A stretch of 64,000 bases of DNA, taken from contig JAHBMJ010000488.1 in assembly GCA_018398765.1 (NCBI GenBank), forward strand, positions 1 to 64,000. The letters are read 5' to 3'. The notes beneath the pieces are model-generated. The model did no database searches. It saw only the letters and a program-made list of their open reading frames with translations, and was not told the DNA's origin. Both the position numbers and the translations under genes were made by a program. This document shows positions 1-64,000 of this stretch, in pieces; position 1 is the stretch's first letter, and each line of letters begins with the position of its first letter. The stretch comes from Chromera velia. Lineage: Eukaryota.

Positions 1-1651
1 CCCCCCCCCTCCCCCCCCCCCCCCTTTCTCTGTCTGTGTGTGTGTGACACTGTGTGTATGTGTGTGTGTGTGTCACAGTGTATGTATATCTGACAATCGG
101 TACTATATATACTTTTACACTCCTAGGCTAGCAATGCATGTATACTCAGATTGTCCTCTACCATTGAGACACGATGGCTGCCGGGCTTAGTCAACCTCAT
201 CATCATATGTATATGTATATATTCATTTAGAATCCCCCCCTACCGGGCCTACCCTCCCCTTAGATATGCATCAGAATGCGTGTGTGCATATTATTGTACA
301 TGTGTTATATGTATTACTATTTGTTAATGTAAATATTTGTATGTCATATCTTAGTTGGCTAGTATTGGCTCAAGCCTGAGTGGTGTGCTTACTGGCTTTA
401 ACCGGAATAATTAGGAATAATCATAAAATCAGAAAATATCAGTATGAATTGAAAAATAAAGTTATATAGGAGCTTATTGGAGGTAGTGATAGGCTGCGAG
501 GTTATAGGGTTTAAAACTGTGGAGGGATAGACATGCATTGTGGCATGATTGATTGGTTGATTGATTCAAAATATAAGTGAATAAATTGGTGAATATATGT
601 ATTAATATGTGAATACAGTAGGAGCTAGAGTGTACAAACTTACACAAACTTTATATTTTATCACTTTTGATATCTTCTATGCAATACGGCTAAATACAGT
701 GCAACAAGTGTAACACCGGCGGGAGAAGATCGAACTATAGTAGAGTGTAGGATACTTGCACTGCCGTACACCACCAGTGGTCTGCCACAGAGTCTGTCTG
801 TCTACTGTGGAGGCTGCTGGGAGGCATCAGGGGCCTGCATGAAAAAAAATTATATGGGATCGAAGTTCGCATGCAGCGCGCGGGCCGGGGCCGAGCTAGT
901 TCAATTGAATAGCCTGCGGATCGTGCGAGCCGCTGCGATCAAATGAATCGTCGCGTGAAGTTGCATATGTTGCATGCATGTTACGTATATATAAGCCCTG
1001 GCCCTTGAATTGTAACCATTCAACCACCTTTTGCATCGACTGATCTGTATGGATGAATCTGTATGGTTTTCTTTTTCATTTTTCAATTCTTTTTTTTTTT
1101 TTGTAAAAAAAAAATGGCCAGCTCCAGGTGGGGCCCCCTATCTGAAAGCGGTGTAAGCGCTCTCATTGCGCGCGCGCGCGTCGACGACAGACGTGCGACA
1201 ATGGCGCAAAATATAAGAGCAAAGGGTGGCATAGTTGTTTGTCTGTGTGCGAGTCAGTGGGTGTCGGCAGGTATTTGTCTGTAGGTACGTTAGGGTGATA
1301 CACGCCCATTTGGTCACAATTCAAGGGCCAGGGCATATATATACGTGCATGTATTTCAATGCGTGCCTGTGCTTGCCCGAGCTGCAACATGATTGCAAGA
1401 TGGCTTGAACATGCTGCAACATTCTGCAATCAGGTCGACAGATTTTATGAGAGGATCGGAATCATATATATTCGGAATCTCAGAAAGAATTGCTCAAAGC
1501 ATATTCCACCAGGAGCTGATCTATTCTTTTGCTCAATCAGCGTCAATCTGCCCCAAGCGCCGAAGAAACCCGAGGAGAGCCTCCGTCTATCTTGTCATCC
1601 GAGCCCCGTATCCGCCTCCTCCTTTCTTCCTCCTTCTGGCTTTCTGGCTCA

Positions 1652-2171
1652 ATGTCAACAGACCAGCCATTGAGGCAATTGATGATGGACCATTTGTTCG
1701 GTGGTCGCGAACCCGACGAAGAGACGATCTTGAGCGTTGTTGGTCTGGACGACTGGAAAGAAAACGGCGTGAGTTGAGTTTCCCTTCTCGAACTGTGAAA
1801 TCGACTTAGAAGAGCAGACGTACAACGAACGCGTCCAGTACTGTGTCCAGAACAGGATATGGCTCTACGGACGATTTCGTCACATTTACATTGTTGTCGT
1901 GGAAAAGAATAGCGACGAGGCGAAGCACGCTGCCGTGGGAACGATCGCAATCACCTTGTTCACACGAAATGGATTCCTCAATCGCTGGGAGTATTGCTAT
2001 ATGTTCGACATCCTGAGACAGCATCCTCTGTACATCTGCGACTTCGACGATTCCTACGACAGAACATACGCCTCGATTATGTTCAACGTGACGGAAGACA
2101 TGATCAAAGCAATCAACGAGCGACTGAAGGAGCGACGCGTCACGAGGGAGGAGACTCAAGTGCCCGTCTAG
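1652..2171 (+). CDS. Small hypothetical protein (~157 aa), probably 2 exons (1652-1768, 1818-2171); resembles a phage/NCLDV hypothetical family with GRFR...TRNG..NR...HP.Y..D.DD..D.TYA motifs
   Basis: ATG 1652 reads MSTDQPLRQLMMDHLFGGREPDEETILSVVGLDDWKENG. A GTGAGT donor at 1769 and a CAG ending 1817 join in frame to TYNERVQYCVQNRIWLYGRFRHIY...TRNGFLNRWEY...HPLYICDFDDSYDRTYASIMF...PV, stop TAG at 2169-2171. The family resemblance is from memory. Confidence 0.6.
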
Positions 2172-2499
2172 AGGGCGAGTCCAGAGAGCAGAGCGACACT
2201 CGAGCGCCGTAGCAAATCCATGCAGTGAAATTGAAGAGAGGGGCCAGGAACAATACACGCAGAGCAAGATGCCGCATGCATCGAGGATTCGGTCTGAACT
2301 GAGGGGTATCGATCCCGACTAAACGGAGAAACAAATTGCGCGGTCCCTGATAGGAACAGGAAGGAAGGACGCAAGCTCCTCCGTCTCAGTGTAAGATACT
2401 TACTCTTCACCAGACCACAATTAAGGAGGTCCACGAAATGTATTGACAGACCCGGAGTTTGCGCTGAGTGCTTTTTGCGATTATGAGCTGCTTGAATCT

Positions 2500-2738
2500 T
2501 GAAAAGTACTTCCTCCCTTTTCTTTCCTTCCTTTGTTCCAATCTTTTCTGTCCTGCTTTCTTTCTTTCTTTCTTCCTTCCTTCTTTTTTTTTTTCTTTTT
2601 TTCGGCTTTTCTTCTAGCTTTCGTTCCTTATTCCATCTTTTCTTCCTTCCTTCCTTCCTTCCTACCTTCCTTTCTTTCTTTCTTTCTTCCTTCCTTCCTG
2701 TCTTTTGTACTTCCTGCTTGCCTTCCTGCCTGCCTAAT

Positions 2739-2769
<31 letters not shown>

Positions 2770-3106
2770 GTCTGTCTGTACAATATAGTCTGTATGGCAG
2801 TTGGGGGGGCCTGGCTGCTGCTGCTGCTGTTGCTTCCTCGTAAGCGAAAGGAGAAGAAAAGAAACGAACACGTCCAGATGGAAAGAATGTGGAAGTGCAA
2901 AGGCGGAAGCCTGCACTGGGCAAGGAAAGGCCGCAGAGTACGCTTAAGGCCTGGAGCTCTGGTGCTTTTCCACTGAGAGTGCGCCGAAAAAAAAGGAATG
3001 AAAGGAAGGTTCCATCTGTCCGTTTGTCTATCCGCTTGCCTGTCGGTCTGTCTATCTGACTGTCTGTCTGTTCATGAAGAAAAGAAGGGAGAAGAAGAAA
3101 CATATA

Positions 3107-3142
<36 letters not shown>

Positions 3143-3199
3143 GTGTGAGAAGAAGAAAAGAAGGGAGAAGAAGAAACATATAGTCTGTGTCTCTGCGTG

Positions 3200-3233
<34 letters not shown>

Positions 3234-3295
3234 GGTGTCCCTGTCCCCGTGTGTGAGTGTATATGTGTGTGTAGTCGTGTGTGTGTGTGTGTGTG

Positions 3296-3357
<62 letters not shown>

Positions 3358-3382
3358 GGTGTGGGTGTGAGTGCGTGCGTGC

Positions 3383-3414
<32 letters not shown>

Positions 3415-3480
3415 ATGTGTGTGTGTGTCTGTGTGTTTCTGTGCGTGTTTGTGTATGCGTATGTGTGTGTGTCTGTATTT
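2500..3480. repeat. Compound microsatellite tract (TTCC/TTTC, CT, TCTG, TG)
   Basis: Directly visible; the ORFs here are low-complexity artefacts. Confidence 0.95.
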
Positions 3481-5083
3481 GTTTTGAAATTTGAAAGTAT
3501 GAATTGAATTGCATTGAATTCAATGTATGTGATTGCATGCATGGACTAAAATATATATAGCGGAAAGTTCATTCGAAACGAATCTTAAATTTTAAAATTA
3601 GTACCCAGAGAACACATATAAATTGACACTACTACTAGTAGTAGGCATGCTAGGTTGCATGGAAGTGATAGTGATTTAATTTGAAAATAGTCAGCAAGTC
3701 CGATGCGAGTATGCACTTTTCCTGAATGCCGGACATCGAACGCTCGGGATTGGGACAGGAGGTCAATCCTTCAGACATTAATCGTAGTATTATCGTACCC
3801 TATCTTATCCTCTGTTATACCTACTAGTTTAAAATAATTATTACTACTTGAGAGTTTCATATCAATCACTTAAATATATGCATTCAATTGAAGATCTCTA
3901 CGATTTTTAGGAAAATCTAGTCAAAACTTTTGTCAAATTCAAAAGAAAATTAAAAAGAATTTAACCTAGAAATTGGCTAGGATTTAGTAAAAGTTAGAAT
4001 ATTCTAAAAAAATTGCTGCACTTCTTTTACTTCTAGCTAGACTTCTACTTCTACTATCTCATTAAATTTGCAATTTTATGTTCCGGGAATCCCCGGCGTT
4101 CACCGTCAGACAAACTTCGATCTAAGCTATCTAATGTCTTTACTAAATCATACAATCTTTGCTAATTATATAAGTGTATCTTAAAACAACAGACTGAGTG
4201 TCACACCCACCGACCCTGCCATGCACCAATGAAGCAACCTAAAGGTCCCACGAAAGAGGGCAGACTGCTCAGACTGGCGCAATCACAAAGATAGGGACGA
4301 CGAGGTGGCATGCACTAACTGTTGTCGAAGCGAGAGAAACACCTCACCGACGGAGCGGGAAGGAGGGTGGCGCGAGGAAACGATTGCAGATTGCCCCATC
4401 TTTCTTTCATGAGGCATGCATGAGAGGAAGGTGGGTCTCTGGTGTGTTGCTGTATGTTGTGATCGATGCTTCGATGAAGTTTCTCTCAACCACTTTGAAT
4501 GTTCTCATTTCAATTTTCGCGAGTGCTCACTGAAGAATTCAGCGTGACAATGTATCTCTTTAAAGCTGCTATGCATGCATGCATACATTCATGTGCAAGC
4601 GCGTACAAGAAAGACATTTCTTCTCTTGAAATCAAGACCACCCCCAAAAAAACCCGTGCATGAGAAAGTGCCAGACAGGCAATGTGTTGTGTGCATGATG
4701 AAATGACGGAGGAGAGATGCGAATCCGCTCTAAGTTCCTTTTGATGTGTGCAGCCAGCCAGCGTCCTTCAGTCCCCTCACTCCCAGCAAATCGTTCTGGC
4801 TGCTGCTTCTTGGCTCTTTCCTTCTTCTCTTCTTTCTCGCTGAAAGTGGGCAACACTGAGAGGCAGTGTCCCACTCCCTCCCGCCTCGCCCCCCCCCGCC
4901 CAAAAGATCCAAAAAGACTCAGGCAGGAAAGAAAGGCGGCAGGGACGCCCTCCCCGACCCGAGTGGAGGAGCCCTCTCTTCTCTCTTCCCTTCTGCTCCC
5001 TCTTTTCTTCTGTGCTCCCTCCTGCAAGTCCACGACCGAAGATCTTTGCATGGTCAGGGCTCACTGCAGATACAACACGCACC

Positions 5084-5126
<43 letters not shown>

Positions 5127-5629
5127 ACTGACTGACACGCATGTAATGAATCTCGAACAGTCTCTCTCACAGACACTTACCCGCCTCACATCCTGACTCA
5201 CTCTCTCTCTCTCACACACACCACCTATGCATGTGCAGGCACACAACGCGCAGGTGTCAATGAGAACCCTCAGAAGAAAAAACGGCTTTTTCAGTCAATG
5301 GAAGTCTTTCCTCGTTCCTGTTTTCTCTGATCTTGAGGGAAGCGAAAGAAAGCAACAAACGCAAAAGGGTCCCATTGCTACACCAAATCGGAGAGAGGAG
5401 AGAAAAACCAAAGCGAAGCAGCACCGAAAAGAGAACCCCCCCCCCCCATGCACCCACAGACCCTCATGCCCCTGCAGCCATGCATTTACTTCCATACAGA
5501 CCCACAGAAAGTAAATGCATGCACCCACAGGCCCACCGACCCTCATGCCCCTGCAGCCATGCATTTACTTCCATACAGACCCACAGACCCACAGAAAGTA
5601 AATGCATGCACCCACAGACCCACCGACCC

Positions 5630-8600
5630 TCATGCCCCTGCAGCCAGGATCTGGTCGATCTCGGGAGTCGTGATTGCGTATGGGAGGACGCCGAGGGACT
5701 TTGTCCAGGAGATGGTCTGCTCAACGATGGACTCCTTGGGGGAGAGGAGCTGCTGGACGAGCATACCGAGGAACCTGCACACACAGACAGACAGACAGAC
5801 AGGGGAAAACGAGAAGAGGTCCTCGCTTTGTCACACGTGCCTAGCTGCACTTCTTTCCTTTTCTGTACACGTATTCACGCCTTCACTCCTGGAGAAGGAC
5901 AAACGAGTCCGTTCACGAACAAGCCACCGACGAGCTGAGGGACTTATGTCAACAGACGGGGAAAAAAGGGATTCAAGTAATGGATGGATTGATAAGTTCG
6001 CATGACTCTCTGTCTCTCTGCCTCCTTCTCCAACCCTTTCCCCACGCCCTTTCTCTCATTCCATCTCGACTGTGTCAACATGGACAAAAACAGAGACTTG
6101 CACATAAACAGACAGGCCAAAAAGTAGATGCCAGAAAGAGAAAGAGAAAAGGAATGGGAGGGCATCCGAAGATCCGAGGAATGGCGATAAGCCAATATGC
6201 GTGTGTGTAAGAGCGAGAGAAAGAGAAACTCGGAGACAGGGAATCAACAGACAAATGAAAAAAGGAAACAAACATCGACTCACATGAACATTGCGAGACG
6301 GCCGTGCTCCAGCTCAGACTTCTCCCACCTGCAACACGAACGGGCACGCGCGCACACACATACACACACACACAGAGAGAGAGAGGAAAGAAAAAGAGGT
6401 ACACAGAAAGAAAAAGGGTAAGAGGGAGACGGGATAGAGGGAAGACTAAGGGGAGCGCAAGGGATGAGGGACAGAGAAAGAAGACAACAAAATTCGAAGT
6501 GCGTGTACAACCCGACAAGAGCAGACGAACGAGAAAAAAAACCGAAGGCAAAGGGAACACGCAACGACTGGGAGGGGTCCCGAAAGTCCTTCGTCGACAA
6601 GACCGACGACGTCCAGACATCCACAGAGAGAGCTCTTACGTCCTTCCTTTTTCTTCTCCTTTTACCGTACTCACAGACTGACACGCACACACCCAACAAA
6701 CGGACGCGCACAAGGAGGAAGGGAGGGAGGGCACAGGGGCGGGGAGACTGCTTAAACAAACACAAAAACTGACTGACTGACTGACTGGGGTCTGATTCCG
6801 TTTTTGGAGAGGCCGAGAGGATCGAAGCCTCTGTCCCCGGGGATGCGTCCCTCGTAGTCCTTATTCTTGAACTCCCACCATCCTGCACACACACACACAC
6901 ACAGAGAGAGACAGAGAGAGAATGCGAGAGAGGCAAGCGCAGGAGAGTATAGGTATAGAGGAGTGAGTGCGTGTTCTCGGAAAGAGGAAGAAAGCTGTCG
7001 TATTCCATTAACATGTCTAGGCACAGACACAGAACGAGCAGGGCCCACCGCCGCGCCGCAGGTTCCTTTAGGTGTATGTTGTTTTTCTTTTTTCTGTCCC
7101 TTTCATTTTGAAAGAGGAAACGAAGAATGATATTCGACGAAACTAGGCGATGTCTTCTGCCTGTCCACTTCTTTTCTTCATTCCTTCAGGATTTGCCCTT
7201 TTTTTTTTTTTTTCTCATCACAATTCTGACGTCCCTGAATCCTTCCACGCCCCTCGTAGGATTCAATCATGACATTTGGGAATCGAGTAAGTGATGAAGG
7301 TTGCCTCTCTGTCTGACTCCCTGCCCGATTGGCCCCCTGCCTGCCTCCCTCTTCTTTCTTTTCTCTTCTGACTTACCGATAGCAGCGAAGATCTGGAAGA
7401 TCCCCAGAGGGGGTGCTGTGAAGAGAGCGTCCAAAAAGTTCTTCGATGGGAAGTTCTCCGAGTCCCACCGGTATGTGCTCTGCATTCATTCATTCATTCA
7501 TTCATTCGTCCACTCATTCATTCGTTCATTCAAGCGGTGGGACCGGAAGGCCAGATCGGGTACAGCCGTAGATTATTCACGTGATTGAGCCTCCTGGAAG
7601 GCAGGGTTCTTTTGAGTCATTCGTCCATTCATTCATTCATTCCGGTAGAGTCCAGTTCAGACAGCCCGACGGAGATGTAGAGAAGGTTAAGGAGAACAGA
7701 GTTGAATGAGAAGAAAACGCAACACAAGAAGATCGAGAAAAGACTGGGAGAGCAAGAAAAACAAGAAAAGAGGAGACAGAAAGGAGAATGGAGGCAAGAA
7801 TGCCCCCCTAGGAGCATACAAAAAGAACCCGAAACGAAAAGAGAATTCCAAAAGTCATCCAAAGTGGCACCACGGAGAAATAGACTAATCAAGTTTCACA
7901 CTCCACGTCATGTAGAATCACAAATCTACGCCAACACACTCAACCATCAGAACACACAAAACACACACATGACAGACAGACCTGCACAAGAACGCCCAAA
8001 GTTGCCAACATCGCCAGCCTCCCGTGTCTCAACTCAGCCTCACGGAGTTGCACTATGTCCCCGCCCTCAGCCAAGTTCAGGGGGTCCCATCTGATGGTTC
8101 AATGAAGAGAGAGAAGAAACAGGAAGGAAAGAGGAGAGGTGTGGATGGTGTCTTCTTTCTTTGCACACACATAGAGATAGATGAAGCCCCACTCGCCCGC
8201 CCAGTCTCTCTCAAGAATCGTCATTGCATACGCATCCACCGAATCCAGGATCACAAAATCCTTCGCTCAACCTGTCCTTCTATCTTCCTCAAATACTTTC
8301 AGTCAGCTAAGTGCGTCTGTGTGTGCTCTGAGCCCCTCCCCCAGCCACCCTTTCTCCTTTCACACTCCTCCCTCCATTGTTTTCCATCGTTTCTTCATCC
8401 CTGCCTCCGCCAACCAACCACGCAGAGGGGAAAAGACCGAAAAAAAGACCGAACCGGTCCTCTGCTTCCTCTCGACGACGTGCCTCTTTCCTCTTTCGAG
8501 ATTCCTCCAAACAAGTAAGCAAGCAAGCAAAACTCCATCCTCCCTGCTCCCCTTCCTCCATTGCTGTCTTCCCTCCCTCTCTGCATTTTGAAAGGCCGTT

Positions 8601-9990
8601 GCGTCACGTCTCCGTTCCTCTCCTTCCCTCCCGCCCCTGCCCCTGCTCCCTTCCACTGAAACCTTACACCCCCAGCCCAACCCAACCCAACCAACTCTCT
8701 TGCTTAAGCAACCAGTTTCTGCCTCCCACCTCCAGCTGCTTAGAGCCCCATTCTTTTCTTTTCTCTTCTCTCTTTTGGAGTTTCCGAAAGACACAGAGAC
8801 AGAAACACACAGACCGACAAAGTCTTCCTCTGCCCGTTTGAAGTCTTCCTCTGCCCTCTCAAACGGGCAGAGAAAAAAAAAAGAATCCGAGCGATCGGAA
8901 GAAAGACTCAAAGAGAAACGCAGGAGACATGCAGGGAAAAGGGAAACAATTGATCGACGGACAGCCACAAGATAGAACCATCCGCTTCAATCCTTCCGAA
9001 ACCTCACCACTGCACCCCTCTGGCCGCAACCATGCACACATACATACACATACAGATACACGCATCCATGCCTGCGTCCTCCTCCTCCCACTGACCCCAA
9101 ATCTCCTGCAAGGTCCCCTCCAAAAAGCTGGTAGGGGGCGTCGAGGGGCCGGCCGTCGACGTCCGCACTGTCGGGGTAGGGCACGACCCCTGCGTTCTGT
9201 GACATGGCCTTTTTGTACTCCTCCACTCTCTGAGCAAAAATCCTCTCCTCTCTTGCGTTGAAGTCGATCTCTGCCTGGGTCAACCCGGCGTTGAGGGAAG
9301 AGACGGCCTGAGCCTTCTGACCCTGAACGTTCGGATAAACAGGAGCCAATGAGAATATGCAAACCAGGGGGGGAAGCGCAGAAGACTCCCACGCCCAAAT
9401 GTCGGTGAAGGCAGAAGACGGCAGCAGCTTTGGCCACAATAAAGTGCAGAAAGCGGGGAGGCAGGGGGGGGGGATCAACCGGTGGATGGAGGCTCAAGGG
9501 AGCAGAGGGGTTCAAAGAGGAGGTTGAGGAAAGGGGACGACCTGACAGGCCCCGGAACGCGTCAGACTCCCTTCTCGACTCCGTGACCTACTGTGGGGCC
9601 TCTGTCCTCAACCCTTTCTTTCCTTTCTTCACCTTCTTTAATCAGAATAGAGAAAGCCTCAACCGTCTTTCTTCTGTTCCACCCCTGCCACGATATTTCA
9701 GGTCTTTAGCGCACGCATTTAGGCCGATGAAAGTGCTTGCATTATGTGTTTGCACGGCAGGCGGGAAAGGAGACAGAAAGCAAATGAAGCAGACAGAGGA
9801 AATCGATTCTATACGGAAGCCTACAATGGTGGCATGGAGAAAGGTGAGCTTTGATGGGGCGTGTGAAAAAGAATCTGTAGGAGCCAACGGTTGCAGGACA
9901 GAAGGGCCAACCGACCTGAGGAGCCACAGAGCGGAGCTGGAAGGCGGCAGACTGCGCCGAAAGAGCAGCGAAGCAAAGAGCAGCCTTCAT
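5630..9990 (-). CDS. Light-harvesting complex (chlorophyll-binding) protein, probably red-lineage Lhcr-like; 7 exons, bipartite plastid-targeting presequence
   Basis: Exons read MKAALCFAALSAQSAAFQLRSVAPQ | GQKAQ...FGGDLAGDLG | WDPLNLAEGGDIVQLREAELRHGRLAMLATLGVLVQ | STYRW...QIFAAIG | WWEFKNKDYEGRIPGDRGFDPLGL... | WEKSELEHGRLAMFM | FLGMLVQQ...AAGA, TGA at 5630-5632. It has two ELxHGRLAM helices, GD.G.DPL motifs and GT-AG introns. Confidence 0.93.
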
Positions 9991-10798
9991 GTTTTCTTTC
10001 TTCTTTTTCTGTCTGATTGTCCCTCTGATTCTTCAGACAGTCGACCTCTGACCTTCCAGGTGCTCTGTTAAGCAAACTAAACACATGCATAAACGGGGTG
10101 GCTCTCCGCAAGTCGCCTAGCTTCTCCTCAAACGAAATCCGAGAAGGCCTCTCTCTTCGTTTTGCTGTCAGACTTGTGCCGTCTCCGCGGGCCCTTGCAC
10201 CGTTTGTCGCGGCCAAGGGACCCCGGCAAAGGCCCTGAGCGATAGACCCCGCGCGCAATCCGATGGGTCCCGAAAGGCAAAAGTTCCCGCACTTGGCTCC
10301 GGTTTGTCCGACTTTGTTCCTAAACGTATTGTCCGGGGGCCACGGCAAGCATATTTTTTCACCCCTGTGGCTCCCCCAAACATATTCTTCACGTGGGATG
10401 CCGGGGCCCTTGCATGGTCGAGGTTCCTTCAATTAAGCAGGAAAATGGGCCCACCCCGCGTCGGATTGAAGAAGGGTCCTGCCAGCCTGCATGTGCCATG
10501 GGCGACGATCCTTCCTCCAGCTTGCATGCTCTTGTGCAACTCATATGCCAGCTTCGCTTCGATCACACAATCGAACATTGTCCCGATTGGAACAAGTGCG
10601 TTCGAAACTCATGCATGGAGAGGTCTCTTCATGCTTGTATGGAAGAAGTTCGTGTTTGTGGTTTGATCTGTCTGTTCTCTGCGATAGGCATCATGTGTGC
10701 ATCAGACTGTCAGACTGTTTCTCCGGCCCTCTGGCTCCATGGCTCGTAGATCAGAACAAAACTGATCGGATTGTTTCTTGTTCCACAAGTGACTCAAC

Positions 10799-12259
10799 AT
10801 GACGGTCCGTGAAACTATGCCATTTCGTCGTTTTATCTTTTGCAGCATGACTTTGTCTTTCGCATAGCCACACCTGGCCGCATCGACACCACCTACCTTC
10901 TGTATATGCTTGCAGGACATAGCGCAGAAGCTGGTCGAGAAGGCGCGCACGGGCAAGCAGAAAGAGTGCGAAGATCTCCTGAAGCAGCAGGCGGATGTGC
11001 TCTTCGCAGAACCTCCGGTGAGAAGTGAGGGAGGCCTACATGTGCATGTGTGTGTATGTATGTGATCTCTCCAGAAAAAATGACTGACCTTTACACTCGC
11101 ATGCTGGTCTTCCTCCTTTGCCCCTGCCCAGCCCTGCGCATCTTCACTTTGGTTTTCCTGCGCAGAATGTGGCGTCCAACGGACTCCTTTCGGAAAGGAA
11201 TGCTTCACCGTGAGATGAAACAAAACAGAGCAACATAGGAAGAACAAGAAGAGAGCAGGAGAAGTCTTTTCACCTGGTGATTTGATTTGAGCCCGAGTAC
11301 GAGAGCGACAGCGACCAGCTTCTTCTCTTTGTTGTCTGGTTACCTGTGTACACATAAGTATATCAATGCTCCTATTCACACGTCTGTATGACAGAGACAC
11401 TGCTCTGCAGCGATGACATACTGATTGTTAAGTGCGTTGGCAAGAAAAGTCACGACCAAAATAAAAGAGAAGGATCGAGTGAAACGGAATGGAAAGGACA
11501 GATGACTGCAGTACGAAAAGTCCATGCGATGAAGCCCCAATCTCTCTCTCTCTCTCTCTCTCTCTCGTGTGAGTGAATGACTTAATCAATGAATGAATGA
11601 ATGAATGAATGAATAAATGAAAATGCACATGACTGAATGACTGAGTGACTGCAGTACGAGAGATCCGCTCTCTGGCACGCCGCGTGGAAGGGCTTCGAGA
11701 GCGTCTGCAGACTTCTGATCGACAAGGGGTCAAATGTCAGCCACAAGCTTCTTTCTCTCTCTGTGTGTCTGTCTCTGTGTGGGGGGATGGGTTGAAGGGG
11801 GGTGTCTGCATGCACGCTCGGCTACCGAACAACACAGGGGTGAACATGACTGAAAAGATTTAGAAAGAAGGAGAACAAAATGGTTGACCAAGTGCTTAAT
11901 AAATGCATGCGGCTATGGGTGTTCGTGATTTGCAAAGTCCCCCCGGGTAATCCACCAAAACCGCGATGGAGAGACAGCAGGAGCAAACACAAAGAAGAAA
12001 ACACGCACACAAAAGAAAATGACATGCACACACATGCAACGACACAATCAATCACTTGCAGGTGAACCACAAAGACCGAGAAGGAAGAACGGCCTTGCAT
12101 GAGGCTGCCTTCTACGGCCGCATCAACATCGCCACTCTGTTGCTGGACAGGGGCGCAGACATCAACATCAAGGACAAAGTACGTCAGTGAGTCAGTGAGG
12201 GAGGGAGCGCCTCGGTTTGTTTGACACTTCACTCTTTCTGTGTCTCGCTCTTTCTCTCC

Positions 12260-12298
<39 letters not shown>

Positions 12299-12318
12299 CC
12301 TCCTGGTGCTTCTGCATG

Positions 12319-12370
<52 letters not shown>

Positions 12371-12831
12371 GGAGAGAGCGACAGAGATCTCATTGTGAAG
12401 CAGGCGTCGATCCGTTTTTCTGCCTGCCTGCCCGCCTGCCCGATTGACTAACTGCAGAAAGGACGCACTCCGATCTTCCGGGCAGTCGAGGGCAAACGCA
12501 CAGAGGTCGGCAGAGAGAGAGCCTTTTGCCATGAGTCTCTATTCCTGTCTTTCTCTGTCCGTCTCTGTCTCTGTGTGTGTGTCCTCCCCCACCTTGGCTT
12601 CTTGTCTTCTTTTTATGACTAGAGGAGAGTTGGTGAGGGAGAGGGGGTATTCAAAGCTCCCGTATTTCATTATCTTTTCTTTTCTCTTCTCTTCTCTTCT
12701 CTTCTCTTCTCTTTGTGTGCATGCATATACACATGAATGAAAGCAGATGGTCCACTTCCTCATGGGCAGGGGCTGCGAGATGAACTTCGTTTGCCAAGAT
12801 CCGGTCAGTCAGTCAGCCAGTCAGTCAGTGA

Positions 12832-12867
<36 letters not shown>

Positions 12868-13660
12868 GTAGGTGAGTGCCTCTGTGGGCTTGGACCTTGG
12901 AAACAAGGACAGACAGAGGAATACATACACAGCGAGGCGGGGAGGGAGGGAGGAAAAAAAAAAGACCAAGTCAGTGAATAGCAGTTGCTGTCTGTATGTC
13001 TGGTTGAGGAGTCCAGGTCAACTCGTGCATGTGTAGGGTCCCCTCGCTCTTTTTTTTCAGTTCACGCCTTCAGTCACTTTGCAGGACATGTGAGTGACTG
13101 ACCAATGCGGTACGTTCCGCCGCATTCTTCTTTTAGTACCTTTCGAAAATTTCATTCATCGCTTTATGCTGAGTGCTCGCTGCTTGCAGGACGAGCAGAC
13201 AGAGCTTACCGTCGCCCACCTTGCCGCCTTTGGAGGCAACCCGCGTCTGGATCACTTTCTGTACTTCTCGGGGGCCTGGCACAACAGGTCTGTCGGTTTG
13301 TTGGTTGGTAGAGTTCTTTGTGCATTTCATTTGTGCATCTGCGCATTCACTTCTGTGTGTAGTTGATATTTGTTTGAGAGAGTCCATGTGTGTATCCGTG
13401 CAGATACTCTCTGCACGACCGACGCATGCATTTACATTCATATGCATTTATTTATTTAATTATTCATTTATTTTCTGTATGAAAGTAAATGTATGTATCT
13501 GTGCAGATACTCTCTGCACGACCGTCGCAAAGGGCTGGAGACTCGGAGGGACTGGTTCGAGAGGAGAAGGAGGGAGAAAGAGAGGGCGGCAGAAGAGGAA
13601 CGGTTGGATTTCCCTTTTTTCTTCCCTCTTTCTTTCTTTCTTTCTTTCTTTTTTTCTTTC

Positions 13661-13718
<58 letters not shown>

Positions 13719-16376
13719 TGTTTGTTTGTTTGTTTCTTCCTTTCTTTCTTTCTTTCTTTCTTTCTTTGTTTGTTTCTTTCTTTCTTTCTTTCTTTCTATA
13801 TTTCTTTCTTTTCTTTACTGATGTGTCCATCAATTCAGATCTCTGCCCATTATGACTGCTCGTCTGTGTCTAATTGCTGGCTTGCTTGCTTCCCTGCTTC
13901 TTCTCTGTGTGTCGGTCTTGAACTCGTGTTTAAATTCAATGAAGAAAATCGCTCATAAGTTCATTCATGAATGAAAGCAGGTGGAGGCAGAAGCAAAAGA
14001 GACTAGCCGAAGGTAAGGGCGAAGAGTCAGATGAGGATGACGACAACGGAGAGGACAATCTGAAGGGCGACAAAAAGAGGGTCCGTCGGTCGGCCTAACT
14101 GCCTGCCTGTCTCCCGGTTGTTTTGCCTCGATCTTCGGTGTGACAGTCTGTTTCTCGATTCGGCTGTTTCGTGGTCTGTCTGTCTGTCTGCCTACCTACC
14201 TGCCTTCCTGCCTGCCTATCTGTATGGCTGGCTGACTGCATCTCTATCTATTCGTTTGTCTGTCTGTCTGTCTGTCGCGTTGTCGGTAGTGGAATGTAAT
14301 CGATTTTCGTAAGGTGGAGTCGCATTTATCTGTCCTATGATTTTAGCTGATTCTCCGACTGATCATGCAGAAGCTTCGGCTGAAACAGTTGAAGGCCAAG
14401 CTCTTCTGGGGAAGTGACAAAGATTCTCTGGCAAAGAGAAGAGACCTCTGGCAAAAGTCAGTCAAGAGACCTAGCTCGGCACGTCTCCCTCAAGAAATTG
14501 AGGAAAGGAGAACCAGGGCTTGAAGGGGGGGAGAGTTGATTCTTTACTGCTGAACAATTGAAGACCTCACGCGTACTAATGTTGTGAGTGTCTCTCTGTG
14601 TTTCTTTCTTTGATTCGTTCATTCATTCATTTATCCGGGGGATAATTTTATCATGAGGCAACCGTATCGAAAGGGATGACTGTGCAGTCAGATTTGTCAA
14701 GGGCGCTCTCCAAATGCTGACGATTTCTCTCGTGTCACTGAAGCATTCACGTTCATTTCATTTGTCGAGTATCCGTGCAGGTGGGACCTGAACAAGGACG
14801 ACCGTCTGTCCGTTGCTGAGGCAGTGGAGGGCCTAACGAAACACTTGAAACTGAACGAGAAGGGACAAAAAATCGATAAGGCTATCGTCTTGAGAGCCTT
14901 CAAGCATGCAGCTGTCAGTTGCGAATCTGTGTCTTCTGGTATTTTTTTCTCCTGTTTTCTTCCTTCTTACTGCTTTTCTTTTTCTTCTTCTTCACATCTC
15001 TTCTCTTCTCTCTTCCTTTTTGTTATTTCCGCTGCGAGCCAGCGGACATGAATCGCCGTCGATGCATGCACTCTCGCAGCCTTTCTCTCCGTCCGATGAG
15101 AAGGTGCAGGGAGTTTCAGGGAGTGTCTGCATCCTTTCATTCAGTCTTCCTTCCATGCACCTCCTCGCCTCCTCTCCTTTCCCCTCTCGGCTGTCTTTCC
15201 GTCTTTGTGAGTGCCTGCCTGCAGGGCCACGAGGAGGAGGACGAAGAGGACCTCGAAGAGAAGGAAGAGGGCGGGGGAGAGGTGCCAACCTTGAGGGTGA
15301 CAAACTCGAAGGGCGACTTGAAGGAGGACGAAGAGGACAAGGACGGCAGTGACAAGGGGAGTGGGGGGAGCCAGTCGGGGACGTCCATTCCCTCCTCTGC
15401 AGTCTCTTCCAGGGCAGGGAGCAGAAGAGGATCCTTTGCAGAGACGGAAACAAAATCCGTTGGGGGAGCAAACTCGACACTCGGGAAGACCTCACGACCC
15501 GGCACCTCTAGGCACAAGAAGGGCGCCGTGGTCACCCACCTCCTCTGGCCCCAATTCAGACGCTTCCTCTACCTCGTCACTCAGTATTTCATGTTCCACG
15601 AACTCTTCAAGTCAGTTCTTATACATATTCTTTTGTACATGCAGGCATTCATACTTACATTCATTGCATATCGTTAGACACAAACTTGTTTTCTTGTTGG
15701 ATTGTTCCCGAAGAAAGGGTCTGCAAAGTCTTCAACTTCGATCAAAGAGCCAATTGGGAAACTTGTACTCCTCAATTGAATTTGTTCGAAGTTTTTCACG
15801 GTTCTGGGAAACAAAAAAAAGAGACCTCCAAGATTCCCACCCTCTGCGGAATACCTATCATGAGTGAAAACTCAAAAGTAAGTCCTCTATGATCATGAAG
15901 TCATCCATCATCTCATCCATTCGCATGCAGATACATCGACACATACCGCATGCATTCATTTTCATATACAGGGAATGAATGCATTCACCCATGGGCATCA
16001 TGTGCCTGCAGGGACATTGACACCGACGGCACGATGTCCATCGACATTCAGGAGTTCTCTCAGTCAGTCTCTCTCCCTATCAGTATGTGAGATTCTTTTT
16101 GAGAATGCACAGAAGGAGCAAGTGTGAATGTTCAGGTGTTGTTCCTGTCAGCGCGTGGACCACCTTTTCGTATCCTCAAGAGAAGCAGGGCCATCGAGAT
16201 ACTACTGAAAGTTGATTTTATGTGTACGTGACCACGAAAGCCTTCATTGGAGCTGACGGTGAATGGGTTCGAAGAAAGTCTGCGAGACAGATGGAGGGGA
16301 ACGACGGACACAGTCACATGTAGAGAGCCAAGTACACCCTAGAAAATCATGGAAGAGTCCACATGTATACACACTC

Positions 16377-16408
<32 letters not shown>

Positions 16409-17010
16409 TTTTTCTTTCTTTCTTTCGTTAATTCCGCATGCAGAGCCTCGGAGGCCATGAAGGAGGTCGGGTGTTTCATCCGAGACCCCGTGGCTGAGTT
16501 CGCTCAGATAGATACAGACAAGAGCGGGTGCCTCTCTTTCATGGAGTTCTGCGAATTCTGTTGGAGGAACTCTCTCGACCTGCCGTCAGTCAGCAGTTTC
16601 TTTTCTTTCACTCTTGCTAAAGCTTCTTTGTATCCAATTTCTCCCTTTCTTTTTTTTTCTCACTCTCGGATTCTGGCGAGGCCATTCTTCCAATCCATCC
16701 ACCATTGAGTGAACATTTCGGGGACGGACACTCACCTTTGTTTGGATCAGGAACTTCTTGCAAAAGCAAGCAAGCCTGGGGTACCTGAATGTCTTCTTCC
16801 TCCCCCCCCCCCCTCCATGCATGCTTGTGTGCAGATTCGACGACAACTACGAGCCTGACGACCAAACGAAAAAGATCATCAAGGGGGTCCGGCAGAGGAA
16901 GAGAATGAACGTCCTCGACAACCTCCCGAAGAATGAGAGGTGAGGTGGCCGATGTCAGTGTGTATGGGAAGGTATTTTTGTGTGGACGTCTTCAACTTAA
17001 TCTTGAACAC

Positions 17011-17051
<41 letters not shown>

Positions 17052-19080
17052 CTCATTGTGTATGCGCTCTGCATGCAGGTGGGATGCCCTTATGTCCATG
17101 ATTCCTGCCGGAAAGGATGCCGCAAAGGCGCGTGCCAAGCTGTTTGCCGATCTGGACTCCGGCAAGGGTCGGGGTGCGAACCTGCTGACGTACTCGGAGC
17201 TTTGGGGGAATCTTCGGAAGAAGTTCAGAGGGATGCAGCTGCCGGGGTGCCTCAACCTGTCGTGGCCAGTCAAGGCCGCGTTTGAGGCTGCACGGATGTC
17301 GGGAGGAGACAAGGTGAGTGTGGGAGTAAGTGAGATCGTTGATGAGAAAATGCGCAAATGAGTGTCTGTGTGCGTGCGGGTTGATTCTTTCTCGAAGAAA
17401 GAGAAAGTTGCCTGGTTTGAAAATCCCCTGTCGATCTGGATGTTTGAAGAGAGGGTGAGATCTGTTAGACAGATAGAGCTTCCCGTGAATTCAAGGGGCT
17501 ACTTCACTCTAGGGGAAAATTATTGTTTACGACGATCGCTCTCATACGCTGATCTGTCCATGCGTCGCTCACTGACTGGCCGACTGACTGCAGGAAAACG
17601 AAAGCCGCCTGGAGAGAATGAGCCTCTCGAGACCGGAATTCAGGGCCTTCTGTGAGTACTTGCGGGTGTTCATGACTCTTTTCAGGTTAGTCCGTGTCTA
17701 GTATCTATCTTCTGCTGCCTCTATCTCTTTCTGTGTGTCCCTTTTGATTGGATCCTTTTGCAAAGGTCTTCACACATTCGGAGTGTAGCTGCCGAAATTC
17801 ACGCCACCATTCTGCTTGATTGCCTGTCTCAGAGAACATTTTACTTTCAGTTGACGAAACAAATCCCGTACCTCTCCGCTGCTCTTTCCTTCCTTCCTCT
17901 AGTGCATTTGATGAAAGACCCCTATGGCTTTGGGAAGGCAGACTTAATCAACAAATTGAATTGCAAGGGCAAAATTCCTGAGAACATTTGATGTAACGAC
18001 AACTTGTGTACCCTTGTGTCTGTCTGTCTGTATGCATGGATGCGAGTGTATTATATAATGAATATGGGGAGGGCATGCAGGATGTTCGAGAACCTGGACA
18101 CTTCTGGAGAGGGGAGATTGGATTTCGACGAATTCCAACAAGGATGGAGCCAGATGTACGAGTGGGGGTTCAGGTCAGTCAGTCAGTGAAACACTTAGGG
18201 AGATCGAGGGTCATGACATCTTTTTCTTGGAGTCAACACACATGCGATACTTGCACTTGCTTTCGCAGCTCAGCCCCACTGAAGCGTTCTTTTGCAGCTT
18301 TCAAAATGAAACGTGATCCACAGGAAGAACCGCTCTTTCGGGAGTGCAACAAACTTTTTCTTTCCCTTTCCAACCCCCCGCTGCCGACAAACACGCCCCT
18401 GACTGCCCCACCCCAATCCACCCCTGCACACAGGATGGAGGGCACCTGCGAGGAGAACTTCCGAGAAGCCTCCCAGATGGGTCAGGGCAAGAAGGACCTC
18501 TCGGCCTTGGAGTTCTTCAATTGGGCCCTCAAACAGCCCCTCGACATCTCGTTCGAGAGCGATCCGGACCAAGAGGAGGAGACAGAGGACTCACAGGTTT
18601 GTCAGACAGAGACCGTGTCTTAGATTTTCATGTCCCGGAATCTCAACAAAAAATCGACGAACGGCCCCGAAAGCAGACAGATAGACAGAAAGAGAGACGG
18701 ACAAGCAAGGAAGCCAGCCAGCAAGAAATCCCTCAACCTCACGCACCTTTCATGTCTCTGAGCATGAATTTCCTTCTTCCCCTGCTTCTCTACAGAGTGC
18801 GCCCGCCAACGGATCATCCAACCGCACTTCCCCGGAGCCGCCCGCAGACGACGAAAAGGAAGGGGGAGATGGAGAACAAGCCGAGGCAACAGAAGGAGCA
18901 ACGTCCGGAGAAAGGGCAGACGCGTCAGCCCCAGCGGATGCAGGGGGGGGAGGAGAAGGAGGAGACGGCGTTGAGGCTGCCGGAGAGAGTGGGCCACCGG
19001 AGGATGGGGAGACGGCAGGGGATCCAGGGGACCCATCAGGTGCCGGAGGGGGAGAGGGCGAGGGAGGAGGGGGGGGGTGA
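10799..19080 (+). CDS. Ankyrin-repeat protein with two C-terminal calflagin (flagellar Ca2+-binding protein)-like EF-hand domains and an acidic Gly-rich tail; paralog A, multi-exon
   Basis: A 6-nt first exon ATGACG|GTCCGT is followed by ankyrin exons (SALWHAAWKG, GRTALHEAAFYG, GRTPIFRAVEG, TVAHLAAFGG). EF-hand loops include DLNKDDRLSVAE, DTDGTMSIDIQE, DTDKSGCLSFME and DTSGEGRLDFDE. The RAFK...QFRRFL...FHELF pattern resembles trypanosome calflagins. TGA at 19078-19080. Confidence 0.85.
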
Positions 19081-20773
19081 CCTGATTGAATGACCTGCTT
19101 GATGGTAGAACGATGAAATAACCGAAAACGAAATTCATTTTCTGTGTAGTGGAGTTCCGCCTGCATGAATTGTTGTTGTGACTGACTGACTACATGAAGG
19201 AAAATTTTTTGACACAGGGGGGAAAGGTGTTCTTCCTTGCTTGCTTGCTGGTTTTCTTGCTTGTTCGGCTGGCTTTGAGAGACGGCTTCTTTCAATATAA
19301 TGGTATCCTCACGGCTCCTCGGGCATCGATAGCAGAAGCCTTTCTCATGTAAATTTCTTCTGAACACGAACACACAAATCTAAGTGGAATGGGCAATTGG
19401 GAGAAGGATGGTAAGAGACAATCAAATGAGGGAGTCAAAGGAAGGGCTGATGTAACTAATGAACGCGATGTGGTCAGTTTGACCATTGGTGAAAGCCGTC
19501 AATCCTTTCCTTCTTCCTTGTGCAACAATGTGATCTTCTGCAACTAGACCGGGGCGTCTCTCGATTTGTGCGCCAATCGAGATGCAGAGAGAGGAATTTT
19601 ATGATGGAGATCAACCAGGCAGGGTTCTTTTACAGAGCAAAGGATCTGATCCCTGCACAATGTAGAATCTGCCTGCATGTGTTGTTCATCCCTTCAACCG
19701 GTTTCCAAGTCGATTGGTTGATTTTGCCGGACTCTCTTCGTTCGACCGCTCTGTCTAGCGCTGTGTGAAGATGAAACGCTCTGCAAACGAAGAATCAAAC
19801 AAAGCCGTTGATTCCATGCCAGCACTACCTAGAGCGCTGCCACGACGAGCCTGCCACTCAGCCTGGGTTGTGCAGTCACTTGTGCAAAGAGGAAAAAGAA
19901 GAGTAAGCTAGAGAGAGACGGCCTCAGACGGCCCTAAGTCATATATAGTCTAAATTCTAATCTCAATTATAATAGGTAAAGTTCCTGGTAAATAGCTATG
20001 TCCGTGCACAAAAGGCCATCCCACTCTAAATTCACCTGTTATTGTGAATATCTAGGTGAATATAACTCAGCTGAAGGTAAATAAGAATTCTATGACTTTA
20101 ATTTATATACAAAACTTATTTGTTACTTCAAGTTAGTATAGTAGTATGCCAGTGCCTCTATTTTGAATTATTCAAGTTACTATCCACTAGTAATAGTATT
20201 CTCATGAATTATCATGTCTGGTCTCATGTCATCAATCATCTTAGCGATCATCATCATCATCTCAATTTATATGCCATTCCTATCAGCCTATTTCTAGGCT
20301 TTTAGCTTCGAGACAGTGTCTTCTTATAATAGCGTTAAATTCATAACCATCATACCTAAATACATGAACAGTATGATGAACTTTTCCCGATGGGGTTTAA
20401 TTCATTTAATTTATTTGGCATTTTATTATCAGTATAGTTTTTAATATAGACTAATAAAAGCCTAGTAAGTTAAATTTTTATATTAGAGACTGGATTATAG
20501 AGATCAAATTTTGAGGATTATGAACCTTTTGTACTAGTTTGTACATAATCTATATGTAAGTAAATTGCTGGAATTATTGTATACATAGATTTAATATCTA
20601 ATATGGATTGTTTTGATAAAATAAAATAATTCGTTTACTAATTTGTTGTAACTTACGCTGTTTCTTTAAACTTTCTTACGCTCTCCATTATTCTCAATAG
20701 CACTTTTCTGTTTATTTTCTGTTTGCATGGATTCCTTCTTAATTCAGAGAAGGCTTCCCAGCTGCTGCCCCCA

Positions 20774-22726
20774 TCATGGAGTCTTCAGAGAGTCTGTGCC
20801 TGCATTTGACAGGGCAGCATTTGAATCTCCTTCTTCGGTCTTCTCCTCCTGAGCCGGCTCCCCCACTGAGGCACCACTGGCCTCTTCCGTCCCCTCGTTC
20901 TCTGGTGTTTCTTTTGCCTCCGTACACTGCCTGAGGAGTACTTTGAGCACTCGCTCCTGAAGCAGAGCACAGCGGCGCTTGTGGGCTGACGGAGAAGGGC
21001 CCCCCCCATCAGGGCCCTTCATGTTCCAGTGGGCTTTCTGACATTCCCGGGAACAGTAGACTGCAAGCTCGCACACCTTACAGTGCATCTGGGCTTGAGG
21101 TGTTTCCTTTCCGCACTTCTCGCAAGGGATTGTCCAGGCCTCCCTCACCTGTCGTCGGGAGCACATGGCATTCCTGTAGGCATATTCTTTCTGCGAAGGA
21201 GCGGGGGGGGGGGAATTTGCTGCCGACTCTCTCTGCAAGTTCGAAGAGACGAGGAAGGGGGGAGTCTCTTGCCCCACTTCGAGGGTGCGACCTGCCTCAA
21301 ACGATGTGAGGATCTGCTGCTCTAGAAAGTCATACAGGCTGTGGAGGGGCTGTTCAGACAGGCGGGGAAAAGCCTTTCGGAGGTGTCGGTGGAGGGGCGT
21401 GCAGCAGGAGCATTTGGCATCCTGTGACTGCCCCTTGTGGGCGGAGGGATTTGGGTCGAGATAGACGTGCAAAAGGCCGAGAAACTTCCTCATGACACCC
21501 TCTTCGAACTTGAATACGTACCTGGTAGATGATACTGCCCCGTTCATATTTTCGTCCTGCTTTATCACCTCTGTCCAGCTCCTTTCGAGCGATGCAAGTA
21601 ACTTGGCAATTTTTTTCCCGTCTTTTCGAACTCTTTCCGCAACTTTTCGATTCTGAAGGCTCATGAGGATTGCCTTGACTGTGAAAAGCAATTGGTGCCT
21701 TGCACATTGCCAATCATCCCCTGTCTCCATCTTCCTTTTTCCCCACCTGCATACTGCATCATCAAACAGCGATCGTGCTTCTGCGGCGGAATCTGCTGCG
21801 GCAAATGCGGACTTGTGAGCTTGCTTGATGGCTGTGGACATACCCAACCATTCAAATTCGGACACTGCCCCCCCCCAATTCCATATTCTGTCATAGGCTG
21901 TTGTGTGATCTTCTCGGGAGATCTTCCAAAGTGCGCGGAAGACTGGGGCAAATTCCAGTGAGGCATTTTCTTTCTTTTGCATGTCTGCAGGGGCACAGCA
22001 GTTCAAGCTCTCCACTGTCTGTCTGGAAAGGCCCCCAAATCGGACAAGAACCTTTACAAGACGGAATGCTGAAGTGACGTGCTGGTATGTATGCCCCAGT
22101 CGAGGAAAGAAGTTCTTCAATCCTAGTTTGAAAGCTGTGCTCTTCAGTACAATGTGACACAGGTGGGGTTTTGCCTCCATAAGGAGCTTTAGGAGATCTG
22201 CAGCCATGGCGACTACCCCAGAAGGGTACACGCCCTTTCTCTGTCGTGCCGAGCCACCGCAGAACATCCACAGGATGGAGTGGAAGAAGTCTTTGATCAA
22301 CAGAAGGTCATCCACCACCTCGATGAAGCCTGAGGGGTCTGCTCTTTGCATTTGAGAAAGAGGATGTCCCAACGGGCCGAAGCATTCAACAACCAGGTAC
22401 CTCTCAACAGAGCATACCAACATGTCGCGACTGAAATCGATTGGCTCAAAGCCAGACTTGAACTCGGAAACTTTCTGCTGCAGCCACTGAAAAGTGCAGC
22501 CGTGCACTGCTCTTTCCACATGGTCTTCTCCTGATTCCGAGTCTGTTGTATTCAACAACGACAATGAGGTTTTAAGTAATTCAACGCATTCAAGCATTTG
22601 CAGCGCTGCACTTCGCAAAGCGGTGTACTTCGAGCTCGCAAGGGCGAAATCAGGTATCTTCTGACCAACAGAGCCGTTCTCTGGGGCCTGGAACAAAGTC
22701 TGCTCCAGGAACTGTGGCGTGCCCAT
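20774..22726 (-). CDS. Intronless ~650 aa protein with a C-terminal MYND-type zinc finger
   Basis: Long open frame with first in-frame ATG at 22726; motif CEKC...CKVCELAVYCSRECQKAHW...HKRRC. Confidence 0.85.
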   Translation of the reverse strand: MGTPQFLEQTLFQAPENGSVGQKIPDFALASSKYTALRSAALQMLECVELLKTSLSLLNTTDSESGEDHVERAVHGCTFQWLQQKVSEFKSGFEPIDFSRDMLVCSVERYLVVECFGPLGHPLSQMQRADPSGFIEVVDDLLLIKDFFHSILWMFCGGSARQRKGVYPSGVVAMAADLLKLLMEAKPHLCHIVLKSTAFKLGLKNFFPRLGHTYQHVTSAFRLVKVLVRFGGLSRQTVESLNCCAPADMQKKENASLEFAPVFRALWKISREDHTTAYDRIWNWGGAVSEFEWLGMSTAIKQAHKSAFAAADSAAEARSLFDDAVCRWGKRKMETGDDWQCARHQLLFTVKAILMSLQNRKVAERVRKDGKKIAKLLASLERSWTEVIKQDENMNGAVSSTRYVFKFEEGVMRKFLGLLHVYLDPNPSAHKGQSQDAKCSCCTPLHRHLRKAFPRLSEQPLHSLYDFLEQQILTSFEAGRTLEVGQETPPFLVSSNLQRESAANSPPPAPSQKEYAYRNAMCSRRQVREAWTIPCEKCGKETPQAQMHCKVCELAVYCSRECQKAHWNMKGPDGGGPSPSAHKRRCALLQERVLKVLLRQCTEAKETPENEGTEEASGASVGEPAQEEKTEEGDSNAALSNAGTDSLKTP

Positions 22727-24769
22727 GTTTGTCACCCCCCGCGTCAGGCCTCTGGGTGCTGTTGCAGAAACATGCGAGCTGAAGAAGGTGGGCGGACCTG
22801 GTGTTGCGCGGACTCAGTGCGAATTTGTTTTCGATTTGTACGCGAAGGATTGGCGAAAGCACAACGAATGGATAATTGGTCCTCTAGTAAGCTGCAGACT
22901 CAATAACAGAAGCTTGGGCCAGGACGATCATGCAATCGAGAAACCTCGCTGTCAGAGCGAGTTCTGTTGCACAGAATTGGCATGTTGCACATGCAATGCA
23001 AGAACAAACCCCTACATAAAATTTTGACAAAAAAAAAATTAAAAGCACGGATCGACATAGTTTATATAGACATATGCAGCTAGATCGAGTCTGCAAGGCT
23101 CGCGCGCGCGTTTTGCGCGATAAAAACTCGGAAATCGCGCCCATGTGCGCAACCTCGCGCGCGGGCGTGTCTCCCGAGCCTATATAGCTCAACCAACACT
23201 ATAACTAACGCCGGGCCGCGGAAGGTATAGAACCCGTGGCCCGTACGTGGTAGTACGTGGGATCAAGAGAGGTCGATCGAGGGGTTCGCGCCGGGGGGCG
23301 TCGGAGGCCTCCCTACCTAAAAAGGTTCCTAAACTCAGTTCCTAGTGGTGCTTAGCAAAGAAAAAAACGTCTTTTCTCCTTTTAAAATTGTATTTCCAAA
23401 ATCATAAAAATTGAATAAGAAAAGCTTTGTCTAACTTTATCTATACATCAACTTAGATTCAACTAACCCATATACAAATCAACCGATTCATGCAGTGAAA
23501 AAGTGCTCATACTCTGTGCTTAGCATCTGTTCTGTATCTGTAGTTGTCTTTAGTAACAGTTTTCCCTTCCCGTTTTCACAAAAAGTAATTGTAAAAGCAC
23601 ATATGCATATTGATACATACATCAAATTGTATTAAATTGTTGTGTATTAATCTGCATAGTCAAATCGAAAGTCTTTCTAGGAGTCTTTTTTTTTTGTAAA
23701 TTCATTTAAACTCACTGCTTGAATTCATTTAAGTTTATTAAATTCATTTATAAATTCCCTTAAAGTTACGCTATAAGTTTTGCAAACTTAAAAAAGTAGT
23801 TTTTGTTTTAAATATAGAGCTTTTATGATTGCGTGAAGTCTAGCGTGAAGTCGATTTTTATTATGATACATATACAGAAAGAAGGATTTCCACAACAAGG
23901 AGGAATATCGATTTACTAGTAGAGCATGCTCATTTCTATTTGAATACTATCCCTAGTCACGGTATCAACTTCGCATTGACTCAATTGTCTTCATTGCTGT
24001 GCATGACCTTTTACCTGAATCGAAAAAACAGCCTATTGAGTGCATGTTCAGACAAAGAAATGGTACCGACTCAATCAAACAGCAACGGCCAGTCAATTGT
24101 CTGAGTGTGCATATTCAAATGCACTCACTTAAATAAGAAAGCAAACAGGCAAGTAGAGCAGCCCTGCAGCCATTGAAGTCCGCTCGAAAGAGACTTGCAA
24201 GGATTTCTTTTCTTCAAAGTTCCCTCCCTCCTCTCACCCCCACTGGATGGATGACATAAATTCCGTCTGTCGTTCTAGATTCTGTTGCTGTCTCATCAGT
24301 CCATGCGTGAATCAGACGTCTGTCAACCATCATCCCCAATGCAACTCCCCTGCACAAGACAATTAATGTCATGCAATCTGCAGACCTCACTCACTTATTC
24401 GATCAGTCAATCATTCAAAAGAGAATGGAGTTTCATTTTGTTTTTCTTTTCTGGTCTTTTTGCGACTGTGTCTGACCGTGTTGATCTTTCGGTCGAGTGA
24501 TCCGTCCAGATGCATATTCTCGTAGTCACTTCTTCTAGTGCGTGTTCAGGGAAGTCTTCATTCATTTGTTCATGTATTCTTCTGCACATTTGCCTTCCCT
24601 CACGTCCGATCGCAAAGCCCACCAGAGAAGAGAAGAGAAGAGACGAGCACACGCGAGAAAGGGACGGTGGTGGGAACTTCACAAGTGGAAGAGAAAGAAC
24701 TAGGGCGAGAAAGAGAGAGAGACACAGACTGTCACAGTCAGACACGCAAAAAAGAAGTCACAAGAAGGT

Positions 24770-25943
24770 TCAAGAGGGAGGTTGCTCTTCTGCCGCCCCT
24801 CCCCCCTCGCCCCCGCCTCCCTCCCCGGAGGCCTCAGGTGGAGCCTCTGCTTCTCCTTCTGCTGCTGCGGCACCTGTCTCAGCCCCCCCTGCTTCGGCAG
24901 CCTCTCCCTCTCCCTCTTTTTCTTCTTTGGTGCCCTCTGCAGGTGCTTCTGCTCCTTCTGTCTCCCCCTCTTCCTCCTTTGTATTTGGGGCAATCGGCAG
25001 ATCTGGAGTGAGAGCCAGGGGCTCATCTGCCCCCTCTTCCTCTTCCTTCTTCTCCTGTTCATCCTCAGGATCTCCCTCGAAGGAAATCTCCAGAGGCTGC
25101 CCCATCGCCCAGTTGAAAAACTCCAGAGCAGAAATGCCATTCGACCCCTGAGCCATCGAGGCCGCCTTCGAGAAGTGATCCTCGGGGGTGCCCTCCATAC
25201 TGATGAAAGGAACATGCAGACACGAGCGCAAAGGAAAGTAAGGGTAGACATGAGAAGGAAGAAAAAATCATAAAAGGAAAGGTCCTCTCTCTTGTCTCAT
25301 GCATGAAAGAGAAACTCTAATTCAATCTGAGATACTTTCTGGATGTTTTAGTCAAAACCCATACGTACACCCCAAAAGAAACGCATATTTGAACATCTGC
25401 TCATCAGTCAGAAAGATGCACAAACATCACATTTGAAGAGAAAAACAAAAAAGCACAGAGAGAGAGAGAATGCACTCACGTGAATCCCCAGTCGGTCATC
25501 TGAGACCACCCAGTAGAGAATTCGCTCTCATCCAGAATTCCCTCTCCAGAGGTGTCCAGTTGCTCGAACATCCTGCACTCACGCATTCAGTATGTACACA
25601 CAGTCATTAGCTCTCTCCACACATATGTTGAAATAAGTCGAAGGAAAGGAAAACAGACCGAATGCACCCATGCACTAACTGTACAGCATTGGCATTCACA
25701 CGAGAACCCCATTTCTGCAGAAAGGGAAAATATGAATAAACAAATCCAAAGAAAAGCAGGCAGATTGAATGGAACCCCCCAACCAACCCACCAAAAAACC
25801 GACAGACAGACCTGAAGAGAGTCATGTACAGGCGGAGGTACTCGCAGAAGAACCGGAACTCCCTGCGAGAGAGGGAGGACCTGCCCAGAGAGTCCTCGCC
25901 CTCGTCGATCATTTGGGTGTTTCGGAACGCCGCCTGTCCAAAC

Positions 25944-25976
<33 letters not shown>

Positions 25977-27955
25977 GCAGACAGACAAGAGTGGTACGTG
26001 TGCTCAGATGTGTTCGCGTACAGGAAGATACAGCATGGAATGTAGAGTGCACTCGGAGGTGGAAGGAGACACAGGTTGCTGGATGGATCCGAAGATTAGT
26101 GCTGAGACAGAGAGAGATAGACGGACAAAGTTTCTCTGGGCAATTCAGCACAAATCATCTGAATGGAATATGATCTTGCAAGAAGGTGTCTTCCCCCTGC
26201 CCACCTTGATGGGCCACGAAAGATTGAGGCAGCCAGGCAGAGGGACCCCCCTAAACCGTTTGCGGAAATTTCCCCACAGCTCGGCGTACGTCAGCACACC
26301 CGCCCCCCTCCCTTTCCCAGTATCAAGCTCGTCGAAGAGCTTGTCCTGGGCCTTTCGGACGTCTTTGCCTTTGCCTGAACAAAAAGAGGAGGGCGGTGGG
26401 TCCATAGTGAACAATAGAACAGAAAGAGGAGCGGACCGCAGAAACTGTATCTGCGTAAAGAGATAACAAAGCAGCTGGCTCTGAGCATCTTTCAACATTG
26501 TGTGTTGTTCTCGTGTCTGCGTTTTTCTTCTCCTCTCGATTTTCTGTCTTTGTCAGGCCCGGACCACGGGATCCTCTCTCTCTGTCGCAATGAGCTAGTA
26601 GTACTAGCACGATGAACAAGGAAACACACAAAAAGAATTGACAGAGGGAGAGACAAAAAGACAGACAGACAGACTATATGTTTCTTCTTTTTCTTCTCCC
26701 TCCTTTTCTTCATGAACACAACAGACAAAAAGAAAGAGAGAACAAAGACAAAAGCCAGACAGACAGACAGACAAACGGACAGACAGACAGACAAACAGAC
26801 AAACAGACAGACACACAAACAGACAAACGAACACACCTGCGGGAATGGAGTCCAGAAGTTTCTGCCACTTTTCGCTTGGTGTGAGGTCATCGAGGACGTT
26901 CCTCTTCTTCTTTTTCTTCTTCTCCCCCCCATCCCCGTCCTTGTCGTCGTCGTCTTCCAGGGGAGGGTCCAAACTGAACACAATACAGAAAGAAGAGGAA
27001 AATAAAAGAGGAGAGGAGAGAGTGTCAGCAGGGATGGGTATGAGATGTAGCTTTAGTAGACTTTTGATGAATCGCATCGGCACTTGTTGCGACACTCAAG
27101 GTCCCTTCTGTGCATGTGTCTGTGTAGCACTCTTAGCTGAAAGAGGAGGGACTAAGTGTTGCCTTATGGTCCCTGCATGTATGTACTGACGGTAGATCGA
27201 GGGCGTTGCCCCAGCAGAAGTCGCAGAACTCCAGGAGGTTGATGCGTCTGCTTCCATCTGCATCGATTGTGTCGAATTCCTTCTCCGCGTCGTCGATGAA
27301 GATCCCGATCTGCCAGACGGAGGGAGGGGGGGAGAGGGCACACAGAGAGAGAGGAAAGCCAAAGGAGTTAAAGAAAGAAACCTTGAGAGTGCACTGCCCG
27401 GAAGACTGCCAGATGGCCCAACACAGTTCAGAGACAGGATGACTCTTGCATGGAAAAAGACAGTTACAAGAAACAAAAAAAAAGGGGACGAACTCATTTG
27501 AGTTCACCACAGGAACACAAAGAGAGAAAGGGGGGGAGAATCTTTTTGTGTTTGTGCACTTTCAAGAAGGAGGGTATGCTGGATGGGAGACAAAGATCCC
27601 ACTGCCTGCTTTTGGAGTCCGTGTGGCTCGTTTATTTAGTTTCCCTAGAGCTCCAAAGACGGTGAAGCGACTGACCTCCTTCATCAATCCAGCAGCCCTG
27701 CACCCATCCGTGCAGACACACAGACAGACAAACAGAGAAAGAAAGAGTGCGTCAATACAGAGGAAAAGGGCCGAAGGACAGCGCACTATGAGTTTAACTT
27801 ATCTGACTTTGTGCCTGCCAAAAGAGAATGCCCGCCTGTTCAAATCCGTTTTTCCAAAGGCTCATTTGGGCCCTCCAGAGTTTCAAATGGCTCTCAAGTG
27901 ACCATTCAGTAGCGTGACACAACTTTGAAAAAAGGGACAATGTGAAATATGCACA

Positions 27956-27994
<39 letters not shown>

Positions 27995-29829
27995 AGAGAG
28001 AGGGAGAGGAGAGAGACGTGAGAGAACAGGGACAGAGATAGCAAAAGACAAGCGGGAAGGAAACCAACCCTGCGAATTCCTTTTTGTCCAGTTTCATGGT
28101 GCCATCGGCGTCCATTTGCCTGCATGCGTAGTCAGTATTGGCATTTATGAACTCTTTTCGCCAGTCTCTGGTGGCATCTGCAGACCTACTGACGTAAATA
28201 CTGCAGCAAATGCATCGTTTGCAAGCTGGTTGTATCGCTAGATGGCAACATAGGGAGCCAGAGTACTGGAGTGCCAGCATGCCCAGGCGAATGGATTCGT
28301 TCATACTGCTGTTCCTGTAGAGTCTGGAGGTGAACAGAAAAACGAAATGCCCTCGGACAAAAAAGGAGACAAAGACAAGGTGCATAAGCAGGCGGTATGG
28401 TACACAGAATTTCAACGCTCATAGAAAAACGAAAACGTACAGGCGAGAAGAGCGTGGAGGGAGTGACCTTTCTCCCCTTTCAGATAATGTACATGGTTGG
28501 ACTGATAACCTTTATGGCTGTAATGAAAAGCGACACAGTATGAGTGTAAACAAAGTAGTGGCCAACGCAACGGACTCGGACATCCATACGTCTGTATGGA
28601 TGAATACCCATGCGTGTACTCCCTCCCTGCACGACTGACTTGAACAGTTCGTAAAAGATGAAGTAGAGGCTCATGAGGTAAAGGAATCTTCGGAAGTGAG
28701 GGAACTCAATGAACCTGATCACCTTCTGTGAGCCCGACTTCTTCTTCTTGGACTTTTTCTTTTTCTTCTTCTTCCCCCCGCCCAAGCTGCCACTCGAATT
28801 TGACCCTTTCGACCCTCTTCTAGAGCCGCCACCCTCTTCCTGAAGTGACTCCCTGCTCGATTGACGCGACCCTGAGGGGGAGGTGCCCCCGCTCTTCTGG
28901 GAAGACGTTTCGGATTTGCCATCTGAGCCAGTGGAGCCTTCTGCAGGCGTCGTGCGGCCCTCCGCGTCCTCGTCCTCGCCCCCCTCTCCACTCTTCTCGC
29001 TTCCCTTCTGGCTCCCTTCGTCGTCTCCGTCTCCTTCGTCGTCCTCGTTGTCGCTGTCGCCTCCATCCTGTAGACAAACAGGGGGCTAGTGAATCAGCGA
29101 GAATATTTTTCTTCACACACAAGTCACACACACACACACACACACACGCAACGCATGCATGCATGCATGCATGCATGCATGCAAAAAAACACAAATCAGC
29201 AGACATAAAGATACGCATAGATAGACACAAAGATCGACACAGGTACAACAAAAGAAGATGCACGTGAGTACGGAGGCACAGAACAAAACGTTTTCTTCTC
29301 CAGTCCTTCTTACCGTCGCATTCGTCCCCGTACTGCATCTTTTCTTCTTTTTTTTCACTCACGGAATCTTCGGAGAAACTACTTGAGCATGCACTGATTC
29401 TTACGGGGCACACAATCGAATTTTTCTGCTCTCCTGACTGGTGCTGCATACAGCCTAAGTGTCTGTCTGGCTGACTGACTGAGTGACTGACCACTGCGTG
29501 TTTGTAGGCGCATTTGATGATGTTCCTGTCGAGCTTGTGGCCCTTGCTGTCGAGATCCAGCTTCTTCCTCAGACCGTCGATGGCCTCGCTGACCTGCAGA
29601 CAGACATGCAGCAAGATAGACAGACGGACAGACAGACACAAAGACAGACAGACAGACAGACAGAGAGACAGAGAGACAGACAGACAGAGAGACAGAGAGA
29701 CAGAGAGACAGAGAGACAGACAGACAGAGAGACAGAGAGACAGAGAGACAGACAGACAGACAGGCAGACACAAAGACAGACAGACAGACAGACAGACAGA
29801 GAGACAGACAGACAGACAGACAGACACAA

Positions 29830-29860
<31 letters not shown>

Positions 29861-29889
29861 GAGACAGAGAGACAGACAGACAGAGAGAC

Positions 29890-29926
<37 letters not shown>

Positions 29927-29957
29927 CAAAGACAGACAGACAGACATACAGACACAA

Positions 29958-29988
<31 letters not shown>

Positions 29989-30857
29989 TAGACAGACAGA
30001 CAGACAGACAGATAGACAGACAGACAGACAGAGAGACAGAGAGACAGACAGATAGACAGAGAGACAGACAGGCAGACACGCAGACAGACAGACAGACAGA
30101 CAGACCGACAGACAGACCGACAGACAGACCGATAGACAGACGTTCATGGCGTGGGTAAAGTCAAAGTGCGACCACTGGCAGAAGAGTGTGACTGAGCGAG
30201 AACCCTTCTTCATTCCAATCTAGCTGGAGACGTTCGACGGAAAGATTGTACAGAAGAACAGACAGATGGACAGCCCCACAAACTTGTACATATGTGTACA
30301 GAGAGGTGGAGATATATACATGCGTGTACACACTGTAGAGAACAAAGAGACCCGCCTTTCTCTGAAAAACGTCTGACCGACCGATAGTTTTTTGTCTTTG
30401 TTGACGTCCCACTTGTCCCACAATTTCTTTCTCTTCTTCAAATCGTCGTCGTTGTTTCCGTACGGGAGACGTTTCTTCAGTTGTTTCATCAGCTGCTTCC
30501 TCCTCTTTTCCTGCTAAAACAAACAGAATAGATAACATACACGCACGCAGAGAAATCGACTGAATCAAACAAATAGTCGTCAGAAAAATAAGCAAGGACA
30601 ACCGCACAGACGACTCGAGGGAGACCCACAAAACAAAACAACACGATCAAGGAGACCAAGCGGGAGGCCCTGAATTCCACCGACCGCATCATTGTCATCG
30701 TCGTCGTCATCATCGTCTGAGGAATCGTCGCTCTCCCCAGCAGCTAGACGCCTCTGCTTCTCGCGCCATCTGCATCCGGTCATTCATTCACCAATGCGTT
30801 TTCTTTCCCTTCCCCCTTTCCCCGTCTCTACCCCCTTCCCCCCCCCCCCNNNNNNNN

Positions 30858-30894
<37 letters not shown>

Positions 30895-31057
30895 GCGTCC
30901 GTAGAAAGAGAGTTCAATGTTCCAATCCCTGTTTATTAGAATGGGGACACAAAAGCGGGTAACAGTTTAAGACAGAGAACTACATGAGTTCCTGGGAAGA
31001 CACAACAGAACACAGAAGACGGGTACATAAACAGGACAGGTTGAGCATACCCCTCAA

Positions 31058-31132
<75 letters not shown>

Positions 31133-32244
31133 GCACTCTCAAGCCCCACACGTCCACTCACGTACCTTGCCTCTTTGGCAGCCCTCTCCTTCTCCTTCCT
31201 CCGCTTCTCGAACCACTCTTTCCTCGACTCCATGCCCTTCCTCCGGTCGTGGAGAGAATACCTTCACAGATACATACATTTACTTTCATACAGAATGAAA
31301 TACATATAGAGAGAATACCTGCAGCCAGGCCGGCATGTGAGGACAGGAGGACAGAGGAGTCATGCAGATTTAAAGATAATTCATAAATGATAAAACGTTC
31401 AAAGAAGAGAGAGAAAAGATCAGAAGAGAAGAGAGAGGCAAAAGGAGAGGAAGCGTACACCTACAAGACTACATGGAGTCCGGATATGTACTGCTTCTGA
31501 CACATGCACGCTCAGGGAACACAAAAGGGCTCGCATTGCCCTCATTCCTCCTGCACTCATGCCATCATCCTCCACACAGACAGACAGACAGACAGGCAGG
31601 CAGAGACACATACAGGAAAGAGCCACAGACAGGCGGAGACACATACAGGCAGGGAGACAGCCCATCAGAAACGGACCTGTTGTGCCAGGCTCCGGAGAAG
31701 AAGAGAAAGTGCTCGAGAGGAGGCTTCCCACCGAACGCAGCGAAGTGCGCACACGTCAGCTCAGTAATCTCATCCTGAAAGAGGAGGAACGGAGAGGAGG
31801 ATGCGGTGTCAGGGGGGAGGGAGGTCTGTGCGTTTATTCTCTGACCACTTTTTCATTCGAGCGGAGGATTTAATTTCAATCAAGAAGTTAGCAGGCAGTC
31901 AGTCAGTCAGTCGGTCAGTCAGTCAGTGAGTGAGTGAGTGAGTCAGTCAGTCAGTCAGGAAGTGAGTCAGTCAGACCGGCATTCGGTCAGACCGGCAGAC
32001 AGGAAGACAGGAAGACTGCTCAAAAGGTCTGTCACCCAGGGAGGGCCAGTGGCAGTATCTCACTCTTGCAGTGAGGCCGTCTGGACACTTGGTCATGCTC
32101 TCTCTCAGTCACTGACCGACTGACCGGATCTTGGCAAACGAAGTTCATTTCGCATCCCCTTGCCATGAGGAAGTTCACCATCTGCACAGACACACACAGA
32201 GAAGCAAACACAGAGACAGAGAGAGACACGCAGACAAACACACA

Positions 32245-32298
<54 letters not shown>

Positions 32299-33438
32299 TG
32301 AAAATGACCATTTGAAAACAAAGAGAATAGAACAGGGGAACAGGGGGAAGGCGTGGAACGTGAAACTCTTCTTTTGCCTTCCCTGATTGTCTCATTTCTT
32401 TGCTGAATGCTTTTAGTAGAGCTCCCCTGCGTGCATCAAGTGGTGCAGGTCTGCTTCCGTCCATCCTGATGAGCAAAGATGTCATTCCGAAACCCCCCCC
32501 CCCACCCATGCAGACTCACTAACTGACTGACTGACATCGTCCCTCTTCCCCTCCACAGCCCTGAAGATGGGGGTGCGTCCCTTCTGCAATCAAGCAGCAT
32601 TCAATCACGGAGGCGCACCCACCATCATCAAGTGAACGGAGAGAAAGGGAAGGCAAAGGAGAAAAGGAGAAAATTACATACTGAGAGCTAGACTGGGATA
32701 AAGAGACGGGCAGAAACAAGTTTGCACAGTCAGTCGAACACCTCCATGCACCCATCCATGCACAACCCACCCAACGCAGCACACCCATCGACACTAGAAG
32801 AAAGAAGCAAATGAACAGACACAAGAATCAACAGGGGACGAGGCAGAGAGGGAGAAAACCTGACACACGCCCAGGCCTCCCCCCCTCACTGACTCACTGA
32901 CGTACTTTGTCCTTGATGTTGATGTCTGCGCCCCTGTCCAGCAACAGAGTGGCGATGTTGATGCGGCCGTAGAAGGCAGCCTCATGCAAGGCCGTTCTTC
33001 CTTCTCGGTCTTTGTGGTTCACCTGCAAGTGATTGATTGCGTCGTTGTATGCGTGTGCATGTCGTTTTCTTTTGTGTGCGCGTTTTCTTCTTTGTGTTTT
33101 GCTCCTGCTGTCTCTTCATCGCAGTTTTTTGTGGATCAAATTGGCTTTGATGCAGTAGGTGCCGGAATTAATTCAGGGAGAGCAAGCGCGCATTCGCACA
33201 CATGATCGATTCATTCCACTTCTGGTACAATTCAATCGACATGCAGAAAGCAAGCCGTCACGGAAGGAGGGAAGGAGAGAACAGGGGACCAAAGAAAGTC
33301 TAGAGACAGCGCTTTCGTCAACCAACCCCCCCAGATACAGAATCACGTCCATGTATGCATGTATCCCTGTCAATTTTCAGAAAGAGCTCGGGAGTATTCC
33401 CTCTCTCTTGTCGGACGTGCCGCCTTCTTCACCCTGCG

Positions 33439-33469
<31 letters not shown>

Positions 33470-34344
33470 ACCGGATCGATCGAAGACCTCCACAGCCAAC
33501 CTCCTAGGCAGACAGATACCCGCTGCCCGCCCACCCATCCAACCAACAAGACACCGACCTTCTTCTACTCACACATACGCACATGCACACACACACACAC
33601 ACACAGACACACACACAGACACACACACACACACACAGCGCGCGTGCGAGCGCAACCTTCTGACTGACGTTTGACCCCTTGTCGATCAGCAGCCGACAAA
33701 TGCTCTCGAAGCCCTTCCACGCAGCGTGCCAGAGAGCTGTCCGGTCATACTGCAGTGATTCAGTCATTCGTGTCTTGATTCAAAGGAGAAACAGTGACCC
33801 GCGTTCCTCCAAATGAAGTACTTCGAATGCTCGCATGTCCATTCTCTCATGGCACAAAACCCACTCAAGATTGGCAGGCTGGGTCGGACACCATCGGCTT
33901 GCAACCCGATGAAGGTCAGTCATACTAGACGGATTCATTGTGACAATGCGCGAGAAAAAGAAGGGCCCATCGAGCTGCGTGCAGTTTTGGCCCCACTTAT
34001 CTAGTGCTTAGTGCAGAAAATGGAACACTAAGTATTGTACATGGACGTGCGGACGGATACACCTCGTGCAAAAAAAACATGCAGGTCAGTCACTCAGGTT
34101 CGGCGTGTTGTTGTTGTCTTGAAATGAAATGAGGGGCGGACCGACCGGCGGTTCACAGAAATTTACATCCGCCTGCTGCTTAATCATGTCCTCACATTCC
34201 TTCTGCTTCCCTGTCCTCGCCTTCTCGACGAGCTTCTGCGCTATGTCCTGCATGGAAAGATTCGTGGAGGGACATGATACACACATGTGAATCACAGAGT
34301 TGGCCGAAGTTCTGGAGAAAAGATCCAACACAACTGACTGTCAT
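24770..34344 (-). CDS. Ankyrin-repeat plus double calflagin-like EF-hand protein; paralog A', inverted relative to A
   Basis: First exon ATGACA|GTCAGT at 34344. Exons are homologous to A (DIAQKLVEKARTGKQKEC, TALWHAAWKG, WDVNKDKKLS, DADGSRRINLLE, CLNLSWPIK, ALEFFNWA). TGA at 24770-24772. A small N gap at 30850-30857 lies in an intron. Confidence 0.85.
29616..30140. repeat. ~525 bp (GACA/GAGA)n intronic microsatellite
   Basis: Directly visible, inside intron 29594-30381 of paralog A'. Confidence 0.95.
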
Positions 34345-34679
34345 CTTGCGTCAGAAGACTTTGAGGCTGCTTGCAGCGTGCTTGTCTTGCTCCCTGCCCC
34401 CCCTTTGCTCTTGGTTTCCCGCCCACTTCCGCTCAAAAGCCGCCACCCCCCAGCTTTCTTTCACTTTTTGAAGGCACAGGAGGGTTATTGCAAATCGGAA
34501 AATGTCGGAGACCCTCCACTTTCTGCCGTGCTTGCTGTTTCACTCACAAAGACACTGCCGCATGTACAGAAGGGCATCCCCGTTTGCTGGTAGGCTCCAC
34601 ACAGAAGAGCTAGATTCCCAGACGTACCTTGTTGTCGCGGACTCGAGCAGTGCTGCAGGTCCTGACTAAACTTAAATTG

Positions 34680-34810
34680 TGCATGCGCCATGCGCGCGGG
34701 CCCACGCGTGCATGCGGGCCCAGGCAAGGAAAGATGCACACAAGCGCGCGAGCTAGGGCCCATGCATGCATGCATGCAGTTGAGTGCTTGCCGGGGCCGG
34801 GCCCATGCAT
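34680..34810. promoter_or_regulatory. Cluster of GGGCCC and (TGCA)n/GCATGC motifs in a divergent promoter
   Basis: Four GGGCCC and several GCATGC/TGCATGCA motifs within 130 bp, between the start codons at 34344(-) and 35295(+). Confidence 0.5.
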
Positions 34811-35294
34811 GTCCTCCAAAAACGCCACTCAGAGACGTACTCCCAAAATCTCCCAAGTCAAATGAACATGGCGCCGTTGGGCAGTCTTTTCTGCTGTCAG
34901 ATAGATCTTTTAGGCCACTTCCTCTTCCTTTCATTTGGAGCCTGACCCCAATTTTGATGGAGATCGATTCTCCGATCGTGTGTCTTCTCTCCGTTCAGAT
35001 GCAAGGGAGCACAATAATTGCGACCTGCAGGTGCTTCGTCTTGACTTCTAAGCCGTCTACCTCAGATTTGTAGAACCAACCAAACCTGCATGCCCTCACG
35101 GCGCACAGATTTCGTCCATAGTTGACTGGACTGAAGCAGTGCGCACAATTTTGATCTTTGTTCTGCCGAGTCCGCACGTCGTGTCAATTCTTGCGTTTTC
35201 TGTGATTGCGGTCTGTATCGAGACGGCATTTGTTGGCCTCTTCTGACTTCATTCGACAAGAAAGAAGAAAAGAGTGAGACGTCCACTCCACGCG

Positions 35295-37887
35295 ATGCAG
35301 GTCCTTGTGCGTTCTCCCATGGGACCCACTCTTTGCATGAACTTGGAAGAGGAGGAGACTGCTGAGGGATTGATTGAGAAGGCAGAGCTGCGAATAGGAG
35401 TCCCCAGAGAGCTTTTGAGACTTGTGGTGGGAGGGAAGATTGTGCAGAGGGAGGAAGAGGGCCTGAGGCTGTCGGACTTGAAAGTGGAAACAGGGATGTC
35501 AGTCTCCCTGCTCCTGAAACCTCCCCCGCCTTCATCCCAATTGGTAAATGTTGAATTTCAAGTTGTCGAATTTCCCTCTGGAATGTGCGAGAGACTTGTC
35601 GAGCAACTCAGCGATCGTTTGTCAGTCACAGCAAAGAGGGAGGACACAGTCTTGCACCTCCATGCCCTCATGCGAATCCAATTTGCCAACACTTTCAGGG
35701 GACTGGGGGCACACTTAGTTGAACATTTTGCGTACTCTTCCCAGACCGACGGTGCTACACAAGCGCACTCCACCAGTGACGGAAGGAGAGCTACAGTGGG
35801 AGAGTGGTTTCAGCTGAACAGTGCAAATGAGAGGGGGGAAGACGGAGAGGGAGAGGGAGAAGAAGGGGGGAAAAAGAGGAAGCGGGATGATTCACAGGTT
35901 GGATGGAAATCGCTGAAAGAGAGCTGTCCAGCTAGGGTGAAAGTAAACGTTCGGATCAGCGCGGCAGGGACAAGACCGTCTGTCGAGATCGACCCCGAAC
36001 GTCAGACGTTCCGATGTGATTGTCGCATGTGCAATGCCCGTCGGAAGTGTGTTTCCTGGGAAGTGTGCACAGGACCCAGTCAGTGGACTCCGATGAGCAC
36101 CCAATTTTCCTCTTTTCTGGAAGTGCACCATGATGAGACCCTGGCTCCGCAGGGCTTTCAGAAAACGATTTTGACAATGAAGGGTCAAGGTCGCAGTCTG
36201 ATTGTCGATCTGCAGAGGATGAGACAGACGAATACAGAGACTGGGAGAGTCAGATGTATTCGGCGAATAGAGCCAAAACCCGAAGGGCTTTCACTTTTTC
36301 CCAATTTTGAGTCTCAATTCCCCCCCCTCGGTCTAGGTCTAGGTCAGCCCCGTCATTTGCCCATTGCCCCCCCCCCTTTTCGGCCTAAGCCCATTGCTGC
36401 CGTCCCGCCCTCCGGATCGTTACCCGTTCCCGCCCCCCCCCAATCGACTGAGCAGCCTGCCTCCGCTGCTGCCCCCTCCTCACGGGGGATGAGTGTGGAA
36501 GGGGTGGAAAGAGCAGACAGGCCTCCGCAGAGTTTTCATAGTGCAGTTTTGCCTCCTGAGGAAGCCTTTTATCTCCTTGAGCTCTCTCTGTGCTTAGGAG
36601 AGCTTCCTGAAGGCGTTCCCTTTCAGCCTTCTCTGCCGATTTCTGTCAGGCAGCAGGTCGAGCGCGCATTCCTCGAGTCCGCCACGGCACACAGGGCCCG
36701 ACTGGGAGATCGCAGATGGTGTCCGCCCCCTGTGTTTGAGGTTGAGGATATCCAACCACTGGGGGTGCGGACCGTCCGCCTGGGCCGCCGTGAGGCTCAG
36801 AGCGCAAACAAACAGTGCGAAGACCGTGCGACGTTGCGGGAAGAGTTCAAAAAGGAACTCATGAGGAAGATGGGGGTTGCAAGTGGAAGAGAAGGGGGGG
36901 ACGTGAGTGGTGAGGGGGNNGGGGGGGGGGGGGGGAGAGGGAGAGGGAGAGGGAGACAGACAGCGGGAGGACGAGGATTGGGAGCGGGGGGAAGAGGAGA
37001 AAGGGGAAGGGGAAGCAAATGGAGAGGAAGCTAGAGGTGATGGGAGAGGAAGAGGGAAGGGTAGAAGCAGAAAAGCACAGAGCTCCTCAGGGGCGGAATT
37101 GAAGTTCGAAAAATCATCTCCGTTCACGCTGGAAGAGATCAAAGAGTTCAAAAGGGAAGTGGCCTACGAGTCTTATCAGAAAGAGATTAATTCTCTGAAA
37201 GAAAGAAGTCCCAATCCCAATTTCAGAGCCACCCCTCGTACGGGTCTCTCCGTTCCTTTGACAGATGTGTGGATGGAGCCGAAAGCGGCTTCTGCTGCTG
37301 TAAAGAGGCTAGCCGAGATCAGAGAGAGGACAGCTAGGTGGTGGCATGAGGCGGGTCTGGAAGTGCCTCTGTTTGGGCATAGAGGGGCAGGGGACTTCCA
37401 TGAGAATTCGGAAGAGACGATGAAAGCGGTGGGCAAGCGGCAGGGCAGTGCGATTACAATGTGGGTATGGCATGGGACGTCGGATGATTCTTTGAAAGAG
37501 ATTGAGGGGGAGGGGTTTGATGTGTCAATGTCGCATGAACGTAATTTTTTCGGACAGGGAATCTACTTTGCAGTGAATTCTTCCAAGGCCGATTTGTATG
37601 CGGGGCCAGAGGAGAGACGTCATCGGAAGTGTTCGGCTAGAATGAGTCAGTTGTTGTGTTTGGTTTTTTTGGGTCAGAGGGAGAAGTGTGAGGAGCCGGA
37701 GAAAGGGAAGTCGGGGCCGGAGGAGGGGAATGACTCTGTCGAGGGTCTCACGCTTGTAGAGGGGGGGGTGTTGGACCATACGGAGTTTGTGCTTTACGAT
37801 CGTCGACTCGCGATCCCCGTTCTCAGAGTGTCATACAAACACGCGGACCGGTGCGTATGTGCAAGGTGCAGCTTCGATTCCAAGTGA
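35295..37887 (+). CDS. Ubiquitin-like domain + WWE domain + PARP/ART catalytic domain protein
   Basis: Ubl: MQVLVRSPMGPTL...RLVVGGK...LSDLKVETGMSVSLLL. WWE: WEV...WTPM...IVDLQRMRQTNTETGRVRCIRR. PARP: WHGT...FGQGIYFA...KADLY...CLVFLG...DSV...EFVLYD. The frame change at the NN/poly-G (36919-36920) is either an assembly artefact or an in-frame intron at 36903-37080. Confidence 0.88.
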
Positions 37888-39009
37888 TCAGACTTGAGCT
37901 AGGATTTGAGACAGAGTCTTTATGAAAAGAAACGACTCTCATCACGCTAGCAGTACGTAATGAGAAAAAACATTCAAGTTAGTAGGATTCAAATCACTCA
38001 TTAATACATATGTATGATCGATGTTTCCACATTAATTTTATTATTAGTTGAATCTAAGTTGATTAAGAGCCTGCGTCAAACTTTATAGTGTGGTGCATAT
38101 TATAACTTATTATTGTTGTAGACCTGAGTATGGATGTGACGTAAGTATAGATTGTGTATGAGACTGCGCGGTGTGAGCGTAAGCGAGCACCTTGCATGAT
38201 CCTTGCATGCTTTCTGGGACTGCGTTAGAAAAGAGTGCGCGTCTCAGCCAGAGCAACTGGAATTAGATGTCGCATCTGAATTGCAGCAAAGTCAGTCTGA
38301 CAGCGCAGGTACTAACTGATTGAACGATGGAACGATGACATATGTCTAGATTAACAGACCTTCCGTCCTGATGTTATGAATATGATGAGCCCTGTGTATA
38401 TGTTGCAATGGAGCCTGAGTGTTGTATATTTAAAAACTATCTAGAAAACTATCGACTAAGTTTATAGTGTTATACTTCTATTAGAGTAGTTAAAATTTTA
38501 AACAGATTATATAGTCAGTTATAGTCAGTTCACGTTACTGTCGATCAGTAGACTCTGAGACTGCAGGTCGAGCTAGAGTCGAGACTCAATCATTTATACC
38601 AATTTAGTAGTATAACGCTTTGTATATATAAGCTAGTACTACCCTAGCTAGCTAGTTAATAGCTAGGTGAATAGCTATATGGGACATATATTGTATAGCA
38701 TGATTCTTTTATTTTAAAACACTCTTATAACTGTTTGATAACTGCCTTAAATAACAGTGTTAAATTTACGAGGATTTCATTAGGATTTTCTAGAGGATTT
38801 TAGGGAAATTGAAGTTTACCAAGCAATCTGCTCATGACTTGTCCGAAAGTCTAAATTTCACCAAATTCAACCTCTTTTGAAAGCTTAGTTCTCGCGATTT
38901 AGAAAAAATCAGGAGCTTGAATTAGCCTAGAAGCCAGCTTAGAAGTTAGCTGTGCTTATGATACATCAATATCACTCACTCACTGACACGCGCACACACA
39001 CACACACAT

Positions 39010-39055
<46 letters not shown>

Positions 39056-39855
39056 GCACACGCGCACACACACCTAGGCACACAGACGAGAAAACAAGAA
39101 GCACACGATGGGGGCAATAAAAGCCGAGCGGCATGTCAGAACGTGTTTCATGTATCATATTTAACTCATTCGTATGTGAAGCATGCTGAATTGGTCTAAG
39201 AGTGCTGGATCGACCTTATGGCCTCATGAAAGTAAGCCTGTCTGACTGAGTCAGTCAGTCACTTTCAGGGTCACCCCGGTCTCGCTCTCATTCTCAATTG
39301 ATTGAATTGATGATGCATGGAGCAGCCAGCATGAGCAGATGGATTTCTGCCGTCATGCAGCCACACAGAATAAATAGAACAATCAGATTGTCAGAGTGTC
39401 TGTCTGTCTGTTGAATTCAGGGGAACACACGAATCCAGGCAGTGCACCGGGACGGAAGATGACTCCCTCCCTCTCTTCCAACTTCACACACGCACACGCA
39501 CCACTAATGTTACGCACCTGCTCTGCACGGAACGAGCATCCAGTTTTCTCATGAACTTATTTCAGACCATGAAGACCTATTCAGGGTCTTCTCTCTTTCC
39601 TTCTCTTTAAAAAAACGAACGCCAGAGAAACATAGCCTCTAGCTCTTCTTTCAGCTCGACTAAGTTAATTTTCTCCCTTCCCTCCCCCATCAATCTTTGC
39701 TTTTCGTATCGTCTCCTTCCTTCGACCGAACCTCTCTGGGGGTCTCTTTCTCAGCGGAGACGGCTGTAGTTCTCTTTCTGTCTCTCGCCCTGCAACTGCA
39801 ATGCGAGAAGGACAGGCAGCGCATTACTGAGGTGTCGCACTCTTCACTTGCTTAC

Positions 39856-40374
39856 TTACATCCCCCCCATGCCAGGCATACCCCCGAATGCCCTCATGAC
39901 CTCCATCTGCTTGTTCCGTGCGTACTCCTCATACTTGACCTTGAAGATCTCAATCGCCTCCCTGATCAGCGCCTCCAACTCCTCCTTGGGCACCTGCATG
40001 GCGGCGTCGGCAAGCTTCACACCCTTCACGGTACCAGTGCCAGTCCCCTCAATCGACACCAGACCGTTAGTGGAGGAGACGAGAATGGTGTGCTCTGCCA
40101 TCTCCGTTTTGATCTTCATTGAAATCTCCTGAGCTTGCTTCAACTTCTGCATCATGTCAAGAGGGTTACCGCCCCCCTGCCCTCCTGCAGGTGCGCCTCC
40201 GCCCATGGCACCTCCGGGGGTGCCCGGCTGCTCACCACCGCCCCCGAAGAGACTGCGAACGGTTTCGCTCCGTCCGCGTCTTTCAACAGGAAGACGGTAT
40301 GCTGCAAGTCTGAGAAAGGCTGTGGAGCTGCCTGTGCACAGAGCGGCAATGAGGGCGAAGAGAAAGGATCTCAT
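39856..40374 (-). CDS. Plastid-targeted YbaB/EbfC family protein
   Basis: Signal peptide ending STAF, an Arg-rich transit region, then MMQKLKQAQE...SSTNGLVSIEGTGTGTVKGVKL...EELEALIREA...GGMPGM, typical of YbaB/EbfC. Confidence 0.8.
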   Translation of the reverse strand: MRSFLFALIAALCTGSSTAFLRLAAYRLPVERRGRSETVRSLFGGGGEQPGTPGGAMGGGAPAGGQGGGNPLDMMQKLKQAQEISMKIKTEMAEHTILVSSTNGLVSIEGTGTGTVKGVKLADAAMQVPKEELEALIREAIEIFKVKYEEYARNKQMEVMRAFGGMPGMGGM

Positions 40375-41177
40375 TTTGAATCGGGTAGGAGAAGTCGGTG
40401 TGCCCTTTCAGAAGCAGCTCTCTCGGCTTCAAGCTTTTGGCTGATGGTCTTTATTTGACTGTCTCTCCTTCAACAATGGAAAGGTGATGCCTCTTAAGTG
40501 ATGACTGTGTTCGGCTGAAGAGGAGACACGGAAGTGAACGGCGTCCTTTTGGACGTTTGCCTTTTAGCGAAGGAGACGGTATGGAGACGGGCAACTGCTG
40601 CAAAAGTTAACTGACACGGCGTCCCGAAAAGTGCATGCAGCTGAGGGGGCACTTCAGCGAAAAAACTCCGCGGAATTTCGCTTGCGTGGACCACTCTCAC
40701 GTAAAGGCACTTCGACGCACGCAAAACTAGAAGAATGTCCCGCATAGTGTGGGGTCCGGCCAGCTTATGCGGCCGGGCCGCGAAGCCGCCCATTGGATCA
40801 CAAGAGAATCTCAAAAGATCGAGATGAACCGGCGCTGAGTGAGTCAGCAGACAGTGTGAGCGGCACTGATGACTGAGACAACTGATGAAGTCCCCAGATG
40901 ACATCATCAAACCGTCTTGTGCTGTGGACTTTCTATCAATCATTTTTGTTTCGGAGGCCGGAGCCCACCTACCTCTTCTTGGATCGGCCTTTGCAACACA
41001 TATTCACTCCCTCTCTGCCGTTGCCGGCTCTGCTGGCTCCAGCAGATTCGTACCGATGGAAACCTGAAGCTTACATTGACAGTCATTGAGAGAGAGGCTT
41101 TTTCGCTTCGTCTCAAGACACAGGCTTCGAGGCCTTGACTGTTGTTTATCGTTCCCGCCCCGAGCTGTCACGAGCGG

Positions 41178-41833
41178 ATGGCGGGGGGGGACCGGGAGGC
41201 GAACCTGTCCTCCCGCCTGAGGGAATTTCGGAACGGTATGACGGGCATGGCGGATGAGCTCGGCGAGAAATTTGAGAGACGGTCCAGACTTGTGGATGCA
41301 CTTGGAAGGGACAGAGCGTCGGGAGGTGCCTCTTCTGCTTCTGGTTTCAGAGATTTTCAGACTGAGGGCAGTAGAGACGGGCAGGCATTCCCACTATTCT
41401 CATCAGTCCAGGCGGCAGGAAATGGGGGTGCTGCATCAGTGGATCCGCGGAGCGGTGCGCTTCCTCTGTTCGCGGCCCCCTCACGTCAGCCGCTGTTGGT
41501 ACGGACGGGGTCTCCCGCGGTCCATGTGCGGGGTAGTCGCGCCTCCCTGCCGAGAGGGGGGGCTGCCGTTTCCGTTCACCCGTTCCCCTTCGGAGCAACG
41601 TCGGTGCCTTCTGGTTCTCTTTCTGTTGGTGGCAGAGAGAGAGGGCCAGATTCGTCGTCGTTCCGTCTCCCGGGGAGGAGTGGGGATGAGAGAGACAGAG
41701 AGAGACGGCAGGGGTGGGGGGAAGGAGAGGGAGGAGGGGGTTTGGGTTCCTGGGGAAATGGTGTGGGCGCCTCTTGGCAGGCAACGGCAGCACTCTCGGG
41801 TGAGTGGGTGGGAGAGTGAGTGAGAAAGTGAAC

Positions 41834-41880
<47 letters not shown>

Positions 41881-44800
41881 GAGGGAGAGAGAACCGGTTT
41901 GTGCGCAGCAGAGAGAGGCAGAGAAGACGGAAAATAAAAGTCGGCTGGATTTGCTCGCAACCGGGCAGGCAAGAAGGCAGACCGGGTTCCTTTCCCACTG
42001 AAAAGAAGAGAAGGGATCAAGCAGACTAGTTTGATTGGCCCAAACCCACCCAACTAGATGCAGAGAAAGGAGAAGAGAGGAGGGGAAGGCAGAAAGTGCG
42101 GGGGGAGGTCTTGCAACTACTTTGAGCCACAGGAGACGCACTTCTCCTCTCCACTTCTCTCTCTCTTGAGCCCCCAACGAACTCTCGGAGACAAAAAACG
42201 TTTTGGTTGTCAGCGCGCCGCGCTTCATTGCTGCCTTTTCCTCTTCTTTTCCCCTAATTCCTATCCTTCCTCTCTTGATTGCAGCAGATCGTGGACACAG
42301 CCCTGCAGGATGGCCCCGTGGCTCTGCTGCTTCCCTCCCTTTCGTTCCGGAAAGCCAAAGGGGAGGGGGGGAGGTGGGAGGAAGAGGTCATCGTTTGGCA
42401 GCAGTGGGACGGGGTTATCGGTCAAATGTGGGTGTGGACAGGGGAAGGGGAAGAGGCAGGGGGGGCGACGAGGTCGATGTACAGGTCCAATTGGAGTGTC
42501 CGTCTGAGGAAGAAGGGGGGGCGTGGGGGGAAGGGGAGGAGACGGGGGGACCGAGGGACAGCTTAGCTCGGTCAGGCTCTGTTCCACCTCGGTATCCCTT
42601 TCCTACTGCAGGACCAGTGCGGTACCGCTCGCTCTCCCCGTCTCCCATTCCGCCACCCCACCCCCCCATTCCCTTACAGACGCATATGCGGGGAGGGATG
42701 GGCTTTGCACCTTACGCCCCCCCCCCCGTACCCATGGCAATCCCAGTTGACCCCTACCCCCCCCGTTATATCCTGGGAGAGAAAGACGCCCATAGGACAG
42801 GAGGGGAGGACGGGGACGTGGAAGACGCCACCCAGACGCAGTTGGTTGTCCGGGTAAGCTCTCCTTGGAGACGAGGGGGGGGGTCTCGGAGAGCTTTGGG
42901 GGGGGGGGATGAGGGCAGACAGCAGTCGGGGGGTGCGCCCGGGCCGGCAAAGAGAGAAAGGGAGAGGGAGCCTGCGCGGGTTCGGCATGCAGCATCTCAG
43001 TCGGACCTAAACGGAGCGAGGGGCGGCGCGGCTCCGTCCCCCTCTCGTTCCCCCTCTGCCTGGTCCCCTCCCCCTGTTGCAAGGGGACGAGGGGAAAGAG
43101 AAAGAGCGCCAGGGAGAGAGAGGGATGGGGAAGAAGCAGACAGGCGCGAACAATGGGGAGAGAAGAGACGGGCACAGCGAGACGCGTTGATTGGTCAGCC
43201 CTTCTTTCCGTTAATTGACTTCCTGACATACACTTGATCCCATTTTGTCCAAATGCGTTCCTGCTCATGCTGAAGAACGAGGGCCTAGGTAGGATCATGT
43301 TGCAATACGACTGTCTGTGTGTATGTGTGCCGCCGTTTCAAATGAATGAACGAAAAAATGAAGCAGCATGAAGGTGAGTGCCTCCCATAGAGTGCAGAGT
43401 ACCAATCAGTCACAAGAGAAGCCGCCACGCCTGTTATACTTTTTCTTCGATCACCATTCTTTCCTTCTTTCTTGTTTGTTTGTGTTGGTTGTGAAAAAAC
43501 ACGTGCAGCTGAATACCTGTCTGAGATGGATGGGTCGAGGCGGCGCTCCCTATTGGACACCGTTTTGGGGGCTTGGAAGGGATTCGTTCGGGAGAACAGA
43601 AGACGGAGGGGGATGCTCGGGAATGGATTCCTCAGGTGGCTTGTACTCGTAGAGTGGAGACGCGAACAGGAACAGGTAGGGAAGAGGGAAGGACAAGGGG
43701 AGACAGGAAGATTTGAGGGTGGGTTCAGGGAGAGGGGTGAGGACAGCTGAACCTAGCTTCTCGCGCGCGCGCGCGCGTGCGCGCGCTCTCCCTCCCTCCC
43801 TCCCCTCCTCTCTTTCTTGCTGTCACTCTGTCTCTCTATCCTCCTGTATCTGTGTTGGTGTGGTTCTCTCATTCGCTCACTCGCTCACTGACGACTTTCC
43901 GAACGAGGGAGTGAGTGAGTCAGTGAATAAGAATGTGTCTATCTGTCTATCCAATTCCGTGTTCGTTCGTGCAGATTTCTGAAGGTTGTGCAGCTGCGAG
44001 GAGGGAGAAGCGCATGCGTTTGTTGTTCTCTGCATGGCGCAAGGGGGCAGTTCGGGCCGAAATTCTCCGACAGCGGGTGGAGACGGCACTGTGCATGGCG
44101 TTCGATGGATGGAGGGAGACGGCAAGTCGATCGAGGTCCATCGCATCGGCTGTGTGGAGGCTGTGTCGGTCCAGGGCGAGGGGGGCTGCTGGGTGGGCTC
44201 TTCGTGAGTGGAAGTCTCGAGCCGATTCGCAGAGAGAGAGGAGGTAGGTGAAAGAACCTCCCTGTGGCCGGGTGGGGTTTGTGTGTAGAGAAACGAAGGA
44301 ATGAGATGAGCTTTTTGTGGCCCTCTTCCGGCTGGTTTGTTCTCTTTCGCCTGTCTGGGATCTCCCTTTCCTTTATGAATAGTGAAGGGAGGAGATTCAT
44401 TATTCTTGTCTGGCATGTACTTACGGGCCTGTCGAGGAGTCTGAAGACACAACAAAACAAAATAGAGAACGTTGTTTTCGTCTATGATTTACCAGGCACG
44501 TGTGTGGCTTTTTGAAGGGCCGCTCTCCTGTTTAATCACTCCTGCTTGCTGTAGGCGATTGAAAGAGACCGCACGCCTTCTGGTCAGCAAGAGGGCAGCA
44601 GCGGCTGTTCATGAGTGGTCCCGGAAAGCGACTTTGCGCAAGGCCCTGCGGAGTCGTCAAGCCGAGGCGAAGGGAGTGGTGCTCGGGGGGAGAGCCCATG
44701 ACGCCCTGGCGCGGCTTTGTGCTTTTTCGACTAAACAGAGGGCGCTGCGGGAGGCAGAGCAGAGACTTGTGGCAAAGAGCAGACGAACCTACATCCCTCC

Positions 44801-47800
44801 AGCATTTTCTCAGTGGGTCGCGAGGATACATGGGAGGGAGGGAGGACTAAGAGAGATGAGATCTGGCGTGTGCTTTATCAGAAACGGAGTTGAAGGAATC
44901 GAGTAATTGAAATACCTTGCTGTGATGACCTTTTGTCTTTCCTTTTTTCTCTTTGTCTGGATGGGCGAGTCCACTCGTTTTTTTCTAGGAGGGGACGGAA
45001 GGAAACAAGGAAGAGTATTTTCGCTTTCTCCCTGTTTTTTTTTGTCTGTTTTTGTTTGTCATTTGCTTCCTCGGTTGCTCTCAGTCTTTCTTACCTGGTC
45101 ATTTTCAATTGCATTGAAAACACCCTCTACCGAAGTCCCACTGAAAAAGTAAAAGAAGAAGGATCGAAAACGGCCGTCTCTTCAAAGCGTGTTTTCTGTC
45201 TGTCATTCCTTTTGCATGCCGCATTGTCTCTTCGCAGTGGTTCTATGCCAGTGTCAATTTTAGCTATTGCAACGCTGTATAGAAAGCTTGAGCTCGACAG
45301 TGTGTTGTTCTCGCTCTCTGTGCAGTTGGAAAGCCGCGTGGATGGAAGCGGTGACAGAGAGACGCGAGACTCGGGATGCCGTTGTGGCGGTTGAGCGCTC
45401 CCGTGTTCGTTGGTGTCTCCGTGAGTGGAAGCAAAAGATCACCGTCTCCAGGCGTCTACGGTTGTGCAGTCGGCTGGTGGAGATGCGGAGAGTGAGGGCC
45501 GCACTGTCTCGATTGAAGGCATTTGCATTCAAAGTCAGCCATACAGCCGGCAAGGAACAGAGCATCATAGGCATATAGACCGAGACAGCAAGGGAGGGGG
45601 AGAAGAAAGAGAGAATTGGCACAGTTGCAAGTGCCAGAGAAGTGAGATGCACAATTCGACATCTGCCCCGAGAGACTGACCTTTCTCCCCTCCTTTAGCA
45701 ACTAGACAGGCGAACAAACAAACAGAAAGCCAACCAGCCAGCCAGCCGGACAAATTTGAATCACAAGGGGATGCCGCCTGTCCTGCCTCACACCCACCCA
45801 CCCACTCACATTCATACGCGTGTGCGCGCGCACACACACACATACACACACACACACACATACACACAGACAGACAGACAGACAGACACACGCACGCACA
45901 CACACACGCGCACAAACTAACGAACCAACGAGGCCATCAAATTAGAGGTCAGCGTTGACAAGTTTGTCAATTTTGCAGCATGGATTTCATCACGACACCA
46001 GATGGATAAGAAGATACGGATTCCTACAAATTCACTGGAATGGAATGGAATGGAATGGAATGGAATGGAATGGTTTGGATGGATGTCATGAATGGAATGC
46101 AGCGACGACGAGGACGCGCGATCGATGAAGCAGGAGAGGCGGCGTGTGCAAGCAGGGAGAGGGAACAGGCCCGGGCAGCTCTTCACTCGCTGAGCCTCTT
46201 CAGCGGACGCAGACGCCATCTTGCAGATCTCTGGCGACAGGTGGGTGCATGTGGAGAGTTGTGCACGCATGCACCAATTGAGCTATCTGGCATCGTTGCG
46301 TTTCTCTTCATTTTTGTCAGTCTCTGTCGTGACGGCATCGTCTGTCAGTGGGACAATTTATCGACGTGACTTCTCTCCCTCTGTATATTGGTTCTCCCTC
46401 TGCATGTTGGTGAATCAACGGAATCCGATTTCATAGAGGGAGCATATGATTGCCTTTGTGCACTGTCTTTCAAGGTCACCACATGCAGGCAGAAAGTTTC
46501 TAAACAAACAACTGTCCAATCAGGCTGTGAAGACTCTCTTTTCCTCTCTCCTTCCCTCTCTCCCTCCTTGGTCGTTTCGTTCAGGTGGTCTTTCGACGAG
46601 TCGGGAAGGTGGCACGCGGAGTTCTGGCGGTGTGGAGGGAGAGGACCTCGAGGTTTATTCTCGCGCGCTCCGTTTTGATCCCCAGAAGAGAGCTCGAGAC
46701 GCTCCGGTAGGCCCTTGGCTCAATTGGCGCTTGCGGTTCTGACTTGGTTGGCTCTTTCTTCACTTGTCGTCTTCATGTTGATGCCTGTCTTTTTCTCCTT
46801 TCCTTTTGGTTTTGTTCTCTCTTCTTATTTTAGTCTCTTCTCCGTTGGTCTTTGGTTCTGCTCGCACTTCTTTGCCTTTCCGCCTTTGGAATTTTACCGG
46901 TTGCTCCTTTCCGTCTCTGTCTCTCTCTCTGTTCAGGTCTGCTTTCGAGCTGTGGCGTCTGGGCGCTCGCATCAGCGGGATATTCTCTCGGTTTTGTGGT
47001 GCGTCTGACTTTGCGGTTCTTTCCGGGGTCCTCTCTGAGTGGAGAGGGCAAACGGAGGAGAGACGGCAAAAGGAGACGGCAGGAAGGTACAGCCTCCAGG
47101 CACGAAGAGGACAACGGGCTTTGAGAGCGTGGAGAAGTCAAGTGCTTCGCAGAGCGGCGTTGAGGGTGATGCAAAGACACGCAGAGGAATTTCACGCAGA
47201 AACGCTTTTACGGAAAACTTTACGGGGCCTCAGATTTGAAGCAGGGAGACAGCTGAACCTAGACGAGCGACTGCTGGCCTGCCTCGCCTTCCGTCCGTGT
47301 CTGCCCGCAGGATCGAGGCTTAGACTCCAGTTGTGCTGGAGGTGGGTTGGGTGGTGGTGTGGTGTAGGGGGGAATTGGGTGGTATTCGCTCGTCTCTCTC
47401 TCACTCTTTCCCTCCCTGTGTGTGTGAGAGAGAGAGAGAGGGAGAGAGAGAGAGAGAGAGAGAGAGTTTCACCCCCTTCCCTCCCACATGCAGCTCTGCT
47501 TATGCTCTTGCCTATTATTTCAGAAGGAGAATCACCCCTGGTTTCTGCCTGCCTGGAATCAGTCTCTCTCTTACTCTGTCTGCAGAGCCTGGTCGTTCCT
47601 GGTTGAAGAGAGGAGACAACGAGACGGGCATGCGGTGGCCGTGAGGACTCGGAAGGAGCGAGTCGCCATGAAAAGGTAAGTACGGGGAATTAAGGGAGGG
47701 GGAGTGATGGATCGAACAGATCGTCAAATGGATTGGTGAAGGGTGGGGGACAGTAGCGTGGGGCCTGCAGGGGGTTCTGAAGGAGGAAGGAGGATTCAGT

Positions 47801-48399
47801 CTTGTGTGGGTTGTAAACCGGCTGAAGCGTATGTTCTTGTTTTTTCAGTCAGTCAGACAGGCAGGCAGTCTCTTTCGGCACCCCTTCACTCGTCCACAAT
47901 CTTTCCCTGCCTCCCTGCCTGCCTCTCCGTCCGTGCCTGTGTGTGTCTGCAGGGCTTTCGACGAGTGGAAAGAGTCAGTCAGTCTCTCTGCCTAGCTGTT
48001 TGCCCACCTGCCTGTATGCGTGCCTGGCCAGAAAGGCAGAAAAAAAGAAAACATACAGCCTGTCTATGTTTATGAGGAAAAAAGGCAGGCACTGGCAACG
48101 TGGCGACAGGAAGAGGCAGAAAGCGGAAGAAAGAAAGAAAGAAAGAAAGGAAGCAAGCAAGCAAGCAAGCAAACAAACAAACAGGGGGAAGGACAAGAAG
48201 AGACAGAAAGCGAAATAAATAAATAAAGAAAGAAAGAAAGAGTGAAAATAGACAGAAAGAAAGATGGGCCGGGTTTGCTTGGGGAGAGAGTTTTGACTTT
48301 TGTCTGTGCATCCCTCCCCATCGACGGACGGACGGACGGACGGAGGCATCGATCAGAGAGAGAGAGGGACAAGCCTCCAGGAAAACAAGGCAGGAGGGA

Positions 48400-48436
<37 letters not shown>

Positions 48437-51400
48437 CAGTGGATGTCTCATTGAGAGTTAGAGTAGGATAATCGGAGCTCGATGTGAAAAGCAGGCAGAC
48501 GGAGGGTGAGCCCGTATCCCTCCCTCCCTCCCTGTTGATCTCTTTCAGGACAAGTGCGACGACACGAGCCCTGCGTGGTGATTTGGAGCGTCGCGTGGGT
48601 TTCCTCTCCGACGCCCGCGTTGTCGCGTTCTTCTTTCGTGCGTGGCGGGACGTTGCTGCAGAGGGGAGACGGGACAGGGCTGTGTGGCGTGACGCTGGCG
48701 AACTTCGGGTGCGGCGTCTGGGTGCAATTGTGATGAGGGCATGGAGTGATGTGGCATCTCAGCAGGTGAGAGGGAAGAAGAAGAAGATGAGAAAATTCAA
48801 TTTAATTAGAAGGAGTCGAGAAAGGAGAGTTCTGAATTCTGTTTGAACCGAGGTTGACTGCTTTTGTATTCACTCGTTTGAGGTGAGAACTCCTTTTCAT
48901 TACTACGTCCTCATGCTCGCCCATATCTCAGGCTGTCTGTTTTCTCGTTCTCTTCTGGCACACTGAGCATTCTGTGTTGGCATGTGATTGCGTTTGTGTG
49001 TGTCTACGGGCCTCTCCATCTGGAATCGGGACACTGATGTTGCAGAGGGATTTGCGCAGACGCGCCCGTCGGCTGTCGGTGTTCCTCTCCCTCGTCTCCA
49101 AGCAGAGAGCCGTGATGACGTGGAGAGCGTGGAGCGCCGCAGAGACTGAATTAAAAAGGAAAACAGAGAGGGCGGTAGAGAGAGTAAAGGCATGGAGGGC
49201 CGGGAGGGCTCTGGGGATCTGGCAGGTCTGTCGCTGTTTTTTTCTTTCTCAAGAAGCTGGTCTGTCTGGTTTTTCTGTCTGCCTGTCTGTCTGTCTCCCA
49301 TCACCTCTCTTTTTGGGTAGAGAGTCTCTTTGTGTGACTAACGGAACGAGAAATCACCTCTGCATGACCTTCGAAAGGCCTTTTGAGTTTGCAAGTCGGA
49401 ATGAGTGGCACGTCTGATACAGAATTTCACATATGCCTTTCTTTCTTTATTTATTTATTCATTCATTCATTTATTTATTTATTTATTTCGTTCAATCGTT
49501 CGTTCGTTTGTTCGTTTGATCGTTCGTTCATTCGTTCGTTCGTTCTTCCGTTTTTTCTTTTTTTTTTCGTTCTTTCCTTCCTTGTGTCTTATGGATTGGA
49601 TGCAGACCCTTCTGGAGGCCCGAAAGAAAATGAAGGCAGCGAGATTACTGGGAGACGCCCAGAGAGCCCGAAGGGCCTTGGCGTGTTGGCGTGAGGGGAC
49701 GGCCGTGGGTTCGCGTCTGCGTGCCATCTCGAAACGCGTGCGCTTGGGGGGTGCAGTGAGGAGTGCCCGTCGTGCTCTGGGGTTGTGGAAAGAGAGCGCA
49801 AAGAGGGGGTTGATGAAGGCCAAAATTCGACAGTTTCAAATGTGGGTCTCGTCTCTTCTTGTCTTGGAAGCTTTTTGTGAGGAAGTTAAACTGTGACTCT
49901 TTTGCTTTGATTTCTTTTGCTTTCCTTTTCGCACGACGAAGGGAGAAAATATCGAGGAAACGGACCGTTTGAGGCACATTATTCCTCTGTGTATGTGGGT
50001 TTTCCCCTTTTTGCAATCTTTTTGCGGACTTTCTGCGTCAACTCGAGTTTCGGCGCTTGGCACTCCACATTTGTGCCCCCTCTCTCCTCTTCTTTTCTCT
50101 TTCAGGGGGGCAGCAGCGGATGCCGTCGCGAAGTGGCGGCGCTTTGCGAGAGCCCGACGAGCTTTGAAGGGCCACCTGCGTGAAGGCGAGGAGCGTCGAA
50201 GCCTTCAGATGGCCAAAGAGGTGCGTATTCAGGAGAGAAGGGGAGGTGCATCCGAGAGAGAGGGTCGGAGTGTTGCTGAAAGCGTGACTTCAGATTAGAG
50301 TGGGCGAGCGCGCACACACACACATGCACACACAGAAGCGAGGATGAACAGAGAGTCGGGACCGGAGTGCAGTTGTACTCTTCTTTCTTCCTTCTTTCCT
50401 TCCTCCCTCCTTTCCTTCCTTCCTCACGCCATCACAAGACTGACAGGGCCATCAAGAAAACAACAAGAAGAGTAGAGGGAAGACGTAAAAGGCGGTTCGA
50501 TCGATCGCACTCGGGAAGCTGTCGATGGCAGAATTGATGACAGCTAGATGGGTGGCTATGCATCAGGCAAGACTTTCTTGTCGGAATAAATTAGTTCATT
50601 AGTCGACTTGATCTATCCAGCCCTCCTCTTACGCGCTGTCTGTCTGCCTGTCTGTCTGTCTGTCTGTCTGCCTGCCTGTCTGTCTGCCTGCCTGTCTGTG
50701 TGTTGTGTTCATGAAGAAAAGGAGGGAGAAGAAGAAGAAACATATAGACTGTCTGTCCGTCTGCCTGCAAAACAACGAACAGGTGTTGGTCGAGTGGCGC
50801 CGCGTTGTCTGGCGTCAGATGGCGTTTCGTCACCTGAGGGCAAACGCGGGAGGGTCCTCCATCTCCCCCCCCGTGGTGCCTCTCTGCTGGAGACTGTGGC
50901 GAGCCGCGTGCCGTCGCTTGACGTTACTTGTCAATGAGGCAGATGCTCTCCTTGAGGAGAGGGCGGCAAAGGCTGTGAAAGAGGCATTCGGAAAGTGGGT
51001 GAGTGCCCTGGAACGACAAAGAGGCCTCGGGAAGCGCGCGGAGACTTTGAGTGCGATGAGAGATAGAAGATTACTCAACTCCACACTCTCTTTGTGGAGA
51101 CGTGCTCTTGAAGAGAAATTGGGCAGACGGGAGGAGAGCGTACGTGTGTGTCAGAGAGAGAGGATGAGGCAGGCTGTGCATAAGTGGAGACGGTACACTT
51201 TGAGGAGACTGCGGGATAAGGCCCTTGTCACCCGGGGAGAGCTATGCAGAAGGCAGCAGGTGGGCATGCATCTGTTGTTTTTTCATTCGAATGAAGTTTC
51301 TGTGCTTTCAAGGTCCTCGGTTTTTCTTTCGTTCTTGTTTTTGCTTTTTTCTTTCCTTTCCGGAAACAAGTAGATAGATTCACAGTGCAGCAAATACAAA

Positions 51401-54400
51401 CAGATCCGAGACAGTGCGTTTGTCCAAGATGAGAAGAAAAACGAGACGAGGGAGAATGTCCGAGAAATAACCCTGTGTCTCTCCGCCCTCGTTACAAGCA
51501 CTTCCTGTCTCTTCAGGCGCTCACAGTTCGTGCGTGTTGTCTTTCAATTCAGGTATTGAGTTTGTGTGTATCCGGTTGGGCCGACGGAGTCATGCGTGTT
51601 GTCTGTCTGTCAATTCAGGTATTGAGTTTGTGTGTATCCGGTTGGGCCGACGGAGTCCGTCTCCGCCGTCAGCGCACAGCTGAGGCGGCCGCCCTGGGAA
51701 CCCGCCTGGTTCGCTCTGTGGCGAGTCGGGCCGTGAGGGGATGGAGGACCTTCGCTCGGCAGAGATCTGAGAGAAGCAAATTGGAAAGTGTGAGTGAGGG
51801 GAGGAAGTGTTTGATTTCGGGTGTTGGTTTTCTCTTTTTTCTTCGTGCCCTGGGCCTTGTGAGGAATATGTTTGAGTGGCCTGAAGTGCGCTTGAAGGAA
51901 TGGAAGACAAAGATAGAGAAAACAGGAAGGAAGGAAGCAAAGAAGGATAGAGAGGAAGGGAGGAAAAAAAGGAAGCAGGCACGCCAGACAGAAACAAATG
52001 TGGTAGGATCGGAATTTAAATTTGCACTTGCTTCTCTTCTCTTTTGCTTCCTCATTCATCTTCGTTGCTCAACGAAATGAAGTGGTGATCGAGGCATAAG
52101 GGAGAAAACAAGAAATCACAGTGGAGGGAGGAGGAGCTTGACTGATGCAGTCTTTTTAACTTTCAGGTGGAAATGCATGGATGCAGTCGAGTCCTGTGCT
52201 TCAAAGCTTCATGAGTAGTTTCAACGATGGATTCGCTGCCAAAGTGACTTGGTCGGCATTCTTGATTTCTCTTTTCATAGAGCAGTTTGAGTACAGGAAA
52301 GAGGTGGGCGAAAGAAATGGCTCTTCATTTTTTGGAAAAACGATGTTTACACATACGTGCTCGGGGTGCCTACCTGATTCTTCTTTGCTTCTTTTTTCCG
52401 GGTTGCCTGTCTCTGTGTCTGTCTGTCTGTCTGTCTGGCAGGCTGTGGAGGACTGGAGGAGGAAGCGGAAGCAGAAGGAGCTGCTGTCGGCGTGGGAGTC
52501 GGGGACCCGGAAGATGAGGGCGTACAGAGAGGGGGGGAGTCGGGTGGCTACAGTCCTGAGGGCTTCTGTGCTGGGAGGGGCCTCCACGGCGTTGCGCATG
52601 TGAGTCAGTTTGTCTGTTTGGTTGGATGCATGGACACAAATGAATGCATGATGAGGTTCTGCTTTTTTTTGTTCGCTTCACGACTCGAAGAGTGAGAGGC
52701 GAGCCACAGTGTTTGTGGGAGGCACAAGTGCAAGAATGAGCAAGCCGCACAGAGGTTTCGAGAGGCGATACAGTCACAGAGTGGAAGTTTGTGCCTGTCT
52801 CTTTTTGGCTCTCTGTGAGTCAGGAGAGCTGCCCGCATATCAGCCGGTTGCCTGTCCGTCATGTGACAGGAGAAAAAGGCTGCTGGACATGTCTGCACTC
52901 GTGTGGGGGTCCGCTTGCTTCTGCTGGTTCAATCAGAATGCGTGTATGTGTGTCCCTTGCCAGCGACTTTCTGACGAACCGAAATGCCTCTGCCTGCCCG
53001 CAGGTGGCGCCAGAGGTCCATCATGGAGGGGGTGCTGGACAGATTCGTGTTGATCCTCGAGGGCCGGTGCTGGCTGGACAGGCAGCAGTGGACTCGCACA
53101 ATCGCGTCACTTCGGTCGGTTGGTCGGCAGGTGGAAAGTAGATTGGGAGGATATCCAATGGATGGGATCATTGGTGGCCTGCTTTTTTTTTTGGCCTTGT
53201 GTTTCTTTCCGGCTTTCCCAGTCCGTGTGCTGCTTTTTTGCTCTTTGATTGGAATTTCTTGACCGATGTTCTGTCAGCAGGGTACGGAATCAGAGGAATA
53301 AATCGACTGCACAGATAGATGTTCTCTCTTCTGACTTTCTTTTTCTTTCTTTCAGATCTGCAAAGGTGATGTGGGCAACGTTGAAGACCAAAGGAGACGC
53401 CGAGGAGAGTGAAAGAGCCCATGCAGTAGGAGACGGATTGCCCTGCAGTCCCGCCCGTGTCCTTCGGGGAGAGGATCGGGGCGCCTCTTCGTCGTCATCT
53501 GCTGCTCCTGCTGTGAATGGACACGCAGTTGGACACGCTCGAGAGGGAGCGGGGGGTGCAGAGGCCTTGCTGAAGGAGGCGCTTAGGGCCCATGGGTCGA
53601 GAAAGGTGGAGGGGGGGGAAGAGGAGAACGGAACGCCGGCAGATGGGCCATCATTACAGGTGGGCAGGCAGGCTGGGTTGCTGGGGGATGGATAGAATTC
53701 AGAGGGATGGAAGTAAAGTGATGAAGTTGACACAAAAGTTTATACTAGATGACTGTTTTTCTGGCTCTGTCTAGTGATGCAGGGTTCGGCTATTTCTCCA
53801 AAGTGAGGGACAGGGATTGCATTTGTTTGTTTCTCGAACGTCTCTTTGCTGTTAGACAGACACCCTTCCTTTTCTTCGGGTGACCTGCCTGCTCTCGTGG
53901 CCTGCTTACTGTTTCGACCTGTTTGAGAGTTGCTGTATACCTTGACGCACGCACGCACGCAGGTCCTTCTTGACGTGATGTGGTGGAGAGTGCAACTGTG
54001 CGAGGCGCTGCGTCGTTGGCGACGTGTGGGGAGACTCCTGGCGGAGGGGGGCACTTCTCTCAGGGCAGAGGCGTTCAAGAGAAGAAAATGGAGGGGGCAG
54101 ATGTTCCTAGGTCAGCCTGGTATTAGAGGAGGAAGGGGGATAGAGGAGGAGGAGGAAGAGTTTGCAGGGGCATCGGAAGAGGAAGAGGCCCCGATTGCTG
54201 ATGAGTCACCCCGGAGGCGGCCAGTTGGGGGCCCTCCCGTGCTGTCAGGGTCCGCCAGTGGGCGTTTGGAACGCTCTCTGAGGGGAAGGGAAAGCGGGGG
54301 GAGTGGGGGTGATGAGGGAGGGATCTGGAGATTGAACAGGTGGCCTCTGTCTCAGGCTGTGCTGACAGTCGGAAGCCCTCAGTGGCGTCGCGCTAGGTCC

Positions 54401-54784
54401 CGATTTCAGCAGGCAGTGGTAGAGGTGGGGTCTTGTTTGGCACCGCAGTCGGTGGATCGCATTTTCGTTGCGCTGCGAGAGGCTGCGCGCAGAAGACGCG
54501 GCGGGGGGTTGGGGAGTGCCGCTGCTTCGTCGTCGGCTGAGGAGACGGCAGCAACACCGGATCTGTCGACTGCGGTTTTCTTTGCGTTGGCCGATTTCTT
54601 CCTCGTCTATCTGCCTGTGTGGGAGGCCCATGTCAGGGCTCAAAGGGAAGACGAGGAGAGGCGAGAGCTCCAGCAGACACGGTGGAACAGAGAAAGGAGG
54701 AGGGCAGAGAGCGAGAGGGAGTATGACGAGGCAACGGGGAGAAGTGCAGCCACGCAGAGGAGGTATCATCACATACCTTTGTGA
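41178..54784 (+). CDS. Large multi-exon (~20 exons) Arg/Trp-periodic repeat protein, Sfi1-like (putative centrin-binding)
   Basis: Exons are joined by GT-AG introns. Recurrent Trp about every 20-30 aa in basic helices (LFSAWRK, AFDGWRE, ALREWKS, FFRAWRD, AFGKWVS, AVHKWRR). ATG at 41178, TGA at 54782-54784. Exon boundaries are approximate. Confidence 0.65.
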
Positions 54785-55531
54785 TTCGTCCATCCCCTCC
54801 TTCAGCATGCTCTTTACGGAGACTGAGTGTAACGACTATTTGGGACGGGCCAAAGGACGCACGGTCACGTACCCTTGTAAATTGAGTTGTCAATTAAGTA
54901 GTGTTTCATTTATCTAATCGAACATCGAAACTGTGGGTTGGCTAGTGGGTTAGGCAGCGGGTGAAAGGGTTGCTCATCAAGAACAGACTAGAGAACAGAG
55001 CACCAGCGACTGTCTGAAATTGCAATAGCACAACCTTATTTGCAAAATATCAGCTCTGAACTTGCCTACGGAAGCTAGCTAGTGCAAAACAATTTATATG
55101 AATTATCATTATAAAATGATACACTGCTGTTATACGCACTCAGCTTTAAACAAACAATTAGGTCTAAAATTAGATATATTTAAGCTATTATAAAATGACT
55201 TTTGATTTACAAGTAACCGGGATTTTACGAAATTTTAAGGTAAAATTTTAGTAGTACTGGTATAGCAGGGATTTTATTTAGGATTTTAGCAGATTATGCT
55301 GCAAATAATTAACTGAAAAGTGATTAGCAGATTCTGTGAAAATTTCCACTGAAAAATTTATTGTTAGACAATGTAGACATTATCTTAAACATTTAGTGAG
55401 ATAGGGCATCGTATGCATTGCAGAACATAGAGCTAGATAAGAAGTAGTGAGTGTTTGAATTTTTAGAATAAAAAGACATATATGCAGGATTATCCAGGAC
55501 AGTCAGCTTCTTGAGCAGGCTTCAGGCCTAG

Positions 55532-55772
55532 CAACCCCCCTGACACTCCAGCAAACTTGAAACGCCGCGCCGTAGGTGCGGCCAGACTTGAAACGCCTGC
55601 GCCGCGGGCGCGGCTTAACTTGAAGGTAGCATGCCGAAGGCGCGGCCAAAATAAAGTGTACTTAAAATTTTTTGTGGAAGGCGCAGACAGTCTTGAAAGA
55701 ACCGTGCCGCCGGCGCGGCCATGCAGTATTAAAAAATCTATTTCAAGATAGACTGGAGTGTCAGGGGGGTTG
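55532..55772. mobile_element. MITE-like non-autonomous DNA transposon (~240 bp)
   Basis: Perfect 20-bp TIR CAACCCCCCTGACACTCCAG (55532-55551) / CTGGAGTGTCAGGGGGGTTG (55753-55772), with flanking direct repeat GCCTAG (55526-55531, 55773-55778). Confidence 0.88.
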
Positions 55773-58700
55773 GCCTAGCTTTACGCTGAACTTGAAGACT
55801 CTAGTGAAGACTGATGTGCTAAAGTGCCGATGTACTCAGAGTGATGTTAGAGTAGGGAAAACACTAGGAAAAACATTGAGGAGATAAGAATAAAAACAGA
55901 TGAAATCGATATGAAAATGACATTTAACAAGACTTTAAGTCTTAAATCATATCTATAAATTTAGTTTTATAATAGAGTCTGATCCCAAACTTTAAAGTTT
56001 AAACTTTAAAACTGAGAAACTCTGTCAAACCTGAGCACTAGCATATACACTAAAAAAAAAAATGAAATCACTTTTTCAAAAAAAAAAGAAAATGTAACAA
56101 TATGGTTGAAACTAAGATTAGTATATGAAACTATTTATTGACAACTTCATTCGTTTTATTGCCTGTTGAGGTCTTGTATACCATTCAATGCGTGGGTTCA
56201 GCGACTAGCATTAAACGCGCTCGCGCTCGATCCCAGCATGTCCGCATGCATGCACGCATGTAGTACACGTGCCAACCATCGGGATAGACTCCCAGATAGT
56301 GCCCAGTGCTTGGTACCCTCTGTGAACTCAGATTGGTCAGACGTCCTGCATTTCTCTTGATCGCGCTTTCTTATGACTGCACATTCCCTTCACTGCATGA
56401 CTGGCTAACTGGTGCAATCTTATACTACTGCAAAGACAGACTTCATTTCTCTCTCAAACCAATAGATGCCACGCAGCAGCAGGCTATACTTACTTCAACA
56501 CAGACTCAGATACTAAGCAACTGCACTTACTCAGACACCCCCTCAGTCCATTCCAACGACTGAAACTAAATGACCTTTCCACCTCTTTACTTCCTCGTTC
56601 TGTCCGTCTCTACATTCACCACCCGAACCGAAATCAAATCAAACCTGAAAGCACCGACCGACCGATCGATTGCCCTCCTTCCTTCCTTCCTTTTCGACGG
56701 ACTGCACATGAGTTTGACAACAAAAGGGAACAAACACGCTGCGATTTCTCTTGCCTTGCTTCCTCCTTACTCCCTCTTCTCACCCTTCCGCCGTATGGCA
56801 TTCATTCCGTTTCCATCCATACCTCCACCGACCAACCAACCGACCGACCCACCAGCCTACCTGCCCATGGGGAGAGGTGCCAAGTGGCATGCAAGCACAG
56901 CTCTCTGCTCTTCCCTTCTTCTCTTCCCCCACCCACTACAGGTCAGTCAGCGGCACTTGCCTCCCCTCCCCTCTCCTGTCCCGGCTCTGAGTTGCTCGAG
57001 TTGAGTTGAGTTGAGGCAAGCACGGACAGGATAGTCTGACCGGACCCGACCTGACCACATTCAGTCAGACAAGACGGTCAGGAGGACGGACAGACAGACA
57101 GATAGACACAGACAAGATATAGGAAGAAACAAAGAGATTGAGACCAACAGAGATAGAGAGATAGATACAGACAGACACGGCGGTACACCATTGATGGTCA
57201 GACAGAGAGCCGAAAACTGACAGGGAAGGGGGATTGACTGATTCTCTGCACGCATAGAGAGAGAACCTGCCTACTCCTTCCCCGCACGCACGCGCACATA
57301 CGCATACGCAAATGCTCCCTTTTCGTTTGGTCCTCTTGTGTCTGGTCCGCCTTTGTTTGCTCGGTGTGGAAAAGAAGAGAAGAAGAAAGAAAGCGTTGCA
57401 TGCCCCTTTCTCCCTTCACCCCTCATTCTAACACCAAAAGCAAAAGTGCTCACCCCAACTACCTGACCTTTCCCCCAGTTCTTTTCCCTTTCCGTCTGTC
57501 CGCAGAAGGAAGGGACAGGGAGGAATGGCGGTTTCTTCTAACTTACTACTGATCTGCTTCTCTTTCTCTGTCTGCTCTTGAAATAAAGAGGACATATTTT
57601 GAAGGGGGGAGAGAAGAAGGTCATGCACTCACGCAACGAACGCAGGAGAGGAAAAGGGAAAGAAAGGCATGAGACATGAAGGGACCGGAAGGCAACTCAA
57701 CCCCCCTGTCCGCCCATCCATCCACAAATCAATCAAGCATTTGATCAAAAAGTCAAAGTTGGTGTTTGGCTCGTCATCCAAACGTGAGGCCTGCCTTCTT
57801 GCAGGAAGGTTTTTCTTTCTTTCACTCATCTTCTTCCTTTCCTTCCGACATCAATCAACGTGCGTCTGCATGTCAGTCGGTCTCCCCCTCTCTCACTCAT
57901 CTTTTCGCTTTGCATGGACACGAACAACGCACAGGCAGGCAAAGAAGAACAAGCAGGAAAGAAGGCCGAAGAGAGACGGACAGAAAAACGGAGACGGGGA
58001 GGAAAGAAGAACACATGTATGAAAGAAGAACGACAGGCAGCCTCCCATCGCATTTTGAGTTGAAGAGAAAGAAAAGAAAAAGAGAGAAAAAGTACAGAAA
58101 GAGAAGGAAAGGAGAGAAAGAAAGCCAGAGAAGAGAAGGAAAGGAGAGAAAGAAAGCCAGAGAAGAGAAGAGAAGGCAGAAAGAAAGAAATAAAACACGT
58201 TTGCCGATAAAGAAGAAGAAATGGCAAATGACATGCAGATACAGATCCTTGCAAGGGGAAGAGACAAGAAAAAGGAAAGAGGGGGAAACAGAAGGGAAAA
58301 AGCTAGAGAGGAAGAAAGTTTCTGGCCGAGAGGCTAGAGAGAAAGAGAGAGAGAAAGAGCGCACCCGCCCCGGCTTGCTCTGCCTCGCCCGCACATTTTG
58401 ATTTTCTTCTTCACAGTTTGTTGTTGGAACTTTTATCCGCCAATTTTTCTGTCTGCATTTCTCTTGCTTTGTGGGCCAAGCTCATTTTTTCCTCTCTTGC
58501 TCCACCGACCTCAACGTCGTCTTGCGCACATGCATTTCGCGTGGCCCTTGCGCAGTCAGAGCATGCCTTGTTTTGTTCTCTTCGGATCGCAACCAAACAA
58601 GCAACATCCACCCCCGTTCTCCTCTTTGTCTTTGATTTCTCCTCGCAGCTCCAAGATCATGGGCAGCTAGAGATAGACTGAAGGATCGAAACTCTTTTTC

Positions 58701-59352
58701 ATTCACTCATTCATTGGTTCAATCAAAAAGCGTGGTGACTGTTAAACGAGCAAAAAGGCATGGAAGAAATAGATTTTGGGGGTCCATTTATTAACAGAGG
58801 AGGCAGGCAAGCAAATGGGCATGCATGCAGACAGGCAGGCAGAAAACAGACACAGAAGAGAAGGACAATAAGCAAGACAAAACACTGAGAAATATTTCTT
58901 TAAAAAGGCGACAAGCAAACAGACACACAGAAGACAACTGCAGGACTCTTCAGGTGTATGCACGCATCGTGACTGACGCACGCACTCAGGCTCTCCCTTT
59001 CTTCCTTCCTTCCAGAGAAGACCGAGAGCTGACACAGCGGACATTTCTTTCTTTCAAGGAAGGATGCCACCATGCAGGCATCACAGAGGCACAAGAGGCA
59101 ACGAATGCCCACGACAGGCACGCAGGCAGACTGAACGAATGAAGGCACGACAAACGATTCTGCATAGCTCTTTCTTTCACTCTGTATCTCTCTCTCTTCT
59201 TGTCCTTGCTCTCATCATCCGACTCCCGAGATGACCCTTTTTGTTCTCCAGAGAGTGAGTCTGAAGAGAGAAGGAAAGAGAGACCAGAGCGGAGCAGCGG
59301 CGAGAAGGCAATTAATTAATTAATTAATTAACACTCTTCCCCCCTCCTGAGC

Positions 59353-59603
59353 TTAGCTCGTCGTCACACCCTCAATTCTGTCCTCCACGTCTTGGTAGAG
59401 TTCCTGCAGCCTCTGGATGTTCTCCTCCGAAGTGTCCCAGTATCCTCTTCCGTAGGCTTCCAAGAAAGTGCCCACCTGCAGCAGAGAGAAAGAAGAAAGA
59501 AAAGCGAACAGGAGGCGAAGACGGGAAATAAAGAGGGGCGAGCGTGCTTTGAGAAATAGATACTGTAGTCGCAACATATAAACTGGACAAAATGCAATGC
59601 AGC

Positions 59604-59640
<37 letters not shown>

Positions 59641-62600
59641 CAAAAAAGAAAGAGAGACAAACTGCCTCACTGCCTGCTGACTAACCATGTCTCTGAAGGA
59701 GTTGGGGTTGAGGTCCAGGAGTCTCTGTCTCATCTCATCGTCCTTGATGAAGACATCGTTGGCGTCCTCGTAGATGAAATTGTCCACCTCCCCAGAGGTC
59801 GCACTCCACCCCATCGTGTTCTTCAGACGCTTCTGGATCTCCCGAACGCCCTCGTACCCGCTCTTGAGCATCCCCTCGTAAAATTTGGGGTTCAACAGCT
59901 TCGTGCGTGCGTCAAGACGCACAGTCTCGCTCAGAGTGCGCACCTGGGCGTTGGCGGTGGTGGTGTCAGCCATGAAGGCCTTGGGCTTCTTCCCGTCGTT
60001 CCTCAATCCTGCAACGACCTTTGTGGGGTCAGAGTCGTAGTAGTGGGAGACGTCGGTCAGGGAGATTTCAGAGGAGTCCAGGTTCTGCAGGGAGTCAAGG
60101 AAGAGACAAGCAAACACAGAGGAAGAAACGAGTTTGTGTGTCAGGAACAGACGCATGCAGTGGAAAAAAAGAAATGAGGAGACGGATGCGACTCAAACAC
60201 AGAGCATCAGACCAGGTCCGAAGGTAAGAACTAGGTGGAGGAAGAGGGGAAGGGAAAGTACACACGGACAGAGGAAGAGGAAGCAAAGAGCGATCTTCAC
60301 AAAAAGAACACACAGAGAGCTAGAGAGCTCGGTTAGGCTGCTTTCTTTACTCACGTACCTGGAATGTGAGGTCGACTTTGCTGAGTGCGGACTTGAAGAG
60401 GTCAGTCTGTTGAGACATCTCTCCGGGCTTGTCGGAGTTGAAGGCGAAAGATTTCCTCGTCAAGAATTGTTCCTGGAGCTGCTGCTCTCCCTCCCATCCT
60501 CCATTCTCAATCGTCAGTCCGACGTTGGCAGAATATGATCCTGCGCTGTTGGAGAACACGCGGGTGGCTGCGTCTCTGATGGAGACACCCAGAGACTCTG
60601 CCTGCTCTCTCGCGTGCTTTCTGACGAAGTTCATCTCCTCAGGCTCGTCTGCCTCTGCAGCAAGCTTGACGGCCCTGTCCATCAGGGACATCTGGTTGAT
60701 GAACAAATCACGGAAGATTCCAGAACATGTCACGACAACATCAACACGGGGGCGTCCGAGCTCTTCAAGGGGAATCAACTCGACCTTGTTCACACGTCCG
60801 AGAGCATCAGGAACGGGACGCACACCGAGAAGGGCCAGGACCTGGGCGAGGGACTCTCCGTAGGTCTTGATGTTGTCAGTGCCCCAGAGTGTGAAGGCGA
60901 CGGACTCCGGGTACTCTCCCGACTCCTCCTTTGTCCGTGCGAGGAGACGATCAACGACCTTGAAGGCAACCTCGACGGCGGGCTGTGTCGGGATGGCCTG
61001 GGGGTCCAGTGCGTGCATATTCTTTCCTGTGGGGAGCACTCCGGGGTTTCTGATGGGGTCTCCTCCAGGTCCGGGTGTGAGGAACTCGCCGTCGAGGGCG
61101 TCCATCAGCCCCCCCATCTCGTTGTCTGCCACGATCTGCTTCAGGCAGAAGTCCAGGAACTCAAAAAGAGGAACCATGTCCTTCTGCAGGGAGGGAGGGA
61201 GGGACAGAGAGAGGGGGGAGAGGGAGGGGCGGCAAACGATGGTGAGCTATTTGCAAGGAAGAAAAGACAACAAGTGGGAAGAAAAAGTAAAAGCAGAAAA
61301 CTAAGAACCACGACCGAATAGAAAGGAAAAAAAGAACTGAGAAGGCAGAAGAAAAAGAAGAAAGAGCAAGGCCGGCAGAAAGAAGCCTCTTGCATCTGTC
61401 CCAAAGCGCAGCAACTCAATAAATTCCTTCAACAGAACAGAAAAGAACCAAAGAGAAGAAAAGAAAAGGAAAGAAAAGACAGACCTCATTGCACTTATCG
61501 AATCCGAATGTCTGAAGAGCCTTTGTCCATGGTTTCTTGGTGAAACCGCCGAAGAGAGATCCGGCAATTTCGAGGAAGGACTTGGAGTCCTTCACTCTTC
61601 CTGTCGACTTATCAACGTTTCTCTCCACTCCTGCTGCCACTGCCGCTCTGGTGGCCTCTGTGATTCTCTGCAACAAGTCGACATCCTCCAACACACCGTT
61701 GTCAGCGTTCTTGTAGATCTCGTCAATGTCCCTCCCGAGACTTTCCGCGATGATGCGGGGAAGGGATTTCGTGCCATCCTCAGGTCTGTCGATTCCGGCA
61801 ATGTTCACCAGAGTCGCCACTGCCTCCTCAGCTGAAGGGGGGACTCCGACGGTGTGAAGACCACACGGCAGCAGTCTGCTCTCAATCTCCATCAGCTTCC
61901 GGTAGACAAGACCGACAACAGTGTCGCGTCCCTCCATGGTGAGATCCTTGGTGTCCTCGTCCTGCTTTCATGAGGAAAGGAAGGAAGGAGCAAAGGGGAT
62001 GGATTCGAAGGTCAAAAAACGAAAATGGAGCGAAATCTCCTGAACGAAGACATGAAGAAGAGAGGCACTTGAACCCACTGAATGCTGGCAGAAAAAAACA
62101 AATTGAATTAATAAGAGGCTGCTGTTCAACAAAACGAAAACCGGCGGCGCTTCTTTGCTTCTTTCCATGTGATGCACACACCCCATCTGACTGCCTGCCT
62201 GGCTGACCGACCTCTCCGGGCAGGTCGATGTCCTTGTCGAGGTTGCACTGCCTGGCGGTAGCAACGATGGAGTTGCAGATGGAGGGTCCTCTTGCTTCGT
62301 TCTCTCTGAGGGCCTGGTAGGACTTGACCAACTCGGAAAGCTCCTTCAGACCCTTGTACAGCCCGGCGTTCTCAGCAGGGGGGGTCAGGTAAGAGATCGT
62401 GGCGGCGTAGGAGCTGCATTCATTCGTGTTTTCATTCATTCATTCATTCATTGATTCATTCATTCATTCACTCATTCATTCATTCACTCGTTCGTCATTC
62501 ATTCACTCGTTCGTCATTCATTCATTCATTCATTCATTCATTCATTCATTCATTCACTCGTTCGTCATTCATTCATTCATCCATCCATACATTCATTCAC

Positions 62601-64000
62601 TCATCCATTCATCCGTTCCTTCATTCATCCAGTGCTTTCACTTGTTTAGTCAGTTTCGGAGGGAGGGAGGGAGGCAGGGAGGGAGAAAGGGAGATTTCGT
62701 GTCAACAGCTGCAGTGAAGCACGTGGAGAGAGACAGATAGGCGCATGCAATGCAAGGGCATGCCTCGAGGAGGAACTCAAGAAGCTGTGTTCCCTTTCTT
62801 TTGGGGACAGGACACACACGCACACACGCACACATACACACACGGCCAACAGGCTGCTGACCGTCTCTTGGCGATTGTGGCTTCGGAGGGGTTGTTGGCG
62901 GCGTAGTAGTAGAGGTTCGGGGTTGTGCCGATGAGTTTGTCGGGGTAGCATCCTTCGGACATGCCCACCTGCTTGCCGGGCATGAACTCCAGAGAACCGT
63001 GGGTACCGAAGTGGAGGACTGCGTCGGCACCGAAAACCTGCAATTTCAATTCCAATGTAAGTGCGTCCGTTGACGGGGGGCGGGGGCTTCGGGGAAGGCA
63101 CCAAAAAAACACAATACATCAGACGTGCTTGGGGGAAGGAAATTCAGGGTGCACCGAATAACCAATCGGCCTGCGGGGCGTTCAAGACTCAGGGCAGCCG
63201 TCTCTCTTTCTCTTTCTGACTTATGCACGATACACAAGTTGGCAAGAAGGCGATTCGCTCTGTAGATTCATGTATCGGTTCCTCGGTGATTGCTTTTGTT
63301 TGCCTGTATTTACTTTCATACAGAATTCTTTTTCTGGATGAAAGTAAATACAAAAACAATTAAAACGGGTTCCTCGGTGATTGCTTTTGTTTGCCTGCCG
63401 ACCTTCTCGAGATAGGTGTAGTAGGCGGCAAATCCGTGGTGGGGGGAGGCGGACTTTGCGAAGAGGAGTCTCATCGGATCGCCCTCGTACCCGAAGGTCG
63501 GCTGGATGCCAATGAAGACGTTGCCGAACTTGACACCAAGCACCAGCATGTTCTGACCGTCGCTGTTCAAGTTCCCGGGAGCAGGGCCCCAGTTCTCCTC
63601 CAACTCCTGAAAGAAGGAAAATTACATGCGTTTATTTTCATCCAGAAATGAAAAATGAAAATAAAAAATGAATTCTGTATGAAAATAAACGCAAGCAGGG
63701 CCCCAGTTCTCCTCGAGCTCCTGGAAGAAGAAAGAGAGAAAGAAGGAAGGAAAAAGGGCAAGAGATTTCATTCATACTGTGAGTGAAAAGGGAACCAGTC
63801 CAGTTCCTCGGCAGCCACGGGAACGGCGAGGGCGTAGATGGATTAGCAAGAAGGGCAGACAGAGTGTTAGGCAGAAACATCGGAACGGATGCTGACTGAA
63901 GAGAGAGAAGCAGACCGACCGACCGACCGACCTTGTAGTAGGGTGTGAGTTCCTTGTACTCCTTCACGGGCATTTTGTACGCCACGTTGAGTGTGGGGGA
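59353..64000 (-). CDS. chlH: Magnesium chelatase subunit H, 3' portion (5' end lies beyond the window), multi-exon
   Basis: Motifs [95 protein letters not shown] and [10 protein letters not shown] at 59353-59355. Confidence 0.97.
62415..62630. repeat. (ATTC)n intronic microsatellite running up to a splice acceptor
   Basis: Directly visible. Confidence 0.95.
63306..63351. repeat. Hairpin element (20-bp arms, 1 mismatch) between 30-bp direct repeats
   Basis: GTATTTACTTTCATACAGAA-ttcttt-TTCTGGATGAAAGTAAATAC; direct repeats at 63277-63306 and 63368-63397. Confidence 0.9.
63627..63693. repeat. Hairpin element (21-bp arms, 1 mismatch) between ~40-bp direct repeats
   Basis: TGCGTTTATTTTCATCCAGAA...TTCTGTATGAAAATAAACGCA; direct repeats at 63580-63620 and 63694-63733. 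Confidence 0.9.

What the first reader, a model, noticed from the sequence alone, without database searches (positions are those of the whole stretch)
5461..63733. Candidate new element family: a conserved hairpin that sits between duplicated exon-boundary sequences
Seen: an arm of consensus ~(G/T)CATTTA(C/T)TTTCATACAGAA, usually with its inverted partner, occurs at 5480 and 5559 (LHC), 13429-13491 and 15950-15984 (paralog A), 31277 (paralog A'), and 63306 and 63627 (chlH). In every case it lies between 12-41 bp direct repeats of host sequence that span or abut an exon boundary. The arms are shared between unrelated genes, while the loops and repeats are locus-specific. Established: cut-and-paste transposons make short fixed-length TSDs, and introners form whole introns, so neither fits. 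Inference: this is a tiny insertion element or repair filler that targets splice junctions, or survives only there because one intact junction copy is kept. It leaves decoy splice sites and could seed intron gain or sliding.
Basis: partly seen in the sequence, partly recalled or inferred. Interest (0 to 1): 0.88.

Follow-up and report, generated by a model that had tools for sequence, protein, structure and literature searches.

The report
Hairpin insertion that duplicates splice sites
In the alga Chromera velia, a short hairpin repeated at many places in the genome sits between 15-44-base duplications that mostly copy the end of an intron, leaving a spare splice site that is skipped at the one such site checked against RNA; it is likely written in by a retrotransposon-type enzyme at staggered DNA cuts, and would be an undescribed way for mobile DNA to remodel intron ends.

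Summary
The arm occurs 8 times against 0.04 expected, always between direct repeats of 15-44 bp. The window is Chromera velia. At chlH the structure is in contigs of two DNA runs, and many other contigs carry the arm, so it is a genome-wide repeat and not a misassembly. The seven listed hits are five or six events. Four duplicate a 3' splice site, one starts 6 nt inside an intron after the donor, and one spans a stop codon. Spliced contigs remove both chlH elements inside ordinary introns and use the acceptor copy next to the exon, so this is not an introner. Boundary placement is unlikely by chance (about 0.0003-0.005 by null), on few events. Duplications are too long and variable for a MITE. 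Best reading (0.45): both 3' overhangs of a staggered cut are extended on one short RNA end, as in dual-primed LINE or Penelope insertions, then joined. No enzyme, parent element or empty site was found. No description turned up in nine literature searches.

The parts
5447..5480 (-). LHC site, outermost copy of the duplicated segment (about 34 bp)
5481..5519 (.). LHC hairpin 1: 11-bp stem, loop resembling the local repeat
5516..5559 (-). LHC site, middle copy
   Evidence: 43/44 identical to the next copy
5560..5606 (.). LHC hairpin 2, a tandem re-duplication of hairpin 1 with one more 8-nt loop unit
5603..5646 (-). LHC copy continuous with the last coding exon; spans the stop codon (5632-5630) and a predicted donor at 5627
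   Evidence: exon structure by inspection, no RNA
13386..13426 (+). Gene A (ankyrin/EF-hand) decoy copy with CAG acceptor; read-through is 103 nt with 2 stops
13427..13493 (.). Gene A insert: truncated and restarted left arm, AT-rich filler, full right arm
13489..13529 (+). Gene A copy holding the acceptor used in the database gene model (13506|13507)
15918..15950 (+). Gene A second site, diverged decoy copy with CAG acceptor; read-through is 81 nt, in frame, no stop
15951..15983 (.). Gene A second hairpin, followed by 15 nt of unassigned filler
15999..16031 (+). Gene A copy holding the acceptor used in the gene model (16011|16012)
31252..31266 (-). Paralog A' exon-side copy; acceptor reads AAG; the database model skips this exon (31166-31261)
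31267..31308 (.). A' insert: one clear arm; 31 nt identical to the gene A intron end
31309..31323 (-). A' upstream copy with CAG acceptor; read-through is 57 nt with 1 in-frame stop
63277..63306 (-). chlH intron, inner copy of a perfect 30-bp duplication
63305..63352 (.). chlH hairpin 1: 21-bp stem with one mismatch, 6-nt loop; 15-nt spacer follows (63353-63367)
63368..63397 (-). chlH intron, copy beginning at +6 after the donor at 63402
63580..63619 (-). chlH copy holding the acceptor used in spliced contigs (63607)
63627..63693 (.). chlH hairpin 2: 21-bp stem with one mismatch, 25-nt loop of reiterated arm pieces
63694..63733 (-). chlH decoy acceptor copy, skipped in spliced contigs of two studies; read-through is 114 nt with 1 stop
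11503..11666 (+).
   Evidence: arm score only at background level, so membership is uncertain

Best explanation
This is a repeated short hairpin of Chromera velia flanked by 15-44-bp target duplications, likely made when a retrotransposon-type reverse transcriptase extends both 3' overhangs of a staggered cut on the 3' end of one short RNA. Shown: the arms point inward from both duplicated copies, are shared between unrelated genes and occur on many other contigs; at chlH the spliceosome removes the insert with the surrounding intron and uses the acceptor copy next to the exon. Inferred: two nicks 30-45 bp apart leave 3' overhangs; each anneals by 2-6 nt to the template end (about GCATGCA) and is extended by 10-45 nt, sometimes with slippage and restarts; the two new ends are joined, picking up a few local bases; fill-in completes the duplication. 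Inferred: cuts fall preferentially just upstream of 3' splice sites, partly because 26 of 40 annotated acceptors read TGCAG and match the template end, partly for a reason not known (chromatin or co-transcriptional splicing). Hits wholly inside exons would be purged; hits across a boundary survive because one copy stays continuous with the exon.
For: Duplications are long and variable, 15-44 bp; variable length is the signature of nick-primed insertion as stated in PMC8557442 and PMC9977147. Two template ends facing outward inside one duplication is the geometry of twin or dual priming in L1 (PMC2837659) and of inverted 5'-truncated Penelope copies (PMC8557442); Chlamys Penelope insertions are very short and intronic (PMC9977147). 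Arms are truncated at different inner points and restart, and letters between arms at other loci differ from contig to contig and by eye hold arm pieces (12 of 35 rows shown). The two arms of one insert are more alike than arms of different inserts (3 mismatches against a mean of 10.2; 2 of 120 pairings as low), as expected if both come from one template molecule. Flank ends read GCA, CCA, GCATG, CAT or TG where the arm begins (by eye). Chromera holds 5.2 Mb of annotated LINEs (PMC4501334 supplement 11).
Against: No reverse transcriptase, parent element or template RNA was found; the genome was not available and Rfam gave 0 hits in the window. No poly(A) tail. No paper in the library holds Chromera, Penelope and reverse transcriptase together. 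Both chlH inserts carry the same A/C mismatch between their two arms, and other loci match the 42-bp hairpin without gaps, which fits a fixed two-ended unit better. Arm co-variation also fits fold-back copying or MITE subfamilies. The two chlH duplications hold no TGCA. The A' insert shares 31 nt with paralog A and may have been copied from DNA. Microhomologies were not tested statistically. Only 5-6 events.
Confidence: 0.45

Rival explanations
1. A miniature inverted-repeat or foldback DNA transposon, or the remnant left by abortive gap repair after a longer element excised, whose transposase makes unusually long staggered cuts.
For: Terminal inverted repeats of up to 21 bp and many copies. 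The same A/C asymmetry in both chlH inserts, which lie in opposite orientation. Gap-free matches to the 63308-63349 hairpin at other loci. Chromera has 6.3 Mb of non-autonomous class 2 elements.
Against: Duplications of 15, 30, 33, 40, 41 and 32-44 bp are far from the fixed 2-10 bp of DDE superfamilies (recalled). Insert length and interior differ at every site in the window. No longer element with these ends in the 64 kb.
Confidence: 0.25
2. Host break repair with no element-encoded enzyme: paired nicks give a tandem duplication, and polymerase-theta-type or synthesis-dependent repair copies filler from another genomic copy of the hairpin through TGCA-like microhomology, so that the hairpin spreads as a self-templating patch.
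For: In A' the decoy follows the A' exon at all 3 of 10 positions where A and A' differ, so the two duplications arose separately (or were homogenised later), yet the A' insert carries 31 nt identical to the intron end of A, including bases that in A belong to the duplication. The LHC loop resembles the local repeat. Boundary duplications without a clear arm exist (11503, about 11946, 51528). Staggered-break fillers with direct repeats make new introns in Daphnia (PMC4202315).
Against: Such fillers usually come from nearby or unrelated sequence (recalled), and the Daphnia exon-intron repeats are 4-12 bp. It does not explain why both ends pick the same template end in four unrelated sites, nor why most duplications fall at 30-44 bp.
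Confidence: 0.22
3. The family is real but inserts without regard to splice sites; the boundary pattern is small-sample luck plus purging of exonic hits.
For: Only 5-6 events. A TGCA or GCAG target raises the chance per event to 0.32-0.36.
Against: Chance per event is 0.15-0.23 in 48 annotated introns; the product is 3.5e-4 for five events and 1.8e-3 without LHC. With the motif target it is still about 0.005 (hand arithmetic). No arm lies in the 38 kb outside the four genes.
Confidence: 0.08

Closest known systems
Twin- and dual-primed L1 insertions with 5' poly(T) (Meyer et al. 2010, PMC2837659; passages read)
   Same: Two primed ends inside one target duplication, truncated copies facing each other, microhomology at the outer junctions.
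   Different: Template end is a mixed TGCA-ended sequence, not poly(A); both copies are 10-45 nt; duplications are 30-44 bp in most cases; the structure appears to be the rule here, whereas 39 loci were validated in primates; dual priming was speculation in that paper.
Penelope-like elements, Naiad/Chlamys (Craig et al. 2021, PMC8557442; Lopez-Cortegano et al. 2023, PMC9977147; passages read)
   Same: Inverted 5'-truncated copies, variable target duplications, very short intronic insertions.
   Different: No pseudo-LTR, ORF or parent seen; their targets are microsatellites, not splice acceptors; Chromera does not occur in the main text of PMC8557442.
MITEs and foldback elements (definition as in PMC11195612, passages; foldback features recalled)
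   Same: Short, non-coding, terminal inverted repeats, many copies, in genes.
   Different: Duplication long and variable; interior variable; 33-67 bp long; no transposase partner known.
Introners (Gozashti et al. 2025, PMC12130899; search listing and a term search of 12 of 14 supplements only)
   Same: Repeated element tied to splice sites.
   Different: Does not form an intron; it sits at the edge of an existing one. Chromera was not found in the supplements searched; Vitrella is listed with 0 families.
Staggered-break filler introns of Daphnia (Li et al. 2014, PMC4202315; passages read)
   Same: Insert between direct repeats at exon-intron boundaries.
   Different: Their exon-intron repeats are 4-12 bp and the inserts are new introns; here the insert has shared arms and stays inside an old intron.
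Replitron-1 of Chlamydomonas (Craig 2023, PMC10288648; passages read)
   Same: Variable-length target duplications.
   Different: Replitrons have direct, not inverted, terminal repeats and insert in one orientation; most families make no duplication.

Membership tests
MITE / DDE non-autonomous element | Terminal inverted repeats | tested here: met
   Stems of 10-21 bp at 5 of 7 sites; a short inverted end at A-13429; one clear arm at A'
MITE / DDE non-autonomous element | Short target duplication of fixed length | tested here: not met
   15, 30, 33, 40, 41 and 32-44 bp
MITE / DDE non-autonomous element | Uniform length and interior among copies | tested here: inconclusive
   All interiors differ in the window; some other loci match one hairpin without gaps, others hold different letters between the arms
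MITE / DDE non-autonomous element | Autonomous partner with the same ends | not testable with these tools
   No genome held; none in the window
Introner | Element makes up a whole spliced intron | tested here: not met
   Spliced contigs remove 365- and 325-nt introns that contain the 48- and 67-nt hairpins; gene models agree for gene A
Twin/dual-primed non-LTR or Penelope insertion | Variable-length target duplication | tested here: met
Twin/dual-primed non-LTR or Penelope insertion | Two truncated copies of one end facing each other inside the duplication | tested here: met
   Geometry seen directly; that the arm is an RNA 3' end is inference
Twin/dual-primed non-LTR or Penelope insertion | Microhomology at the outer junctions | tested here: inconclusive
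   2-6 nt at several junctions by eye; no statistical test
Twin/dual-primed non-LTR or Penelope insertion | Parent element encoding reverse transcriptase and nickase, ending in the arm | not testable with these tools
   No genome held; collection scans gave no related locus
Twin/dual-primed non-LTR or Penelope insertion | Poly(A) tail (L1 type) | tested here: not met
   Outer ends read TGCA, TACA or CGCA; this excludes L1 type only
Replitron | Short direct terminal repeats of the element | tested here: not met
   Ends are inverted; the direct repeats are host sequence
Staggered-break filler (Daphnia type) | Filler unique to each site | tested here: not met
   Arms shared between unrelated genes and many contigs
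Known structured RNA family | Rfam match | tested here: not met
   0 matches at gathering scores in the window

The most novel reading that the evidence does not exclude
Chromera carries a splicing-coupled insertion system: an RNA-templated enzyme is drawn to 3' splice sites, cuts about 10-20 nt upstream of the AG and again 20-30 nt into the exon, and writes a hairpin between the two copies, so that thousands of acceptors have been rebuilt, with the arm supplying new branch-point sequence. Decayed copies would then be the source of the (TGAA)n tracts and ATGAAAGCAG or TGAATGCAG endings common at Chromera acceptors, and in-frame cases such as 15931-16011 would be acceptor shifts in the making.
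Probability: 0.15. Interest if true: 0.9.

Novelty: new variant of a known kind. Interest (0 to 1): 0.64.

Why it matters
How splice sites shift and how intron ends turn over are open questions, and known mobile routes (introners) create whole introns. Here a repeat seems to duplicate existing 3' splice sites, leaving dated decoys next to working sites. If the window is typical (6 sites in 64 kb, genome 193.6 Mb), there could be of the order of ten thousand natural experiments on how a spliceosome chooses between two near-identical acceptors, and a large sample of an insertion geometry (two primed ends, 30-44-bp duplication) that is rare and partly hypothetical in L1. All of this can be tested on the public Chromera genome and RNA data.

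Tried and rejected
Whole genome: none held, so no census of copies, duplication lengths or parents. Two-arm pattern: 0 hits in metagenome and viral contigs. One-arm patterns: 4 viral and 1 metagenome loci, with no partner arm or duplication evident in the 180-240 bases read around them, taken as chance. Rfam: 0. Earlier findings of this scan: nothing on this genome or sequence; 8 archaeal or bacterial hairpin notes that do not bear on it. No RNA holder was listed on record; X3 and X7 are RNA by guess, but their contigs are spliced at canonical GT-AG ends. No empty site seen: an unspliced X3 contig with 3 differing letters in 325 still carries the left copy and arm of chlH-63306; the A' acceptor homologous to A-15950 has no duplication but is too diverged to serve as a clean empty site. 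Read depth over the arm (6379 against 15-18 in X1; 11899 against 24-29 in X2) was not taken as a copy number, and not all of the 226 and 241 contigs laid are on the arm. Rejected: misassembly; introner; LHC repeat as a coding-exon splice boundary; snRNA origin of the arm (no Rfam hit; resemblance to recalled U6 judged weak, not tested further). A four-way DNA alignment of whole sites was uninformative. No transposase or reverse-transcriptase-like frame was recognised among 27 ORFs at 19100-24700 (by eye; only the MYND frame was scanned). Nine literature searches listed no description of this repeat; subscription papers, Repbase, 4 of 16 supplements of PMC4501334, 2 of 14 of PMC12130899 and bioRxiv supplements were not seen.
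Full report
Host and genes. A chlH exon from the window is 100% identical to the Chromera velia CCMP2878 magnesium chelatase H subunit. Genes A (+, 10916-19077) and A' (-, 24773-34247) are ankyrin/EF-hand paralogs with database models P0122 and P0121. Exact spliced alignment placed 18, 15 and 7 introns in A, A' and chlH. I added three A' exons that the model skips but that align to A, and six LHC exons by inspection, giving 48 introns of mean length 362 nt after removing the inserts.

The arm is real. A profile of the arms finds 10 strong hits, all at the listed sites, against 0.03 in shuffled windows, and the next best score is at background. Three hairpins fold at z -5.7 to -8.4; the A' site does not (z -1.7). 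In one search, 226 contigs of DNA run X1 and 241 of X2 lay on 62680-64000; the longest ones listed that are not from this locus cover only the 41-45 nt of the hairpins, and summed depth there is several hundred times that of the flanks. The tool warns that this is no copy number, and some contigs lie on other small repeats, but it shows that the arm occurs at many other loci. Contigs of both runs reproduce the chlH structures with no differing letter, so they are not assembly errors.

Duplications and number of events. Local alignment of the flanks gives repeats of 31/32 and 43/44 (LHC), 38/41 (A-13429), 24/33 (A-15950), 14/15 (A'), 30/30 (chlH-63306) and 36/40 (chlH-63627) identical bases. 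The two LHC hairpins share private variants and form a tandem array, so they are one insertion. A-13429 and A'-31277 sit at the homologous acceptor. Each decoy follows its own gene's exon at the 3 of 10 positions where A and A' differ, so the duplications arose separately or were homogenised later; yet 31 intronic bases are identical between them while the rest of the intron does not align. The simplest reading is that the A' insert was copied from A. I count five independent events, six with A'. The range of divergence between copies (0 to 27%) suggests activity over a long time (inference).

Relation to gene structure. Contigs from two studies (X3, X7; RNA by guess) join 63035 to 63401 and 63605 to 63931 with GT-AG ends, as does the ChlH model. 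So both chlH hairpins lie inside ordinary introns, the acceptor copy next to the exon is used, and the 63306 duplication begins at intron +6 without containing a splice site. Contigs drop rare forms, and use of the decoy would add a stop and might be hidden by decay. For gene A, only the gene model speaks, and it uses the downstream acceptors. At 15950 read-through from the decoy is 81 nt with no stop, so alternative use is possible and untested. At A' the exon-side acceptor reads AAG and the upstream CAG leads to a stop; the model skips that exon, so the insertion may have damaged splicing there (inference). In LHC the joined frame has its only stop at codon 242 of 242: the repeat spans the stop codon, and a donor 2 nt later is only predicted.

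Is the boundary link more than chance? With duplications placed evenly wherever they are not wholly exonic, the chance of spanning or lying within 6 nt of a splice site is 0.18-0.23 per event (0.11 for A'); the product is 3.5e-4 for five events and 1.8e-3 without LHC. If the target must hold TGCA or GCAG near one end, the chance per event rises to 0.32-0.36, about 0.005 for five. A reverse test asked whether exon ends have a copy in the adjacent intron: 7 of 48 acceptors and 1 of 48 donors scored 22 or more, against 0.8% and 1.4% of 1608 comparisons with other introns. Four of the seven are the finding's own sites; without them it is 3 of 44 against about 0.4 expected, and one of those three is weak. 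The bias is therefore to acceptors. The null covers only the four genes that hold hits; the other 38 kb, with MYND, YbaB and Sfi1 genes, holds none.

Anatomy and mechanism. The arm reads about GCATGCATTTACTTTCATACAGAATTC from the outside in. Arms stop at different inner points and restart; the LHC loop resembles the local repeat; the 12 rows of letters between arms shown for other loci (of 35) differ from each other and by eye hold arm pieces. The two arms of an insert are more alike than arms of different inserts (3 mismatches against a mean of 10.2; 2 of 120 pairings). Long variable duplications point to two separate nicks (PMC8557442; PMC9977147). Two copies of one end facing each other inside a duplication is what twin or dual priming gives in L1 (PMC2837659) and what inverted truncated copies give in Penelope-like elements. 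I therefore favour priming of both overhangs on one short RNA (0.45). Against it, no enzyme or parent is known; both chlH inserts share an A/C mismatch between their arms; and some other loci match one hairpin without gaps, which suits a fixed two-ended DNA element (0.25). The A' case and arm-less boundary duplications suit host repair copying from DNA (0.22). Since 26 of 40 acceptors read TGCAG and the arm ends in TGCA, microhomology may account for part of the acceptor bias, but the two chlH duplications hold no TGCA.

Comparison with what is known. It fails the MITE test on duplication length and the introner test on being a whole intron. It works most like dual-primed retrotransposition but cannot be filed in a family without a parent. 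The Chromera genome paper gives only class totals (5.2 Mb LINE, 6.3 Mb non-autonomous class 2, 13.8 Mb unclassified; supplement 11), and the passages and 12 of 16 supplements searched do not describe this repeat. Chromera was not found in 12 of 14 supplements of the 2025 introner survey. Nine searches listed no description; Repbase and subscription papers were not seen. All papers were read as passages or supplements, none whole.

Verdict. A real and apparently undescribed repeat with an unusual signature and a probable bias to 3' splice sites, resting on five or six events in one window and on RNA evidence for one gene. New variant of a known kind; interest 0.64.

Noticed in passing
window 983-1346: A 36-bp inverted repeat (94% identical) about 290 bp apart with TA-rich outer ends; looks like an ordinary MITE unrelated to the hairpin family.
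   Followed up: no
window 51528-51657: A 62-bp tandem duplication with no hairpin in the Sfi1-like gene, apparently across a short exon's donor.
   Followed up: partly
window 11946-11970 and its A' counterpart near 33100: A decayed copy of the next exon's start inside an intron shared by A and A', probably an older acceptor duplication; no clear arm.
   Followed up: partly
window 12746, 13980, 61962, 62414, 7480: Acceptors ending in ATGAAAGCAG or TGAATGCAG, two behind (TGAA)n tracts; these resemble the arm's outer part and could be relics or simply the host branch-point motif.
   Followed up: no
window 10916-34247: Inverted paralogs A and A' are 71-83% identical in most exons but 95% over 11950-12215 and 91% over 12743-12816, which suggests patchy gene conversion; the A' model skips three exons that are intact in the DNA.
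   Followed up: partly
window, 40 annotated introns: Donors are unusual: GTCAGT 13, GTCGGT 5, GTCTGT 3 of 40, and none GTAAGT.
   Followed up: no
window 20774-22813 (-) and 39859-40407 (-): An intron-less 679-aa MYND-finger frame in an AT-rich region, and an intron-less YbaB/EbfC DNA-binding family gene.
   Followed up: no
window 63010-63334: An unspliced contig of run X3 differs from the window at 3 of 325 letters, so another allele or strain also carries the chlH-63306 insert.
   Followed up: partly

What the first reader, a model, noticed from the sequence alone, without database searches (positions are those of the whole stretch)
14457..30381. Eight discordant intron positions between two neighbouring paralogs
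Seen: introns only in A are 14457-14780 (WQK/W), 16940-17078 (NER/W), 17314-17593 (GDK/E) and 18597-18795 (tail). Introns only in A' are 29594-30381 (KLS/V), 27310-27675 (MKE/I), 26375-26836 (IPA/G) and 25934-26204 (PIK/A). The aligned region of the other paralog is uninterrupted in each case, while the ankyrin-region introns are shared. Several sit at AG|G-like proto-splice sites. Established: intron positions are normally very stable between paralogs. Inference: rapid intron gain or loss after the duplication, possibly linked to the junction-duplication process.
Basis: partly seen in the sequence, partly recalled or inferred. Interest (0 to 1): 0.75.

Follow-up and report, generated by a model that had tools for sequence, protein, structure and literature searches.

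The report
Old paralogs with reshuffled intron positions
Two neighbouring copies of an ankyrin and EF-hand gene in the alga Chromera share 14 intron positions and differ at ten, but their silent sites are almost saturated, so this is likely ordinary long-term intron turnover (probably mostly gains) rather than a rapid or new process.

Summary
Gene A (10799-19080, +) is Chromera velia Cvel_3533 and A' (34344-24770, -) is Cvel_3535. Each has 19 introns: 14 shared, 5 A-only, 5 A'-only. 'Rapid' is not supported: synonymous sites are near saturation (pS 0.68; 49 of 76 four-fold sites differ), core protein identity is about 60%, and the discordant introns retain no resemblance to exons or to other introns in the window. 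No discordant intron carries a junction duplication; the only clear one is at a shared intron. Three further discordant pairs lie 31-39 nt apart. This, the richer AG|G-like junction repeats and the location in the longest ancestral exons favour gains over pure loss. Polarity is unproven because no outgroup DNA was obtainable; the third paralog Cvel_9307 is the obvious test. Short conversion-like tracts link the 5' halves. Verdict: a genuine but ordinary case of paralog intron turnover.

The parts
10799..19080 (+). Gene A = Cvel_3533, 20 exons, 824 aa, ankyrin repeats plus two FCaBP-like EF-hand modules
24770..34344 (-). Gene A' = Cvel_3535, 20 exons, 830 aa (public model lacks exons 3, 4, 8)
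14081..14370 (+).
   Evidence: RNA-type loose end at 14370
14457..14780 (+). A-only intron 10, phase 2; 31 nt from A' intron 10
   Evidence: joint in 4 of 4 runs
16940..17078 (+). A-only intron 15, phase 2, AG|G, 5-nt junction repeat; 32 nt from A' intron 16
   Evidence: joint in 4 of 4 runs
17314..17593 (+). A-only intron 16, phase 0, AG|G, next to a 3-residue insertion absent from A' and Cvel_9307; 39 nt from A' intron 17
   Evidence: joint in 4 of 4 runs
18597..18795 (+). A-only intron 19, phase 0, in the low-complexity tail (alignment uncertain)
   Evidence: joint in 4 of 4 runs
30511..30684 (-). A' intron 9, phase 0, partner of A intron 9
   Evidence: contig length fit
29594..30381 (-). 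A'-only intron 10, phase 0, holds a long tetranucleotide microsatellite
   Evidence: contig length fit
27310..27675 (-). A'-only intron 14, phase 0, leaves a 22-nt exon; the empty site in A is AG|GT; best (weak) candidate for gain by tandem duplication
   Evidence: contig length fit
26375..26836 (-). A'-only intron 16, phase 1, AG|G, next to a 2-residue duplication absent from A and Cvel_9307
   Evidence: contig length fit
25934..26204 (-). A'-only intron 17, phase 0, AG|G; the empty site in A is AG|GC
   Evidence: contig length fit
11950..12215 (+). Conversion-like tract: exon 4 (117 of 117 nt identical) plus intron flanks, 95% identical to A' 33136-32870
13473..13506 (+). 3' end of shared intron 7, 33 of 34 nt identical to A' 31295-31262; both introns also carry an upstream decoy copy of the acceptor junction

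Best explanation
A and A' are inverted neighbouring paralogs that share 14 intron positions and differ at ten; they likely arose by an old local duplication and have since likely changed introns one at a time, probably mostly by independent gains at AG|G-like sites in the longest ancestral exons of the EF-hand half, plus one likely boundary slide (the 12-nt pair). Shown: the structures, the splicing of the A-only introns, near-saturated silent sites and erosion of all ten introns. Inferred: the age of the duplication, the direction (gain), and that short near-identical 5' tracts come from gene conversion between the inverted copies. With saturation no rate can be computed; eight events plus one slide over that depth need no special mechanism.
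For: Age: core pS 0.68 (JC dS about 1.8), 49 of 76 four-fold sites differ, dN 0.36; core protein distance A-A' 0.57, half the distance to Cvel_9307 (1.15, 1.16; 338 columns). Erosion: near-pair introns align no better than unrelated introns (scores 22-28; null 95th percentile 47), and the printed hits of 7 of 10 discordant introns elsewhere in the window are short simple-repeat or splice-motif stretches (hits of the three most repeat-rich were not printed). Gain over loss: pure loss needs a 23-intron ancestor with three extra exons of 31, 32 and 39 nt, while only 1 of 36 present internal exons is 40 nt or shorter, and it needs all 8 losses to miss the first 9 positions (p 0.006). Under independent gain the empty 5' part is unremarkable (p 0.06-1.0), and 6 of 8 events fall in the 219- and 432-nt ancestral exons. 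Discordant introns have longer junction repeats (p 0.016) and more non-typical GTG donors (4 of 10 against 2 of 28, p 0.031), the pattern described for young introns (PMC3488318 passages). Two sit at lineage-specific insertions polarised by Cvel_9307.
Against: No outgroup gene structure was obtained, so no single event is polarised. Junction microhomology is also predicted by NHEJ-mediated loss (PMC3020277 passages). The context statistics are several uncorrected tests on ten introns. Indels also flank shared introns 5, 6 and 8. Under independent gain, three pairs within 40 nt are unlikely in some settings (p 0.004-0.32 over six settings; the 40-nt cut-off was chosen after seeing the data). 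Synonymous saturation gives only a lower bound on age, and the Chromera substitution rate is not known here. No ortholog outside Chromera appeared, so the duplication may be lineage-specific.
Confidence: 0.6

Rival explanations
1. Coupled replacement (near-intron-pair model): the ancestor had one intron in each region; in one copy a new intron arose 31-39 nt away and the old one was then lost because the micro-exon between them was disfavoured.
For: Three pairs at 31, 32 and 39 nt plus one at 12 nt; chance of 3 or more pairs within 40 nt under independent gain is 0.004-0.06 in five of six settings. The model is described in PMC2891723 (parts 1-2 read).
Against: With a 70-nt minimum exon and linker and tail excluded, the clustering is ordinary (p 0.32). 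Two of the distances are not multiples of three, and the paired introns share no sequence. It needs two events per pair, no fewer than independent gain.
Confidence: 0.18
2. Differential loss from a 23-intron ancestor, by reverse-transcript recombination (3' bias) or microhomology-mediated deletion, each copy losing four introns.
For: All events lie 3' of intron 9 (p 0.006 under uniform loss), as cDNA-mediated loss predicts. Most empty sites are precise. Two A'-only introns (16, 17) are adjacent. Elevated microhomology fits NHEJ loss. A 22-nt exon is tolerated in A'.
Against: It requires three extra micro-exons resolved on opposite sides in the two copies; only 1 of 36 internal exons is 40 nt or shorter. 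Most would-be losses are not adjacent.
Confidence: 0.16
3. Recent, rapid turnover driven by junction duplication or an introner-like element.
For: A real junction duplication exists in A intron 7 (22 of 22 nt). A' intron 14 resembles the next exon start (11 of 20; null 0.006 per intron, about 0.06 over ten).
Against: Silent sites are saturated; 0 of 10 discordant introns have a junction copy clearly above background; similarity to flanking exons beyond the splice consensus is not raised (p 0.15 and 0.55); no intron family is seen in the window.
Confidence: 0.05
4. Gene-model or assembly artefact.
For: The public A' model is itself imperfect (three exons missing). The A' junctions were confirmed by length only.
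Against: Direct joints for A, base-exact length fit for A', open frames, and unbroken DNA across four of the introns in a second run.
Confidence: 0.01

Closest known systems
Intron gain and loss in paralogous gene families (Babenko 2004, Castillo-Davis 2004, Roy and Penny 2007, seen only as cited in review PMC3488318 section 10)
   Same: Old duplicates that share a majority of positions and differ at the rest; gain against loss is disputed without outgroups.
   Different: A single pair in a chromerid. I found no paper on chromerid paralog intron positions or naming these genes.
Near intron pairs and intron sliding (Lehmann et al. 2010, PMC2891723)
   Same: Positions 12 and 31 nt apart meet the under-32-nt definition; 32 and 39 nt fall in their first under-50-nt screen.
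   Different: Between paralogs, not orthologs; much deeper divergence; three or four pairs in one gene pair against 31 in 12,386 Drosophila ortholog sets.
Introners and introner-like elements (e.g. Amoebophrya, PMC7789003 passages)
   Same: An alveolate with lineage-specific intron positions.
   Different: Canonical GT-AG ends, no family similarity seen in the window, no sign of recent insertion.
FCaBP/calflagin-like EF-hand proteins (Pfam PF22592)
   Same: Residues 243-314 score 44.8 bits, above the 27-bit cut-off; Atlas look-alikes of residues 236-750 are FCaBP/EF-hand clusters.
   Different: Fused to ankyrin repeats, with two modules; function untested.

Membership tests
Near intron pair (PMC2891723) | Two positions under 32 nt apart in homologous coding sequence | tested here: met
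   12 and 31 nt meet it (2 of 4 pairs); 32 and 39 nt do not
Near intron pair (PMC2891723) | One position ancestral and one novel, judged by an outgroup | not testable with these tools
   No outgroup DNA: no genome held; metagenome scan gave only unrelated ankyrin loci
Intron sliding | Distance a multiple of three, same phase | tested here: inconclusive
   Met for the 12-nt and 39-nt pairs (2 of 4). The 39-nt stretch is partly conserved in all three paralogs, which argues against a slide there
Intron sliding | Sequence similarity between the two introns | tested here: not met
   Scores 22-28 for 4 of 4 pairs, null 95th percentile 47; not expected at this depth
Gain by tandem exon duplication | AG|GY proto-splice site at the empty site | tested here: inconclusive
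   2 of 9 scorable empty sites (A' introns 14 and 17); one site falls in a gap
Gain by tandem exon duplication | Intron resembles the flanking exons | tested here: not met
   No excess over shared introns (p 0.15, 0.55); one marginal case, A' intron 14
Introner elements | Many similar introns at unrelated sites | tested here: inconclusive
   Only short simple-repeat or splice-motif hits in the 64-kb window for the 7 of 10 introns printed; whole genome not available
cDNA-mediated intron loss | Precise, 3'-biased, adjacent losses | tested here: inconclusive
   3' bias present, one adjacent pair, direction unknown
FCaBP-like EF-hand protein | PF22592 above the gathering cut-off | tested here: met
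FCaBP-like EF-hand protein | Calcium binding and flagellar location | not testable with these tools

The most novel reading that the evidence does not exclude
Chromera relocates introns over 30-40 nt inside conserved coding sequence far more often than other eukaryotes: a new intron appears beside an old one, which is then removed, so intron number stays fixed (19 and 19 here) while positions drift. Three such pairs in one gene pair would be the local trace of a genome-wide, exon-length-governed replacement process.
Probability: 0.12. Interest if true: 0.62.

Novelty: new member of a known kind. Interest (0 to 1): 0.3.

Why it matters
As it stands it is a clean, transcript-supported example of intron turnover between old paralogs in a chromerid, a lineage for which my searches found no intron-position study. 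It would matter more if a genome-wide survey showed an excess of near intron pairs, because chromerids are the intron-rich free-living relatives of apicomplexans (PMC4501334 passages) and would then be a system for watching how introns are gained and replaced. One saturated pair cannot give a rate.

Tried and rejected
Outgroup structure: no whole genome is held. The metagenome scan returned 2 confirmed of 409 pattern matches, both intronless AT-rich ankyrin loci matching only the ankyrin part, and these were rejected. Orthologs: word-based searches with A exon 16, A 236-750 and Cvel_9307 120-720 returned only Chromera proteins (capped candidate sets, and even missed Cvel_9307). The exhaustive search listed the best 150 of 302,551 hits, of which 147 were multi-ankyrin proteins matching the N-terminus and 3 the Chromera paralogs. 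A Vitrella ortholog is therefore not excluded. Sequencing runs: no RNA holder listed on record; X3-X6 are guessed RNA from one study, and six rows with share 0.00 were not used. In one search the joint table was swamped by microsatellite artefacts, so only piece coordinates were used. In one search, 9 of the 10 introns inside the stretch were listed as joints; shared intron 13 was not, but record positions bridge it. No other paralog pair exists in the window for comparison. The PDB sequence search gave ankyrin matches in the 60 rows shown. Earlier findings: nothing in 3 look-ups. Rejected: junction duplication as the cause; introner origin within the window; simple sliding for the 31-, 32- and 39-nt pairs; recent whole-5'-half conversion as the sole reason for shared ankyrin introns (silent sites there are also near saturation outside exon 4). 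Four of 16 supplement files of PMC4501334 were not searched.

Full report
Identity. The window is Chromera velia. A search with one exon of gene A returned a single 824-aa protein, Cvel_3533, identical to my model of A, 10799-19080 on +. The partner A', 34344-24770 on -, is Cvel_3535; the public protein matches my 830-aa model except that it lacks exons 3, 4 and 8. The genes face each other tail to tail around an intronless open frame. The protein has ankyrin repeats followed by EF-hand regions, with PF22592 (FCaBP EF-hand) above cut-off and FCaBP-like Atlas neighbours. A calcium-sensing role is an inference.

The observation. All eight listed introns are GT..AG at the stated coordinates. Each gene has 19 introns; 14 coincide in site and phase, 5 are A-only and 5 A'-only. 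The extra pair (A 14081-14370, A' 30684-30511) is 12 nt apart in the same phase at the edge of an acidic linker and is most simply one intron whose borders slid. Contigs from four probable RNA runs of one study show joints at 4 of 4 listed A-only introns in 4 of 4 runs, and a loose end at 14370 that matches exon 9. For A' the evidence is arithmetic. In X3 and X5 the pieces for exon 12 and exon 20 sit at record positions predicted to the base by the spliced model. The contigs of A and A' begin 661 and 658 nt before exon 12, both at CDS position 264 inside the identical exon 4. A second DNA run has unbroken pieces across four of the discordant introns. The RNA-type contigs differ from the window at a few sites and by a 9-nt deletion, yet use the same junctions.

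Age. In the alignable core (382 codons) pS is 0.68 and pN 0.28; 49 of 76 four-fold sites differ, where third-position composition predicts about 0.70 at saturation. A third paralog, Cvel_9307, is equidistant from A and A' (distances 1.15 and 1.16), while A-A' is 0.57. The duplication is thus old on the synonymous clock, and 'rapid' cannot be claimed. No ortholog outside Chromera appeared, but those searches were limited, so the split is not dated against Vitrella. The premise of stability is also too strong: PMC3488318 (section 10 and passages read) reports numerous gains and losses in paralogous families.

Junction duplication. I searched each of the 38 introns for a copy of its own acceptor or donor junction. 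The only clear case is shared intron 7 of A (22 of 22 nt); 0 of 10 discordant introns stand clearly above background. Similarity to flanking exons beyond the splice consensus is not raised (p 0.15 and 0.55); A' intron 14 is a marginal candidate for tandem-duplication gain (11 of 20, empty site AG|GT). Hits of seven discordant introns elsewhere in the window are short simple-repeat or splice-motif stretches; hits for the three most repeat-rich were not printed.

Direction. The discordant positions come in near pairs: 12, 31, 32 and 39 nt. Pure loss would need three extra micro-exons, whereas 1 of 36 internal exons is 40 nt or shorter, and a strong 3' bias (p 0.006). Independent gain explains the 3' location without extra assumptions, since 6 of 8 events fall in ancestral exons of 219 and 432 nt. 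It explains the closeness only moderately (p 0.004-0.32 over six settings, cut-off chosen after the fact). Discordant introns have longer junction repeats (3.0 against 1.6 nt, 10 against 14 positions, p 0.016) and more GTG donors (p 0.031); AG| (p 0.062), AG|G (p 0.17) and three other context tests were not significant. The review describes this as a young-intron pattern, but PMC3020277 (passages) predicts microhomology for loss as well. Two discordant introns abut insertions that Cvel_9307 shows to be derived in the intron-bearing copy, but indels also flank shared introns. I therefore favour gain-dominated turnover (0.6) over coupled replacement as in PMC2891723 (parts 1-2 of 6 read; 0.18) and pure loss (0.16). 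The Cvel_9307 gene structure would decide it and could not be fetched.

The 5' half. All 8 introns up to exon 9 are shared, against 6 of 16 positions beyond (p 0.006). Exon 4 is 117 of 117 nt identical, with 95% identity over 268 nt including intron flanks, and the last 34 nt of intron 7 match at 33. These are likely short conversion tracts between the inverted copies. The N-terminal protein is 87% identical (176 of 202) against 52-65% in the core, so conversion or stronger constraint may help keep the 5' structures alike; silent sites there are otherwise near saturation.

Literature. Searches for Chromera with intron gain/loss, introner or intron positions and for the gene names found no study of this; the library lacks most subscription journals. 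PMC4501334, PMC7789003 and PMC1386723 were seen as passages only.

Verdict. A real, transcript-supported difference at eight positions plus one likely slide between old paralogs: a new member of a known kind, interest 0.3. The residual curiosity is the density of near intron pairs, which a genome-wide survey could test.

Noticed in passing
window 13378-13529 (+) and about 31325-31262 (-): Shared intron 7 ends in a 33 of 34 nt identical stretch in both paralogs despite saturated exons, found nowhere else in the window, and both introns carry an upstream decoy copy of the acceptor and exon start. By eye, use of the decoy would hit an in-frame stop. Either a short conversion tract or a conserved alternative-splicing element. 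A' uses an AAG acceptor here, and the public model skips this exon.
   Followed up: partly
window 11950-12215 and 33136-32870: Recent conversion-like tract covering exon 4 and intron flanks (95% over 268 nt; exon 100% identical).
   Followed up: yes
Cvel_3535 (P0002): The public gene model lacks exons 3, 4 and 8; RNA-type contig lengths need exon 8 and the 3' part of exon 4.
   Followed up: yes
window about 11505-11525: A weaker decoy copy of the exon 3 acceptor junction about 150 nt upstream in A intron 2 (16 of 22).
   Followed up: partly
introns of both genes: Donors are mostly GTCAG/GTCGG-like and often run into GTCA repeats, while many acceptors follow ACTG repeats, so intron ends look like short inverted repeats; seen by eye, not tested.
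   Followed up: no
window 22813-20777 (-): Intronless open frame of 679 codons between the paralogs, covered by low-depth RNA-type contigs, flanked by AT-rich spacers; presumably Cvel_3534 (inferred from numbering).
   Followed up: no
window 35247-37031 (+): Long open frame with what looks like a ubiquitin-like segment, head to head with A' (resemblance recalled, not tested).
   Followed up: no
window about 59600-63600 (-): Exons that look like magnesium chelatase subunit H (resemblance recalled, not tested).
   Followed up: no
window 15278, 15413, 18913 and 3' ends: RNA-type runs X3-X6 differ from the window and from DNA run X2 by substitutions and a 9-nt in-frame deletion: likely another strain or allele.
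   Followed up: no
L001, L002: AT-rich metagenome contigs with tandem intronless multi-ankyrin genes sharing upstream sequence; unrelated to this finding.
   Followed up: no
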